Counted from the stretch's first letter, positions 1-64,000 are shown. The stretch is DNA of 64,000 nt from Candidatus Latescibacterota bacterium (GCA_965222605.1 OZ244960.1:3424001-3488000), one strand, 5' to 3'. Notes: generated from the sequence alone by a model not told the origin. A program made the numbers and translations.

Positions 1-675
1 GAGTTCGCCGTCACCCAGAACGCGGAAATCAAACGAACCATCCGCATGGCGTTGCGCATCGGTGATGTGGGTGTGGCCGGTGATGGGGACCAGATCCCTA
101 ACGCACGCTTCGATGGAATCCCCGGCCAGGTAAAAGTGAACAATATCAAAATGGAGGCGCAGGTGGGGGCTATCCACTTTTTGAATGACCTCCAGCGCCC
201 GCACCGACCGGTCCACGGCCGCGCCGCAGTGAGCCTCCCCCGCAATGACAATCCGTTCCTTCTCGCCCAACTCTGCGTAATCCCGGAGTCGGGCGACGAT
301 TCCATTTTTGTCCCTGTCCCAGGCTTCCGTCTTCCCGCCAATGCCAATGGAAATGACGACGGGTTCGCGGTATCCGAAGTCCCGCGCCAGCTGCACGGTC
401 TCCCGGGTTGTCTCCAGATTTCGAGCGTGGAGATCCGCATCGGGCTCCCATGCCCTGGGGCCCACCAGCATCAATGCTGGCACACCGAGTTGTTGTGCTT
501 CGAGAATTTTCCGAACGTTGCTTCGTCTGGTAGAATCGCAATCGGCGGGAAGTGCATTCTTGTGCTTATCTCCAATGTAGATCTCAACACCGTCATACCC
601 AATGGACCGAAGCAGCGGAATGGACTCCTCCAGGGGCATATCGGGCATGGCGTAGGTGCCGTAGGCAATTTTCAT
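1..675 (-). CDS. Sugar phosphate isomerase/epimerase (xylose-isomerase-like TIM barrel), runs off window end
   Basis: Not in the ORF track because it has no stop in the window. Manual translation from ATG 675: MKIAYGTYAMPDMPLEESIPLLRSIGYDGVEI...GEAH...LHFDIVHF...HTHITD, with typical metal ligands. Overlaps the stop of the upstream gene. Confidence 0.85.
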   Translation of the reverse strand, partial: MKIAYGTYAMPDMPLEESIPLLRSIGYDGVEIYIGDKHKNALPADCDSTRRSNVRKILEAQQLGVPALMLVGPRAWEPDADLHARNLETTRETVQLARDFGYREPVVISIGIGGKTEAWDRDKNGIVARLRDYAELGEKERIVIAGEAHCGAAVDRSVRALEVIQKVDSPHLRLHFDIVHFYLAGDSIEACVRDLVPITGHTHITDAQRHADGSFDFRVLGDGEL

Positions 676-1772
676 GGCGTTCCTTCAATTAAAGGCACCT
701 TCTCCACATTCCCGCTCGCCATAGAAGCTTCGATGGCATGGAGCAGTGCTGTGGTGCGGGCCGCATCTGTAAAATCCGATCGGATCGCAGAGGTCAACGA
801 CGGGTTGCGGATGGCGTTCAAAAATACTTCTATTTCCTCAAAATGTGGGGGGTCGGGTGGATCTTGCGGTTGTCGATTGGGATGGATTTCGCCGCTTCGC
901 CCCATGGCTGGTCCCTGCGGAAATTGTTCGGAAATATTTCTAACTATTTCATCCGGCGCTCCAACCGAGCCTTCAATTCTGGGTGGGATGGTAGAAAGCG
1001 AAAGCCGAATATCCCTGCCGAAGAAGGTGAGGTCGTTCCGCCTTTGTGCGCAGGCCCAGGATAGGAGAACACAGCCGATTGCCCCGGAGGAAAATTGAAG
1101 GTTGATCGACATACTGTCTTCGATTGTGAAGCTGTCGCTGATCGGAATCGTCAGGTTGCTGCCAAAAGCGTGTACTGCGTCAATATCACCGGCAATATAG
1201 CGGATTACATCGAGGGTGTGGATGGTATTGTCGAATAGCGATCCGCCTTTTTCTTTGAGGTAAAACCAGTCGGCTCCGAGATTGCGGGTCAGCCCCGGAT
1301 TGGTGATCACCGCGGCATCCACCAGATTGATCTGCCTGCCTTCCAATAGCTCCAGGCACCGATCTACAGAGGGCGCGTAGCGCTGGTTAAAGCCGACACT
1401 GTGAATTAGATTGGTGTTCTGCAGGAGCGCGACGATTTCACGCGCTTCTTGCAGGGATTGGGCGGGGGGTTTTTCACAGAGGAAGGGCACGTTGTATTGC
1501 ACGGCGGCCTGTATGACCGGCTTGCGAAGAACGGGAGGCGTGCAGATGAGTATAGCGCCCAGGTCCTCGACTTCCTCAAAGATTTTTTCCCAATCCGCGT
1601 ATGCCTGCGCCCCGTAAGCAGCGGCCTGGGAGCGCGCCAGGTTTTCGTTCAGGTCGCATATTGCGGCGATGCGATTGCCACCGAGAAATACGAGGTTTTT
1701 CAGGTGTCGCGTGGCGATGTTTCCCGCGCCTATTACAGCTATGTTGATGGGTCTATTTGTCTCTCGTTCCAT
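672..1772 (-). CDS. Gfo/Idh/MocA family oxidoreductase
   Basis: IAVIGAGNIA Rossmann motif, LCEKP, VGFNQRY, GGSLFDNTIHTLD. Confidence 0.92.
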   Translation of the reverse strand: MERETNRPINIAVIGAGNIATRHLKNLVFLGGNRIAAICDLNENLARSQAAAYGAQAYADWEKIFEEVEDLGAILICTPPVLRKPVIQAAVQYNVPFLCEKPPAQSLQEAREIVALLQNTNLIHSVGFNQRYAPSVDRCLELLEGRQINLVDAAVITNPGLTRNLGADWFYLKEKGGSLFDNTIHTLDVIRYIAGDIDAVHAFGSNLTIPISDSFTIEDSMSINLQFSSGAIGCVLLSWACAQRRNDLTFFGRDIRLSLSTIPPRIEGSVGAPDEIVRNISEQFPQGPAMGRSGEIHPNRQPQDPPDPPHFEEIEVFLNAIRNPSLTSAIRSDFTDAARTTALLHAIEASMASGNVEKVPLIEGTP

Positions 1773-1782
1773 AGTTCTACCT

Positions 1783-2562
1783 TTATATTAGCGCGGCCTC
1801 CCGCACGCCTTCAAATTCTCGCCAGATATCTGTTAGCACTTCTGTCCCATTTTTTTGGATATCCACATGGTTTAGACGGAAGATCACTGCATACCGGATA
1901 TGCGGCGACAGATTGGGGCCAGCAGCGTGAACCATCTGGTGATGCACCAGTACCGCATCTCCCGCCTTTCCAGTGATCTGCACCGGTCCGTGGGGCAATT
2001 CTTCTCTCAGTCTGGGAAGGTCCTCGAATAATTGGCCGTGCCCATTTGTTTGAAAATACGATTCCAAATAACGGTGAGACCCCGGCCATACCGTAAAATT
2101 GCCCATATACGGCTCGGGCAAGTCGGACAGCATTACCACGCAAATAGCGGTAAAGTTTCGCCAGAATTCTCCCTCGGGCACTTTGGTCTTTTTTCCACCC
2201 ATCCCGTCGATGTGTCCCGATAGAGTCACAGATGCCCGGTCCTCCATCTTTGGGAATGGCAACGCGATCTGTCCGCTACTAACAGGTCGGAGTTTTCTTT
2301 TTCCCATCAGGGATTCGGCGATCTCGAAGATCGGCGTTTTATTCACCAGCCCGGCGAAAAACGGATCCGGATGGTTTTTATAACTGTAATACCCATTGTA
2401 CAGCGTAAGCGGATAGTCTCCCCCTGGAATCATCCCTTCGCTGCCCAGCAGGTGGTTGATTTTTTTTATTGCTTGCGCCACCCTGTGTTCTGGAATCACG
2501 CCTTCCAACTTGAGATAGCCCTGTTCTTTGAAAAGTGCCTTCTTCTCGGCGGTCATTTCCAT
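1783..2562 (-). CDS. Phytanoyl-CoA dioxygenase (PhyH) family Fe/2OG enzyme
   Basis: FKEQGYL start, HID (HxD), VWPGSH, AGDAVLVHHQMVH, distal R. Confidence 0.88.
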   Translation of the reverse strand: MEMTAEKKALFKEQGYLKLEGVIPEHRVAQAIKKINHLLGSEGMIPGGDYPLTLYNGYYSYKNHPDPFFAGLVNKTPIFEIAESLMGKRKLRPVSSGQIALPFPKMEDRASVTLSGHIDGMGGKKTKVPEGEFWRNFTAICVVMLSDLPEPYMGNFTVWPGSHRYLESYFQTNGHGQLFEDLPRLREELPHGPVQITGKAGDAVLVHHQMVHAAGPNLSPHIRYAVIFRLNHVDIQKNGTEVLTDIWREFEGVREAALI

Positions 2563-2577
2563 GTTATAGTCTCCTTG

Positions 2578-4428
2578 TTATGGACATCCCGCGTGAAAAT
2601 TTCCAATGGCTTCCGATGTGCGCAAGTATCGGTTATAAATCCGCAGGGCTTGAAGTCCAGGACCGATTTGAAGCGTTTCAGCTCCGTTGGCGTGTCTCAG
2701 ATTCGGGCTGAACCGCCCCCAGCCAAACTGGCGATTTTCACCCCCATCGCAGAGTTTGCCATCTACCACAAATGTGATGATCCTGGGGCCGCCATCTACA
2801 ATCGCCGCAATGTGGTGCTGTTCGCCTGTGCACAGTAAACCGGAATCGCAGTCCCAACGGTTTTCGGTTCGCCCGTCGTTCAATACAATCTCGACTGTGC
2901 CTCGCTCTGTGGTCTGCACGCACATCCCCTGTCCGTTCTCCAGCCGACTGTCCAGCAGTACCTGTCCAGCATGCAGTGATGGTAGTCTTAGCCACAGATC
3001 AATGGTAAATCCCTGTCTCAGGTCTCGCGTTGCATAAGGACTGGCGCTGTCTCGCTCGTTGAATGCTGGCAGTTCCGGCATTTTTGCCTCGCCCGGCTCT
3101 GGCAGGGGCAGGTTCAGTACGAGGCTTTCGGTGGCTATTTCCCTATTTTCAGCCTGTTCCCACAAGCCTTTTAGGAGTGTGGTGTTCAACTCGTGTACGC
3201 GGGCAATATCCTTCTGGGTTTCCGTAAGATAATACTTACCGCTGTCTTCCGCCAGGTCTGGATAACTCATGCGGATGTACGGGTCGTCGTCATAAAGCGC
3301 GATCTCTGGCTGTGACCACTGGATTATACGGCCTTCTGGCGCGTCTGCTTCGATCCCGCCGCACAACCACACCGGGTTGCGGTCCTGATAAGATATTGAG
3401 CGCCGGTCCGGGTGTTCTCCGATAAACCGCCCTCCGTGGTTGTGAAACCAGTAGAGAAATTTTCCGTTCTCGCATTGCCACGCGAAATTAGCTGCCCTCG
3501 GATGTTTCATGTGTCGTCCGTCCGCAAAGCACTGATATACCGGCTCTGTCCATGTATGCCCGTTGTCCCGGCTGTACGCGCATACCGGGTATCCATCAAT
3601 CGAACGGTACACGCTGTAAAACGATCCGTCGCTCAAGCGGCTGTAGCTGTGTTCTTCGGAAACTGGACCGCCCCCCGGTGGCGTGCGTAGCCCTGCATCG
3701 CCATCCGGAAGCGTCTCCCAGGCAATTTTCTGCGGGTCCTGTTCCGTCAGGATATTCTCGCTTTTTAGAAGCACGCCCTCCGAACGGGTGAAAAATCCCA
3801 CCCCGAATCCTCCCACTTTGTGCAGCGATACGTACGCGGCTCGATCATCGGCAATTGCTTTGCCGACATTCCAGAAATACCGCAGCTTGCCCCCGTCCGC
3901 ATTCTCCCGGTCAATCGCCATTTCTCTCACCGCAATCGGGTAGTGCTGTGTCGACCACGTCCGCCCGTGATCGTCGCTGTATTTGAACACAAAATGTCCC
4001 AGTGAATCTACCCGGGTACAATACCCATCTTTATAAGGTGGATTGTCTCCTTTTACTTTTCGGACATTGTCCGTGTTGTGATTGTAAAATACGTAAATCC
4101 GTCCGTATGGGACCTTTAGCACCACTGCATACGATGCTTCAGGTCCGTGTGCAGGCTCCACATCGACCAGATCTGCCCAGGTCTGTCCTTTGTCGGTACT
4201 GCGCGTTGCCACTACATGCTGCCCTTGCGCGCCTTCTCGACCCGTTCCCGTTGTCATAATGCACAACCAGGCCCCGTCGTCCGTTTTTACGACATAGGGC
4301 TGATCGCAATATCCTTTGCTGGGAATTTCCCAGCCGTTTGCAATGTGACGCCAATCCGGAATCTCAGAGATGGTTTCCTCGGTCAGGCTCTGATCTGCAA
4401 GTGCTGCTGCGTTCTGATTTTTAGCCAT
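2578..4428 (-). CDS. BNR/Asp-box (sialidase-like) protein with C-terminal LamG-like domain
   Basis: Asp-boxes STDKGQTW, SDDHGRTW, SRDNGHTW; C-terminal GFTIDLW...HHIAAIVDG...LRIYNRYL. Confidence 0.8.
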   Translation of the reverse strand: MAKNQNAAALADQSLTEETISEIPDWRHIANGWEIPSKGYCDQPYVVKTDDGAWLCIMTTGTGREGAQGQHVVATRSTDKGQTWADLVDVEPAHGPEASYAVVLKVPYGRIYVFYNHNTDNVRKVKGDNPPYKDGYCTRVDSLGHFVFKYSDDHGRTWSTQHYPIAVREMAIDRENADGGKLRYFWNVGKAIADDRAAYVSLHKVGGFGVGFFTRSEGVLLKSENILTEQDPQKIAWETLPDGDAGLRTPPGGGPVSEEHSYSRLSDGSFYSVYRSIDGYPVCAYSRDNGHTWTEPVYQCFADGRHMKHPRAANFAWQCENGKFLYWFHNHGGRFIGEHPDRRSISYQDRNPVWLCGGIEADAPEGRIIQWSQPEIALYDDDPYIRMSYPDLAEDSGKYYLTETQKDIARVHELNTTLLKGLWEQAENREIATESLVLNLPLPEPGEAKMPELPAFNERDSASPYATRDLRQGFTIDLWLRLPSLHAGQVLLDSRLENGQGMCVQTTERGTVEIVLNDGRTENRWDCDSGLLCTGEQHHIAAIVDGGPRIITFVVDGKLCDGGENRQFGWGRFSPNLRHANGAETLQIGPGLQALRIYNRYLRTSEAIGNFHAGCP

Positions 4429-4433
4429 ATCCT

Positions 4434-5798
4434 CTATTGACTCTCTTTCCAGTTCGGGTTGTACAGTTCTCCCGGCATTGTCGAGTGTATCAACTCATAC
4501 ACGCCGTAGCGTCGCCGGTCTTGAAATACGAAGAGATACCGCTTTGACCGATCGTAAGTCCATTTTTCTATTGCGCCTGCAAAATTCTCAGATGATTGTT
4601 CGAAATCCCGATCGTCGGGTGGGCCGTATTTGATGTACACGCGGCCCTTGTCCGTATCTGACCCTCGTTTATGAGCTTCTGACCCAAAGTGTTCATCGGC
4701 AAACTGTACCCGTGTCATGTGTTCTCGCAATCGTTCGTTCAACGGCGTGCCGGGCGTTGGATCCATCTTACGCCAGAATGCCTTTAAGAAGTCCATGCGT
4801 TCCGCCTCGGTGGTCAGTGCTGCATAGCTGGTGAGATCCTTGTTTGATGCTATATACCGGATATCCTTAAAATATCGGAGCTGATCCTGTGTCTCTTCAC
4901 TCAACTCATCGGATAATAGAAAGATCGCCCTGCGTTGTCGCACATGCTCTCGAGTGCTCCGGTCAAATGCCTCTACTTGAAAAAAATAGACGCCCGCATT
5001 TAGTCCATCCGTCTCGATTGTCTCCGTCTTGGCAAAACTTTCTCCCGGTACCCGAATCCGTCGAGAGGGAAATTTTTTTATCTGCATTCCGGACGAATCC
5101 GTAAAGCTGTATCCCAAAATCAGCGGCTCTGTGGGCCGGTCCTTTTGGCGCTTCAAGTTGTAAATTTCAAAATAAACGCGCACAGGTTCGCCCACCCGGT
5201 ACAGGTGGCTGGGATTGGGCACCATTTTCCACCCGTTTTTCACAAATTTTCCAGCCTCCTTTTCCGGCGTGATTTTTGTAGCAAATAACAAATCGCTGAT
5301 CAACAGGTTCTTTCGATCAAAATTCCGCACCTGGATCCACGCCTCAAAAATTCCCGTTTTTCCGCTGTAAATATCCTCGGCGGACAGCTTGAGCTGATAC
5401 GTTTTTGACGGCAGGTCCAGTCCCACCATCTCTCGAACCACGGCACCTGCTTGTCGGGGCGCGTTCATATTTGGAACCGAAATATTCTGCGTCCAGGTCT
5501 CGACCTTTGCCTCTTGTCCAGCCGAGTCCGATAGGGTCACTGCATACTTCAACTGAGCCACAAATGCGTCTTCCTGGGGTACAAATTGGAGCGACTGGGC
5601 ATCTACTACTGTGCAGATATCTACCCGTGTAAATCCCTTTGGACCTCGAAACCCCGTTGTTTCCACAGCAATCTGCAACACCTCCTGGTCCTTCAACGGC
5701 AGGTCTCGAATATCCTCTGCCCAAATGGGCGAGATACCCGGCAGATGGATGAGTATGGTCGCGACGATTGTAAACCAGACCAGATAACAGAGTTTCAT
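4434..5798 (-). CDS. GWxTD domain-containing protein
   Basis: Signal peptide; FWRKMDPTPGTPLNE...RVQFADEHF...GSDTDKGRVYIKYGPPD...WTY. Confidence 0.88.
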   Translation of the reverse strand: MKLCYLVWFTIVATILIHLPGISPIWAEDIRDLPLKDQEVLQIAVETTGFRGPKGFTRVDICTVVDAQSLQFVPQEDAFVAQLKYAVTLSDSAGQEAKVETWTQNISVPNMNAPRQAGAVVREMVGLDLPSKTYQLKLSAEDIYSGKTGIFEAWIQVRNFDRKNLLISDLLFATKITPEKEAGKFVKNGWKMVPNPSHLYRVGEPVRVYFEIYNLKRQKDRPTEPLILGYSFTDSSGMQIKKFPSRRIRVPGESFAKTETIETDGLNAGVYFFQVEAFDRSTREHVRQRRAIFLLSDELSEETQDQLRYFKDIRYIASNKDLTSYAALTTEAERMDFLKAFWRKMDPTPGTPLNERLREHMTRVQFADEHFGSEAHKRGSDTDKGRVYIKYGPPDDRDFEQSSENFAGAIEKWTYDRSKRYLFVFQDRRRYGVYELIHSTMPGELYNPNWKESQ

Positions 5799-5834
5799 GG
5801 CTTACCTCCAGCGCTGAGCAGATACGGGTCGAAA

Positions 5835-7817
5835 TCACCAACTATGAATCAAGTGCCCCTGGTCCGGGAACCAGATAAAATCGATCAGTGCCCCCACAGA
5901 TAGGGAAAAAACAAATCCCACAATTAGACCATAGCAGGCCGGTTTGAGTCGTCGGTAAAGCTGAATTCCCCCGAATCGCAAAACGATAAACTTGACCAGC
6001 CACACGAGGAAGATATTCAGCATGTACACGCGGATCGGATACAGCGTAAATAGCATCAGTCCCAGGGGATGGGCCGGCCACCAGGGCAGTCGCGCCTGTA
6101 AAAGTCCAAATAGTACGGCTACCGCACCCCCTAAAATCCAGGTCGTCGCTTTGGCCAGGTCAAATACTGGACGCTGCGTATTGGCCACCTCGCCGGCAAT
6201 GCGGTTGAGGGTGCTTCGGGGCGCCCGCCGCATCAACCATTCGTCCATGTGAATTCCGCCGAACTGATAACATAGCCAGACTGCGTATATAATGGTGATC
6301 AGCATGCCCAGGATCACCCCGCCCCAGATCAATCCCGATGTGTTCCGGACACCTTCTCGGAGCCTGGCTACGTGGGGGATGGCCTGTGGCACTCGCCAGC
6401 CGGCCAGCAGATGGTTGTTCACCAGGCCCTGCCCCACCAGTGATGATTCCGAAAATCCCCGCGTGCCCAGCAGGTTCAGGCTGTTCGCGGGAAAGGGGGG
6501 ATAAATATAGGGGAATCCACTGGCTGCCAGAAACTTCATCGCCGCAAATAGTCCCATCGCAAATAGCCCCACCCACAGAAGTGCCAGATGCGGTTCGTAG
6601 CCTGCGTGCATTACCCAGAAGAACAAATACAAAAGGCTCCCTATCAGGATAGCCAATGCCATCCGGGGCGATAGTATTGCTGTTTCGGCCTCTTCCCCCG
6701 GTACCGATGCCCGCGCCTGCTGGAATACGCGCTTCAAGTGTCCTCGGGCTACCCACACGGCCCATACCACCAGTCCCACCATCGCTCCGCTGGTAAAAAT
6801 ATTCAGAATTTCTGCGCCATCGGCCGTTTGCCCGGCCAGCCCAATGGAAAATCCCGTGCGGTTCATCCCATATAGCGCCGTCATTGCTATTGCATAGACC
6901 GACCATATCCCGAAGAGGATGTCTAAGTTGCACAAAAACGTAAATCCCATCAAGTTGGGCAGCAGGCGAACCTGAAGCGTATTGGGCGGCAAATGCCGCG
7001 ATATGTCGATCAATCTCCGCTGGTGAATTACCCACAGTTCGTTGCGGGGAAAATCCGGCACAAACCACGATACCATATCCCACAGTTCCGGCAGGGCCGC
7101 AATAAAAAATCCCACCCAGAATGCCCATGTACGCATAAAAGGCGGCCACCCCCGGCACCGGTCAAACCCGGCGGTCAGTTCCAGCGCTACCTCTGATAGG
7201 GGAAAAGCCAGTCGCTCGTGTCGCGCCCACTGTTTTTGAAAAATCGCCGTCAGTCCCAGTCCGATGCCGGTAATCGCCAGTGCGGCCGATATAGCCCAGA
7301 AAGATGGTGCCACCCACGCGGCCCACGGCACGGCTTCGCCGTATTCCAGTCCTTCGTAAAATCCCCGCAGGACTCCGGGCGAGTCCGCCAAAAACATCCA
7401 CCAGGGCAGATCGTCAAAGATCAACTCCTGCCACCGGTTCTCTGCCGATGCGAAATACCGCGCCGCCCCTACTCGTCCAGCCCAGGCCGTGGCCCAGTTT
7501 GTGCCCGGAAACACGCCGCCTACCCACAGGGTGCAAAATAACAAGCGAAGCTCTGCCGAAGACAGCGATACCCCCGGCGAAAGCCGTTTGAGCAGGCTGT
7601 TGCCCAGCAGATAGAAGACAAATGGAAATAGTACGGCCATTGGCAATGTCGCCATTCCCATTCGCACTGTGCGAGGCTTCATCTCCACATACGTCGCCAT
7701 TACGCATGCGAGAATTAGTGTGATACCTGCCACCAGCCAGACTTGCTTGCGCACGCCCAGAGATTCAGAAGGCGCGGTGGCGGCATTGCGTCTCAGCGTT
7801 TCAGAAGGTTGAGCCAT
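5835..7817 (-). CDS. DUF6785/DUF6784-type polytopic membrane protein (putative transporter)
   Basis: Many TM segments, QWARHERLAFPL, WWPAHPLG and C-terminal LYRRLKP..GLIVG motifs; homologous to 55703-57682; start taken at MAQPS. Confidence 0.8.
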   Translation of the reverse strand: MAQPSETLRRNAATAPSESLGVRKQVWLVAGITLILACVMATYVEMKPRTVRMGMATLPMAVLFPFVFYLLGNSLLKRLSPGVSLSSAELRLLFCTLWVGGVFPGTNWATAWAGRVGAARYFASAENRWQELIFDDLPWWMFLADSPGVLRGFYEGLEYGEAVPWAAWVAPSFWAISAALAITGIGLGLTAIFQKQWARHERLAFPLSEVALELTAGFDRCRGWPPFMRTWAFWVGFFIAALPELWDMVSWFVPDFPRNELWVIHQRRLIDISRHLPPNTLQVRLLPNLMGFTFLCNLDILFGIWSVYAIAMTALYGMNRTGFSIGLAGQTADGAEILNIFTSGAMVGLVVWAVWVARGHLKRVFQQARASVPGEEAETAILSPRMALAILIGSLLYLFFWVMHAGYEPHLALLWVGLFAMGLFAAMKFLAASGFPYIYPPFPANSLNLLGTRGFSESSLVGQGLVNNHLLAGWRVPQAIPHVARLREGVRNTSGLIWGGVILGMLITIIYAVWLCYQFGGIHMDEWLMRRAPRSTLNRIAGEVANTQRPVFDLAKATTWILGGAVAVLFGLLQARLPWWPAHPLGLMLFTLYPIRVYMLNIFLVWLVKFIVLRFGGIQLYRRLKPACYGLIVGFVFSLSVGALIDFIWFPDQGHLIHSW

Positions 7818-7982
7818 GTCGTAAAAAAAGAAGCGTATCCCCTGCGATAGCGCATACCAGGTATGGCTCAGGATACGCTCTGGCTGTGATTTATACAAAG
7901 GAAAATCCAGAGGACCAGCGCCAATATCTGGAAATTTTATTGCAATCGCAACTATTTATTATCTAATCTATTAATAAAACTC

Positions 7983-8011
7983 TTGCATAGTGTAATAATG
8001 TGAAATATATT
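7983..8011 (+). promoter_or_regulatory. Candidate sigma70-type promoter of the TBDR operon
   Basis: TTGCAT-17 bp-TATATT in the AT-rich divergent intergenic region. Confidence 0.4.
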
Positions 8012-8125
8012 ATTGGCATGCTATCATTATTTTATTAGTTATATATGCTCTTTTTCAAGTATTAAAGGAAATATAATGTATCCGCGATATATTATTTATT
8101 TTTCATTTTTTCAGGAGGAAATCTT

Positions 8126-11100
8126 ATGAAAAAGATTGCAATAGTGTTTCTCGTTATTCTGTGTTCGGCATCGATGGTATATGCCGGCACAACCGGTAAA
8201 CTTACCGGGACCGTCAAAGATGCAGCCGGACAAGTTTTGCCCGGTGCAAATGTCGTCGTACAGGTAGAGGGCATTCTGGTGGGTGCTTCTACCGATGCGA
8301 AAGGACAGTTCTTCATTCTGGCCGTTCCGCCGGGCCTGCATACTGTCAAGGCATCGATGGTCGGATACCAGGATGTCACGCAGACCGAGGTTCGCGTGAA
8401 AATTGACCAGACATCGACGCTGTACTTTAGCCTCCGCGAAGAGGTCCTCGCTGCAGAAGAATTGGTTGTTGTGGCCGAACGGCCACCCGTCGAAGTCGAT
8501 TTGACCGGTAGCAAAGCCGTCATGTCATCTATCGAACTCGATCGGAGCTTTGTCGCCAGTATCAAGGAGGCTGTAGATACGCAGCAGGGCGTCAACTACA
8601 ACGGCGGCATCCGCGGTGGGTTCGGGCTGGATGTTTCATATTATGTAGATGGTATGGAGTTGCGCGATGGAGCGTCCAACTCCAACTGGACGGGTATCAA
8701 CACTTCCACGGTGCAGGAACTGGAGGTCCTGTCGGGCGGGTACAATGCCGAATACGGCCGCGCCAATGGCGCTGTGATCAATATGGTGACCAAATCATCG
8801 AGGACCAGGGTACACAGTACGCTCGATTACAAAATGCGCCCCGCTGGCATCTATCACTGGGGCGGGCACATTTACGGCCCTGAGCGCTACGAGAACCGCG
8901 TGATGAGCAACCCGGACTGGTGGAATAATCACCCACCACCCGGCTGGTTTGGGACGGGCCACGTCACTGCGGCAGACGAGTATAAGAAGGGACTTCGCGA
9001 TAACCGCGATGGCGTGAATACGACCCTGGCGCAGCACTGGATCATGAACTACCTGACTTTGCCTTGGATACAGGACTTAAAAGAGTACGACAAACGCACG
9101 CAGCACGGATATGAAGGCACGCTCTACGGTCCCCTGACCAAAAGGGCTTCTTTTATGGCGTCAGGCAGGTACCACAAGGGCGTTCCCAAGTATCCTTCCG
9201 CATTGAATTACAACCCGGAATGGAACTTACAGGGATCCCTGACTTTTGATGTCACTCAAAATTCGAGGGTCAAACTTCAGGGGATGCACGGCGGGTTTAA
9301 CAATACGGATCAGTTCCGCACGCTGTACGGTTCCAGCGAGGACAACGGCCTGTGGCAGAACCGCAGCGGTGCGCATATTGCGTATCCCTCCAATAGCTGG
9401 AAATTTTTTCCCTTTGTGGCTCAGGGCACCCCGAGTCCGACCCCCCGATCGCCCGAATACGTGCGGATGTGGAGCGGACAGGCAAAGCTGATCCATATTT
9501 TTGACCCCAGAACATTTCTGGATGTCAATTTGAGCTACTTCTGGTATTTCCGCGAAGCCAATTACAGGCGGGACAATTTGTGGAAGACCAGCCACGCCGC
9601 CTATTCGAAGGGCTTTGATTGGAACGAAGTGCTGGTGGAGGAGGAAAACAAGCGCCTGACCAGGGGTACGCCATTTCGCGGTGTCGGCAGAATCTCTGGG
9701 GTTCCCGGTTGGGGCCTCAACTACCCGGGCGACCACGCCCAGGATTACGCCAAGGCCTATAACTATACCATCAAGGCCGACTTTACCAAGCAGGTCGATG
9801 AAGTGCATCAGCTGAAGGCCGGGCTATACGGATCTTACCAGTTTTTCGACCGGTACTTCCACTTCGGGTACATCAGCACAGCCTGGGTCACAGATCCGAT
9901 CGCCCGGGATACCAATCCCTACGAGGGTGCGATCTACATTCAAGATAAGATCGAGACCCGGGGCATGATCGTAAATGCCGGGCTGCGGGTGGATATGTAC
10001 AATGTCAACGCCTATGTCGGTGATGATGTCTTCGACCCGCTGCGGATCGATGAGGATACGCCGGGCAATGTCAAACAGAGCGAGATATCCATCGGCGATC
10101 CCTATGGGTATAAGAATATTTCCAGTACTGACGAGTTTGCAGTACACACCCCCACGCAGTGGGCGATTTCGCCCAGAATCGGCATTTCCCATCCCATTAC
10201 AGATAAGACCGTGCTGCACTTTATGTACGGACATTTCAATCAGCGGCCTTCGTGGCAGAAGATGACCAACACGCCCTTTATGCAATTGAGGCCCTATCCC
10301 GAGACGGACCCCATCCTCACACCGCTGCCGGCGGACTATGGGCAGAAGTACGGCTACTCGTACACGCACTGGGCCGGCGCCGGGAATCCTGGACTGGAGT
10401 TTGAAAAAATGATCCAGTATGAGGTCGGCTTTGATCAGAACATCGCCGAATTGCTCAATCTGGACGTGACTCTGTATTACAAGGATGGCAAGAACCTGAC
10501 GGCCGCCGGATTTAAGAACGATGAGAGTTTTCTCGCCTATTACGGAACATATACCGGTACGGGCCACCGCTTGTTCCCCGATTTTAACGGCCTGGGGTCC
10601 AGGGGACCGGGCAAGAGCGGGAGTCTGGTGGTTAACGGCAATATGTTTTTCCAGGATGTGCGCGGGCTGGAAATAACGATGGATAGCCGCTTCCGACAGT
10701 ATGCCCACTTCAAGTTCCACTACAATCTGTCTTACTCGAATACCGGCATCTATGGACTGCGGAATGTCTATCGCGTCCAGCCGGATGGCCAGAAGGCGCG
10801 TCCGGACAGTCGTCACGGCGCGAACAACAGGGATAAGGGGGTATCTGGTAGAGACAACGCGTACTGGAACCCTCGGAACAGTGCCAAATTGACGGCTACG
10901 GTGTTTACACCGGCGAATTTCGGACCTGTGGTGGGCGGTTGGAGACCTCTGGGTGATTGGAACGCGAACCTGCATTCCACCTGGAATCAGGGCTTCAAAT
11001 ACACCTATCACTCGCCGGGCGATCCATCTACTGAGCCGTTGAACATGCGGTGGAAACCCATGTGGAATACCAACATGATGGTCTCGAAGGGATTTGACAA

Positions 11101-11335
11101 TATTATTCCGGGCACGCGAACGGAAATCAATGTCACGGTGATCAATCTCTTCAATCAGAAACAACTGCGCCTCCCCTCGGGCAACAATCTGCAGCAATAC
11201 CACGAGCAGGGCAGGCTGCCATTTGTCGTGTATGGCATCGGCGACTTCCGGGAGGAAGAGGACGATGTCTGGCGTTGGTACAACCAGCGGCAGATGCCGC
11301 GCGAGGTGATATTTGGCGTTCAGGTGAGGTGGTAG
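8126..11335 (+). CDS. TonB-dependent receptor with N-terminal carboxypeptidase-regulatory-like domain
   Basis: AGGAGG RBS, signal peptide, GTTGKLTGTV..LPGANV, plug IRGG/YYVDG/SGGYNAEYG, SPRIGISHPI, terminal FGVQVRW. Confidence 0.92.
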   Translation: MKKIAIVFLVILCSASMVYAGTTGKLTGTVKDAAGQVLPGANVVVQVEGILVGASTDAKGQFFILAVPPGLHTVKASMVGYQDVTQTEVRVKIDQTSTLYFSLREEVLAAEELVVVAERPPVEVDLTGSKAVMSSIELDRSFVASIKEAVDTQQGVNYNGGIRGGFGLDVSYYVDGMELRDGASNSNWTGINTSTVQELEVLSGGYNAEYGRANGAVINMVTKSSRTRVHSTLDYKMRPAGIYHWGGHIYGPERYENRVMSNPDWWNNHPPPGWFGTGHVTAADEYKKGLRDNRDGVNTTLAQHWIMNYLTLPWIQDLKEYDKRTQHGYEGTLYGPLTKRASFMASGRYHKGVPKYPSALNYNPEWNLQGSLTFDVTQNSRVKLQGMHGGFNNTDQFRTLYGSSEDNGLWQNRSGAHIAYPSNSWKFFPFVAQGTPSPTPRSPEYVRMWSGQAKLIHIFDPRTFLDVNLSYFWYFREANYRRDNLWKTSHAAYSKGFDWNEVLVEEENKRLTRGTPFRGVGRISGVPGWGLNYPGDHAQDYAKAYNYTIKADFTKQVDEVHQLKAGLYGSYQFFDRYFHFGYISTAWVTDPIARDTNPYEGAIYIQDKIETRGMIVNAGLRVDMYNVNAYVGDDVFDPLRIDEDTPGNVKQSEISIGDPYGYKNISSTDEFAVHTPTQWAISPRIGISHPITDKTVLHFMYGHFNQRPSWQKMTNTPFMQLRPYPETDPILTPLPADYGQKYGYSYTHWAGAGNPGLEFEKMIQYEVGFDQNIAELLNLDVTLYYKDGKNLTAAGFKNDESFLAYYGTYTGTGHRLFPDFNGLGSRGPGKSGSLVVNGNMFFQDVRGLEITMDSRFRQYAHFKFHYNLSYSNTGIYGLRNVYRVQPDGQKARPDSRHGANNRDKGVSGRDNAYWNPRNSAKLTATVFTPANFGPVVGGWRPLGDWNANLHSTWNQGFKYTYHSPGDPSTEPLNMRWKPMWNTNMMVSKGFDNIIPGTRTEINVTVINLFNQKQLRLPSGNNLQQYHEQGRLPFVVYGIGDFREEEDDVWRWYNQRQMPREVIFGVQVRW

Positions 11336-11368
11336 AGCCGTTTATAGCCGAAAGGAGAGAAGTGATTT

Positions 11369-13486
11369 ATGCGCTCAGATTTCAGGCGGTTTAGATGGGC
11401 ACTGTTGACCTCGCTGCTCGGGTTGGCGGTTGCCGCGTCCGCGGTGCGGGCACAGAATGTGAATAACGAGGCCCTGACACGGGCGAAAATGTGGATGGAA
11501 TCCTATGAAGCGGGCATTCCGGTTTCGGGCAGTATTGCAGGATGCGGACAGATCTCGTATCCCGGTTATCAGGGGAGTCTCAAAAATTCTTTGAATGGTG
11601 CGGGTTCCTGGACCACAGGCTCGGTGCGGGCGGTGCGGAACGACAGCTCTTTCGTGCATGGGTTTGATGGCAACCAGTACCAGCCTCCCTGGGTCAGCAT
11701 CGGTGAACCCACGAGGATTATTAAGAATTACAATTTTGTTGAAAGGGGTATCCATTTCCCGGAAGAGGTTATGGAGGGGGGGCTGATTTCGAATCATACC
11801 GGGTGGCCCCCTGGAACCGACGCAGACAACCTGAAGTATATCCTCAGGTCCCGAAGTATGGTCTGGAGCATTCCCAAATATGACGATTTCGTCATTACGG
11901 AATACACGATTATCAATGACGACGCAGCCCCTTTTCGCAACATGTTCTTCATCCACAGCTTTACGGTGCAGGTCACGCGGCAGGGCCGCGTTGGAGAGTT
12001 GAAAACCCAGTATGATACCGAATATATCTGGGATGAAAAACGAGAGGTCTTCGTGTTCTACGATGATAACTCCATTCCGATCAATACCGAGCGGGCAGTC
12101 GTTTACGATATCGCACCGGGTAATGTCACGGGAGATGTTGGAGATCCGGGCAATATCAAGAGCCAGGGATCGATCGACTATCAGCTCTATTCTCCCCAGG
12201 TCGTCGGACACGGGTTTGTGGATGTGCCGCCCAATGCGTTCGGCGAGTCTAAGGTACACCACTCAATCACCAATTACGACTGGAGTCTTTCCCCCACTGG
12301 CGTACATCCGACGGCGCCAGAGGCGGAAAATGCAAAATGGGTGTGGGGAACAGGCCGTCCAAATGTGTTAAACCTCGATATCCGTTCGGATATGCCCAGT
12401 CCGTTCGCCTATTCCCAGTCGAAAATGAGCTATCGGGCAGCCGCACAGGATCCAACGACTACAGATGGTGGCATCTACGAACGATGGCCGGTCTATGCTA
12501 TGGCCATTGGACCGTACAATCTGGCCCCCGGAGAGTCGATCACATTTACCCGGATCATGTGTGCCGGGGAAATGGACCGCAACCTCGCTATGCTGGGCGG
12601 CGAAGCGGCCACGCAACTGATCGACATGGACTTTGCAAGTGAGGTGGAAGGAGCGAGTAATGAACACGCTTCCATCAAGGAATTTCGCAAGAACTGGGAC
12701 GCGGCCCTGGAATTGATCGAAACCAGGAACGCGACGGGCTTTTACACCCCGGCTGTGGTTCCCCCGCCTACCGTGGGCAATCCGCCCAAGATGCTTTTGG
12801 GTGATGAACTGGAAGCGGAGATTTTCAAATCCGAGGAAGGCGGGTCGTTCAAGTCCGGCGTCGAACTCCGGTGGATACCCGTTGCGAGCAATTATGTAGA
12901 TCCGCTCACGGGCGAAGCCGATTTTGCAGGCTACAAGGTGTATTCGTCCCCCGTCGGCATCGAAGGTCCCTGGGAGTTGCGGGCCACCATCAACAAAGGC
13001 CAGGAGAACATCCAGGACGGGCGGGTGGTTTTCCCACTTGAAACCGATCCCGGCATTCCACTGCGCTATGGCGTGACCAGTTTTGATACGCAAGGACTGG
13101 AAAGCGGCATGACGGCTTATACCTACGATTCGATCACGTCGAAGCGAGCACCCTCAAACGTTTTTGAAGATGTGCGCGTGGTGCCCAATCCCTTCCGACA
13201 GGTCAGTGGACATCCCGATCCCGGGCAGGCCAAGCGGTTGACATTTGTGAATGTGCCGTCGCAATGTACTGTTCGTATCTACAATCTGGCGGGAGATTTG
13301 ATTCGCACCATCCAGCACAATGACGGATTCGGCGAAGAAGCCTGGGGATCGACCACGGATAACGATTATATGCTCACGCGGTTTTTCCACAATGTGATGC
13401 CAGGGCTTTATATTTATCAGATAACTTCGGAAGTGCCCGGACATGAAGGCGAATCTGCTACGGGCAAATTCGTCGTCATCAAATAA
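11369..13486 (+). CDS. Secreted protein with T9SS-CTD/FlgD-like C-terminal domain
   Basis: Signal peptide; C-terminus VVPNPF..LTFVNVP..TVRIYNLAGDLIRTI..W..PGLYIY..GKFVVIK. Confidence 0.75.
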   Translation: MRSDFRRFRWALLTSLLGLAVAASAVRAQNVNNEALTRAKMWMESYEAGIPVSGSIAGCGQISYPGYQGSLKNSLNGAGSWTTGSVRAVRNDSSFVHGFDGNQYQPPWVSIGEPTRIIKNYNFVERGIHFPEEVMEGGLISNHTGWPPGTDADNLKYILRSRSMVWSIPKYDDFVITEYTIINDDAAPFRNMFFIHSFTVQVTRQGRVGELKTQYDTEYIWDEKREVFVFYDDNSIPINTERAVVYDIAPGNVTGDVGDPGNIKSQGSIDYQLYSPQVVGHGFVDVPPNAFGESKVHHSITNYDWSLSPTGVHPTAPEAENAKWVWGTGRPNVLNLDIRSDMPSPFAYSQSKMSYRAAAQDPTTTDGGIYERWPVYAMAIGPYNLAPGESITFTRIMCAGEMDRNLAMLGGEAATQLIDMDFASEVEGASNEHASIKEFRKNWDAALELIETRNATGFYTPAVVPPPTVGNPPKMLLGDELEAEIFKSEEGGSFKSGVELRWIPVASNYVDPLTGEADFAGYKVYSSPVGIEGPWELRATINKGQENIQDGRVVFPLETDPGIPLRYGVTSFDTQGLESGMTAYTYDSITSKRAPSNVFEDVRVVPNPFRQVSGHPDPGQAKRLTFVNVPSQCTVRIYNLAGDLIRTIQHNDGFGEEAWGSTTDNDYMLTRFFHNVMPGLYIYQITSEVPGHEGESATGKFVVIK

Positions 13487-13516
13487 CCCTGTTACGGATA
13501 ATTGGAGGGCATAATA

Positions 13517-14584
13517 ATGAATCGCCATTTCTACATCTTATTCGCAATATTGGCCGTATTCGTCCTGCCGCACAGGGCCAGCGGGCAGAGCACCTACGGC
13601 GAACAGGCATTTGGCCTGGGCATTTCGCCAGCGCCTTTTGAACGCGTTGGCATGTCCGGTTGGCAGTTTCTGAAAATTCCGACCAGTGCCCGCATCGCTG
13701 CTATGGGCGGTGTGGCTACCGCCATCAGCCACGGCGATGCCAGTTTTGCATTCAACAATCCGGCTTCTACAACAGATGTTGAAGACTTAGATATTTTCGT
13801 GGGTAGAATCAACTGGATTGCCGATATCGGATACAATGTGGGCAGTGTTGTCAAAAACCTGGACCAGTGGGGCTATGTGGGGATCAACGCGACCGCTCTG
13901 GATTACGGCACAATGTACCGCACAGAAAATATTGAAGTTCTGGATGCTGCGGGCAGGCGCACTGGCAACGTATCCATCAATCTGGACGAAGGCACATTTA
14001 GCGGCGGCAATCTCTCCATTGGCCTGACTTATGGCAGGAAAGTGACAGACCGGCTGCAAATCGGTGGTAACCTGCGCTATATGGAAGAACAATTAGACGA
14101 TGTGCAGGGGGCAAAAACGTCCAACTGGGCACTGGATATCGGCACTGTGTATTACACGGGGATCAAAAGCTTGCGGATTGCAATGGTCGGTCGGAATTTC
14201 GGTCCGGATACGCAGTTCTCCCAATACGACGAACGCATCCAGACGCCTCCGGTCAATGTCCGCATGCCCATGACATTTTCACTGGGCGCCGCCATTGATT
14301 TGTTCGAGGATGAAGAAGATCCGCATTTCATGACCGTCGTGGGCGAATTTGTACACCCGAACGATGGTCGGGAAAAATTGAATTTTGGTGCGGAGTACAC
14401 TTATAATAATATGGGGATTTTACGGGCTGGATACAGGTACAACTACGATGAGGAGGGGTTGACGATTGGGGCGGGTGTTCGGCACAGCACAGGACAACTG
14501 GGCCTGCGCGTGGACTATGCCCTCGTGGATTTCGGGCGGTTGAACTATGTGCATCTCGTAACCCTCGGTATTACCTATAAGTAG
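13517..14584 (+). CDS. PorV/PorQ-family outer membrane barrel
   Basis: FLKIPTSARIAAMGG, NNPA, GAEY..LRAGY, DYA; third gene of the operon. Confidence 0.88.
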   Translation: MNRHFYILFAILAVFVLPHRASGQSTYGEQAFGLGISPAPFERVGMSGWQFLKIPTSARIAAMGGVATAISHGDASFAFNNPASTTDVEDLDIFVGRINWIADIGYNVGSVVKNLDQWGYVGINATALDYGTMYRTENIEVLDAAGRRTGNVSINLDEGTFSGGNLSIGLTYGRKVTDRLQIGGNLRYMEEQLDDVQGAKTSNWALDIGTVYYTGIKSLRIAMVGRNFGPDTQFSQYDERIQTPPVNVRMPMTFSLGAAIDLFEDEEDPHFMTVVGEFVHPNDGREKLNFGAEYTYNNMGILRAGYRYNYDEEGLTIGAGVRHSTGQLGLRVDYALVDFGRLNYVHLVTLGITYK

Positions 14585-14610
14585 AATCGTTCTGAGATTC
14601 GCAAGTATGG

Positions 14611-14652
14611 AACCGCCAGTGCAATAAAACCTTGCACTGGCGGTTGTTTTTT
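14611..14652 (+). terminator. Rho-independent terminator
   Basis: AACCGCCAGTGCAA / TTGCACTGGCGGTT perfect 14-bp stem followed by GTTTTTT. Confidence 0.9.
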
Positions 14653-14719
14653 GTCTGCGGTGAAGAGTGTCTTGAATTGGGTGAATCGGACGGGATACGG
14701 TTGAGCGGTTTAAAGGCTA

Positions 14720-14899
14720 TCAAGCCGGGCTGTGATGTTCTGTTCGAGAGACTACAGGGGCAACCTCTCGAATGGCATCCCAATCAATCACAGCAACCCA
14801 CAAATTTTCTTTTTTCGAGTATCTAACCACACCATCAACTTCTAAATCCTCGCTGTAAAGGATCGGTGATTGCCCTTCTTCCAGAAAAATTTCTGACAT
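14720..14899 (-). pseudogene. Short hypothetical fragment (LEVDGVVRYS...WVAVIDWDAIR)
   Basis: Protein-like C-terminal stretch fused to the higA ORF only through a probable frameshift. Confidence 0.3.
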
Positions 14900-15030
14900 G
14901 CAAGGTCTTCCACGGTCCCAACGCAGTTTAAACGCAACCTGCCTTGTGCATCCGCGTTGTGAAAGTCTGTGAACACTCTTGGTTTGTTCATTTTTAATTC
15001 TCCCGTGCAGGAAAGGAAATATAGCCCCTG

Positions 15031-15343
15031 TCAGGCATCTGTCAACACCTGACGCTCTAAAACGCGCACCTCGGCCCTCCAATCGCTCACCGAGGCGATC
15101 TTTCTCCAACTCCAAATTGTAGCGCGTCTGCAGATTGAGCCAGAACTGATCTGTGGTCCCGAAGTATCGCGCCAGCCGAAGTGCTGTGTTTGCCGAAATA
15201 GCGCGTTTGCCGTGAACAATCTCGTTAATCCGGCGAGGGGGAACTGAAATGTCCTTTGCCAGACGATATTGGCTAATACTCAGAGGCTCGAGAAATTCCT
15301 CGAGCAGGATCTCTCCCGGATGAATTGGGGGCATTGTAGGCAT
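15031..15343 (-). CDS. higA: HigA family antitoxin, probable +1 frameshift near the C-terminus
   Basis: PIHPGEILLEEFL..ISQYRLAK..RRINEIVHGKRAI..ALRLARYFGTTDQFWLNLQ; removing one G in GAGGGCC gives the typical end LEAEVRVLERQVLTDA*. Confidence 0.85.
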
Positions 15344-15352
15344 AGATACCTC

Positions 15353-15394
15353 CTAATGGTAATCGACGATCCCCACCTGTTTCTGTGGTATTTC
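15353..15394 (-). pseudogene. 3' stub of higB toxin
   Basis: Encodes ..VGIVDYH* directly before the higA RBS; HigB proteins typically end VEIVDYH. Confidence 0.6.
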
Positions 15395-15396
15395 CA

Positions 15397-15756
15397 TCAC
15401 GTCTCATATTCCCTTGCCAGGAGCGTTTCGACTTTTTGTAAAACCGCATCCACTATCTCCGTGGGCAAAGGACATATCAACGATGCATTTCTCGCCTGCC
15501 AATCCATGTTCTTGACCTGATCTGACAGAATAACACCCGTCACATCTAACCCCGCAGGAATGGCGACCTCAAAGGGATATCCCTTCACTTGATTGGTAAT
15601 TGGGCAGAGTATTGCCAAATGGGTCTTGCCATTATAAGCGCCCGGTGAGAGTACAACGGCGGGGCGACGTCCGGCTTGCTCATGTCCGGCTTGTGGATTG
15701 AAGTTAATCCAGACCGCATCGCCACGCTGTGGGACGTACTCGTCTGGCTTCACCAT
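15397..15756 (-). CDS. mazF: MazF/PemK endoribonuclease toxin
   Basis: YVPQRGDAVWINFNPQAGHEQAGRRPAVVLSP..YN..CPITNQVKGYPFEV..ILSDQVKNMDWQAR. Confidence 0.95.
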   Translation of the reverse strand: MVKPDEYVPQRGDAVWINFNPQAGHEQAGRRPAVVLSPGAYNGKTHLAILCPITNQVKGYPFEVAIPAGLDVTGVILSDQVKNMDWQARNASLICPLPTEIVDAVLQKVETLLAREYET

Positions 15757-15992
15757 ATTTCACCGCCTATCGCAGGTCCAGTATCTACTTCACCGTGTAA
15801 GTTGTGTTCAGTCACCTGAGATAGAAGGTCGTCCAATTTCAATTTAGACGGTTTCACAGGTTCAATGACCAACTCCTTACCACGCAGCGATAATTCGACC
15901 GGTGAATTGGGTTCAAGCCCGATCTGGATAGCGAGTAGTTTGGGAATACGCAGGGCTAAACTATTGCCCCATTTTTGCACACGGGTTTCCAT
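15750..15992 (-). CDS. mazE: MazE (AbrB-type) antitoxin
   Basis: METRVQKWGNSLALRIPK...LDDLLSQVTEHNLHGEVDTGPAIGGEIW; AGGAGG RBS; overlaps mazF. Confidence 0.95.
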   Translation of the reverse strand: METRVQKWGNSLALRIPKLLAIQIGLEPNSPVELSLRGKELVIEPVKPSKLKLDDLLSQVTEHNLHGEVDTGPAIGGEIW

Positions 15993-16011
15993 ATTTTTCC
16001 TCCTTTGAGTA

Positions 16012-16030
16012 GTAGATACAATGAAGATAC
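16012..16030 (-). promoter_or_regulatory. Putative MazE operator
   Basis: Minus strand GTATCTTCATTGTATCTAC just upstream of the mazE RBS; resembles GTATCTAC-type mazEF operator sequences. Confidence 0.5.
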
Positions 16031-16291
16031 ATTGAGAATCGAATTTATCAAGACCGATTTTGCATATCGCGCAGTGGTAATGCGCGGTATTGCGTGCCAT
16101 ATACCAATGACAGAGAACGGCAAAAGATCGACGATCAATTTGTATTGCTCCTCGATTTTGTCACCTTTTGCTGTAATGCACAAAAACATAATCTGCCCGC
16201 ATTCTGAATGAGTAACCTTGCTTTTTGCAAATTCCGTCTTATTTTCTCAAAATCTCAAGCAAACGATTGTGAATAATAGGGGGAAATAAGA

Positions 16292-17379
16292 ATGGCTGAG
16301 CAGGTCAGCATGACGGTTCTGGTGGTCGATGACGATGCACATATTCGGTCATCGATTGGGAAGTTTCTCATTGCGAGGAGGCATACGGTTATCGAAGCGG
16401 CGGATGGCGAGAATGGCGTGGAGGTAGTGGAGAGCTAGGCCGTTGATATTGTGATTACGGATGTGAAAATGCCAGGCATGGATGGGCTTGAGGTACTCCG
16501 GCGGGTGCGATCCATTGCCCCTGAGACCGAGGTGATTGTGATTACCGGGGTAAAAGAGTCTGAGAATGCGTTTCGCGCGCTGCGAGAAGGGGCGTTTGAT
16601 TTCTTCAATAAACCCTTTAAGGTAGAGGATCTGAATGCGGCTATCCAGCGCACGGTGCGCTATCAGGTGCTTCGAAAAGAAAAGGATAGGTGGTGCAGGC
16701 GAGGCTGGATCAGCTCGAGGCGCAGGAGCGAGAGAGAAGCGGTTTGAATGCGCTGATAGGAGAGAGCTAGGCGGTTGTGAAGATGAAGGCGGAGATTCAG
16801 CAGGTAGCTGCGACTGATCATACGACGGTGCTTATTGTTGGGGAGACGGGTACGGGGAAAGAACTGGTTGCTCGAGCGGTGCATAGTGAGAGCGATCGCG
16901 CGCGCGGTCCATTTATTCCCGTGAATTGCTCTGCTATTCCAGGCAATTTGTTTGAGAGCGCGTTCTTCGGGCACAAACAGGGCGCGTTTACGGATGCGAA
17001 GACAGATCAGAAAGGCCATTTTGAACTGGCACACGGGGGTACGCTGTTTCTGGATGAGATCGGGGATATGCCGCTCGAGATGCAGGTGCGTCTATTGCGT
17101 ACGCTGGAGGATCGATGCATCCGCCCCGTGGGGGGTAGCCGAGAGATTGACGTGGATGATCTGGGTTTTGAACCGGTTGAGTGCGCCCCGATCGTAGATA
17201 GCGGCGTTGAACATGTGGTGCAATCTCTACCAGAGGCACAAATGGACCTCCCTGCGTTTGAGAGGGCACTAATTCAAGAAGCATTGCGACGAACAGAAGG
17301 GAACCAGGTCCGCGCGGCCGAGCTCCTGGGGATCTCGAGAATGGTCTTGAGATATAGAATGAAAAGGTGCGGATTGTGA
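16292..17379 (+). pseudogene. NtrC-family sigma54-dependent response regulator, degraded
   Basis: REC (VLVVDDD, TDVKMPGMDG), AAA+ (GETGTGKE, GAFTDA, LFLDEIG), Fis HTH; in-frame TAG at 16438-16440 and near 16770, frameshift near 16690, internal deletion after REIDVD. Confidence 0.88.
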
Positions 17380-17425
17380 CCCATCTCGCGCTGCGCCGTT
17401 GAATTTTTTGCGGAGGGAAAACAAA

Positions 17426-17629
17426 ATGGCAACTGGCGTAAATCAAGCAGCTTTCGCCAATCTGCGAAAACAGATCGCAAAACTAAGTCATGACCTGGTG
17501 AAATTCAGGATTGATCATGTTTCCACCATAGACTACGATACGTTGACCAAATTGACGGAATATGAGCACCGACTCCACGACCTTGATGAAGAACTAAAGG
17601 CACTTGAGGAGCCAATAGTGAGGCATTAA
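17426..17629 (+). CDS. Small hypothetical coiled-coil protein
   Basis: GGAGGG RBS, 67-aa helical ORF. Confidence 0.5.
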   Translation: MATGVNQAAFANLRKQIAKLSHDLVKFRIDHVSTIDYDTLTKLTEYEHRLHDLDEELKALEEPIVRH

Positions 17630-17703
17630 CAGGCAAATGAGGCAGCGCCCTCGGCGGGGTTAGCCCAGTCGCGCATTAATTGACGTCGATGGGAAACACT
17701 GTG

Positions 17704-18726
17704 TCAGCTTGCCTTGCCGGGCCATCCAAACGTCTCGAAAGTTTCGACTTCATCGCCCATTGGGAAGAACATCGCACCCCACTCTATCCCCCCATAACCC
17801 GAGGCTTCTTTCTCCGGAAGTTGAAGGTAGTAGGCGTATGCCCCGCCCGGCGCAATAACGATCCGCCCTGTCGCCTTCAGTTTTTCCGAATCCTTGAGGT
17901 GAATAACCACAAATCTTTGCCGTTCTATCCATACGCTCTCCACGATATCACCAAGCCGCGCGTAAATGTTGCGGATACATCGCATTGCATGCCAGCCCGC
18001 GCTTGCAACGTCCTTCCGATATTCCTCCTTGATATGAGCCATTTTTGTCACCAAAATATCGATTGTTCCATAAGTCTTGGCTATCTCCTCTGGGCTACAC
18101 GCTGATTCCTGCCAGGTCGTCTCCACCGGGCTCATCGGTAAGGCCGGATCGTTAAGCATTTCTTCAAACGACTTGTAGGCACGGCCTGTCCCGCTGTGTA
18201 TTGCAACGGATCTATCATTGTCCCCGTGGCGTCCTCCATTCCATCCACGTTCTTCCAGAGCAAGCTCTTGGACGGCTCCTTCGTCGCTGTGTTCTTGATC
18301 TTGTTTCCAAGAATCCTGTACAAGATCAGACGCCGACGATTCCTCTTCTATCCTATCATCATCTCGATCCGTGCGAAGCTTTTCCTGCGAATCCTCATCT
18401 GCTGGTTCATGGTCTTGGGTAACGGTCCTTTCCTTGGCTTGTTCCCACCCTTCGATATCTAAAGACATCACCTGTCCGTCCGAAGTTCTTGTCTCCCTGC
18501 GTCTCTCCTCCCGTTCTGTCAGACGTTCTGTCACCGTGGTCCGCTCGGAAACCGGCACTCTGGTTTCATTCATCCGTGGCGATGGCTTACTCTGGTCATC
18601 CCCAGCTTCCGCTGGCGGGGGTGCGGAACGCACCAAGCCCCCTTCCGTCCGTCTCCCTGCGTCTCTCATCATGCCCGAGATTTGCAGACTGACGGTTTCC
18701 TCATCAGCTTCTTCATTTAGAATCAT
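17704..18726 (-). CDS. Hypothetical protein with acidic low-complexity N-half, probably 5'-truncated by IS982
   Basis: 340-aa ORF whose ATG overlaps the IS982 left end. Confidence 0.45.
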   Translation of the reverse strand: MILNEEADEETVSLQISGMMRDAGRRTEGGLVRSAPPPAEAGDDQSKPSPRMNETRVPVSERTTVTERLTEREERRRETRTSDGQVMSLDIEGWEQAKERTVTQDHEPADEDSQEKLRTDRDDDRIEEESSASDLVQDSWKQDQEHSDEGAVQELALEERGWNGGRHGDNDRSVAIHSGTGRAYKSFEEMLNDPALPMSPVETTWQESACSPEEIAKTYGTIDILVTKMAHIKEEYRKDVASAGWHAMRCIRNIYARLGDIVESVWIERQRFVVIHLKDSEKLKATGRIVIAPGGAYAYYLQLPEKEASGYGGIEWGAMFFPMGDEVETFETFGWPGKAS

Positions 18727-19709
18727 GCGAATAAAGAGTTGAAAACATCGCGCTCTTGCCTATGATTGAGGTGTCAAATAATCCTCAATCCTCAAAAATA
18801 GGAGCAAGAACGCGATGGACTGGCAAGAGCGACTAATCGGTTTGTATCTGTATATTTGTGATCATTACGAGACCCATCTGTGGGTGCATGCCCAACGCTT
18901 GAGCAATAACGATGATCCCAAATTTAGCGATGAAGAAGTCCTGACCCTCTACTTATTCGGCATCATGCAAAAATACACGACGATTAAAGCCATTTACACT
19001 TATACCCAAGACCATCTCCACGACTGGTTTCCAACCTTGCCGACGTATGAAGGCTATGTGCAGCGGTTGAACCATCTGGCGGCAACCTTTTCTCCGCTCG
19101 TCGAACAAATCGTGGCGGATTGTCCCTCCTCTGAGTGCTTTTGGCACAGTCACTTAGTCGATTCCTTCCCCTGTGTCATGGCCAATGCCAAACGCAGTGG
19201 CAAGGCGTGTGTCGCCGCGCACTTAGCCAACAAGGGCTTTTGCGCCTCCAAAGGGATGTGGTATTATGGCGTCAAGCTCCATATCGTCGCAAAACGGTCA
19301 GTCAAAGGACTTCCGAAACCCGATTATATTAGTCTCACAGGCGCAGCAGACCATGATCTTTCTGCCCTGAGACCCCTCTTGCCCTATTTACACAATGGAC
19401 AACTCTATGGGGACAAAATCTACTCTGATCAGACCCTAAAAGACACCCTTTATTCAAAGCAGAACCTCGCATTTTATACACCCGTAAAAAAAAAGAAGGG
19501 GCAAGAAATCCTGCCAGCGGCCGATCAAGTCCTGTCTCGTACGGTTAGTCGAATACGGCAGCCGATTGAATCCTTGTTTCATTGGATTGATGAAAAAACC
19601 GGCATCTCAATGGCATCTAAGGTGCGCTCCTATAACGGCTTACTCGTTCATGTCTTTGGCCGTTTGGCCGCCGCTTGCTTCTTACTCGCTTTTAACTCTT
19701 AATTCGCGT
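18725..19709 (+). mobile_element. IS982-family insertion sequence
   Basis: TIRs ATGCGAATAAAGAGTTGAAA and ACGCGAATTAAGAGTTAAAA (reverse complement of right end); no clear TSD. Confidence 0.88.
18815..19702 (+). CDS. IS982-family transposase
   Basis: PKFSDEEVLT, LVDSFP, GFCASKGMWYYGVKLH, LYGDKIY, RIRQPIESLF. Confidence 0.92.
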   Translation: MDWQERLIGLYLYICDHYETHLWVHAQRLSNNDDPKFSDEEVLTLYLFGIMQKYTTIKAIYTYTQDHLHDWFPTLPTYEGYVQRLNHLAATFSPLVEQIVADCPSSECFWHSHLVDSFPCVMANAKRSGKACVAAHLANKGFCASKGMWYYGVKLHIVAKRSVKGLPKPDYISLTGAADHDLSALRPLLPYLHNGQLYGDKIYSDQTLKDTLYSKQNLAFYTPVKKKKGQEILPAADQVLSRTVSRIRQPIESLFHWIDEKTGISMASKVRSYNGLLVHVFGRLAAACFLLAFNS

Positions 19710-19992
19710 TATCAATAAAAAAGTTCCAGCGGTTGTCACCAAACTCCCTTAAAAAAAATTTGTCCGCCGGGGCTTTTAATAGTCACAAAAATCTTCAAGA
19801 TATTTTATGCGTTTGGTGACGGAAATATCATATCCAATTCAGTGTGTTTTGTCAACGGGCTATCCTCAACAACAAAGGCTTTTATGTCACAGTACTTTTC
19901 GCGACAGTTATTTGCTTTAAAGTATGGAAATTTTGTCTGAAAATGTTTATATTTAGATGTAAACACCGACAATTTGTAACATCAGGAAGGCT

Positions 19993-20595
19993 ATGGACAA
20001 ATCACAGAAACCCAGCGTTCTCGAGCTTGTAAAACAGGCAGGTATGCTGAGGCCGCGGGATCTGGACCGGTATGGGATTCCGCGCGAATACCTCAGCAGG
20101 CTCAGAAACCAGGGCCTGCTGCGTCAGGTGGGACGAGGACTTTACACCCTCCCCGATGCCGAGTGGACCGCGCATCACAGCCTGGCGGAAGCCTGCAAAA
20201 GGGTGCCTCAGGGCGTCATCTGTCTGCTCTCTGCGCTGCAGTTCCACGAACTGACCACGCAACTCCCATTTCAGGTGTGGATGGCGATTCCAAACAAAGC
20301 ACGTCAGCCCAAAGTGGATGGGCTACAGATTCGGTTTGCTCGTTTTTCAGGACCTGCCTTTGATGAGGGCATCGAAACACACACCATTGAACACATACAG
20401 GTGCGGATCTACAATCCGGCCAAGACCGTAGCGGACTGCTTCAAATACCGGAACAAAATCGGCCTGGATGTGGCTATCGAAGCCCTGCGAGACTGCATGC
20501 GAGAACGGAAAGCCACACCGGATGACCTCTGGCACTTCGCACAAATCTGTCGGATGACCAATGTGATGCGGCCCTATATGGAGGCAGTGGTATGA
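19993..20595 (+). CDS. Type IV TA antitoxin AbiEi family (wHTH regulator)
   Basis: LRQVGRGLY, GVICLLSALQFHELTTQLP, IYNPAKTVADCFKYRNKIGLDVAIEAL. Confidence 0.9.
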   Translation: MDKSQKPSVLELVKQAGMLRPRDLDRYGIPREYLSRLRNQGLLRQVGRGLYTLPDAEWTAHHSLAEACKRVPQGVICLLSALQFHELTTQLPFQVWMAIPNKARQPKVDGLQIRFARFSGPAFDEGIETHTIEHIQVRIYNPAKTVADCFKYRNKIGLDVAIEALRDCMRERKATPDDLWHFAQICRMTNVMRPYMEAVV

Positions 20596-20670
20596 GTCTC
20601 GGGGCGAGAAAGCACCTGCCGGTCTCGGTACGCCAGCGCTTGCGAAATCTCAGGGACAAAACCGGGGACG
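20592..20670 (+). pseudogene. N-terminal stub of AbiEii nucleotidyltransferase toxin
   Basis: ATGA overlap with the abiEi stop; KHLPVSVRQRLRNLRDKTG matches typical AbiEii starts (ASVRQRLLN); similarity ends after ~26 codons. Confidence 0.7.
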
Positions 20671-20736
20671 CCATATTGATGAACCATCCGCGGTTTGTTA
20701 TCTTAATTGGTCTGTTATTGGTAGATAAGGAGAACT

Positions 20737-21633
20737 ATGTCTGAGCCATGTTACTTTATCTCTGCCGGCGAACTGCGCGCTATTATTGGAGACGATACAG
20801 ACCACGGCGCTGGCCAGGATCAGCACAGCGGGGTCTGGTTTCTGACTTCAATCAAAGACGGTCACACTGCCGTGTCTCGGGGAAATGGGGTGTTGCTTTT
20901 CGGTCACCATCGGGGAAAACGGCCCGCGGTGCGGCGGGTAGATGAGACTGCAGTGGAATTGTTTAAGGAGGCGTCAGAGGCCAATAACTTCGTGGAGACG
21001 CGGGGGGTCTATCGATTGGTTCCACCCCACTATATCGACTATGAAATGACTGCCACGGCTCGAAAGGGACACAGGCCACAGGAAGACTATTCTTTTGGAT
21101 GGTGTTGCTATGTCAACTCTCCACTGGATGGCGGCATTCATTTTATCGAGAAGGGGTTGTGGACCTATTATTACAATCCGATTCACGGACAGGGGGCGAT
21201 GATTTTTCCGACCGATCTGCCGGTGGATGAACGCGAACCCTGGGGGCGGGATGCAGCTACGGCATTCCTGGATGGGAAGCGGAACTTCAGCCATTCGGAC
21301 TCGGGGCATACTTTCGATCATCCCTTCTATTTTGGCATTATCCGTAGCATGATGTTTTTGATTATGGCAGACGACTATCCGGGGTTCCGGTTCTATCTCT
21401 CTCCATCGGGTGCTGGCGGGTCAATTGTTCCGGGGCAGAGTAGCCCTGCATGGGATTTTAACTGGCAGGTGAACGCGCTTCCTGTGGATGAACCGCAGGT
21501 GCTGCATGTGCGTGTGGCGTACAAGCGGCTGGAAAAGACAGAGGAAGTTCCAAACGGATACGCGGCAGACCACGCCTATTGGGAGTTCCAGAAGTTTCGA
21601 GAGATTCATCCAGTCCGGGGAGCACGCGATTAA
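20737..21633 (+). CDS. Hypothetical protein (beta-rich, possibly mutarotase-like fold)
   Basis: AAGGAG RBS, 298-aa ORF. Confidence 0.7.
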   Translation: MSEPCYFISAGELRAIIGDDTDHGAGQDQHSGVWFLTSIKDGHTAVSRGNGVLLFGHHRGKRPAVRRVDETAVELFKEASEANNFVETRGVYRLVPPHYIDYEMTATARKGHRPQEDYSFGWCCYVNSPLDGGIHFIEKGLWTYYYNPIHGQGAMIFPTDLPVDEREPWGRDAATAFLDGKRNFSHSDSGHTFDHPFYFGIIRSMMFLIMADDYPGFRFYLSPSGAGGSIVPGQSSPAWDFNWQVNALPVDEPQVLHVRVAYKRLEKTEEVPNGYAADHAYWEFQKFREIHPVRGARD

Positions 21634-21666
21634 GGGGTCACAGCCCAGGCTCCGGGAGGATGCGTT

Positions 21667-22500
21667 CTACGCGCTGGCCAGAACCGGGTGCGACCGCAGA
21701 AAGGTCAGACTCTGGTCCATCCAGTCGGCGTGCTCGGCGCTGCCGGGCGGCAGCCGCAATTTGATGCAGGCAGTGGTCTTTTCCGGATCGGGAAGCCGTT
21801 CGGACAGCATCGGCAGAAGCGTCTCGAAATCGACCGAGCCTCGCCCGATCGGCGTTCCCCAGATTGTCACGTCGTTCGAGCGATCGGGATAGATCTGCAC
21901 ATCCTTGAACGCCACCGCCACCGCGTGGGGCAACACCACCTTCGCGGCCGCCACTGGTTCTTCGCAGACCGGAAAGGGATTGGTGGTATCGAACGCCATC
22001 ATCAGGTTCGGGTGGCACACCTTTTCCATCACCGACACCATCTCGTGGCCCCGGTAGTCCAGGTGGGGCAGCAAGGCGAGTTGGATGTCTCTCTCCGACG
22101 CCGCTTCCGCCACCGGTCTCAGGTGATCGGCCGCCAGGCTCAACTGGTCAGCCAGCGGGGGCTGGCGCGTAAACCGGTTGTGAAGGCTCCCTCTCCCAAA
22201 GATCACGACCGTTTTCACCCCGCCGATACTGGCCCGGTCAAACGCCCGCTCCGCCCGCTCTCGCAACCGGATTCCACCCCCATCCGGCGTTACGAAATCC
22301 TCGTTCCAGTAGCCCACCCACGTCACCCCCAGATCGGCCGCCTTCTCTTTGACCTCCTTCGGATGGTCCGCCCCCGACAGGGGCAACGGCGCCTCCATGG
22401 CCTTCAGGTCGTATTCCGCGCAGCGGTCCAGCAACCACAACAGCGGCGCCTGCTCAGGGAGAATGCCGCTGTAGGTTGGCGATGCCAGTCCCAGGATCAC
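21667..22500 (-). CDS. Sugar phosphate isomerase/epimerase family protein
   Basis: AFDTTN, AFKD, PIGRGSVDF; several metal ligands appear substituted. Confidence 0.7.
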   Translation of the reverse strand: MILGLASPTYSGILPEQAPLLWLLDRCAEYDLKAMEAPLPLSGADHPKEVKEKAADLGVTWVGYWNEDFVTPDGGGIRLRERAERAFDRASIGGVKTVVIFGRGSLHNRFTRQPPLADQLSLAADHLRPVAEAASERDIQLALLPHLDYRGHEMVSVMEKVCHPNLMMAFDTTNPFPVCEEPVAAAKVVLPHAVAVAFKDVQIYPDRSNDVTIWGTPIGRGSVDFETLLPMLSERLPDPEKTTACIKLRLPPGSAEHADWMDQSLTFLRSHPVLASA

Positions 22501-22622
22501 CGTTTTTCCCCTTTAGATTTCCAAATGCCAGCCCGCCCGTGCAGGCTCTCTGTATATCGCGGCCTCGGGTAGGAGCCGACAATGGCAGTGTGCAAAAGCC
22601 TGTTTTTCGTGAGGGTTAGCAT
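22497..22622 (-). pseudogene. N-terminal stub of cobalamin-independent methionine synthase II-like gene
   Basis: LLHTAIVGSYPRPR motif followed by abrupt loss of similarity. Confidence 0.55.
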
Positions 22623-22846
22623 GGCTTTTCCCAGGGTCGCGTTTTTCGATTGCGTGCCCGTAAAGTACAGGTGTGACAAAAGGATGTCAACGGAAATCCT
22701 CCCTTGTTTTTGCAGACACGACACACTATCTTGCCCCTGGATTCTTCCATCTATGCCCAAATGGAAAACGCTTATGACTGCACGCCGGTTGAGCGATTGG
22801 ACCTCCCCCCTACGGCGATTTCATCCTATCTGTCAAGGAGCATTCT

Positions 22847-23884
22847 ATGCGACCCCTATCCTTTGAAGACGATCTTTCTCGTTTGATTGATCAGGCGCAG
22901 CCGTCTCTTCTGTTTGAGGGTGCGACTCCGGAGGAATTTTGCGCCTGGCAAGAGCGGTTTCGAGATGTGCTGACCGGGCTGATCGGTCCGCGGCCCGAAC
23001 GGGCTGCGCTTTGTCTTGAATTTGAGGAAGAGATCGACTGCGGTCTGTACGTGCGCAGGCGGATCTCCTATCAGACGGAGCTTGGAGTTTTTGTACCGGC
23101 TTATCTCTTAGTGCCGAAGGGTCTGGGGCAGGGGGAAAAAGCACCGGGTCTTCTCTGTATTCACGGTCACGGCCATTTTGGGAAGGATAGCGTGATCGGA
23201 CTTAACAATACTCCTGAACGGCAGGCTGAGATCGACAAATGCAATTACGATTTCGGGCACGGGTTTGCAGAACAGGGCTATGTGGTTCTCGCTCCGGATC
23301 TTCGGGGGTTTGGGGAGCGTCGGCCCGGCTATCCGGGTCCACGGACCGATTTTTGTCCCCGGAATTATATGTGTGCCACTTTGCTGGGTACTACTGTCGT
23401 GGCGCTCCATCTCTGCGATCTGGAGGCTGCTCTGGATGTTTTACAGGGGCTCGATTTTGTCGATGGAGACCGGCTGGGGTGCGCGGGGCTGTCGCTGGGG
23501 GGGCGGATGACGATGATGATTTCGGCATTTGATTCCCGGATCAAAATTGCGGTTCCGTCCGGGTGTATGAATCTGTATCAGGAACGCTATCAGGCTCTGA
23601 GTCAGTGCGGTGCGCAGTTGATTCCCGGTCTGCTCCGCTACGGCGATACCCCGGAGATTTTTTCTTTGATTGCGCCCCGGCCTATGGTTATTGAGATTGG
23701 GACGCAGGATCGGCTTATTCCCCACGATTGGGCAGAGCGCGGTCTGGCGCGTATTCGGAAGGCGTACCGGGCCGCAGGTGCCACAGAGCATTTGTTTGTG
23801 GATCGGTTTGACGGGGGGCATCAGTTCCATATGGATGTGGCTCAGAAGGTCCTGGGAAGGTTGCACAACGGTTCGGTTATATAG
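22847..23884 (+). CDS. Alpha/beta hydrolase (dienelactone hydrolase / acetyl xylan esterase-like)
   Basis: LCIHGHG, APDLRGFGER, nucleophile GLSLGG, LIAPRP, GGH. Confidence 0.88.
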   Translation: MRPLSFEDDLSRLIDQAQPSLLFEGATPEEFCAWQERFRDVLTGLIGPRPERAALCLEFEEEIDCGLYVRRRISYQTELGVFVPAYLLVPKGLGQGEKAPGLLCIHGHGHFGKDSVIGLNNTPERQAEIDKCNYDFGHGFAEQGYVVLAPDLRGFGERRPGYPGPRTDFCPRNYMCATLLGTTVVALHLCDLEAALDVLQGLDFVDGDRLGCAGLSLGGRMTMMISAFDSRIKIAVPSGCMNLYQERYQALSQCGAQLIPGLLRYGDTPEIFSLIAPRPMVIEIGTQDRLIPHDWAERGLARIRKAYRAAGATEHLFVDRFDGGHQFHMDVAQKVLGRLHNGSVI

Positions 23885-24001
23885 TAAGCACCTGGCCCGC
23901 GCCATCTTCTCTATCCCCTCCAAGTAGTCTTGCATCAGGCGGAGTCTTTGCTATATTTGCAAGATCTATGCAGGGCACTGCGAAAAAACAGGACAAAAGG
24001 G

Positions 24002-24889
24002 ATGACGCGACTCCAACTCCTCTGCACCGGCACTCCCGCCCCGCTCGCGCACCGAGGCGGCTCCAGCTATCTCGTCCAGACGGGTGACGAGACCCTGATC
24101 TTCGATTGCGGTCCGGCGTCGGTGCGGCGCATGCTCGAAGCTGGCCTTGCTCTACCCTCGATCGATCATTTGTTCCTCACCCATCTGCACTACGACCACT
24201 GCATTGACTTCGCCTATCTGGTGCTGACGCGCTGGGATCAGGGCGTTGGCCAGATACCGGAACTGCAGGTGTACGGCCCGGTGCCAACAGCGCACATGTC
24301 GCACCGGTTGTTCTCTGCCGATGGCGCCTTTGGCCCGGATCTGGCTGCCCGCACCTTGCACCCGGGCAGCCACTTCGTGTACGAGGCGCGCGGCGGTGTC
24401 ATGCCGCGGAAGAGACCCAATCCACAGGTGCGCGAGGTCGGATCCGGAGATCGGATCGAGACCGACAACTGGCAGGTCGATGTGGCAGAGGTGGTACATG
24501 TGCAGCCCCAACTCACCTGTCTGGCATACCGTCTGACCACACCTGACGGCACCATCGTGTTCGGCGGCGACACAGCGCCAGTAGATCGGCTCACGGACCT
24601 TGCAAGAGGTGCGGATGTGCTGCTGCACATGTGCCACTTTATCAATGGCGCGGTCGATGATGAACGCCTGACAAATTGTTGCTCTGGTCACCTCGATGCG
24701 GCGGCCACAGCGCGGGATGCGGGCGTCGAGACGCTGGTCCTCGTTCATCTGACGGAGCAGCTGGAAACGCCCGGCGTGCGGGAGCGAGTGCTGTACGAGG
24801 TGGGAGAGGTATTCGACGGTCAGGTGATTCTCGGAGAGGATTTGCTCGAGGTGCCGATGGGTACTATTGATACGGAGCCGGTACGATGA
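24002..24889 (+). CDS. MBL-fold hydrolase (RNase Z/AtsA-like)
   Basis: FDCG, THLHYDH, GDT, LVLVHL. Confidence 0.88.
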   Translation: MTRLQLLCTGTPAPLAHRGGSSYLVQTGDETLIFDCGPASVRRMLEAGLALPSIDHLFLTHLHYDHCIDFAYLVLTRWDQGVGQIPELQVYGPVPTAHMSHRLFSADGAFGPDLAARTLHPGSHFVYEARGGVMPRKRPNPQVREVGSGDRIETDNWQVDVAEVVHVQPQLTCLAYRLTTPDGTIVFGGDTAPVDRLTDLARGADVLLHMCHFINGAVDDERLTNCCSGHLDAAATARDAGVETLVLVHLTEQLETPGVRERVLYEVGEVFDGQVILGEDLLEVPMGTIDTEPVR

Positions 24890-26625
24890 ATAATGCTATG
24901 GAGATCCTCACTGAGCCCAGCGTGTGGGTGCCGATGCGCGACGGCGTGCGGATGGAGGCGCATGTGTTCCGCCCCGATGTAGATGGGCGCTTCCCCGGGA
25001 TCCTGCTGCGCACGCCATACGGTCGTCCGAAGTCCGGATTTGAGCGTTACGTGCGCGCCGGTTACGCCGTGGTGACTATGGACTCGCGCGGGCGCTACGG
25101 ATCTGAGGGCAACTGGGTACCGTTTACCGTGGCGCACACCGGGGATGCCGAAGACGGTTACGACTCTGTAGAGTGGCTGGCGGCGCAGCCCTGGTGCAAT
25201 GGCAGGGTCGGCACTCTCGGAGCCTCTTATAACGCCTGGATGCAGTGGCAACTGGCCAAATTGCGCCCGCCGCACCTGATGGCGATGTGTGCGTACACCA
25301 TTCCACTGGAATTGACAGAGGTCGATTGGCCGGGCGGGTTCCGCCCGGGACGGCGCATCAAGTGGTGGCTCACCTCCATGGCGCCGGACCTTCGGCGACG
25401 CCAGGGATTGCCGCCGCCGCACACGCCAGCGGAAGCGCTACAGGAATGGAACGAGAATGGCGAGAGCCAATGGCTCGACTACCTGCCGTGGCTCGACTTC
25501 CCGCGCCACCTGCCGCCGGGGCTGGCGGAGTACGCGAGAGACTGGCTTGAGCACCCAAACCGGCGGGCATGGAGGTTCGACGAGGTACACGGGGAAGTCG
25601 CGGTGCCAAATCTCGACTTCAGCGGCTGGTACGACCACTGCAACGGCTCGATGCGGCATCTGCAACTGATGCAGCGCAACGGTCGCACCGAGCGTGCGCG
25701 GTCGCAGACAAAGCTGGTCGCCGGTCCGTGGAACCATCCGAGTCTCGGTAGCCGCCAGGTGGCCGGGTTCGATTTCGGCCCGCAGGCCGAGCTCGACCTG
25801 CCGGACCTGATCATTCGCTGGTTCGACTACTGGCTCAAAGAAGCCGACAATGGCATCGACCGCGAGCCAGCAGTGCGCTATTTCGCGATGGCAGGGCAGC
25901 GGGGATACTGGCGCTCGGCCGATACCTGGCCGCCGGATGACACGACACCTTGCGCGTATCTGTTGAGCAGCGACGGCAATGCCGGGTTTGGCGGCTCCGG
26001 GCGGCTCTCAGTTGACGGTGGAAATGACGGTGTCGAGATCGATCGCTTCGACTACGACCCTCACAACCCGGTGCCAACCTTGTGGACGAAGGAGTTGTTT
26101 ACGGGTCCGTCGGACCGGCGCCGGGTGGAGGATCGCGATGACATCCTCTGCTACCGCTCTGAGCCTCTGACCGAACCCGTGGAGATTGCTGGCTATCCAG
26201 AAGCTGTCCTCTTTGTCAGTTCGTCAGCGCCAGATACGGACTTCTTTGCGCGCCTAATTGACGAGCACCCGCCCACAGACGGAGACCAGGCTCCCGCGCT
26301 GGAGATATGCTACGGCATGGTGCGCGCGCGTCACCGCAACGGCCTCGATACTGAAGAGCTGTTGGAATTGGGGACGGTGGTGGAATTGCGCATCCAACTC
26401 GGACCAACGGCCTGCCGTTTCGAGCCGGGCCATCGCATTCGTCTGGAGATCACATCCAGCGACTTCCCCAACCACGACCGCAACCACAACACGGGAAAAA
26501 ACGATCTGGCCGATACCGAGCTGGTGAGGGCGACGAATGCCGTACATCACTCGGCAGCCCATCCTTCTCGGCTCGTGCTCCCCGTCGCTTCCCACCCACC
26601 CCCGGCAATCCCAACGGCCGACTGA
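24886..26625 (+). CDS. CocE/NonD family serine hydrolase
   Basis: PMRDGV, RTPY, DSRGRYGSEG, GASY, GWYD, GPWNH, GHRIRLEITSSDFP. Confidence 0.93.
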   Translation: MNNAMEILTEPSVWVPMRDGVRMEAHVFRPDVDGRFPGILLRTPYGRPKSGFERYVRAGYAVVTMDSRGRYGSEGNWVPFTVAHTGDAEDGYDSVEWLAAQPWCNGRVGTLGASYNAWMQWQLAKLRPPHLMAMCAYTIPLELTEVDWPGGFRPGRRIKWWLTSMAPDLRRRQGLPPPHTPAEALQEWNENGESQWLDYLPWLDFPRHLPPGLAEYARDWLEHPNRRAWRFDEVHGEVAVPNLDFSGWYDHCNGSMRHLQLMQRNGRTERARSQTKLVAGPWNHPSLGSRQVAGFDFGPQAELDLPDLIIRWFDYWLKEADNGIDREPAVRYFAMAGQRGYWRSADTWPPDDTTPCAYLLSSDGNAGFGGSGRLSVDGGNDGVEIDRFDYDPHNPVPTLWTKELFTGPSDRRRVEDRDDILCYRSEPLTEPVEIAGYPEAVLFVSSSAPDTDFFARLIDEHPPTDGDQAPALEICYGMVRARHRNGLDTEELLELGTVVELRIQLGPTACRFEPGHRIRLEITSSDFPNHDRNHNTGKNDLADTELVRATNAVHHSAAHPSRLVLPVASHPPPAIPTAD

Positions 26626-26633
26626 GCACACCC

Positions 26634-28016
26634 ATGCCCCAAATCGGATCGGCTTCCCGCAGCCCTACAACTCCCATAGATCAGGCTCCTGTCCTGCGCC
26701 ATGTCTGGGCTATTGCCTGGCCAGTGGTGGCTGCTTCGATGCTCGATGCAACGGAGGGCCTCATCGATATCTCCATGGTCGGGCAGCTGGGTCCGGCTGC
26801 GATTTCAGCGGTGGGACTCAGTCGGCAAATTTTGTTTCTGACGATGGTAATGGCGATGTCGATCAGCACCGGGTCGCGTACCCTGGTCGCCCAATTTTAC
26901 GGGGCCGAGCGCCACAAAGACCTCAGTCATACGGCGCAACAGGCCATTCTGATGGGGGCACTGCTGTCCGTTGTCCTGGCTTTGCTCGGGGGCTTGATCG
27001 CCCGCCCCACGTTGATCTTGTTGGGTGCACAGCCCGATGTGCTCGGCCATGCCGTGCCCTTCCTGCGCATCTATTTTGGCGGCGTCATCTTCATGATGCT
27101 CAATTTTATCATCAGCGCGATTTTTGGCGGTGCCGGTGATACTCGAACGCCGTTAAAAATTTCGTGTCTCATCATAAGTTTGAAGATCCCCCTCACCTAT
27201 GGCTTGATCTTTGGTGTCTGGGGGCTACCGCAGTTGGGGGTTTGTGGCGCTGCACTTGGTACGCTCGTTTCGCGGGCTGTCGGTTGTATTGTCGGTTTCT
27301 GGCTGCTTACTTCCGGGCGCTCGCGTGTGCGTATGCGCTGGACCTGGCGGGTGTCTATTAACCGCGATATTATCGGGCAGATGATGCGAATCGGGGTGCC
27401 AGCGGGAATTCAGGGATTTTTCCGCAATGGTGCTCGCATCCTGTTTTATCGGGTGGCGGGTTGGACCTCGCAGCCCACTACTGCAGTCGCCGCGCTGACG
27501 ATCGGCCTGCAAATGCGGATGATCGGCATCATGCCAGCTCTGGCTTTCGCTGTAGCAGCAACCGCACTGGTTGGCCAACGATTGGGCGCAAAGCAAATAC
27601 TGCAAGCGGAACGCTTTGGGGCCAGCACGATCCGCCTCTGCATGATGTTTATCGGTTTTTGCGCCATTATTATCTGTATCTTCGCCCGTGAAATCGTCGA
27701 TCTGTTCACCGATTCGGTAGCCGTTATTGATATGGGCTATATCATGCTCTGGTTTTTTACGATTGCGCAGGTTTTCTCCGGGTTGTCCATCGTGGCCGGA
27801 GGCGTCCTGGCGGGTGGTGGTGAGACCAAGCCCCCGCTTTACTACACGATTGTGGCGCAATGGATGGTCATGCTGCCGTTGTCCTATGTTCTGGCTTTTC
27901 TGTTTGGGATGGATACCCTCGGCATCTGGATTGCCTGGCTGCTTGGTGGCATCATCCAGGGCGTTTTGGTCTGGGCGCGCTATCTAAAGGGCATCTGGAA
28001 ACAGACAGTGATATGA
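26634..28016 (+). CDS. MATE family efflux transporter
   Basis: DISMVGQLG, GDTRTPL, LGVCGAALGT, VGQRLGA; multiple TM segments. Confidence 0.93.
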   Translation: MPQIGSASRSPTTPIDQAPVLRHVWAIAWPVVAASMLDATEGLIDISMVGQLGPAAISAVGLSRQILFLTMVMAMSISTGSRTLVAQFYGAERHKDLSHTAQQAILMGALLSVVLALLGGLIARPTLILLGAQPDVLGHAVPFLRIYFGGVIFMMLNFIISAIFGGAGDTRTPLKISCLIISLKIPLTYGLIFGVWGLPQLGVCGAALGTLVSRAVGCIVGFWLLTSGRSRVRMRWTWRVSINRDIIGQMMRIGVPAGIQGFFRNGARILFYRVAGWTSQPTTAVAALTIGLQMRMIGIMPALAFAVAATALVGQRLGAKQILQAERFGASTIRLCMMFIGFCAIIICIFAREIVDLFTDSVAVIDMGYIMLWFFTIAQVFSGLSIVAGGVLAGGGETKPPLYYTIVAQWMVMLPLSYVLAFLFGMDTLGIWIAWLLGGIIQGVLVWARYLKGIWKQTVI

Positions 28017-28042
28017 GGATTACTGGCAACTCCTCGACCGCT

Positions 28043-28870
28043 TCACTTTCTATCTGGGATTTCGTCGCCATCGGGACGGGGGATGTGTTGCCAGTAGCCC
28101 GAAGGATCAATGCCGCGGCATAAGACCGCGGGTGCGCGGTTGGTTTCTCGGGTGCGGACTTCGGGGGGCATGTAGCGCAGGGTCAGGCCGCAGCGACGCC
28201 GTTGCGAGGTGTTGGGTCTGGAGCCGTGTAGCAATAAGTCGGAGTGTATGGAGATTTGTCCGGCTTTCATGATTAAGGGTACGGGGTCGCCAAATTTTTC
28301 GGCGTGGTGAACAGATTGTCCAAGGACGTTATTTTCTTCTAATTTGCTGCGTTCAAAAGGTATTTGTCCGTGGAGATGCGAGCCGGGTATGACTTCCATG
28401 GGGGCGTTTGCCAGGTCAACATCGTCGATGGCGAGCCAGACAGTTGCGGTTTTGGATGGTGTGAGTGGCCAGTAAGATGCGTCCTGGTGAAAGGCGACTT
28501 TTTTCCCATCTCCGGGCATTTTGCTGAAGTAGTGGGTCATGCGCGAGACGAGATTAGGGCCGAGGAGGTCTTCGACATAGTCGAGGATGCGATTATCGAC
28601 GAGCAGGTCGTAGATGCCTTTACAACTGCGGTGCCATCCGTTGATTGAGTAGCTGTTTTTGCCCGCTGCTTGTGCTTTGTTCATGAGTTTGTCAAAATAC
28701 GCGCGATTGGCTTCGGCTTCTTTTTTCGTGAAGACATCGAGGGGGAAGATGTATCCCTTTTCGTTGAATTGCTGGATTTGCTCTCGCGTCAGTTTTTTGG
28801 GCGCGTCAGTTTTTGCTGGGTAAAATTTTAGTTCCCGTTTCATGTTGGGAAGGGCGTCGGTTATGGGCAT
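28043..28870 (-). CDS. Phytanoyl-CoA dioxygenase family protein
   Basis: FNEKGY, FHQDASYW, VWLAIDD, IPGSH, LLHGS..N.S..RR. Confidence 0.9.
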   Translation of the reverse strand: MPITDALPNMKRELKFYPAKTDAPKKLTREQIQQFNEKGYIFPLDVFTKKEAEANRAYFDKLMNKAQAAGKNSYSINGWHRSCKGIYDLLVDNRILDYVEDLLGPNLVSRMTHYFSKMPGDGKKVAFHQDASYWPLTPSKTATVWLAIDDVDLANAPMEVIPGSHLHGQIPFERSKLEENNVLGQSVHHAEKFGDPVPLIMKAGQISIHSDLLLHGSRPNTSQRRRCGLTLRYMPPEVRTRETNRAPAVLCRGIDPSGYWQHIPRPDGDEIPDRK

Positions 28871-28883
28871 GGTTTCTCCTTTG

Positions 28884-31304
28884 TCATCCTGATCCGCCGT
28901 AAAAAAAGACTACTTCTCGCGTTGCCTTTTCTCCGCTTACTTTGTCCTGTACGGTGATTTCTACCACATTTACCCCTGGTTTGGCCTTTTTCAGATCCAG
29001 TTCTACGTATTCGCGTTCTTCTTCGTCGGTTCCCACCTGTTCGTAGGTTACGGAGATTTGGGGTTTTCGCTGCCGTAGAAGTGTGCGGATTCCCGAGGTG
29101 ATGACGCCTGCGAGGCCTATGGTGTTGCGCGGGTTAAATTGTACGCGGTACTGCACTTTGTAGCGGGTTTGCCCGAAGGTGTCGCGCTTCAAATTGTAGA
29201 TTTCAAAATAGGCAAATACCCGACTGCCCAGAGGGTAGCTTCGGGAGGCCATTGGGGATACGTAGATGTCTTTTTTTTGCAGGCGGTCGTTGGTGCCTGT
29301 CTCGGTGATTGAGGAGGCCAACTGGATGCCGCTGATTTTTACGCCTGCGGAGTCAAAATTAGAAACTGTGAGTTCCTGTTTATAAGCGCCCACGCGCCCG
29401 GATAATTCGTCTTCTAACTGGACTTGAAGCTGATATTTTTCTCCGGGAGATGCCTCAATGCGTATCACATCGGGAATGAAGACGCCCCGGTTTTTAGGGA
29501 ATTCCCGGCTGTTTTGATAGGATAGTACCTCGTGTGCGCGGTAAATATTTTCGTGGCTTAGATCCGATAGGGCAAGGGTGGCTTTTGTGTGTATGAGATA
29601 ATCGCTATCGCCTTTCCCCACTGTGACTTCTGCTGGTGGTACCCCGTAATATACCTCTATAATGGTCTTGCCATTCGTTCCGCGGAAATCCGCGACGTCG
29701 TAAAAGAAATGGAGGGCGTCTTTGCCCACGCTGGGGCGATAATAGTCGGGTACGACGGAGATTGATTGCTGATAGATTACCCCGGGCGCGTATTCCATCA
29801 TCCGCGCCACGCTGGCGATGCGGTTGTCGCTTTGGGGCAAGGGCGGCATGGGCGCGAAATCAAAATGTCCGTTTCCGACTTCGTCGGTAAAGGTAAATTC
29901 TACGCCGCCTTGCAGTTGTGTATATGTCCAGGTTTCCCAGGGTACGGTTTCGAATTCGCGGTCTGATGTTACGGGGCTGTAATTCAAAAAACGTTGCTCT
30001 GTTCGGGGGGCAACGGATAGATCAAATGGACTGGATGCGACCAGGTCGGGTATTTCAAATTGAAATCCCAGAGTTTCTGCCTCTTCTCCGGGGTTCAGGG
30101 CGAGGATGGCGTCGTCTTCTCCTGCGTCTGTGCCAAATACGCCGGTGTTCAGACTTTGGTTTGTGATATTGCCTTCAAACGGCTTGCGCTGGCTGCGTAT
30201 GGGAAAGACCGGTCCCGTGAATGTGTAATAGGTTGCCGCTGGTCCCCAGATATCGGCTGCCATTCGGTTGCGAACGGCTTCTACTTCTGGCGATGTTACA
30301 AATTCGCGCTGGTTGGAGCGAGACCGATAATCGGGTTCGCCGTACCGGATATAGACTTCGCCCCTCTGGTCCCAGGGGCTGATTTTTTTAGAAAGAAAAG
30401 TGCGCGCATACCATACACGCCGGTAGTGTTCTACGATGCGTTCGTTGATTTGGGTCAGGATATCCGAATCTCGCCGCCGCCAGAACTTGTGCAGATAGTC
30501 CAGTTTTTCAGATTCCTCGGATAGGCTCTGAAATGCGTGCCATTCTTTTTCCGAAGCTACGAGAGATATGTCGGTGTAATAGGCGCGTTCGCTTTCGTCA
30601 ACGCGCTGTAAATAGCGTTCGAAATAGTTCAGGGATAGGCGGTGTTCTTTTTGATAAAAATGGCCTATGGCTGCCAGAGGTAAGAGGCGGAGTTCGGGGT
30701 CGTGCGCGTTGATATAGGGGATGATGTGCGCCGCAATCAGGTCGTGTTGATCGGCCTGTACGCAGGCCAGGCCGAAATAGTACAGTCCGTCGGGATTATC
30801 CGATTCCACCTGGATATATTTTAGATAGTAATCTACGGCTTTCTGGTGGTCTTCCCGAAACCGCTCGTACAATTCGCCCAGGAGCCGGTACGCAGGCCCA
30901 TAAGTCGAGTCGAGTTTGGTCGCTCGTTTGGCCTCGCCTATGGCTTTGCGGAAATTGCTATAAGCCGATAGGCCCGAAGCCGGGCGTTCGGCATAAACCA
31001 GTCCCAGCCCCACATACGCTTCTACCAAATTTTGATCCAGTTTTTTGGCTGTTTTGAAAGCGGCTTCCGCTTTTTCAAAGTCGCGGTTTTTTAAGTACGC
31101 ATAGCCCAGGCGAGATTGGAGTTGGGCGTCTTTGGGGAAGGCTTTGGTTAAGTTCGAGAATGTCGCAACGGCGGCTTCTGCCTGCCCTTCCCGAAGGTAC
31201 TTTTGCCCCAGGGTCAACAGGGAGTCCCGCTGGTCTGCTGCTGCCTGATTCCAGCACAGGATACATAGAAGCGCGTAGAGAATACAGATTCGAGATCGTC
31301 TCAT
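28884..31304 (-). CDS. TPR + GWxTD domain protein
   Basis: Signal peptide, N-terminal TPRs, FWRRRD...EHYRRVWYA...WDQRGEVYIRYGEPD. Confidence 0.85.
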   Translation of the reverse strand: MRRSRICILYALLCILCWNQAAADQRDSLLTLGQKYLREGQAEAAVATFSNLTKAFPKDAQLQSRLGYAYLKNRDFEKAEAAFKTAKKLDQNLVEAYVGLGLVYAERPASGLSAYSNFRKAIGEAKRATKLDSTYGPAYRLLGELYERFREDHQKAVDYYLKYIQVESDNPDGLYYFGLACVQADQHDLIAAHIIPYINAHDPELRLLPLAAIGHFYQKEHRLSLNYFERYLQRVDESERAYYTDISLVASEKEWHAFQSLSEESEKLDYLHKFWRRRDSDILTQINERIVEHYRRVWYARTFLSKKISPWDQRGEVYIRYGEPDYRSRSNQREFVTSPEVEAVRNRMAADIWGPAATYYTFTGPVFPIRSQRKPFEGNITNQSLNTGVFGTDAGEDDAILALNPGEEAETLGFQFEIPDLVASSPFDLSVAPRTEQRFLNYSPVTSDREFETVPWETWTYTQLQGGVEFTFTDEVGNGHFDFAPMPPLPQSDNRIASVARMMEYAPGVIYQQSISVVPDYYRPSVGKDALHFFYDVADFRGTNGKTIIEVYYGVPPAEVTVGKGDSDYLIHTKATLALSDLSHENIYRAHEVLSYQNSREFPKNRGVFIPDVIRIEASPGEKYQLQVQLEDELSGRVGAYKQELTVSNFDSAGVKISGIQLASSITETGTNDRLQKKDIYVSPMASRSYPLGSRVFAYFEIYNLKRDTFGQTRYKVQYRVQFNPRNTIGLAGVITSGIRTLLRQRKPQISVTYEQVGTDEEEREYVELDLKKAKPGVNVVEITVQDKVSGEKATREVVFFYGGSG

Positions 31305-31515
31305 TAGAAAACCCTCCGACTGTGCGTCGCATTACTATAATGCAAGTTTATGAAAAATTGTTTATAAGCGCAACCCTATCCTTGATAAAAGTATTAATCA
31401 ATGGTGCGGGTTATTCATGCCGGAATAGGTTTTTATCCGGGCGATGAGCCTTCTTCGATATCGAGTTCAACACATGCTTTGATTGCCAATGGGGTTGAAA
31501 TAGACGTTGAACAGG

Positions 31516-31633
31516 TGCATCCTGCTGTATGCAGTGCATCCCATCGGATGCATCTTACTTATCTTTATATAAATCAGGTATTTATTTGTATTTCACTTAA
31601 ATAAGCGGTTATAAGTGCATCCTGGCGGATGCA
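31516..31633. promoter_or_regulatory. Three palindromic TGCATCC-N4-GGATGCA sites (candidate enhancer/UAS for a sigma54 activator)
   Basis: 31516-31533 (1 mismatch), 31535-31552 and 31616-31633 (perfect), ~110-230 bp upstream of the -24/-12 promoter. Confidence 0.7.
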
Positions 31634-31743
31634 CTTGCGCCAGAATCTCGCAGGTGTAGCACAAATAATTCTTAATTTTTATCTCTTTGTTTTTCAAGCA
31701 CTTGAAGACATTCAAGGGCTTTTTTTTTGTACCGAATGGTTTT

Positions 31744-31758
31744 TGGCACGCATTTTGC
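31744..31758 (+). promoter_or_regulatory. Sigma54 (-24/-12) promoter
   Basis: TGGCACG-CATT-TTGC, an exact match to TGGCACG-N4-TTGC, facing the large surface-protein gene. Confidence 0.8.
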
Positions 31759-31969
31759 GACATTTGCGACATGGAAATCCTATTGACCACGGCCTCATCT
31801 CGCATACCTGAAAAATCACCAGGTACAGCAAGCGTGTGAATTGTGTGAAAAGAGGTTCTTGACAAAGAGCATTGAATTATGCAGATTAGTTCCCAAATTA
31901 AAACAAACGTATGTTTGATCTGTTTTTCATCAATTCCACCCTCGATCTTTCATGAAAGGAAAGGTAAAG

Positions 31970-34900
31970 ATGGTTCGTACAGAAACTTCCGTTTTCACCG
32001 TTGATGGTTCGACCACGCATCCTGATTGCAGCACCATGAGCACTGACCGTTGCCTGAACACAAGCCGCCGGACTGACCCCTCTCCCGCCACCGACCAGGG
32101 CCGTCATTGGCTCCCTGGACGCCTTGCCTGCTACATGCTTGCCGTACTCGCCGCGCTGTCAATCCTGCCAGCGGCAGCGCAGGACCAGGACACCACCGCC
32201 CCGGAACTGAGGTCCGTATCGATCAACAGAATACTACTGAGGCTGACCTACGACGAGGAACTGGACGATGATTCGGAGCCAGATATTTCGGCGTTCACGG
32301 TCACTGTCAACGGTGCTTCCCGAGAAGTGAGGACGGTTGTCGTAATCAGAACATTTGTGTTGGTGTTTCTCTACTCACCAGTGCAGGCTGGCGAGACTGT
32401 GACCGTGTCCTATACGGTACCCGCGACCAACCCGGTCCAGGACCTATCGGGAAATCGGGCCGCGGCCATTACCAACCTGCCTGTAAGCAACAACACTCCG
32501 GCGACTGCTCCACCCGCGCCAACGAACCTCACCGCACAGGCCGGCGACAGATCGGTAGCACTGACCTGGACCACGCCAGGCAACGGTGGCAGCGCCATCA
32601 CCAGGCATCAATACCGCGAAAAAGTGGAATCGGGTGCATTCGGCAACTGGATGAACATCTCCAACAGTGCCGAAGGCCAAGCCAACGCCAACAGCTACAC
32701 CGTCTCGGACCTGACCAACGGCATCACCTACACCTTCGAGGTACGCGCGGTGAACGCACAAGGCGAAAGCGCCGAGTCCAATGAGGACAGTGCCAGGCCA
32801 GCCGCAACCGTCACCTCAACCATCCCGCCTGCACCGACGAACCTCACCGCGCAGGCCGGCGACGCTCAGGTAACACTAACCTGGACCACGCCGGGCAACG
32901 GCGGCAGCACCATCACCAGGCATCAATACCGCGAAAAAGTGGGGACGAGTTTGTTCGGCAACTGGATGAACATCTCCAACAGTGCCGAAGGCCAAGCCAA
33001 TGCCAACAGCTACACCGTCTCGGACCTGACCAACGGCATCACCTACACCTTCGAGGTGCGCGCTGCAAACGCACAAGGCGCAAGCACCGAGTCCAATGAA
33101 GACAGTGCCAGGCCAGCCACAGTACCCGACGCGCCGACCAACCTCACCGCGCAGGCCGGCGACGCTCAGGTAACACTGACCTGGACCACGCCGGGCAACG
33201 GTGGCAGCACCATCACCAAACACCAATACCGCGAAAAGATAGAATCGGGTGAGTTCGGCAACTGGATGAACATCCCCAACAGTGCCGAGGGCCAAGCCAA
33301 CGCCAACAGCTACACCGTCCCAAACAGAACCAACGGCATCACCTACACCTACCAGGTACGTGCTGTAAACGCACAAGGCGAAAGCACCGAGTCTAATGAG
33401 GACAGTGCCAGGCCAACAGCAACCGTCACCTCGACCGCCCCACCTGCGCCAACGAACCTCACGGCACAGGCTGGCGACAGATCGGTAACACTAACCTGGA
33501 CCACGCCGGGCAACGGCGGCAGTTCCATCACCAAACACCAATACCGCGAAAAAGTGGGGACAGGTGAGTTTGGCAACTGGACTAACATCCCCAACAGCAC
33601 CGAAGGTCAGACCAACGCCAACAGCTACACCGTCCCAAATAGAACCAACGGCACCACTTACACCTACAAGGTGCGCGCTGCAAACGCACAAGGCGCAAGC
33701 ACCGAGTCCAATGAAGACAGTGCCAGGCCAGCCACAGTACCCGACGCGCCGACCAACCTCACCGCGCAGGCCGGCGACGCTCAGGTAACACTGACCTGGA
33801 CCACGCCGGGCAACGGTGGCAGCACCATCACCAAACACCAATACCGCGAAAAGATAGAATCGGGTGAGTTCGGCAACTGGATGAACATCCCCAACAGTGC
33901 CGAGGGCCAAGCCAACGCCAACAGCTACACCGTCCCAAACAGAACCAACGGCATCACCTACACCTACCAGGTACGTGCTGTAAACGCACAAGGCGAAAGC
34001 ACCGAGTCTAATGAGGACAGTGCCAGGCCAACAGCAACCGTCACCTCGACCGCCCCACCTGCGCCAACGAACCTCACGGCACAGGCTGGCGACAGATCGG
34101 TAACACTAACCTGGACCACGCCGGGCAACGGCGGCAGTTCCATCACCAAACACCAATACCGCGAAAAAGTGGGGACAGGTGAGTTTGGCAACTGGACTAA
34201 CATCCCCAACAGCACCGAAGGTCAGACCAACGCCAACAGCTACACCGTCCCAAATAGAACCAACGGCACCACTTACACCTACAAGGTGCGCGCTGCAAAC
34301 GCACAAGGCGAAAGCACCGAGTCTAATGAGGACAGTGCCAGGCCAACAGCAACCGTTACCTCAACTGTCCCCCCTGCGCCAACGAACCTCACGGCACAGG
34401 CTGGCGACAGATCGGTAACACTAACCTGGACCACGCCGGGCAACGGCGGCAGTTCCATCACCAGGCATCAATACCGCGAAAAGATAGAATCGGGTGAGTT
34501 CGGCAACTGGATGAACATCCCCAACAGTGCCGAAGGCCAAGCCAACGCCAACAGCTACACCGTCCCAAACAGAACCAACGGCATCACCTACACCTTCGAG
34601 GTGCGTGCGGTGAACGCACAAGGCGAAAGCACCGAGTCCAATGAAGACAGTGCCAGGCCAGCCACAGTACCCGACGCGCCGACCAACCTCACCGCGCAGG
34701 CAGGTAACGCTCAGGTAACACTAACCTGGACCACACCGGGCAATGGCGGCAGTTCCATCACCAGGCATCAATACCGCGAAAAGATAGAATCGGGTGAGTT
34801 CGGCAACTGGATGAACATCCCCAACAGTGCCGAAGGCCAAGCCAACGCCAACAGCTACACCGTCCCAAACAGAACCAACGGCATCACTTACACCTACAAG

Positions 34901-37846
34901 GTACGCGCGGTGAACGCACAAGGCCAAAGCACAGAGTCCAATCAAGCCAGTGCTAGGCCGATCTTATCATCTTATCCCCCACTGAGCGTCTCACCAATAG
35001 CGTATAAAACTGTCGAACAGGGCAAACTAATTACCCCGATTCATTTATCAGCATCCGGAGGTTGGGAACCCTATACGTATTCCATATCTGGCGCACCAAC
35101 GGGTATCTCTTTATCAAGTGGTAATCGCATCACAGGCAGGCCCTCACAGAGTGGAACTTTCACAATTACTGTAACCGTGACCGATGTGCGTGGTAGTACT
35201 GGAGAGCATAGTTTCAGGATGAGTGTTTATTCGAAAGAGCTTACTAAAAAATTTTCTCCAATTTTGATTTTGACAGAACATCCAAGTAGAGAGGACCGCA
35301 AAGTGATCTTTCCCGAACCCGTGGAAATCATGGGTGCAGAATCTGTTTCTAATCTTAAGTTTCGTATTAACAACGTCCTGGGACAAGAATTATCTGATAG
35401 TTTTTATTCCGCCTTAACTTCATCTTGGCGTGATTATTTTAATAGTATTTACCAGAATACCATTAATAATTCTATTAATCTTTCAGAGAATAAATTTGCC
35501 TTCTTACCTGCGGCGTTAAGATATCAGGGAAGGCCACCGGGACTTGCAGATGGTATCTATTTTGTGCTTGCATATTTTGACTATCCTGGCGAACTGGAAA
35601 CAGGTGAAAATAGCTGGTATGATTATTATACTGGTACTACTGATCCTCCTCACCCTCAAGCCGGAGCTAATTTTGGCAACACAGCATACGTGCATATTTT
35701 TGATAAAGGTGATGGTAATGTCGTCATACAGTATTATTACTTTTATCCCTTTAATGATTTTCAAAATAACCACGAAGGGGATTGGCCACGCATTAATGTT
35801 ATTGTGGACTCCTTTGATCCAGATGACGCAGAACTCGTTGGAATTGACTACACATTTCATGGCAAGGGTCTAACCTATACCAGTACTGACGATAGGATTT
35901 TCAACCCTCAGACACGTTTTGTTGCACCAGCTGAAGGCGGAACGCATCCAGTTGTATATGTTGGAGCAGGTTCCCACGGTGGTTATCCTACCGGAGGTAA
36001 TTATCCGGATCCCGGTGGTGAAATAGCAGGGATAGGTTATGATGAAGATATGACAACGGATGGGCTTGTTCTGAATACTCAGGTCGAGGACACGCGGCGT
36101 GATGTTGCACAATCTTATGATTTAATATTTCTGCCCAATCCCGATCCAAATCAACCCAATATGGGTTTGTCACCAGAAATGAGTTGGTTGGGTACTACAG
36201 CACTATGGGGAACACCACGCGTTGATTCACCCGGTGATGGGCCATACGCCCAGTTTATAAGGGAAATACTAGATTTGATCCCGGGCACCTTATTTGACTT
36301 ACCCCGCGACTTAAATAAAGCAGCTCTAGGACCGGTTTATAGTGGCTGGAACACATCGGGAGCGAGTGGTTACGATAAGGTTAATGTACCTTATACCGAG
36401 TTTCAACAATTTCCAATCGTACAAAACGTTACATGGAGTGGCACAATAAAGCTGATTGGTGATATTGTTGTCTATCCCGGCGCAACTCTGACAATTGACG
36501 CTGGCACGACGATCAGAGCCGCTCCCAATCGAGATATTCACGGCATTATAGATGCAAATCACGTCGATATTATCAACTATGGAAAGATACGCGCCAATGG
36601 GACAAGCTTGCAACCCATTGTATTTCGTTCCGACACTTTGATTGCCTCGGCAGGAGACTGGTATGGCATCAGGAATCACGGCGATTTGACTATGAGCCAT
36701 TGCACGATTCAACATGCAGTGGTTGGTCTGGATTTGCAAGGGACGCAGACCTTGACGGATATGACATTGAATACCAATACCTATAACACCCCTCTAACAA
36801 TCACAGCAATAGAGGATGTTACAGCGACTCAAAATGGGGCGATTACAGATATACCGGTGAGTGCATCAGGAGGGTGGGAACCCTATACGTATTCCACATC
36901 TGAATTACCTTCAGGTATCGTTCTTGATCAAAATCAAAACAGGGTTTTCATCACTGGCACACCAACAGCGACTGCCTACTCTGACATTACAGTGACCGTG
37001 CGAGATGCTGTAAATGACGAGGCATCGACATCGTTTAACCTGTTTGTTTCTGCGGTTACTCAGCCCTTGAGTATCGAGTCAATAGCGGATGTGATAGCCA
37101 CTCAGGATGTCGCAATTACCCCCATACAGGTAGTAGCGTCAGGCGGTAGCGGGGCATATACGTATTCGATAGAGAGCAACCCTGAAGGTTTAATAGCGAG
37201 CGATCCTGACGAAGATCCTGGTCTTTCTATCGATTCGAATGGCCGCATCACAGGCGCACCCCCAGTGAGTGGGGATTTCAGGATCACGGTGACCGTGGAA
37301 GATGCCCCTCTTGGCCGTGCTCCCCCCACACAGGAAAGTCACTATTTCTCCATGACGGTCAATGCACCCACACACGTTACGCCGCCGCTGACAATCGTAG
37401 AGATAGATGATATAGCGATCAAGATCAGTGGTGTACAGACGAACAGCCCGATTACGCCTATTCAGGTCTCAGCATCAGGCGGACAAACGCCTTATACTTA
37501 TTCCATGTCCAGCAACCCTGCCACTGGTTCTGGTCTGTCCATCAATGCGAGCAACGGACAGATCACAGGCACGCCAACACAGAGAGGCACTTTCACACTG
37601 ACCGTGACTGTAACGGATAATGCAAGTACGACTGCAACTGAAAGTTTCTCAATGGCTGTCCGTCTGATAGGTGACTTTAATGGTGATGGTGTGGTCAATT
37701 TATCAGATCATTTACTTTTTTTAGAAGTGTTTGGTCTAACCGAAGATGACGATGGTTTTAATGCAGAGATGGATTTGAATGGCGATGGAACCATTGGTAT
37801 TCCCGATTTTCTGATCTTTGTAGATAACTTTGGCTCTTCTGCATAG
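31970..37846 (+). CDS. Large secreted/surface protein: SwmB-like, 8x fibronectin III, Ig-like, Vps62/NPP1-like domain, short beta-helix, 3x Ig-like, dockerin-like double EF-hand
   Basis: Signal peptide MLAVLAALSILPAAA; PTNLTAQAG..W..Y..YTFEVRAVN repeats; QYYYFYPFN..HEGDW..HPVVYVGAGSHGGY; SASGG..PYTYS..ITGTP; GDFNGDGVVN..DLNGDGTI..DF. Start uncertain (31952/31970/32135). Confidence 0.88.
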   Translation: MVRTETSVFTVDGSTTHPDCSTMSTDRCLNTSRRTDPSPATDQGRHWLPGRLACYMLAVLAALSILPAAAQDQDTTAPELRSVSINRILLRLTYDEELDDDSEPDISAFTVTVNGASREVRTVVVIRTFVLVFLYSPVQAGETVTVSYTVPATNPVQDLSGNRAAAITNLPVSNNTPATAPPAPTNLTAQAGDRSVALTWTTPGNGGSAITRHQYREKVESGAFGNWMNISNSAEGQANANSYTVSDLTNGITYTFEVRAVNAQGESAESNEDSARPAATVTSTIPPAPTNLTAQAGDAQVTLTWTTPGNGGSTITRHQYREKVGTSLFGNWMNISNSAEGQANANSYTVSDLTNGITYTFEVRAANAQGASTESNEDSARPATVPDAPTNLTAQAGDAQVTLTWTTPGNGGSTITKHQYREKIESGEFGNWMNIPNSAEGQANANSYTVPNRTNGITYTYQVRAVNAQGESTESNEDSARPTATVTSTAPPAPTNLTAQAGDRSVTLTWTTPGNGGSSITKHQYREKVGTGEFGNWTNIPNSTEGQTNANSYTVPNRTNGTTYTYKVRAANAQGASTESNEDSARPATVPDAPTNLTAQAGDAQVTLTWTTPGNGGSTITKHQYREKIESGEFGNWMNIPNSAEGQANANSYTVPNRTNGITYTYQVRAVNAQGESTESNEDSARPTATVTSTAPPAPTNLTAQAGDRSVTLTWTTPGNGGSSITKHQYREKVGTGEFGNWTNIPNSTEGQTNANSYTVPNRTNGTTYTYKVRAANAQGESTESNEDSARPTATVTSTVPPAPTNLTAQAGDRSVTLTWTTPGNGGSSITRHQYREKIESGEFGNWMNIPNSAEGQANANSYTVPNRTNGITYTFEVRAVNAQGESTESNEDSARPATVPDAPTNLTAQAGNAQVTLTWTTPGNGGSSITRHQYREKIESGEFGNWMNIPNSAEGQANANSYTVPNRTNGITYTYKVRAVNAQGQSTESNQASARPILSSYPPLSVSPIAYKTVEQGKLITPIHLSASGGWEPYTYSISGAPTGISLSSGNRITGRPSQSGTFTITVTVTDVRGSTGEHSFRMSVYSKELTKKFSPILILTEHPSREDRKVIFPEPVEIMGAESVSNLKFRINNVLGQELSDSFYSALTSSWRDYFNSIYQNTINNSINLSENKFAFLPAALRYQGRPPGLADGIYFVLAYFDYPGELETGENSWYDYYTGTTDPPHPQAGANFGNTAYVHIFDKGDGNVVIQYYYFYPFNDFQNNHEGDWPRINVIVDSFDPDDAELVGIDYTFHGKGLTYTSTDDRIFNPQTRFVAPAEGGTHPVVYVGAGSHGGYPTGGNYPDPGGEIAGIGYDEDMTTDGLVLNTQVEDTRRDVAQSYDLIFLPNPDPNQPNMGLSPEMSWLGTTALWGTPRVDSPGDGPYAQFIREILDLIPGTLFDLPRDLNKAALGPVYSGWNTSGASGYDKVNVPYTEFQQFPIVQNVTWSGTIKLIGDIVVYPGATLTIDAGTTIRAAPNRDIHGIIDANHVDIINYGKIRANGTSLQPIVFRSDTLIASAGDWYGIRNHGDLTMSHCTIQHAVVGLDLQGTQTLTDMTLNTNTYNTPLTITAIEDVTATQNGAITDIPVSASGGWEPYTYSTSELPSGIVLDQNQNRVFITGTPTATAYSDITVTVRDAVNDEASTSFNLFVSAVTQPLSIESIADVIATQDVAITPIQVVASGGSGAYTYSIESNPEGLIASDPDEDPGLSIDSNGRITGAPPVSGDFRITVTVEDAPLGRAPPTQESHYFSMTVNAPTHVTPPLTIVEIDDIAIKISGVQTNSPITPIQVSASGGQTPYTYSMSSNPATGSGLSINASNGQITGTPTQRGTFTLTVTVTDNASTTATESFSMAVRLIGDFNGDGVVNLSDHLLFLEVFGLTEDDDGFNAEMDLNGDGTIGIPDFLIFVDNFGSSA
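32500..34960 (+). repeat. Eight tandem FN3-coding repeats (300/315 bp units)
   Basis: Near-identical DNA units; repeats 3-4 and 5-6 form an apparently exact 615-bp duplication. Confidence 0.93.
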
Positions 37847-37889
37847 TTTTTTAGTGCAAGAGACCTCTCTTTGTCAGGAGGAATACATC

Positions 37890-38687
37890 ATGACACATAT
37901 AGCAGCAATCATTCTGATTTTAGGTCTCTGTCTGCCCCAGGCTCTGATGGCAGGGGAGGTCCTTGAAGCCGGTGAGATTGACAGCAGCAAGGTAAAAGTC
38001 GGTGCCTATGCCGAGATCATCTATGGGACGGGTGAGCGGGATCAAGTCTCAGGGAAGTGGGAGAAACTAGATACCGCACAAGGATATATTAAAGCCGTTG
38101 ATGCAGAGAGTTTGACTATTGGACGCGGTCTTTGGAAGGAGCAAATAGCTTTTGAGCGCATACAAAAGCTGATCCTTGCAGAGTCTGGTCGTGAAATAGA
38201 CAGGCTTAAAAAGACAACTGATTCGCTTTCTGTGAGAAAAGAGAATGGGAACTCGCGAATGATCAAAAAGTTGGGCTGCGGTGCTCTTGCTGGGTTCTTA
38301 TCCGGCATTGTGGGGACCGCAATCGTTACAGCGATAGGTGACTGCCGATCTGAAAATCTAGGATGTTTTGTTGCACCAATTGCAATCGGTGGAGGGATTG
38401 GCTGGGTAGTCGGTGTGCCCGTCGGCGTGAGCTTATGTGATCCACATGATCGATTTACCTATTCATTGGCAGGCAGCCTGATAGGAAGTACAGTAAGTCT
38501 TGCGGTGCTCAAGATAGACGAAAAGACCGCACAAAACCTCTGGCAAGCCCTTGTTATCAGTCCCCTTATTGGCGCGGTGATCATGTCCGAGTTGTTCCGA
38601 AAACCGTTAGAGAACCGTCGTGTCTCTATCGGTCTGCTACCCGGTCCCAAAGGACGAGTATCCGCTGTTGCCACACTTCGATTTTGA
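37890..38687 (+). CDS. Array family A protein 1 (signal peptide, Sm/SH3-like domain, Gly-rich hydrophobic helices, C-terminal beta-hairpin-Phe)
   Basis: AGGAGG RBS; MTHIAAIILILGLCLPQAL; ends RRVSIGLLPGPKGRVSAVATLRF. Confidence 0.85.
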   Translation: MTHIAAIILILGLCLPQALMAGEVLEAGEIDSSKVKVGAYAEIIYGTGERDQVSGKWEKLDTAQGYIKAVDAESLTIGRGLWKEQIAFERIQKLILAESGREIDRLKKTTDSLSVRKENGNSRMIKKLGCGALAGFLSGIVGTAIVTAIGDCRSENLGCFVAPIAIGGGIGWVVGVPVGVSLCDPHDRFTYSLAGSLIGSTVSLAVLKIDEKTAQNLWQALVISPLIGAVIMSELFRKPLENRRVSIGLLPGPKGRVSAVATLRF

Positions 38688-38700
38688 GGAAGCTACCAAT

Positions 38701-39497
38701 ACCTGTCTGTTTCTGCGGCTGCTCGGCCCTTGAGTATCGAGTCAATAGCGGATATTATAGCCACTCAGGATGTGGCAATTACCCCCATACAGGTAAAAGC
38801 GTCAGGCGGTAGCGGGGCATATACGTATTCGATAGAGAGCGACCCAACCGAAGGTTCTGGTCTTTCTATCGATTCGAATGGCCGCATCACAGGCGCACCC
38901 ACAGCGAGTGGAAATTTCAGGATCACAGTGACCGTGGAAGATGCCCCTCCAGGCCGTGCTCCCCCCACACAGGTCAGTCGCTATTTCTCCATGACGGTAA
39001 ATGCACCCACACACGTTACGCCGCCGCTGACAATCGCAGAGATAAATGATATAACAGTCAAAATAAGTGGCGTGCAGACGAACAGCCCCATTACCCCTAT
39101 TCAGGTCTCAGCATCAGGAGGACAAACGCCATACTCCTATTCCCTGTCCAGCAACCCTGCCACAGGTGCTGGGCTGTCCATCAATGAGAACAGTGGACAA
39201 ATCACAGGCACACCCACACAGGCAGGCTCTTTCACACTAACCGTGAGTGTAACGGATAATGCAAGTACGACTGCAACTGAAAGGTTCTCAATGGCTGTCC
39301 GTCTGATAGGTGACTTTAATGGTGATGGTGTGGTCAATTTATCAGATCATTCACTTTTTGTGGCAGCGTTTGGCCTATCCGAAGATGACGATGGTTTTAA
39401 TGCTGAGATGGATTTGAATGGCGATGGAACCATTGGTATTCCCGATTTTCTGATCTTTGTAAGTCACTACCCTGGCACCGCTGCCCGGTTTTTTTAG
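38701..39497 (+). pseudogene. Orphan tail cassette 1 (Ig-Ig-dockerin, ends YPGTAARFF)
   Basis: Homologous to 37038-37846; no RBS, ATG or signal peptide. Confidence 0.8.
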
Positions 39498-39565
39498 TAC
39501 ATAGGGCAACTCAAATGGTGCTCAGGTTCAGGGTTCACTCTCCATCTTTGTCAGGAGGAATTATC

Positions 39566-40378
39566 ATGACACATATAGCAGCAATCATTCTGATTTTGGG
39601 TCTATGTCTGCCACAGGCTCTGTTGGCAGGGGAGGTCTTTCAAGCCGGTGAGATTGACAGCAGCAAGGTTGAAGTCGGTGCCTATGCCGAAGTTATCTAT
39701 GGGACGGGAGAGCGGGATCAAGTCTCAGGGGAGTGGAAGAAACAGGAGGAGGCACAAGAATATATTAAAGCTGTTGATCAAGGAAGTTTGACCATTAGCC
39801 AGGGTTTGGGGAAGCGGATAGCCTTTGAGCGCATACAACAACTGATCCTTGCAGAATCATCTTTCGCAATGGACAGACTAAAAAAGACAATAGATACGCT
39901 TTTTGTGATAGAGACGACAGAGACGCCTTCTATGAGAATGGAGTACATGCCTGGGCGAATTGTTAGCAAGTTGGTCGGTGGCGTTCTTTGCGGAGGCCTT
40001 TTCGGATTTGTGGGGGGCCTGGTCACCGGGAAGGTGTCTTGCAAAAAATCCGACTCTGGAGAGATATGCGGCCTCCTAGCTTTCGTGGTTGGTGGGACAA
40101 TTGGCTATACAGTCGGCGTGCCCTTCGGCGTAAGCGTGCTTGATCCGCATGATCAATTCATGTATTCATTTGCAGGTAGCCTGATAGGAGGCGCAGCAGG
40201 CATTGCACTGACCCGCGCCGAAGAAGAGCTCTGGCCCTCCCTTCTTATCTGCCCACTTGTCGGAGCTACCATTCTGTCTGAGCTTACACGCAAACCGCCA
40301 GAGGCTCGTCGTGTCTCCATCGGTCTGCTACCCGGTCCCAAAGGCAGAGTATCCGCTGTTGCCACGCTTCGATTTTAA
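39566..40378 (+). CDS. Array family A protein 2
   Basis: Same conserved termini, divergent helical core. Confidence 0.85.
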   Translation: MTHIAAIILILGLCLPQALLAGEVFQAGEIDSSKVEVGAYAEVIYGTGERDQVSGEWKKQEEAQEYIKAVDQGSLTISQGLGKRIAFERIQQLILAESSFAMDRLKKTIDTLFVIETTETPSMRMEYMPGRIVSKLVGGVLCGGLFGFVGGLVTGKVSCKKSDSGEICGLLAFVVGGTIGYTVGVPFGVSVLDPHDQFMYSFAGSLIGGAAGIALTRAEEELWPSLLICPLVGATILSELTRKPPEARRVSIGLLPGPKGRVSAVATLRF

Positions 40379-40390
40379 GTAGCTACCAAT

Positions 40391-41454
40391 ACCTGTTTTC
40401 TGCTGCTACTCGGCCCTTGAGTATCGCAACAAAAGAGGGTGTGATAGCCACTCAGAATGTGGCAATTACCCCCATAAAGGTAAAAGCTTCAGGTGGTGAC
40501 GGAGCCTATACATATTCGATAGCAAGCGACCCTACCGGTTTAATAGCGACCGATCCTTCCACAGGTTCTGGTCTTTCTATCGATTCGAATGGCCGCATTA
40601 CTGGCACACCCACAGTGAGTGACGATTTCACGATCACAGTGACCGTGGAAGATGCCCTTGGCCGCGATTTACCCACACAGGTAAGTCGTTCTTTCACCAT
40701 GCGCGTTAAACCGCGCGTGACAGTCTCAGCAATAGGCAGTATCACCGTCACGCAGAACACCTCTATTACCCCTATTCAGGTCTCAGCATCAGGGGGACAA
40801 ACGCCATACTCCTATTCCCTGTCCAGCAACCCTGCCACGGGTTCTAATCTTTCTATCAATGCGACCAGTGGACAAATCACAGGCACACCCACACAGACAG
40901 GCACTTTCATACTTACTGTGACCGATGATCACGGCAGGACAGGAACACGCAGTTTCTCCATGACGGTAAATGCACCCACACACGTTACGCCGCCGCTGAC
41001 AATCGCAGAGATAAATGATATAACCGTCAAGATAAGTGGTGTGCAGACAAATAGCCCCATTACCCCTATTCAGGTCTCAGCATCAGGAGGACAGACGCCT
41101 TATGCCTATTCTCTGTCCAGCAATCCAGCCACAGGTTCTGGTCTGTCCATCAATGCAACCAATGGTCAAATCACTGGCACACCCACACAGGCAGGCTCTT
41201 TTACACTAACCGTGAGTGTAACGGATAATGCAAGTACGACTGCAACTGAAAGTTTCTCAATGGCTGTCCGTCTGATAGGTGACTTTAATGGTGATGGTGT
41301 GGTCAATATATCAGATCATTTACTTTTTTTAGAAGTGTTTGGTCTAACCGAAGATGACGATGGTTTTAATGCTGAGATGGATCTGGATGGCGATGGAACC
41401 ATTGGTATTCCCGATTTTCTGATCTTTGTAGATAACTTTGGCTCTTCTGCATAG
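40391..41454 (+). pseudogene. Orphan tail cassette 2 (3 Ig + dockerin)
   Basis: Tail homolog with an extra Ig unit (VKPRVTVSAIGSITVTQNTS) absent from the full-length gene. Confidence 0.8.
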
Positions 41455-41496
41455 TTTTTTAGTGCAAGAGACCTCTCTTTGTCAGGAGGAATCATC

Positions 41497-42078
41497 ATGA
41501 GACATATAGCAGCAATCGTACTGATTTTGGGATTCTGTCTGCCCCAGGCTCTGTTGGCAGGGGAGGTCCTTCAAGTCGGTGAGATTGACAGGCTTAAAGA
41601 GACAACTGATACGCTTTCTGTAAAAAAAGAGAACAAATCCAGACGGATTGTTGGCAAGTTGGCAGGTGGTGTCCTGGGGGGAACACTTTTCGCCCTTGCG
41701 GGGGGCGCAGCCAGTGCAGCGATCAGTGACTGTACAGAGGACGAGACATTTTGTAAATTAGGAGATAGTTTAATTGGTGGATGGGTTGGCTATCTCGTCG
41801 GCGTACCCATAGGCATTAACCGAATGGATCCATACGATCAATTTAAGTATTCATTGGCAGGTAGCCTGATGGGAGGTGCTGCAAGTCTTGCGGTGTTCAC
41901 GATGGTGGAAGACGAGACAGCGGAAAACCTCTGGCCAGCCCTTGTTATCTGCCCTCTTGTTGGCGCGGCGATCATGTCCGAGTTTTTTCGAAAACCGTTA
42001 GAGAATCGTCGTGTCTCTATCGGTCTGCTACCCGGTCCCAAAGGAAGAATATCCGCTGTTGCCACGCTTCGATTTTAA
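41497..42078 (+). CDS. Array family A protein 3 (Sm-like domain deleted in frame)
   Basis: GEID fused directly to RLKE; conserved termini. Confidence 0.8.
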   Translation: MRHIAAIVLILGFCLPQALLAGEVLQVGEIDRLKETTDTLSVKKENKSRRIVGKLAGGVLGGTLFALAGGAASAAISDCTEDETFCKLGDSLIGGWVGYLVGVPIGINRMDPYDQFKYSLAGSLMGGAASLAVFTMVEDETAENLWPALVICPLVGAAIMSEFFRKPLENRRVSIGLLPGPKGRISAVATLRF

Positions 42079-42148
42079 GTAGCTGCCAGTGCCTTTGTCT
42101 CAAGGGAAATGAGCCAGTAACCCCGTAACCTGAACCATGTTTGAACTG

Positions 42149-42942
42149 CTGGCGCACCTTCAGCGAGTGGAAATTTCACGATCACAGTGACCGTGGAAGA
42201 TGCCCCTGGCCGTGATTTACCCACACAGGTAAGTCGCTCTTTCTCCATGACGGTCAATGCACCCACACACGTTACGCCGCCGCTGACAATCGCAGAGATA
42301 GATGATATAGCGATCAAGATCAGTGGTGTACAGACGAACAGCCCGATTACGCCTATTCAGGTCTCAGCATCAGGCGGACAAACGCCTTATACTTATTCCA
42401 TGTCCAGCAACCCTGCCACTGGTTCTGGTCTGTCCATCAATGCGAGCAACGGACAGATCACAGGCACGCCAACACAAAGAGGCACTTTCACACTGACTGT
42501 GACTGTAACGGATAATGCAAGTACGACTGCAACTGAAAGTTTCTCAATGGCTGTCCGTCTGATAGGTGACTTTAATGGTGATGGTGTGGTCAATATATCA
42601 GATCATTTACTTTTTTTAGAAGTGTTTGGTCTAACAACACTTCGGACAGTTTTTAGGTGTAGAGGTTCTTTGAAATCAACAGGTTAGATGAGGCCCCATG
42701 TTTTATTTGCAACTTAGACCTATACCTTGAGTTTAATAAAAAAACAGATAATTCTGTAACCTTTTGTATTATAGAGACTTAGGATTTTTTGAATAATTGA
42801 AGACCGATCAAAAAGTGTCCGAACCATTGGTCTAACCGAAGATGACGATGGTTTTAATGCTGAGATGGATTTGAATGGCGATGGAACCATTGGTATTCCC
42901 GATTTTCTGATCTTTGTAAGTCACTTTGGCTCCTCTGCATAG
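42149..42942 (+). pseudogene. Orphan tail cassette 3, interrupted by a MITE
   Basis: Tail homology resumes exactly after the 195-bp insertion. Confidence 0.82.
42635..42829. mobile_element. MITE / non-autonomous IS derivative (195 bp)
   Basis: Imperfect TIRs CAACACTTCGGACAGTTTTT and CAATGGTTCGGACACTTTTT (reverse complement); GTCTAA duplicated at 42629-42634 and 42830-42835; the empty site is seen in sister repeats. Confidence 0.85.
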
Positions 42943-42985
42943 TTTTTTTAGTGCAGGAGACAGATCTTTACCAGGAGGAATCATC

Positions 42986-43807
42986 ATGACACATCTAACT
43001 ACAATCGTTCTGCTTTTGGGTCTCTGTCTGCCCCAGGCTCTGATAGCAGGGGAGATCCTTGAAGCCGGTGAGATTGACAGCAGCAAGGTAAAAGTCGGTG
43101 CCTATGCCGAGATCATCTATGGGACGGGTGAGCGGGATCAAGTCTCAAGGGAGTGGAAGAAACTGGACACGGCACAAGGATATATTAAAGCTGTTGATCA
43201 AGAGAGTTTGACGATTGGACGCGGTCTTTGGAAAGAGCAGATCGCTTTCGAGCGTATTCAAAAGCTGATCCTTGCAAGGTCTGACCGCGAAATAGACAGG
43301 CTTAAAAAGATGACGGATACGCTTTCTGTAATAGATAACAGACGACAAGGACAAAATAGTACAGGCGGAGGACGGATTACCAAAAAGTTGGCGGGCGGCG
43401 TTCTTGCAGGATTTCTATTCGGCATGGCGGGAGGCACAGCAGCAGCAGCGATCACTGACTGCAAAAAGGACGAGACATTCTGTGAATTAGGAAATTTTGT
43501 AACTGGTGGGTGGTATGGCTATGTCGTCGGCGTACCCATAGGCATGAACCGAATGGATCCATACGATCAATTTAAGTTTTCATTGGCAGGCAGCCTGATT
43601 GGAGGTGCTGCAAGTCTTGTGGTGTTCAAGATAGTGGAAAATGAAACAGCAGAAGAACTCTGGCCAGTCCTTTTTATCAGTCCCCTTGTCGGAGCTACAA
43701 TTATGTCCGAGTTGTTTCGAAAACCGTTAGAGAACCGTCGTGTCTCTATCGGTCTGCTACCCGGTCCCAAAGGAAGAGTATCCGCTGTTGCCACACTTCG
43801 ATTTTGA
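42986..43807 (+). CDS. Array family A protein 4
   Basis: AGGAGG RBS, conserved termini. Confidence 0.85.
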   Translation: MTHLTTIVLLLGLCLPQALIAGEILEAGEIDSSKVKVGAYAEIIYGTGERDQVSREWKKLDTAQGYIKAVDQESLTIGRGLWKEQIAFERIQKLILARSDREIDRLKKMTDTLSVIDNRRQGQNSTGGGRITKKLAGGVLAGFLFGMAGGTAAAAITDCKKDETFCELGNFVTGGWYGYVVGVPIGMNRMDPYDQFKFSLAGSLIGGAASLVVFKIVENETAEELWPVLFISPLVGATIMSELFRKPLENRRVSIGLLPGPKGRVSAVATLRF

Positions 43808-43820
43808 AGAAGCTACTAAT

Positions 43821-44602
43821 ACCTGTCTGTTTCTGCGGCTACCCAGCCCTTGAGTATCGCGACAATAGCGGATGTGATAGCCACTCAGGATGTGGCAATT
43901 ACCCCCATACAGGTAGTGGCTTCAGGTGGTGGCGGGTCCTATACGTATTCGATAGCGAGCGACCCTTCCACAGGCTCTGGCCTTTCTATCGATTCGAATG
44001 GTCGCATCACGGGCAGACCCACAGCGAGTGGAAATTTCACGATCACAGTGACCGTGGAAGATGCCCCTGGCCGTGATTTACCCACACAGGTAAGTCGCTC
44101 TTTCTCCATGACGGTCAATGCACCCACACACGTTACGCCGCCGCTGACAATCGCAGAGATAAATGATATAACAGTCAAGATAAGTGGCGTGCAGACAAAT
44201 AGCCCCATTACTCCTATTCAGGTCTCAGCATCAGGAGGACAAACACCTTATGCCTATTCCATATCCAGCAATCCAGCCACAGGTTCTGGTCTGTCCATCA
44301 ATGCGAGCAACGGACAGATCACAGGCACGCCAACACAAAGAGGCACTTTCACACTTACTGTGACTGTAACGGATAATGCAAGTACGACGGCAACTGAAAG
44401 GTTCTCCATGGCTGTCAGTCTGATAGGTGACTTTAATGGTGATGGTGTGGTCAATATATCAGATCATTTACTTTTTTTAGAAGTGTTTGGTCTAACCGAA
44501 GATGACGATGGTTTTAATGCTGAGATGGATTTGAATGGCGATGGAACCATTGGTATTCCCGATTTTCTGATCTTTGTAAGTCACTTTGGCTCCTCTGCAT
44601 AG
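43821..44602 (+). pseudogene. Orphan tail cassette 4
   Basis: Tail homolog, headless. Confidence 0.8.
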
Positions 44603-44645
44603 TTTTTTTAGTGCAGGAGACAGATCTTTACCAGGAGGAATCATC

Positions 44646-45437
44646 ATGACACATCTAACTACAATCGTTCTGATCTTGGGTCTCTGTCTGCCACAGGCTC
44701 TGTTGGCAGGGGAGGTCCTTCAAGCCGGTGAGATTGACAGCAGCAAGGTTGAAGTCGGTGCCTATGCCGAGGTCATCTATGGGACGGGTGAGCGGGATCA
44801 AGTCTCAGGGAAGTGGGAGAAACTGGATACCGCACAAGGATATGTTAAAGCTGTTGATGCAGAGAGTCTGACCATTAGCCAGGGTTTGGGGAAGCGGATA
44901 GCCTTTGAGCGCATACAACAACTGATCCTTACAGAATCATCTTTCCAAATGGACAGGCTTAAAAAGACAACTGATACGCTTTCTGAAAAAAAAGAGAACA
45001 AACCCAATAGAATTGTCGGCAAGTTGGCAAGTGGTGTCCTGGGGGGGACACTTTCCGGCCTTGCGGGGGGCTTAGTCGGAATAAATGTCGGTGACTGCTC
45101 AGAGAAAGAAAGATTTTGTGAAGAAGAACATTTTGTAATTGGTGGATGGATTGGCTATCTCGTCGGCGTGCCCGCTGGCATGAGCGCATTTGATTCATGC
45201 GATCAATTTAAGTATTCATTGGCAGGTAGCCTGATCGGAGGTGCTGCAAGTCTTGTGATATTCACAGATGAAGAGACCCTGGAAGACTTATGGCCAGCCC
45301 TTTTTATTTCTCCCTTTGTCGGCGCAGCGATCATGTCCGAGTTTTCCCGAAAATTGCCAGAGGGTCGTCGTGTCTCCATCGGCCTGCTACCCGGTCCCAA
45401 AGGCAGAGTATCCGCTATTGCCACGCTTCGATTTTGA
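44646..45437 (+). CDS. Array family A protein 5
   Basis: AGGAGG RBS, conserved termini. Confidence 0.85.
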   Translation: MTHLTTIVLILGLCLPQALLAGEVLQAGEIDSSKVEVGAYAEVIYGTGERDQVSGKWEKLDTAQGYVKAVDAESLTISQGLGKRIAFERIQQLILTESSFQMDRLKKTTDTLSEKKENKPNRIVGKLASGVLGGTLSGLAGGLVGINVGDCSEKERFCEEEHFVIGGWIGYLVGVPAGMSAFDSCDQFKYSLAGSLIGGAASLVIFTDEETLEDLWPALFISPFVGAAIMSEFSRKLPEGRRVSIGLLPGPKGRVSAIATLRF

Positions 45438-45508
45438 GTTAGCTACCGGTGTATTTATCTCAAGGGGAACGAGCCTGTAACCCCGTAACCTGAACCATGT
45501 TTGAACTG

Positions 45509-46115
45509 CTGGCGCACACCTTCAGCGAGTGGAAATTTCACGATCACAGTGACCGTGGAAGATGCCCCTGGCCGTGATTTACCCACACAGGTAAGTCGCT
45601 CTTTCTCCATGACGGTCAATGCACCCACACACGTTACGCCGCCGCTGACAATCGCAGAGATAAATGATATAACAGTCAAGATAAGTGGCGTGCAGACGAA
45701 CAGCCCGATTACGCCTATTCAGGTCTCAGCATCAGGCGGACAAACACCTTATGCCTATTCCATATCCAGCAATCCAGCCACAGGTTCTGGTCTGTCCATC
45801 AATGCGAGCAACGGACAGATCACAGGCACGCCAACACAAAGAGGCACTTTCACACTAACTGTGACTGTAACGGATAATGCAAGTACGACTGCAACTGAAA
45901 GGTTCTCAATGGCTGTCAGTCTGATAGGTGACTTTAATGGTGATGGTGTGGTCAATTTATCAGATCATTTACTTTTTTTAGAAGTGTTTGGTCTAACCGA
46001 AGATGACGATGGTTTTAATGCCGAAATGGATCTGAATGACGATGGAACCATTGATGTTGCCGATTTTCTGATCTTTGTAAGTCACTACCCTGGCACCGCT
46101 ACTCGGTTTTTTTAG
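45509..46115 (+). pseudogene. Orphan tail cassette 5 (ends YPGTATRFF)
   Basis: Tail homolog, headless. Confidence 0.8.
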
Positions 46116-46183
46116 TGCAGGAGACAGCTTTTTGACTTTTGAGCGGAATCAATGAGATACATTTGTTTCAAAAGGAGAAACAC

Positions 46184-47278
46184 ATGAAAAAATTAGCTGC
46201 TGTCTTTGTAACCGCGACCCTCTTCCTCAACGCGATGGCTCCTACACTCGCGTATGCAGCCACATACCTGCGAGGCAAAGAGGTCAATGCCAACACGCTC
46301 ATTCAAGATGCTTATGTTGCTGTCACCTATTTCGACAGCAAAAATAAACGGATATTAGACAAGGGCTGGATTGATGCGATTGGCGAGACCACATTTCGGA
46401 TTCGATTCAGAGCACTTTTTGGCAAGAAGACGATTGCTTACGACAAAGTGCTGTCAGTGATCATGAGCGAAGAAGCAACCACACGAGGCAAGCAAATCAA
46501 TGAGGTGGATCGGTTTATTCGAGACATGAAAAAACAAGAGGCAAAAGCATTAGAGACAGAGCAAGCTGCTATCCAACGGCTCAATCAAAAGACCGTCACA
46601 ATCATGCCACGCGGACAGGTTGACCCGTCAGAGATCACAAAGGGATGGTATGCCCATATCGTCTATACATCTCAGGGGGCCACAGGAAAAGCTACCAGCC
46701 AAATTGCGGACAAGGACTCAAGCCGTATTGCCCTCAAACATGGGTTTGATACCCAGAACATAGTTTATGATCATATTGATACCCTCATTGTCGCCAAACA
46801 CCTGCGAGAGATTGAGCAATATCGAGAAACCGGTGCGAAATACAATGCCCGGGTGCGTGTATATGCCCCGTCCATTCAGAAAGGACAGATGGTTGGCAAG
46901 CTCATTAAAATGCTGCAAGACACACTCATTATCCAGAAAGGGCGTAGCTTTTATCAGGTGCCTGTTTCATCAATCTCTAAATTCGACGTCAGTATCAAAC
47001 AATATAGAAATACAAGCAAAGGATTGAAAATCGGTCTTGCTGCTGGGGCTGGTGTAGCTATCCTGATAAATATTCCCGATTCGAGTGGCGATTTGCAAGG
47101 ATTGGCTGAATTATTAGCCACTGTGATAATCGTACCACCAATTGTAGTTATCTCCACTCTGATTGGTGCAATAACAAAATCAGACAAATGGGTCGAAGTG
47201 TCTCCCCAACGCCTCAACTTGAGCCTTGCACCCACATCCAGCAAAGGGCTTCACGCTGCACTCACCTTCAACTTTTAG
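46184..47278 (+). CDS. Array family B protein 1 (signal peptide, ~3 small beta domains, hydrophobic hairpin, C-terminal beta-hairpin-Phe)
   Basis: AAGGAG RBS; MKKLAAVFVTATLFLNAMAPTLAYA; ends RLNLSLAPTSSKGLHAALTFNF. Confidence 0.85.
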   Translation: MKKLAAVFVTATLFLNAMAPTLAYAATYLRGKEVNANTLIQDAYVAVTYFDSKNKRILDKGWIDAIGETTFRIRFRALFGKKTIAYDKVLSVIMSEEATTRGKQINEVDRFIRDMKKQEAKALETEQAAIQRLNQKTVTIMPRGQVDPSEITKGWYAHIVYTSQGATGKATSQIADKDSSRIALKHGFDTQNIVYDHIDTLIVAKHLREIEQYRETGAKYNARVRVYAPSIQKGQMVGKLIKMLQDTLIIQKGRSFYQVPVSSISKFDVSIKQYRNTSKGLKIGLAAGAGVAILINIPDSSGDLQGLAELLATVIIVPPIVVISTLIGAITKSDKWVEVSPQRLNLSLAPTSSKGLHAALTFNF

Positions 47279-47313
47279 GGATGTAAATGATTCAAATGTA
47301 GAGTCGAAGTGCG

Positions 47314-47424
47314 TCAAAACAACCCATACCTTTTCATCCTCTTCCTCAGAGCCATCCTCGAGATATCCAGAAACGTAGCCGCGTGGACCTGGTTCTCTCT
47401 GTTCGTCGCAATACCCTTTGTATT
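47314..47424 (-). pseudogene. 3' remnant of a sigma54-activator Fis-type HTH
   Basis: Reverse complement encodes IQRVLRRTE/NQVHAATFLDISRMALRKRMKRYGLF*, homologous to IQEALRRTEGNQVRAAELLGISRMVLRYRMKRCGL* at 17272-17379. Confidence 0.8.
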
Positions 47425-47808
47425 CAGGTCTCAGTATCAGGCGGACAAACGCCTTATGCGTATGCCCTATCCAGCAATCCCGCCACAGGTTCTGGTCTGT
47501 CCATCAATTCCAGCAGTGGGCAGATCACAGGCACACCCACGCAGAGAGACTCTTTTACACTGACCGTGACGGTAACCGATAATGCAAATACGACTGCAAC
47601 TGAAAGTTTTTCAATGGTTGTCAGTCTGATAGGCGACTTTAATGATGATGGTATGGTCGATGTAGCAGATCATTTACTTTTTGTAGCTGTGTTTGGTCTA
47701 TCCGAAGGTGATGATGGTTTTAATGCTGATATGGACCTAAATGGCGATGGAACCATTGGCACGCCTGATTTTCTAATCTTTGTCAGTCACTTTGGCTCCT
47801 CTGCATAG
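47421..47808 (+). pseudogene. Orphan tail cassette 6 (partial Ig + dockerin)
   Basis: Tail homolog, more diverged than most copies. Confidence 0.78.
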
Positions 47809-47884
47809 TTTTTTAGTACAGGAGATAGCTCATTGACTTTTGAGCGGAATCAATGAGGTATATTTATCTCAAAAGGAGAACCGC

Positions 47885-48970
47885 ATGAAAAAATTAGCTG
47901 CTGTCTTTGTAACCGCGACCCTCTTCCTCAACGCGATGGCTCCTACACTCGCGTATGCAGCCACATACCTGCGAGGCAAAGAGGTCAATGCCAACACGCT
48001 CATTCAAGATGCTTATGTTGCTGTCACCTATTTCGACAGCAAAAATAAACGGATATTAGACAAGGGCTGGATTGATGCGATTGACGAGACTTCGTTTACC
48101 ATTCGGAATGGTCTGTGGGGGAAAAAGACGATTGCTTATACCAAAATCTTGTCACTGGTTATGAGCGAAGAAGCAACCACGTTAAGGCAAATGAATGAGG
48201 TAAATCGGTGGTTTAGTGGAAATATGGCAGAAAGAGGACCAGAGACAGAGCAAGCCGCTATCCAACGGCTCAATCAAAAGACCGTCACAATCAGGCCACG
48301 CGGACAGATTGAACCGGCAGAGATCACAAAGGGATGGTATGCTCACGTCGTCTATACATCTCAAAGAGCCACTGGAAAAGCCATTAGTCGAATTGCCGAT
48401 AAAGACACCAGCCACATCGCACTCAAATATGGGTTTGATACCCATAACATAGCTTATGCTGACATTGATACCCTCATTGTCGCCAAACACAGACGAGATA
48501 TCGAGAGATATCGAGAGACTGGAGCCAAATACAATGCCCGAGTGCGTGTGTATGCCCCGTCAATTCAGAAGGGACAAATGGTTGGCAATTTCGTTAACAT
48601 GATGCAAGACACGCTCGTTATTCAAAGAGGACGTAGCTTTTTTCAGGTGCCTGTTTCTTCAATCTCTACATTCGACATCAGCATCAAACAGTACAGAAAC
48701 ACAGGCAAAGGCTTGATAATTGGGCTTGCTGCCGGGGCTGGTATGGCTATCCTGATAAATTTTCCCACGGATGAGGTACCCGATTTGCAAGGATTAGTTC
48801 AAGTATACGCCACTATGATAATCGTACCCTCAATTGTAGTTATCTCCACTCTGATCGGTGCAATGAAGAAATCCGACAAATGGGTCGAAGTGTCTCCCCA
48901 ACGCCTCAACCTGAGCCTTGTACCCACATCCGGTAAAGGACTTCTCGCCGCGCTCACATTCAATTTCTAA
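47885..48970 (+). CDS. Array family B protein 2
   Basis: Paralog of 46184-47278 with an identical N-terminus. Confidence 0.85.
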   Translation: MKKLAAVFVTATLFLNAMAPTLAYAATYLRGKEVNANTLIQDAYVAVTYFDSKNKRILDKGWIDAIDETSFTIRNGLWGKKTIAYTKILSLVMSEEATTLRQMNEVNRWFSGNMAERGPETEQAAIQRLNQKTVTIRPRGQIEPAEITKGWYAHVVYTSQRATGKAISRIADKDTSHIALKYGFDTHNIAYADIDTLIVAKHRRDIERYRETGAKYNARVRVYAPSIQKGQMVGNFVNMMQDTLVIQRGRSFFQVPVSSISTFDISIKQYRNTGKGLIIGLAAGAGMAILINFPTDEVPDLQGLVQVYATMIIVPSIVVISTLIGAMKKSDKWVEVSPQRLNLSLVPTSGKGLLAALTFNF

Positions 48971-48981
48971 TCAATTTCTAA

Positions 48982-49596
48982 TCTATCGATTCGAATGGCC
49001 GCATCACTGGCGCACCCACACTGAGTGGAGATTTCACGATCAGAGTGACCGTGGAAGATGCCCCTCCTGTCCGTGCTCCCTCCACACAAGTAAGTCGCTC
49101 TTTCTTCATGACGGTCAATGCACCTACAACTCCGACACTGACAATCGCAGAGATAGATGATATAACCGTCAAAATCAGTGGTGTGCAGACGAACAGCCCC
49201 ATTACCCCTATTCAGGTCTCAGCATCAGGAGGACAAACGCCATACTCCTATTCCCTGTCCAGCAACCCTGCCACAGGTTCTGGTCTGTCCATCAATGCAA
49301 CCAATGGTCAAATCACTGGCACACCCACACAGGCAGGCTCTTTTACACTAACCGTGAGTGTAACGGATAATGCAAGTACGACTGCAACTGAAAGTTTCTC
49401 AATGGCTGTCAGTCTGATAGGTGACTTTAATGGTGATGGTGTGGTCAATATATCAGATCATTTACTTTTTTTAGAAGTGTTTGGTCTAACCGAAGATGAC
49501 GATGGTTTTAATGCTGAGATGGATTTGAATGGCGATGGAACCATTGGCACGCCCGATTTTCTGATCTTTGTAAGTCACTTTGGCTCCTCTGCATAG
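48982..49596 (+). pseudogene. Orphan tail cassette 7
   Basis: Tail homolog, preceded by an 11-bp tandem duplication CAATTTCTAAT (48961-48982). Confidence 0.8.
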
Positions 49597-49640
49597 CTTT
49601 TTTCGTGCAGGAGACCTCTCTTTGTCAAGAGGAATACATC

Positions 49641-50417
49641 ATGACACATATAGCAGCAATCATTCTAATTTTGGGTCTCTGTCTGCCCCAGGCTCTGATA
49701 GCAGAGGAGGTCCTTCAAGCCGGTGAGATTGACAACAGCAAGGTTGAAGTCGGTGCCTATGCCGAAGTCATCTATGGGACGGGTGAGAAACTATCTACGG
49801 CACGCGGCTACGTTCAGGCTGTTGATGCAGAGAGTTTGACCATTGGACGCGGTTTTTGGAAGGAGCAGATAGCTTTTGAGCGCATACAAAAGCTGATCCT
49901 TGCAGAGTCTGACCGCGAAATAGACAGGCTTCAAGAGGCGACCGATACCCTTTCTGTAATAGATAACAGACGACAAGGCCGAAATAGTACAGGCGGAAGA
50001 CGGATTGCCAAAAAATTGGCAGGCGGTGTTCTTGGAGGGATCCTGTTTGGTATGACAGTGGGCCTGACTGGTGCGGCGATCGTTGACTGCCCAGAGAACG
50101 TTTCATTCTGTGAAATAGAAAACTTTTTTAGTCTTGGATGGTATGGCTATGTCGTTGGCTTACCCGTTGGCATGAACCGAATGGATCCACACGACCGATT
50201 TATCTATTCATTGGCAGGTAGCCTGATCGGAGGTGCAGCAAGTCTTGCACTAACAGATTCCAAAGACGAGTTCTGGACTCTTATTATCTGCCCCCTCGTT
50301 GGCACTGCAATTATGTCCGAGTTTTTTCGAAAACCGCCAGAGAATCGTCGAGTCTCCATCGGTCTGCTACCCGGTCCCAAAGGCAGAGTATCCGCTGTTG
50401 CTACACTTCGATTTTGA
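49641..50417 (+). CDS. Array family A protein 6
   Basis: Conserved termini. Confidence 0.85.
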   Translation: MTHIAAIILILGLCLPQALIAEEVLQAGEIDNSKVEVGAYAEVIYGTGEKLSTARGYVQAVDAESLTIGRGFWKEQIAFERIQKLILAESDREIDRLQEATDTLSVIDNRRQGRNSTGGRRIAKKLAGGVLGGILFGMTVGLTGAAIVDCPENVSFCEIENFFSLGWYGYVVGLPVGMNRMDPHDRFIYSLAGSLIGGAASLALTDSKDEFWTLIICPLVGTAIMSEFFRKPPENRRVSIGLLPGPKGRVSAVATLRF

Positions 50418-50430
50418 AGAAGCTACTAAT

Positions 50431-50726
50431 ACCTGTCTGTTTCTGCGGTTACTCAGCTCTTGAGAATCGAGCCAATAGCAGATGTGATAGCCACTCAGGA
50501 TGTGGCAATTGAAAGTTTCTCAATGACTGTCCGTCTGATAGCCGATTTTAATGGTGATGGTGTGGTCAATTCGTCAGATTATGCACTTTTTTATGCCGTG
50601 TTTGGTCTATCGGAAGGTGATGATGGTTTTAATATCGATATGGATCTGAATGGCAATGGAACCATTGATACCCCCGATTATCTGATCTTTGTAAGTCACT
50701 TTGGCTCTGCTGCCCGGTTTTTTTAG
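50431..50726 (+). pseudogene. Orphan tail cassette 8 (internally deleted, essentially dockerin only)
   Basis: QDVAI fused to ESFSM at a GCAA(T/C)T microhomology. Confidence 0.78.
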
Positions 50727-50791
50727 TGCAGGAGACAACGCTTTATCAGGAGGAATCAATGAGGTACATTTCTTTCAAAAGGGAGAAACTC

Positions 50792-50911
50792 ATGAAAAAA
50801 TTAACCGTTACCTTTGTAACCGCGACTCTCCTGCTCAACGCGATGGCTCCCTCACTCGCACATGCAGCCACATACCTGCAAGGCGCACAGGTCAATTATT
50901 TTATTTTGTAG
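50792..50911 (+). pseudogene. Truncated family B gene (signal peptide only)
   Basis: MKKLTVTFVTATLLLNAMAPSLAHAATYLQG then a stop; right edge of the array. Confidence 0.75.
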
Positions 50912-51001
50912 TGCCCTGAGAAATCATCCTTCGCATTGACTTTTAATGTCTATCAAGCTATGTTTCATCAGAGATGAGTTCTGCTTTTTGGAGCGTGACA
51001 C

Positions 51002-51319
51002 ATGCAACCCGATGCGAATGTCATTGATCAACTCGTAGAGCGAATTGTCGAAGTTGTCAACCCGCTCAAAATTATCCTTTTTGGCTCGGCTGCGCGAGGC
51101 GAGATGGGACCGGACAGCGATGTGGATGTGCTCGTTGTCATGCCCAATGGTGTTCACAGGCGAAGAACAGCGCAGCATCTTCATATTGAAATGAGGGGCA
51201 TTCCTCTGCCCGTTGATATTCTGGTTGCAACACTTGGAGACCTCGAGAAACACAAAAATAATATTGGATTAATCTATTATCGCATCTTAGAAGAAGGGAA
51301 AGAAATTTATGCCGCCTGA
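51002..51319 (+). CDS. Minimal nucleotidyltransferase (MNT)
   Basis: ILFGSAARGEMGPDSDVDVLVV. Confidence 0.9.
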   Translation: MQPDANVIDQLVERIVEVVNPLKIILFGSAARGEMGPDSDVDVLVVMPNGVHRRRTAQHLHIEMRGIPLPVDILVATLGDLEKHKNNIGLIYYRILEEGKEIYAA

Positions 51320-51746
51320 TGTCTCAACATCTGGTTCACCGGCTGATTGGATTCGGTATGCCAGAGGAGACTTGGCACTGGCGCAAGTTTCCTTACCAGA
51401 AGATAGTTTTTACGAGCTGTTGTGTTTCCATGCCCAACGGGCAGCAGAAAAGAGCATCAAAGCTGTGCTTGTACACAGAGGGGTTGCTTTCCCCAAAACG
51501 CATATTATCGAGCGGTTGATTGATCTTCTTCCTGAAGATGTTTCCAAAATACCAGAACTTTCTCAATCTGCAAAGCTGTCCGTTTATGCGACTGTTTCAC
51601 GTTATCCCGGTGATGTATCAGAATCAGTTGATGAAGAAGAATATCAGGAAGCAGTGAGACTCGCCCAGGCTGTTGTCCAATGGGCAGAATCTATACTCCC
51701 TGCACCCGATACAGAATCTGAAGCCCCGGACTCAGAATCGCACTGA
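51309..51746 (+). CDS. HEPN domain protein (MNT-HEPN pair)
   Basis: W..YARGDL, CFHAQRAAEKSIKA, PKTH, SRYPG; overlaps MNT. Confidence 0.88.
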   Translation: MPPDVSTSGSPADWIRYARGDLALAQVSLPEDSFYELLCFHAQRAAEKSIKAVLVHRGVAFPKTHIIERLIDLLPEDVSKIPELSQSAKLSVYATVSRYPGDVSESVDEEEYQEAVRLAQAVVQWAESILPAPDTESEAPDSESH

Positions 51747-51800
51747 GATTTATCTTTATTCCTACTCGCTCCACTCGTGAGCTAAAGACCCTCTCGTCTA

Positions 51801-51852
51801 ATCTCCGTATCCATCCGTATCCATCCGTGTCCATCTGCGTCCATCTGCGGAT
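51801..51852. repeat. 10-bp short tandem repeat (CCATCYGYRT-like)
   Basis: ccatccgtat ccatccgtgt ccatctgcgt ccatctgcgg. Confidence 0.75.
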
Positions 51853-53690
51853 CACATTTTCTACCAATAATGAACCAGATGCCCTTCTCCCGGCCACCAC
51901 AGCGCGTCGATGAGGAAAGACAGCACGACCCCGGCTGTATAGCCCACCAGCAGACCGAGAAACGCGGGTTTGGAGCGGCGGTAGAGGTTTACACCGCCGA
52001 CGGCCATGATAATAGATTTACACGCCCAGGCGATGAAGACGGGCATGACGAGGTGGCCGGTGTTGTCGGCTGCGGATAGCGTGAGTCCGATGGGATGCAA
52101 GGGCCAGCCCGAGAACCGGTAGCGCAAGAAGGTCAACAACGCCATCAGGCCCGCTCCGATTGCGAAGAAGACCATGCGCTCGCCGTCGGGTGCTTTGGGC
52201 GTGTGCATCATGGTCAGGGTTGATCCGTAGATGCCTTTTGGATCGCCGCTAAAAAAGGGAAAGCGCGGGAAATTGTACGCCCCGTGAGAATAGCCCAGGT
52301 GCAGGGTATAAAATACGGATGCGGCCAGGCCCAGTAAGACGCTTACGCCAGCCCAGAATAACAAGGCGCGGCGGTTGCCCTGGATGAGTTCTCCCATTTT
52401 GATCGACTGCGCCACGCCGGGCGTAAATAACCCCCGCATGTAATCGACAATGGAATAGGATAGGGCAATGCCGGTCAAGCTGCCTGCGGACATGACTTCT
52501 GTGCCGCGCATGTCCATGACAAATGCCTGCGGTGTTACCGTGGCGCCCGAATACACCATTCCGGCTTCTGATACGACCCGCGCCAGACCGATATAAATTA
52601 TGGATAGTGCGCCTAAGAAAACGAGCGCGGTTGTTATATCCATGCCGATGTGGCAGAGCCAGAAGAGGACGAAAGATAGACTTACCAAAAATACAAAGAC
52701 CACTGTGCGATAGGCCAGAACTTCCTGGGAATCGTCGGCGGGATACGCCCTTTTAAACGCTTTCAGAAAGACGTCTCGCAAATGCCACCGCGCCACCCAC
52801 AATCGCCACACCACCAGACATGCCAGCGCGCCAAAACACTGATAGGCTTCGGTGGGCGGATCGGCGCTGAACGAATCGGTTGACCGCTCGATCTGGTATC
52901 CCAGGCGGTTGAAAATGCCGCCTTCTACAACGTGTAATAGAAAGAAAAACCAGACGGAAAACAATACCTGTGTGTTGGCAAAATACGCAAAGCCGATGGT
53001 GAACAGGTTCAGGGGTTCCAAATAGACGTGGGGAGAATATCGCGTAAAATTAAACTTTCCGGCGTGGGGAAAGATCCCGATTCCGGGCATGAGCGGATAA
53101 AACCAGGATAGCGAATTCCACAAAAATAATAAAAATGGTATTGCGGCCATGATCCAGAATAGTTTGCCCCGCATAAACCCGGGTAAAAATTGTTTTGACC
53201 GCGAATCTTGTGCCATTTCCAGAGGCACGGCTACGAGGGGATAGACCAGTTTCTCGTGTTCTGCCCATTGCTTGCGCAAAATGACCATCATGCTGGCCGA
53301 GAGCGCGAATACTGCGACGATAAAGCTCGCCCACCATAGCAGGGGCATCAGCCACACTTCCCAGGGCATGGATGCGCCGGGAGGCAAGCCTTCGTAGAAC
53401 ATCCGCAGGGCTTCGGGGTCTATGGGCACGACCCAAGAATCGAGGTTCGGATGATAAAATTCGCCCCACCGATTTTCGGGTGTGGCAAAGTAAATCGGCG
53501 TGGAAATGACGCCGATGAGGAATCCGGTTACGCCCGAAGCGGGTACCACGCACCCCACCATGCCGATTGCCGCAATTGCCAGTAGTTCTGAGGGCGAAAA
53601 CGCGCGGTGTGATCCCATGATTTTCAAAATCGGGTTGACGGCTGCGACCAGCAAAACGAATACGGCCATCAATGTGAGTTGAAAAAAACT

Positions 53691-55401
53691 GAGTGTGTAT
53701 CAAAAGCAAGGCGTATGAAGGGTATAAGAAATAGGGAATTAGAATCGTGTGCAAAACATGATAGGACTCCTATATTGGCAAACATTCCGTTAGCAAAACC
53801 ATGTTTGCTTTCAAAAGGAGCCCTACCATGATGACAATATACGAAAAAGAAGCCTTGTTTGACCAGTTGGATGAAGAGTTTTCTCAAATCAAAAGGTTCG
53901 TTTGCCAAGCCGCAGGTCAAGTCGAAGTGCATGAAGTAGAGGGGAAGGTTTTTCGCCAACTTCAAGATTTGGGTCGCCAACTATTATCCCGTTTTGTCCA
54001 ATTATGTGGCACAGGGTATGAGGCAAACGGTTTCAAAGAGCAAGGTAAGGGTCAAAAGATGCGCTACAAAGGTTGCCAATCGGTCTCGTATCTGTCCATC
54101 TTTGGGTCTATCCCCATCTGTCGTGCGGCCTATGCCCGTGCCGATGGGAGCTATTTCTACCCCTTAGATGAGCACTTGAATCTGCCAGCTCACAAATACT
54201 CTTATCTGCTGTTAAAATGGTTGGCACAAGATGCGGCACAGCACGACTTTCGCCAGGCGGTGGCACGCTTCAATCAGATTTTCGATCTGTCTTTATCCGC
54301 CTCATTACCGCAGCGTTTGGGGGATGAGATCGCCGCATATGTCACGCCATTTTATGACGCACAGCCCGCGCCTGACCAGGATTTGGAAGGGAGCCATTTG
54401 GCTATGAGTGCCGATTGTAAAGGTGTACGCATCCTAAAATCTGAACGGGCAGAGGGCGCGCTGGACACACCTGCTTGTGCCAGACGAAGGCGCGGTGAAA
54501 AACCGAGCCTGAAGAAAGATGCGGTTGTCGTAACCGACTTTTCATTTTATCCGCAAGCACGCACCGCACAAGAGATAGTCAAAGGCCTCCTCAATCAGTT
54601 TACCCAAAAAGAGAAAGACCAAGCCCGGAAGAATCGCCAAAAACGCACCGCATTGGGACTTTGCCACCCCCGCGAACCCATCCACAAGCATGTCTTTGCC
54701 ACCATGAACGGGAAAAAAGAGGCTTTCGAGCATCTTATACGACACGTCCATAAACGAGACCCAACCCTTGAAAAACCGATCATCGCCCTAATAGATGGCG
54801 AACCGGCTTTAGAACGCAGACTCAAAGAATGTCTCGAAGCCTACAACATGACGGATCAACTTGATGCCATTATCTTGGATATTATCCACGCGACGGAATA
54901 CCTGTGGGATGTCGCCACCTGTTTGTATGGCGAAAAAAACAAAAAACGCACCGATTGGATGCAAGACAAATTATACGCCTTGACAAGCAGACCCGTCGGG
55001 TATCTCATCGGCGCACTCCGACAGATGATGACCAAGAATAAAATCCGATTTTCTACCTCACAGAAACAGGTGCTAAAAAAGACCATCACCTATTTTGATA
55101 ACCACCGTCATATGATGGACTATGCCACCTATCTGAAAAAAGGATATCCTATCGCTACTGGCGTCGTCGAAGGAACCTGTGGCTCCTTAGTCAAAGACCG
55201 AATGGAACAATCCGGCATGCGATGGTCTCTCTCTGGTGCACAAGCCATTCTTGCTCAACGCGCTGTTGTCAAAAATGACGATTGGAACGCATTTTGGAAC
55301 TTTTATATCGACTCTGAACACCAACGGTTATACCCCAAGGTAGGATACAAAACGCTATACCAACGAGCTGCTTAAGCTTGCCTGTCATTTTGTACACACT
55401 C
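53691..55401 (+). mobile_element. ISKra4-family insertion sequence
   Basis: TIRs GAGTGTGTATCAAAA and GAGTGTGTACAAAAT (reverse complement); 9-bp TSD AAAAAAACT (53682-53690, 55402-55410). Confidence 0.92.
53828..55375 (+). CDS. ISKra4-family transposase
   Basis: SADCKGV, LIDG, ILDIIHATEYLW, GYPIATGVVEGTC..LVKDRMEQSGMRW; AGGAG RBS before ATG 53828. Confidence 0.9.
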   Translation: MMTIYEKEALFDQLDEEFSQIKRFVCQAAGQVEVHEVEGKVFRQLQDLGRQLLSRFVQLCGTGYEANGFKEQGKGQKMRYKGCQSVSYLSIFGSIPICRAAYARADGSYFYPLDEHLNLPAHKYSYLLLKWLAQDAAQHDFRQAVARFNQIFDLSLSASLPQRLGDEIAAYVTPFYDAQPAPDQDLEGSHLAMSADCKGVRILKSERAEGALDTPACARRRRGEKPSLKKDAVVVTDFSFYPQARTAQEIVKGLLNQFTQKEKDQARKNRQKRTALGLCHPREPIHKHVFATMNGKKEAFEHLIRHVHKRDPTLEKPIIALIDGEPALERRLKECLEAYNMTDQLDAIILDIIHATEYLWDVATCLYGEKNKKRTDWMQDKLYALTSRPVGYLIGALRQMMTKNKIRFSTSQKQVLKKTITYFDNHRHMMDYATYLKKGYPIATGVVEGTCGSLVKDRMEQSGMRWSLSGAQAILAQRAVVKNDDWNAFWNFYIDSEHQRLYPKVGYKTLYQRAA

Positions 55402-55569
55402 AAAAAAACTCAAGTTCAGTCTGGATGCATGTACCACGGTTTCGGCATACGTCACCCACAGGTTGATGAATACCACCGCGCCCAGCGCAAGCCCCACCGA
55501 GCGGACTGTTAGTCCCTTTTCCTGCAGGGGATCGGTTTCATGTACAAAATCTGTTTGTATTGCCATTTA

Positions 55570-55697
55570 AGAAGTGAGAAGTAAGAAGTGAGAAGTGAGA
55601 AGTCCACCCCAGTCCCCAGTCCTTGCCTTCATGCCTTTCTTCGTATCCCTTAGTGTCCTTCGCGGATCTCTCTCATCTGCGTACATCTGCGGATAAC
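55570..55697. repeat. Composite short tandem repeats: (AGAAGTR)x5, (CCCCAGT)x2, CATCTGCG repeats
   Basis: Directly visible between the two DUF6785 paralogs. Confidence 0.75.
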
Positions 55698-55702
55698 GCC
55701 TT

Positions 55703-57682
55703 TTACCACCAATGAACCGAATGCCCTTGACCCGGCCACCAGATCGCATCGACGAGAAATGACCACGCGACGCCGGCTGTGTAGCCTACGAGCAGGCCCA
55801 GGAATAGGGGCTTGGCTTTGCGGTAGAGGTTCACGCCGCCGATGCGGAGCAAAGAGGCTTTGCACACCCAGGCGATAAACACGGGCATGACCAGCGATGC
55901 CGTGTTATCCGCAGCGGAAATGGTCAGGCCAATGGGGTTGATGGGCCACCAGGAAAATCGGTATCTCAAAAATGTCAACAGGGCCATTGCGCCCGCGCCA
56001 ATGGCAAAAAAGATGATGCGGTTTGAATCGGGTGCTTTGGGCGTTCGCATCATGGTCAGGGTAGATCCGTAGATGCCTTTTGGGTCGCCGCTGAAAAAGG
56101 GGAAGCGCGGGAAATTGTACGCCCCGTAAGAATAGCCCAGATAGAGCATGAGCCATACCGAAGAGATAAATCCGGCGAGTACGCCAATGCCCACGCAATA
56201 GAATAACAGGCGGCGGTTGCCGCGGATCAGATCGCCCAATTTGATCGATTGCGCCAGTGCCGGGGTGAATAGCCCGCGCATATAATCGATCAGGGAATAG
56301 GACAATGCGATGGCCGTCATGCTGCTTCCCGAAATGACATGGGTGCCGCGCAGGTCCATCACAAATGCCTGCGGCGTTACTGTGGCACCAGAATATACCA
56401 CGCCGGCCTCGGATACGACTCGCGCCATGCCGATGTAGATGACGGCGACGCCCGACATAAAAATCAATGCGGTGCTCAGGTCCATCCCGATTTGCATGAG
56501 CCAGAATAAAACGTAGATGAGGCTGGACGACAAGATCAATACCGCCGCCCGGTAGGAAAGAATTTCTTCGCGGTCATCTACGGGATGGTTTTTGTAAAGT
56601 GCTTTGAGAACGACATCGCGTAGATGCCGCCTCGCGACCCACAATCGCCACACTACCAGACAGGCCAGCGCGCCAAAACACTGCCAGGCTTCGGTGGGCG
56701 GGTCTGCGCTGAAAGAGTCTGTTGATCGCTCGATCTGGTAGCCCAGGCGGTTAAAGATGCCCCCTTCCAGGACGTGTAATAAAAAGAAGAACCAGACCGA
56801 AAATAGCACCTGTGTATTGGCAAAATACGCAAAGCCGATGGTCAAAAATTGCATGGGCTGAATGTACATGCCTGGGGAATAGCGCGTGAAGCGAAAATAC
56901 CCCCCGTGCGGAAGGATGCCGATGCTGGGCAGGAGCGGGTATGCCCATGAGAGGGAATGCCAGACAAAAATCAAAAATGGGATAGAGGCTGCGATCCAGA
57001 ACATGGGACCGCGCATGAACGCGGGGAAAAGACGCGCAGAGAGGGCGTCTTGCGACATTTCGATGGGTACGGCGGCGATGGGATAGGCGAGTTTTTCGTA
57101 TTCTACCCATTGTTTTCGCAAAATGATCATCAGAGTGGCGGATACGGCAAATACGGCTACTACCAGGCTGCCCCACCACGCCATCGGCGCCAGCCACACG
57201 CGCCAGGGGATGGCGTTGCCGGGTAACAAGCCTTCGTAAAAGGCGCGTACAGCCTCCTGATCGGTGGGCACCATCCAGGGGTCGAGGTTGGGGTGATAAT
57301 ACTCGGCCCATCCGTTTTCGGGCGTGGAAAAATAAAAGGGAGTAGAAATTACCCCGATCAAAAATCCCGTAATGCCGGATGTGGGCACCACGCAGCCCAC
57401 GATGCCAATGGCGACAACGGATAGCAATTCGGCAGGTGCATAGGCGTAGCGGCGGTTTATAGATTTGATTAGCGGGTTGACCACTCCGATCAGGACGATG
57501 AAGATGGCGAGGAGCGTTATTTGAAATACGCTCAGGTTCAGGCGAGAGGTCTTCACCACGGTCTCGGCATACGTCACCCAAAGGTTGATGAATACCACGA
57601 TCCCAATGCCCAGGGCAACCGAGCGGAGTGTTATGCCTCTTGCAGGTTCACCTGCCGGGTCTGCTTGCAGTTCTTCGGCCAA
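55703..57682 (-). CDS. DUF6785/DUF6784-type polytopic membrane protein
   Basis: TTG start with AAGGA RBS; LRKQWVEYEKLAYPI, WWPINPIG, LYRKAKPLFLGLLVG. Confidence 0.85.
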   Translation of the reverse strand: MAEELQADPAGEPARGITLRSVALGIGIVVFINLWVTYAETVVKTSRLNLSVFQITLLAIFIVLIGVVNPLIKSINRRYAYAPAELLSVVAIGIVGCVVPTSGITGFLIGVISTPFYFSTPENGWAEYYHPNLDPWMVPTDQEAVRAFYEGLLPGNAIPWRVWLAPMAWWGSLVVAVFAVSATLMIILRKQWVEYEKLAYPIAAVPIEMSQDALSARLFPAFMRGPMFWIAASIPFLIFVWHSLSWAYPLLPSIGILPHGGYFRFTRYSPGMYIQPMQFLTIGFAYFANTQVLFSVWFFFLLHVLEGGIFNRLGYQIERSTDSFSADPPTEAWQCFGALACLVVWRLWVARRHLRDVVLKALYKNHPVDDREEILSYRAAVLILSSSLIYVLFWLMQIGMDLSTALIFMSGVAVIYIGMARVVSEAGVVYSGATVTPQAFVMDLRGTHVISGSSMTAIALSYSLIDYMRGLFTPALAQSIKLGDLIRGNRRLLFYCVGIGVLAGFISSVWLMLYLGYSYGAYNFPRFPFFSGDPKGIYGSTLTMMRTPKAPDSNRIIFFAIGAGAMALLTFLRYRFSWWPINPIGLTISAADNTASLVMPVFIAWVCKASLLRIGGVNLYRKAKPLFLGLLVGYTAGVAWSFLVDAIWWPGQGHSVHWW

Positions 57683-57765
57683 TCATTTTTCCTTCTATTT
57701 CAAATGGCACACCCCGCACGGAAGTCGGATTGCATTCCAATTCCGGCGGGGTATGAAAAAAAATC

Positions 57766-59329
57766 GTAACTATTTAGGTATGTGAGTAATCAAGGGTATA
57801 GTTGTGTTCTTTCAAGACCAGTGCAAGTTCTTTCAAGACAGGGATGCGCTGTTTTCTCAAGGTTGAGAGGAAGGCTTGGAGGCGTGCATATCTCTTGGCC
57901 CCTGCCAAGGTGCGAAAGCATGTGGCGACTTTCTGTTTGACTTTTGCCGGGCGCAAGTCTCGTTCGGCTTGATTATTGGTGAACGGGACAGCATGGTGAA
58001 AGGCAAAGGCCAATACCGCGTCTTGATGTGTGATGAGCCGTTGGAGTAAGTTATAGGCACGACTACCTTTTGCCCGTCCCTTCTTGCCAGTCTTCTTGAC
58101 AGGTGGCGGTTCCTTCTTTTGGGCATAAAGGAGCAGACGTTGATAGATTTGGCGGGCTTTGGGCTGCTTCGCTTCGGGCAGATTGGTTGTGCCTTGCACA
58201 CTCATGCGATAAAGGGCTAAGAGGAAGCGGTGCATGTGCTTGGCCCATCGGCTCCCATTCTCATAGGCATCGGTGAGTTCGCGCAGGAGATGTGCACCGC
58301 AAAGACTATGGCGACAAGGCCAAGAGGTGAAATAGCTCGCATAGCTATCGTGGACGGCCCAACCGGGGAAGGTGTTAAGCACCGAATCGGCTCCTTGCAA
58401 CGCCTCACGTCCCCGTTTTTGATGCACGAACAAATGTGTCTCGTGTCCTGTGCTTGAGACATGCAGCCAGTGCAGGCGGCCTGCTACCCTCAGTCCGGTC
58501 TCATCAAAATGCGCCACCGGACTTGCCATCAGCCGTTTCTTAATCACCGATTCGGTCTTTTCTAAGCCCCGATAGGCCAAGTCCAAGGCATCCTGTTGCG
58601 TGCTTTCATTGATGCCATGCCCAAACAGGTCTTCAAACAGATGCTTGATTTTCTTGAACGGAAGCCGATAGTCCACATTGAGCAGACAGGATAAGGCACG
58701 AACACGCGACCCATATTGCACCGGCGCAGAGATAGGAGGTGGAAAGCGAGAAGTGTGATAGGCGCCACAGCGCGAACAAGAACACCCAAAGGTCTGATAT
58801 TCGGTCACCACCATACGAGGCTCTGGCAGATCAAAGCATTGGCGACGCGCAAGCAGACTTTGGGCAGCGGTGGACAAATCCTGACCGCAAGAACACTTTT
58901 CAACCCGCAGGGGAACCACCACATCCGGGGTCTCAACCTGCGACAACGTTTGACCCTTATGACCGCGCAGACCACCGCGCCGACGCTTCTGACTCGACTT
59001 GGGAAAGGCTGGCTTTTTGCGATATCCCTCGCTGGATGGGGGACGATGGCTATTCTGGCTATCTTGACCTACTTGCCGCTTGAGGCGGGCATTTTCTTCG
59101 CGTAATTGCACGTTCTCTTCGCGTAATTGCTCAGTCTCAAGACTTAAGCACTCATGCCCTGCTTCCAAGTGCTCAATGCGACTTAATAACTCATCTATGA
59201 GGTGATGAAGGCCAACAATATCTTCTGGACGACGCAATTCCACATCCTTTCATTAAACAAAACATAAATCACTCACTCAGACATAGGATAGACTTTTATA
59301 ACCCTAAACGCAACAACCTAAATAGTTAC
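57766..59329 (-). mobile_element. IS66-family (single-ORF, ISBst12-like) insertion sequence
   Basis: Perfect 14-bp TIR GTAACTATTTAGGT; 8-bp TSD AAAAAATC (57758-57765, 59330-59337). Confidence 0.93.
57774..59243 (-). CDS. IS66-family transposase
   Basis: NSHRPPSS, Zn ribbon, HFDETG, CGAHLLREL, PFTNNQAERDLR. Confidence 0.93.
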   Translation of the reverse strand: MELRRPEDIVGLHHLIDELLSRIEHLEAGHECLSLETEQLREENVQLREENARLKRQVGQDSQNSHRPPSSEGYRKKPAFPKSSQKRRRGGLRGHKGQTLSQVETPDVVVPLRVEKCSCGQDLSTAAQSLLARRQCFDLPEPRMVVTEYQTFGCSCSRCGAYHTSRFPPPISAPVQYGSRVRALSCLLNVDYRLPFKKIKHLFEDLFGHGINESTQQDALDLAYRGLEKTESVIKKRLMASPVAHFDETGLRVAGRLHWLHVSSTGHETHLFVHQKRGREALQGADSVLNTFPGWAVHDSYASYFTSWPCRHSLCGAHLLRELTDAYENGSRWAKHMHRFLLALYRMSVQGTTNLPEAKQPKARQIYQRLLLYAQKKEPPPVKKTGKKGRAKGSRAYNLLQRLITHQDAVLAFAFHHAVPFTNNQAERDLRPAKVKQKVATCFRTLAGAKRYARLQAFLSTLRKQRIPVLKELALVLKEHNYTLDYSHT

Positions 59330-59380
59330 AAAAAATCAACACCTGTGAGGACAAGGGAGATACTCCGGGTCGGACTCCTC

Positions 59381-60358
59381 CTACAATGAACCCGAGAGGT
59401 TCAGGCGCAGGGGTGGGTCGAACAAATCGCCAAAATTGCTATACGACACGTCTAAGGCGATGTGTCGGCCACCGAATTTCCCCTTGATACCACCGCCAAT
59501 ACTCCAGGTTTCCACATCGTATCTGAGCTTATAACCCGCTCGAAGCGCGATGAGGTTCTGTATCCAGAGTTCTCCGCCCAGGTTCCAGCGTTGCTCGCGG
59601 TCGGTGAAAAAGGCACCTTCAAACGAGCCGGTCAGGGATACGGGATCGCCGAGGTTGCCGTACAACTCCATGGCTATTCCGGTGTGGAATACCAGGGGCA
59701 TTTCCGATTTTTCGCTCACGATTTCCTGCTCTCCGCCCAGGTTTTTCATATTCATGCCAAGGCGCAGGCTTTGAAAGCCCGTGTACATCAAGGTGCTGAC
59801 ATTCACGGAGACTGCGCTGAGCGTCTCTGGCCCCAGCGCGGATTGGACAAAGCGCAGGGCGGCGGCTGCCGAGAGCTTGTCGGTCAATTGATAGGCGTAA
59901 ACCAGGCCGACTGCGAGGTCACCCGAGGTCACCATAGCACCCGTGCCATCTGGTTCCATGGTGGTCGTTTCGGGCATATCGGGCAGGGAAAAGTTGACAA
60001 AGGAAACCCCCAGCACGCCCCACTGTCCGGTGTTATAGGCGAGAGATCCTGTGACAAATTTCGATTCGATCAGCCATTGGGTATAGCCAAAAGTATATCC
60101 AAACTTATCTACTTTGGTCAGCCCGGCCGGGTTCCAGATAATGCCGTCTATTCCATCGGATACCGCTGTAAAGGCATCGCCCATGCCCGCGATTCGGGCA
60201 TTGTTGGTCACTTTCAGAAAATTGAATGTGGATGGCTTGATCTTACTGCGGCCCTCTGGATTCAGAATTTCCTCGGCTTCTGGGAAGAGTTCCTGTGCCG
60301 AAGCCGGAACCGATAGGGCGAGCGCCATCAAAACGATCAGCAACATCGTATTTTTCAT
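59381..60358 (-). CDS. PorV/PorQ-family outer membrane barrel
   Basis: FLKVTNNARIAGMGDAFTA, WNPAGL, LRAGY. Confidence 0.88.
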   Translation of the reverse strand: MKNTMLLIVLMALALSVPASAQELFPEAEEILNPEGRSKIKPSTFNFLKVTNNARIAGMGDAFTAVSDGIDGIIWNPAGLTKVDKFGYTFGYTQWLIESKFVTGSLAYNTGQWGVLGVSFVNFSLPDMPETTTMEPDGTGAMVTSGDLAVGLVYAYQLTDKLSAAAALRFVQSALGPETLSAVSVNVSTLMYTGFQSLRLGMNMKNLGGEQEIVSEKSEMPLVFHTGIAMELYGNLGDPVSLTGSFEGAFFTDREQRWNLGGELWIQNLIALRAGYKLRYDVETWSIGGGIKGKFGGRHIALDVSYSNFGDLFDPPLRLNLSGSL

Positions 60359-60376
60359 AGCTTCAATCCTTGTGTT

Positions 60377-62713
60377 TTAACGGTTGATTATGAATGCGCC
60401 CTTGGTCTTGCGACCGCGACTGGAAGGCACGAGGGACTCCACCACGTAGAAGTACGCGGACGAGGTGGCCTCACCGGTGAGGAAGCGATCTTTCAATAGC
60501 CACTGTGCTTCCCCGGCCGTTGGGTCGTTGTGGTTGATTTCGGCAACGAGATCTCCCGAAACCGTGAAAATGGAGATTTTTGCCTGATGCGGCACACCGA
60601 CAAAGCGCAATTTAAGCGTGCCCTGATAATTGGATTGGGCTTGCGCCAGACTAAACGGATTGGGCACCACTACTACCGGAGTCTCCAGATTGTCGGCGGC
60701 GTCATTGGCTGCCAAAATTGGGCTGCCCGGAACGATCATGCGCTGTTCGGCTGCCGACCAACCGCTCTCCAAGCCGTTTTCCGTGAGGTGTTTGCGTATG
60801 GTCTCGGGCAAATCGGCAAGGGTTTTGGAGCCTTCGGACCAGGACGATTTGGGGCTGGCAACAGAGCGCACATTGTAGGCAAATTGGAATCCAGCCAGCG
60901 AATTTTCATCCACCCAGGTGTACGTGCCGCCCTGGTCGGCTGAGACCTCGCCCACCAGTTCCCACGGCCCGGTCTCTTGCCAGATCGAGCGATAGATCCG
61001 ATAGCCGGTCACATCGGCCTGGCCGTATTCGGGGTTGATGGCTTTTTCGGCGGCATCTGACCACGTCAGCGTAATTTTGGCCTGGGCATTGCTCCCCTGG
61101 AAAAAATCTACATCCGGGGGGGCGTTGGGTATCTGGTACTCGTTGTCATAGGCAAATTGCGCGTGGTTTAGATGCCGCAGCATGGCCTCTTCGCCTTTGG
61201 CCAAAAGCGATTTGCGGGCGTCTGGTCCAACATCGCCCACGTTCCACGACCACCTGGTGATGTCATGGGCATAACCCGTCTGGCTGTTGATGTCAAATTC
61301 GGCGGATGATCCAAATCCGTAGGCCAGCACGATTTTGGCTTTTTGCCCGGGTGACAGGCTATACGGACCAAAGATCATGTCTTCCCACTGCATCTGTTCA
61401 GAGGGCGGATTGTCCATTGTGGGCGAGGTAAAAAAGTCGTATTGGGCGCCCATGCTCAATGCGCCCCGTGTGGGGTCGTCGATGTTGCGGCGGCCAAATA
61501 CTTCATACCAGTGCGACAGGGGTTCGCCCTGTGGATCGACAAAGCCCTCTGTTGCGTCTGCGGCGTTGAACATGTGACTCGCTCCGGCATTGCGAAACGC
61601 CAGGGGCGCCATAAACTGATAGGCTGGCGCAATGGGCATGCCCTCGGGCCTGCTCCTGCTGCCCGGGAAGCCCCGCGCCTCCAGGTCCGAGAAGTAGGGG
61701 TCGCCCGTGTCTTCTTCAAAGCTGGACGGGGAATTGCCATCCCACTGGTACATGACGTATTTGCCCTGAAAATCCGCAGGCGACAGCCCGCTCAGGGAAT
61801 TGTTTGCGAAGTTGGATGCCTCGCTATAGCGATAGTGGTCGTCCAGCGCCTGCGTGCGGCGATAGGTAATCAGGCCACCTTCGTGCCCATAGCGATAGGC
61901 CGTGCCCGCATTGTTCACATACATCGAGTTCATCACGCCAAGGTAGGTATTGTCGAGTTGCTGTCCGCCCCGGTTCTCAAACTCGAGTTCGATGATAAAA
62001 AAGTCGTCGAAATCCTGATGGCTCCACGCATGTGCTCTGCGCGTTACCACGACATTGTGTTGCGTCTGCCACTGCGTAATATGGATTTCCTCACCTGCAT
62101 TTTGCACGGGCGGATAAATGCCATAATCGAAGTTGTGAATTTCGTAGGGGCGCAAGTTGGCCGGGTCAACGGATTGAGGCGTGGCCCCCTGCCACCAGTT
62201 GGAGGTGGCTGTGCCCGGCCCTACCCCGCGGTTGGGTACCAGGGTCTGAATACCCCACGAGGCTTCTTTTGAGTTGGCGATGTCGTAATTCAACGGCACC
62301 ACGTCTTCGGTGGGTGTGCGCGGGCCTGTGACCGATACGTACTTTTCACCGTCCACATTGGTCAATACCAGCACACCTTCACCGGCCGAGTGCATGTTTG
62401 TAAAGCCCTTTTGCGCGGATGAGCCCCAGGCTTTGTCGCCCCAGTATTCCACAAATTCTTCGGTGCCTAACAGGGCGTACAATGAATACAATTCGCCCGG
62501 GTAGGACATTCTCATCATCACCCGAGAGGGCGTTACCTGATAGTGCATGCTCGAGGTACCGGAGTTGGTAAACGAGAGCCACACCAGCGACCGGGTCATG
62601 TGCCGCGACGCGCTATAGACCACCTGCGCTTGCGAATCTATTGTGCCGATTGAAATGAGGCACAGTACCATCAGACCCGACAGCCATTGGTTTTTCAAAT
62701 TTTTCAGAAACAT
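60377..62713 (-). CDS. Secreted protein with T9SS-CTD/FlgD-like C-terminal domain
   Basis: Signal peptide; WSHQDFDDFFI, FGPYSL, GYRIYRS, VVPNPF..LRFVGVP..ISIFTVSGDLV..YFYVV..GAFIINR; homologous to 11369-13486. Confidence 0.78.
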   Translation of the reverse strand: MFLKNLKNQWLSGLMVLCLISIGTIDSQAQVVYSASRHMTRSLVWLSFTNSGTSSMHYQVTPSRVMMRMSYPGELYSLYALLGTEEFVEYWGDKAWGSSAQKGFTNMHSAGEGVLVLTNVDGEKYVSVTGPRTPTEDVVPLNYDIANSKEASWGIQTLVPNRGVGPGTATSNWWQGATPQSVDPANLRPYEIHNFDYGIYPPVQNAGEEIHITQWQTQHNVVVTRRAHAWSHQDFDDFFIIELEFENRGGQQLDNTYLGVMNSMYVNNAGTAYRYGHEGGLITYRRTQALDDHYRYSEASNFANNSLSGLSPADFQGKYVMYQWDGNSPSSFEEDTGDPYFSDLEARGFPGSRSRPEGMPIAPAYQFMAPLAFRNAGASHMFNAADATEGFVDPQGEPLSHWYEVFGRRNIDDPTRGALSMGAQYDFFTSPTMDNPPSEQMQWEDMIFGPYSLSPGQKAKIVLAYGFGSSAEFDINSQTGYAHDITRWSWNVGDVGPDARKSLLAKGEEAMLRHLNHAQFAYDNEYQIPNAPPDVDFFQGSNAQAKITLTWSDAAEKAINPEYGQADVTGYRIYRSIWQETGPWELVGEVSADQGGTYTWVDENSLAGFQFAYNVRSVASPKSSWSEGSKTLADLPETIRKHLTENGLESGWSAAEQRMIVPGSPILAANDAADNLETPVVVVPNPFSLAQAQSNYQGTLKLRFVGVPHQAKISIFTVSGDLVAEINHNDPTAGEAQWLLKDRFLTGEATSSAYFYVVESLVPSSRGRKTKGAFIINR

Positions 62714-62734
62714 AGATATGATCCTCCTGTCAAA

Positions 62735-64000
62735 TTAAAACTTAAACCGCGCCCCGGCCACGATGGTTCGGGGTCTGCCCAGCCCGCCGTTGTAGCGGGT
62801 TAGTTCAGAAATATCGCCATAAGTATCGAACTTGCGGTCTCCGGGCGGCGGTTTTTGGAGGCCGTACTGGATCCAGCGGAAACCAGTGCCCGTGTCGTCG
62901 CGCTGTCCAAAGAGGTTGCGTACCTCCAGGAAAGTCGTGGCTTCGGTATTTTGCCCCAGTCCAAAGTCCTTTTCAAAGCTGACGTCTGTCAGTGTGGCGG
63001 GCGGGCCGTTGCGTCGTTCCCTCGGTCCGGTGGGTGGCGTGTACCAGAACGCGCCTCTGGTGTGCATCTGCCAGACCATGGTCGCGCGGAATCCGGCCAG
63101 GGCCACAATGTGGAAATCCGGCGGCGCAGAGAAGAGGAATTGCACGCTGGCAAAGTTGCGCCTGTCCAGACCGCCATCTAAGGTGGGAATGCTGTAGTAG
63201 GCGATATTGAAGGAGTACAGTCCGTCTTCGAGCAGCACCGGCTGTTCCCAGAATCCAGTGCTCTTTGGCTCTCTTACATCTGCTTTGGATTTGTATTTTT
63301 GGGCAATGACATCGGCCTGCGCTGCCAGTCTGCTCCGCTCTTCGGCCGTTGGTGCGCGGGGCACTTCTTGTCCGCTGGATTCCACGGTGACGCCGGCAAA
63401 GAACTTGTCGCTGTTCACATAGCGAGCCGAGGGGGCTATAAACCATTCCCAGGATGATTTGCCGCCCCGGTGCGCTTTGGCCCAGTTGACGTTGTAGGCC
63501 ACATACAGGGCGGTCATCTGGCTGAACTTTTTCTGGAAGGACAGCTCAAATCCGCGAGACGTGGCAAAGCGGCGATTGAAGAATGCATGAGTATATGAAG
63601 AGTTGAAGCCAAATACTGGCTCGTCGATGAAAAAGTCTGATCCACCGCTGGACAGCGTGCCTTCCTGGTCTTTGTAGAAAGCCGTTAGACCCAACACGTA
63701 ATCGCCGTAGAAGTTGTAGTCGAAGCCCACTTCAAAGTTGGTCGTGCGCTCGGGTTTCATGTTGATATTGCCAAATTCACCCGCCAGCGGATAGACCAGG
63801 GCGTTGAAAATTTCCATCTCGTCGATTTGTCCGTTGCCGTTCAGGTCTTTGTCTGGCCCCGTCGCCCGCCATGTGCGGTTGTAAAGGCTTTGCAAACCGA
63901 CAAACTGGTGGAAGCGTCCGGTGAAAAATCGGATGGTGGAACGCTCTGTGATGGGGTGTGAAATGCCCATGCGCGGGCTGATGGCCGTCTGCGTGGGCGA
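62735..64000 (-). CDS. TonB-dependent receptor, C-terminal part (start outside window)
   Basis: SPRMGISHPIT, KPERTTNFEVGF, FYKD, RGFEL, NLF, terminal PRTIVAGARFKF. Confidence 0.88.
   Translation of the reverse strand, partial: SPTQTAISPRMGISHPITERSTIRFFTGRFHQFVGLQSLYNRTWRATGPDKDLNGNGQIDEMEIFNALVYPLAGEFGNINMKPERTTNFEVGFDYNFYGDYVLGLTAFYKDQEGTLSSGGSDFFIDEPVFGFNSSYTHAFFNRRFATSRGFELSFQKKFSQMTALYVAYNVNWAKAHRGGKSSWEWFIAPSARYVNSDKFFAGVTVESSGQEVPRAPTAEERSRLAAQADVIAQKYKSKADVREPKSTGFWEQPVLLEDGLYSFNIAYYSIPTLDGGLDRRNFASVQFLFSAPPDFHIVALAGFRATMVWQMHTRGAFWYTPPTGPRERRNGPPATLTDVSFEKDFGLGQNTEATTFLEVRNLFGQRDDTGTGFRWIQYGLQKPPPGDRKFDTYGDISELTRYNGGLGRPRTIVAGARFKF

Follow-up and report, generated by a model that had tools for sequence, protein, structure and literature searches.

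Headless dockerin-coding tails alternate with predicted membrane-protein genes in a Latescibacterota genome: a probable gene-family expansion by recombination

We analysed a 64,000-nt stretch of a Candidatus Latescibacterota genome (the window), in which a giant surface-protein gene, P, is followed by eight 5'-truncated copies of its own 3' end (t1 to t8, Ig-Ig-dockerin) interleaved with genes of two kinds, A and B. Judged from sequence, this array is probably a gene-family expansion built by recombination, an "accordion", rather than a dedicated cassette machine (probability about 0.6). A new dedicated cassette system had been proposed in the preliminary description of the locus, which our analysis did not bear out: the A/B genes are of conserved types and often stand without a tail, and the substitutions private to t1 to t8 look neutral.

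Organisation of the array

Re-mapping the array confirmed the order, strand and coordinates given previously. The gene order on the + strand is P-A1-t-A2-t-A3-t-A4-t-A5-t-B1-t-B2-t-A6-t-B3', with the following features (positions in the window).

31952-37846, +: P, giant surface-protein gene heading the array
37592-37621, +: candidate sigma-70-like motif (TTCACA-18-GATAAT), located in P's final Ig unit
37847-37889, +: leader, from the P stop to the A1 start; AGGAGG 11 nt before the ATG
37890-38687, +: A1, 265 aa
38688-39497, +: t1, headless Ig-Ig-dockerin tail, junction class I; 90.4% identity to P over 752 nt
39566-40378, +: A2, type common to second-array a2 (92% aa identity)
40379-41454, +: t2, headless tail of junction class I, with one Ig unit extra (3 Ig + dockerin)
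41497-42078, +: A3, short A gene, 193 aa, without the SH3-like N-domain
about 42151-42939, +: t3, headless tail, junction class II, dockerin-coding part split by an insert
42636-42826, strand not assigned: 191-nt MITE-like repeat element in t3, flanked by 10-nt direct repeats
42986-43807, +: A4, A gene
43820-44602, +: t4, headless tail, junction class I; 91.1% identity to P over 771 nt
44646-45437, +: A5, nearest to second-array a1 (80% aa identity)
45489-46115, +: t5, headless tail, joined as in t3 (junction class II)
46184-47278, +: B1, 364 aa
47302-47808, +: t6, last Ig + dockerin, junction class III; 86.1% identity to P over 397 nt
47885-48970, +: B2, dS 0.31 relative to the G017 B gene
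48982-49596, +: t7, headless tail, junction class IV; same join in species G017
49641-50417, +: A6, 86% aa identity and dS 0.36 against the single A gene at the G017 syntenic locus
50430-50726, +: t8, shortest tail, junction class I; a 5' stub + dockerin, the Ig units being deleted
50792-50911, +: B3', B gene cut off after 39 codons; end of the array

P encodes a secreted protein of 1964 aa with an SWM repeat, eight FN3 units, He_PIG Ig domains, a 532-aa central part, further Ig domains and a C-terminal dockerin-like domain. Pfam searches found fn3 in eight stretches (E 1.5e-84) and He_PIG in four, and the central part (35204-36799, 532 aa) had no match in Pfam or PDB. The Dockerin_1 score of P, 21.5 bits, is slightly below the cut-off of 22.9, and t1 and t8 reached 26.3 and 30.9 bits. 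The t copies, which match He_PIG and Dockerin_1 in Pfam, are 84-96% identical in DNA to the P tail over 225-800 aligned bases.

Reused junctions and mosaic tails

The 14 junctions between an A/B stop and the next element fell into five classes, 13 of them leading onto a tail and one onto a nearly deleted tail. Class I comprises five copies and class III four, in each case over both arrays of this genome, and t6 is preceded by about 120 nt of B 3' flank. Class IV is common to this genome and G017, having survived a species split of dS about 0.35. Such persistence is long for useless bacterial DNA.

The tail alignment held 149 polymorphic sites in 658 columns, scattered along the tail. The longest runs of shared polymorphic sites among the P tail and the t copies were assessed by permutation (2000 permutations): P and t3 shared a run of 37 sites, P and t2 one of 38 (at the 3' end of t2), and t3 and t4 one of 51, with 0 of 2000 permutations giving runs as long, and p was <0.06 in 19 of the 21 tail pairs. 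These results indicated mosaicism between the P tail and the t copies (permutation p<0.0005). The earlier claim that the t copies recombine is thus upheld.

Homogenisation extends from the tail into the next gene. Over five units, DNA identity was 87-97% in the block that begins with the last Ig and reaches 180 nt into A, dropped to 53-61% in mid-A and recovered to 93% over the final 60 nt of the gene, and the highest identity of the whole unit (97%) lay in the untranslated dockerin part. Within A, dS was 0.19-0.28 at the 5' end and 0.6-0.97 in the centre, and codons 241-270, the last window, gave 0.36.

The A and B genes

A1 combines a signal peptide with an SH3-like N-domain, has four hydrophobic segments rich in glycine and ends in ...ATLRF; B1 has a signal peptide, a pair of divergent SH3-like units, two hydrophobic segments and the C-terminus ...LTFNF. 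All signal peptides were called by visual inspection. No Pfam family was above cut-off for A1, and A/B gave no cohesin match. A and B thus appear to form an uncharacterised paralogous family with a predicted signal peptide, SH3-like domain and glycine-rich membrane segments. From windowed dN/dS values of 0.19-0.70, the A/B sequences are under purifying selection.

These genes had been called hypervariable, which overstates their variation: the A copies inside the array are 62-78% identical, with conserved, homogenised ends, and the central types reappear in the second array (A2 as a2, A6 as a4 at 83% aa identity), A5 being nearest to a1. They had also been credited with a ribosome-binding site and signal peptide each; a Shine-Dalgarno sequence, defined as a 5-of-6 match to AGGAGG, was found for 8 of the 9 genes, and the signal peptides are those seen by eye.

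Translation and constraint in the tail copies

No such 5-of-6 match lies upstream of any of the 83 in-frame ATG, GTG or TTG codons in the eight t frames, and the t copies have no signal peptide. A dockerin requires export. Of the earlier statement that the tails lack ribosome-binding site, ATG and signal peptide, the first and last parts therefore stand, and ATG codons from P are in fact present.

The substitutions private to one of t1 to t8 comprised 23 synonymous and 51 non-synonymous changes, close to the ratio of about 1 to 2.6 expected under neutrality, and so look neutral. Tails of the second array were less neutral, with 31 synonymous and 35 non-synonymous private changes. Pairwise dN/dS among the t copies was 0.2-0.5 and not 1, which may reflect variation imported from translated tails, although weak selection fits equally; t7 against its G017 counterpart gave 0.45, and full-length tails 0.24. 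In all 13 headless copies of this genome the homologous part is an open frame (98-391 codons), and indels between t copies are multiples of three. These intact frames are not decisive, because only about 2.9 stop-creating private changes were expected (none was found, P value about 0.055). All mapped t copies retain at least the dockerin-coding 200 nt, and the dockerin part could have a role at the DNA or RNA level. The best reading is that the t copies are putative untranslated relics carrying the leader of the next gene.

Inserted elements and neighbouring genes

The MITE-like element in t3 is flanked by the 10-nt target duplication TTGGTCTAAC and has three further copies in the genome (83-92% identity); an IS630-like element is inserted in a t of G014. 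Two transposases lie near the array, 12 kb upstream and 7 kb downstream. Among the 33 ORFs scanned in the window outside the array, there was no integrase, reverse transcriptase or invertase, which bears out the earlier remark on the first two, and no CdiB, T6SS or T7SS gene. The locus also yielded no recombinase, initiating element or tRNA and no match to a known RNA family. Differences between P and the t copies fell at adenine positions in 124 of 444 cases, matching base composition, with no adenine-specific template/variable excess beyond it. Neither result, the absence of such enzymes from the 33 ORFs scanned or the lack of an adenine bias, favours diversification of the integron, DGR or shufflon kind.

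A second array and related genomes

A second array of the same build lies in this genome at C1:778470-793420, bringing the headless tails to 13 over the two arrays. Of the 21 genomes of the genus, 10 contained tail matches (E<=1e-35), 35 in all; 22 of these fell in open frames <400 aa, in seven genomes, one of the 22 being the tail of a frameshifted full-length P. Headless tails were thus found in 7 of the 21 genomes, mapping revealed P-(A/B)-t layouts in G014, G017 (two loci), G019 and G003, and P and A are adjacent at seven loci in six genomes. In the 24 stretches analysed, 62 of 98 A/B gene starts lack a dockerin-coding end in the 400 nt before them. A/B-family genes also come directly after genes for unrelated LRR and WD40 proteins with a dockerin end.

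Array length and order vary among related species, in agreement with the earlier view that recombination adds, deletes and reorders units. The syntenic locus of G017 has only P-A-B and a tail stub, between flanking genes of 92-97% aa identity, and dS against G017 is 0.31-0.36 for A6, B2 and the flanking TPR gene alike. The full-length P of G014 has a three-Ig tail as in t2, and the ...PGTAARFF ending of t1 and t5 occurs in P genes of G014 and G017.

Proposed origin of the array

As comparison among loci shows, the starting point was a conserved pair or trio P-A(-B), in which P is a secreted FN3/Ig protein with a dockerin-like end and A and B are paralogous predicted membrane proteins with one or two SH3-like domains. 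The junctions suggest that a few illegitimate joins then linked an A/B 3' flank to an internal point of the P tail, producing a direct repeat of tail end, leader and A/B gene. Unequal crossing-over and gene conversion subsequently copied, deleted and reshuffled these units, as the mosaics, reused junctions and copy-number differences show, homogenising the block from the last Ig through dockerin and leader to the first 180 nt of the next gene and leaving the A/B centres as old, distinct types. The t copies, apparently untranslated, meanwhile gather near-neutral substitutions, 5' deletions and mobile-element insertions. They may persist because recombination remakes them and because the t 3' end and spacer form the sole upstream sequence of each A/B gene, supplying leader, ribosome-binding site and perhaps promoter. 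As a net effect, lineages differ in how many A/B paralogs stand behind P and in what order, and the P tail is a patchwork shared with relics.

Alternative explanations

A selected recombination-cassette system would use the t copies as homology arms and as an archive of P tails (two or three Ig units, two C-terminal endings), so that P x t exchange changes the P tail or the A/B partner behind P and gives population heterogeneity. Such a system would account for the mosaic of the P tail with t2 and t3, the tail forms shared with full-length P of G014 and G017, the open frames and in-frame indels, the recurrence of the architecture in a third of the genomes (7/21) with one junction class that predates speciation, and the conserved arms on both sides of divergent A/B cores. 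We nevertheless regard it as unlikely, since t diversity is small, scattered and without loop focus, the private changes of t1 to t8 look neutral, two t copies (t3 and the one in G014) are broken by inserts, no recombinase or initiating element was found at the locus, and so many A/B starts have no tail; crossing-over between direct repeats, moreover, mainly deletes or duplicates units and gives no reversible switch. Translation of the t copies, as small Ig-dockerin proteins from odd starts or as A-t fusions by readthrough or frameshift, would fit the 13 of 13 open frames, the pairwise dN/dS <1 and the in-frame position of t1 and u2 behind the preceding A stop. It is very improbable given the lack of Shine-Dalgarno matches and signal peptides, the neutral-looking private changes, and the tolerance of an inserted element (t3) and an internal deletion; the frame relative to the upstream stop also varies, only two of the five class I junctions (t1 and u2) being open in frame, with a second stop in t4 and t8 and t2 in another frame.

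Orphan cdiA-CT/cdiI, rhs-CT/rhsI and mafB-CT modules are promoterless 5'-truncated 3' copies behind a full-length gene, each with a small gene; variable toxins form the tips of these fragments, and the small genes encode the cognate immunity proteins. The array resembles them in its full gene followed by 5'-truncated fragments, each before a small gene, and in homology that permits recombination, and an effector/immunity stockpile of this kind, with A/B as effector or immunity proteins, had been among the roles suggested earlier. That role was not supported and appears highly improbable: Pfam found no toxin domain in the P tail, t or A/B, the tips are conserved Ig-dockerin modules (84-96%), no CdiB, T6SS or T7SS gene is among the 33 flanking ORFs scanned, and A/B are one paralogous family of conserved types, with signal peptides, SH3-like domains and membrane segments, that also occurs fragment-free. 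An assembly artefact, with dispersed paralogs stitched together, has to be considered in that repeats of 0.3-1.1 kb at 84-96% identity assemble poorly and public unitigs, at 700 nt or less, do not suffice to fix the order; their joints look like those of paralogous arrays. It is extremely improbable, as the genome is a single 6.34-Mb contig, the copies and junctions are distinct and allow unique placement, and the same build stands at the second locus and in the single-contig genomes G014, G017 and G019. In run X1, 349 of 479 unitigs were at least 99% identical, 30 of 30 bins were covered and no joint was listed, which is not independent support because X1 may be the source sample.

Comparison with known systems

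With ordinary tandem segmental duplication and concerted evolution by unequal crossing-over, the array shares few reused junctions, varying copy number and homogenised flanks; each copy carries a partial gene because the repeat unit spans a gene boundary. Its scale and persistence are unusual: one genome carries 13 relics in two arrays, and one junction predates a speciation. The silent cassettes of pilE/pilS, vlsE/vls and msp2/p44 are contiguous and highly variable in defined regions. Like them, the array has untranslated 5'-truncated copies with open frames and mosaic, segmental exchange with the expressed gene; in contrast to pilS and vls, its cassettes alternate with expressed genes, vary little and diffusely without high localised diversity, and have neutral-looking private changes.

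A dockerin-like domain occurs in P and 106 other open frames of this genome, at the extreme C-terminus in 52 of the 107, and some cohesin-domain frames lie elsewhere in the genome, as in cohesin-dockerin systems of the cellulosome type; the genes adjoining P, however, have no cohesin match. One could imagine that dockerin-coding end, leader and A/B gene form a recombination-portable module, with A/B as a new class of membrane receptor that would hold dockerin-ended surface proteins by its SH3-like domain; headless tails would then be kept to reshuffle the anchor made with P and, via dockerin homology, with other dockerin-ended proteins. This idea, which we consider quite unlikely, is hinted at because A/B genes follow LRR and WD40 dockerin proteins, P-A pairs recur at seven loci and the tails keep the dockerin part.

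Candidate signals upstream of the A and B genes

The leader between the P stop and the A1 start recurs 3' of every t copy. The candidate motif TTCACA-18-GATAAT is repeated at the same spot in t1 to t7, about 270 nt before each downstream start; sigma-70-like motifs were not enriched over the region (31 observed, 24.8 +/- 4.9 in shuffles), and one t of G014 has no such motif, yet an intact A gene comes next. A weak hairpin spans the stop codon at the P/A1 leader (-7 kcal/mol), two of its pairs showing compensatory changes.

The array and the gene at its head

We found the array on the + strand exactly in the gene order given in the preliminary description: downstream of P, a giant secreted FN3/Ig/dockerin-like gene, stand nine paralogous membrane-protein genes of two related kinds (A1-A6; B1, B2 and the truncated B3'), and one headless copy of the 3' end of P (t1-t8) separates each neighbouring pair.

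Features of the array and its counterparts in the same genome (G000, contig C1); positions without prefix are window coordinates
31952-37846, + strand: P, 1964 codons, head of the array
42636-42826, 191 nt: MITE-like element inside t3, which it splits
C1:778470-793420, outside the window: second array, P2-a1-u1-a2-u2-Bx-a3-u3-B-u4-B-u5-a4 (P2, giant gene; a, Bx and B, A/B genes; u, tails)
C1:4585000-4609700, outside the window: third cluster of A/B-family genes

By Pfam, P contains a single SWM repeat, eight FN3 units and He_PIG Ig domains, and at its C-terminus Dockerin_1 scores slightly below the cut-off; the central 532 residues had no match in Pfam or PDB. A Vps62-type resemblance of this central part was unsupported by either database. 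Two 300-nt stretches of the FN3 region (33131-33430 and 33746-34045) are 100% identical, and this sequence identity points to a very recent duplication or conversion within P.

The array as assembled lies in a genome that is a single 6.34-Mb contig, and the t copies differ enough for unique placement. Public unitigs of run X1, which may be the source sample, covered all bins, with 349 of 479 at an identity of at least 99%, and at no more than 700 nt these unitigs are too short to confirm order. Joints in the short unitigs of runs X3, X5 and X10 are indistinguishable from paralogous arrays or other organisms. Stronger support for a real array than the unitigs is its recurrence in a second array and in relatives, which, together with the single contig and the uniquely placeable copies, argues against an assembly artefact.

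Recurrence in the same genome and genus

P2 is a 1191-codon frame with one FN3 unit, behind which A/B genes alternate with five headless tails, one A gene being fused into the following tail. Among the 21 genomes of the genus, close tail matches occurred in 10, and 22 of the 35 matches lay in open frames of <400 codons spread over 7 genomes, one of the 22 being the tail of a G017 P that is full-length but frameshifted. We mapped P-A-t..., P-B-t-B and P-B-t-A-B layouts in G014, G017, G019 and G003. The adjacency of P and A/B genes, for which a check in related genomes had been proposed, recurred as P-A at 7 loci in 6 genomes.

The G017 locus with shared flanking genes (92-97% amino acid identity) carries no more than P-A-B plus a tail stub cut at its 3' end. 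Synonymous divergence (dS) from G017 was 0.31-0.36 for A6, B2 and the flanking TPR gene alike, and A6 and B2 therefore behave as orthologs. The ancestral form would be a short P-A-B locus, as in syntenic G017. There the P-A-B block lies on the opposite side of the TPR gene relative to G000, and P itself (L026 12683-17154, minus strand) is in two frames, split at the first tail Ig by either a frameshift or a sequencing error.

Record of recombination

The 14 places at which an A/B stop joins the next unit fell into five sequence classes. Both arrays have class I (A1, A2, A4, A6 and a2) and class III (B1, Bx and a further two B genes from the second array), and class IV (B2) is common to G000 and G017. 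Consecutive polymorphic sites are shared in runs of 37-51 by the pairs P-t3, P-t2 and t3-t4; no run was as long in 2000 permutations, and the permutation test gave p<0.06 in 19 of 21 pairs. Across five units, DNA identity was 87-97% from the last Ig onward (dockerin 97%, leader 89%), 91-94% in the first 180 nt of A, 53-61% in mid-A and 93% in the last 60 nt, a pattern that synonymous divergence along A repeated.

Windowed dN/dS in A was 0.19-0.70. Amino acid identity across the arrays reached 92% for A2-a2, 83% for A6-a4 and 80% for A5-a1, and neighbouring A copies within the window's array are 62-78% identical. On these sequence comparisons the downstream genes are not hypervariable, as described earlier: the divergent cores of A are old types that recur in the second array rather than fresh variation. 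Unequal crossing-over and gene conversion would build and remodel such an array and leave the t copies as relics, with a few joins made first and homologous exchange between repeats following, still ongoing.

Probable decay and possible function of the t copies

P and the t copies share 84-96% DNA identity over 225-800 aligned bases. Pfam detected He_PIG (1-3 units) and Dockerin_1 in them, the latter above cut-off in t1 and t8. Their 5' starting point within the tail varies, all reach the tail end, and from there a 43-nt leader continues to the next start codon. None of the 83 candidate starts in the t frames had an upstream Shine-Dalgarno match, which bears out the earlier statement that the copies lack a ribosome-binding site. 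The companion statement that every A/B gene has its own held for eight of the nine, with an AGGAGG-like site 8-11 nt upstream of the start, and failed for one. As frames are not conserved, readthrough of the A stop codon into t was rejected.

Several tails are altered. The 191-nt element in t3 is bordered by a 10-nt direct repeat (target duplication), has imperfect terminal inverted repeats and occurs in three further copies in G000, one immediately behind an A-like gene in the third cluster. One additional Ig unit is present in t2, Ig units are lost from t8, a t of G014 contains an IS630-like element, and in the second array the t behind Bx is deleted nearly to the ribosome-binding site. Substitutions private to t1-t8 numbered 23 synonymous vs 51 non-synonymous (neutral expectation ~1 to 2.6), and dN/dS was 0.45 between t7 and its G017 counterpart vs 0.24 for full-length tails. 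The t copies thus behave as relics.

Other observations count against a view of the copies as nothing but relics. The 13 headless copies of G000 all keep an open frame throughout their homologous length, and the indels that distinguish copies preserve the frame; only ~2.9 stop-creating private changes were expected in the t copies, and the absence of any therefore has P ~0.055. Private changes in the second array were more conservative (31 synonymous vs 35 non-synonymous). Pairwise dN/dS among t copies was 0.2-0.5, a low value that could reflect conversion importing variation from translated tails or, equally, weak selection. One junction class outlived a speciation, at least the dockerin-coding 200 nt are kept in every mapped tail, and P and t1-t7 have a sigma-70-like motif in a matching position. 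Sigma-70-like motifs showed no enrichment in the region, and a G014 tail without the motif still precedes an intact A. We therefore infer that the 3' part of each t is probably the leader of the next gene and perhaps its promoter. A weak hairpin (-7 kcal/mol) lies over the stop codon of P (37835-37868) and over that of each t, and another small helix covers part of the Shine-Dalgarno site; compensatory changes occurred in only 2 of 14 pairs.

Comparison with known systems

The array showed every tested feature of tandem segmental duplication with concerted evolution. We give a probability of about 0.6 to a recombination-driven array, expanded and contracted by crossing-over, in which untranslated tail relics double as homology and leader. 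The locus offers a clean, large case of crossing-over and conversion remodelling surface-associated genes in an uncultured lineage, its history readable from junction classes, mosaics and relics. No account of an array like this turned up in the literature searched on dockerins.

The preliminary description had proposed a new cassette system, which finds partial support: the mosaic runs do show that the t copies recombine. A selected role in tail or partner switching is unlikely. Truncated silent copies and mosaic exchange are shared with pilS/vls-type systems, which store localised diversity, whereas the array does not. Orphan toxin/immunity modules have the same layout, but we found no toxin domain or immunity-like partner here and no export genes among the 33 ORFs of the window outside the array, and the tips are conserved, which speaks against the suggested effector/immunity stockpile; the orphan-module layout alone does not indicate a polymorphic-toxin or antigenic-variation system. 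The small share of probability left falls jointly to a toxin-like stockpile, translated t copies and an assembly artefact. As the preliminary description had it, neither integrase nor reverse transcriptase was found among these 33 ORFs; no Rfam family or tRNA was found in or beside the array, and a DGR-like adenine bias was rejected.

The A/B family

What makes the locus interesting is above all the uncharacterised A/B family, together with its connection to dockerin-ended proteins. The A proteins (~265 aa) begin with a hydrophobic, signal-like segment, followed by a conserved ~80-residue domain, a variable linker, four glycine-rich hydrophobic segments, the first loop of which has a pair of Cys residues, and an invariant-looking C-terminal hairpin ending ...ATLRF. 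The B proteins (~364 aa) carry the N-domain twice, in divergent copies, along with two hydrophobic segments, and end in ...LTFNF. Pfam gave no family above threshold for A or B and only sub-threshold membrane or glycine-zipper matches for 49 aligned A members, and no meaningful relative emerged when the A family was searched as a profile against the PDB. An Atlas model of the homologue P0012 (82% identical) gave weak leads, all below the tool's bars: SH3-like RimP/BPL_C for the N-part, glycine-zipper or GlsB-like membrane proteins for the C-part. Of 247 homologs in a big protein database, one had a precomputed Pfam domain (a sub-family match) and two were named, both 'hypothetical protein' labelled Gemmatimonadota; no A relatives were found among the JGI metagenome contigs scanned.

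G000 has only three A/B family loci, the two arrays and the third cluster. There the same SH3-like N-domain continues into beta-rich C-terminal parts whose last residue is F. Genes for PorV/FadL-like outer-membrane proteins of 300-340 aa stand in alternation with these genes, and dockerin-ended LRR and WD40 proteins, which are unrelated, precede them. Dockerin-like domains occur in 107 open frames of G000, at the extreme C-terminus in 52, and only a handful of cohesin matches were found, elsewhere in the genome. A/B genes adjoin dockerin-ended giant proteins, and one hypothesis is that their SH3-like domain binds dockerin; if the A/B proteins were indeed dockerin receptors, the question of a non-cellulosomal dockerin role in such bacteria would open.

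Other features of the window

A nucleotidyltransferase/HEPN pair (toxin-antitoxin-like module; 50999-51746) lies directly behind the truncated last array gene. Three paralogous DUF6785/DUF6784 genes are present (5838-7898, 51864-53672 and 55706-57682), the last adjoined by an IS66-family transposase (57777-59243), as are two sets of a TonB-dependent-receptor-like gene, a no-family gene and a PorV/UPF0164-like gene (8126-14581 and 59384-63970). A MazF/MazE pair, a DDE transposase and an AbiEi-like antitoxin gene (15400-16100 and 18815-20592) suggest a mobile-element-rich neighbourhood.
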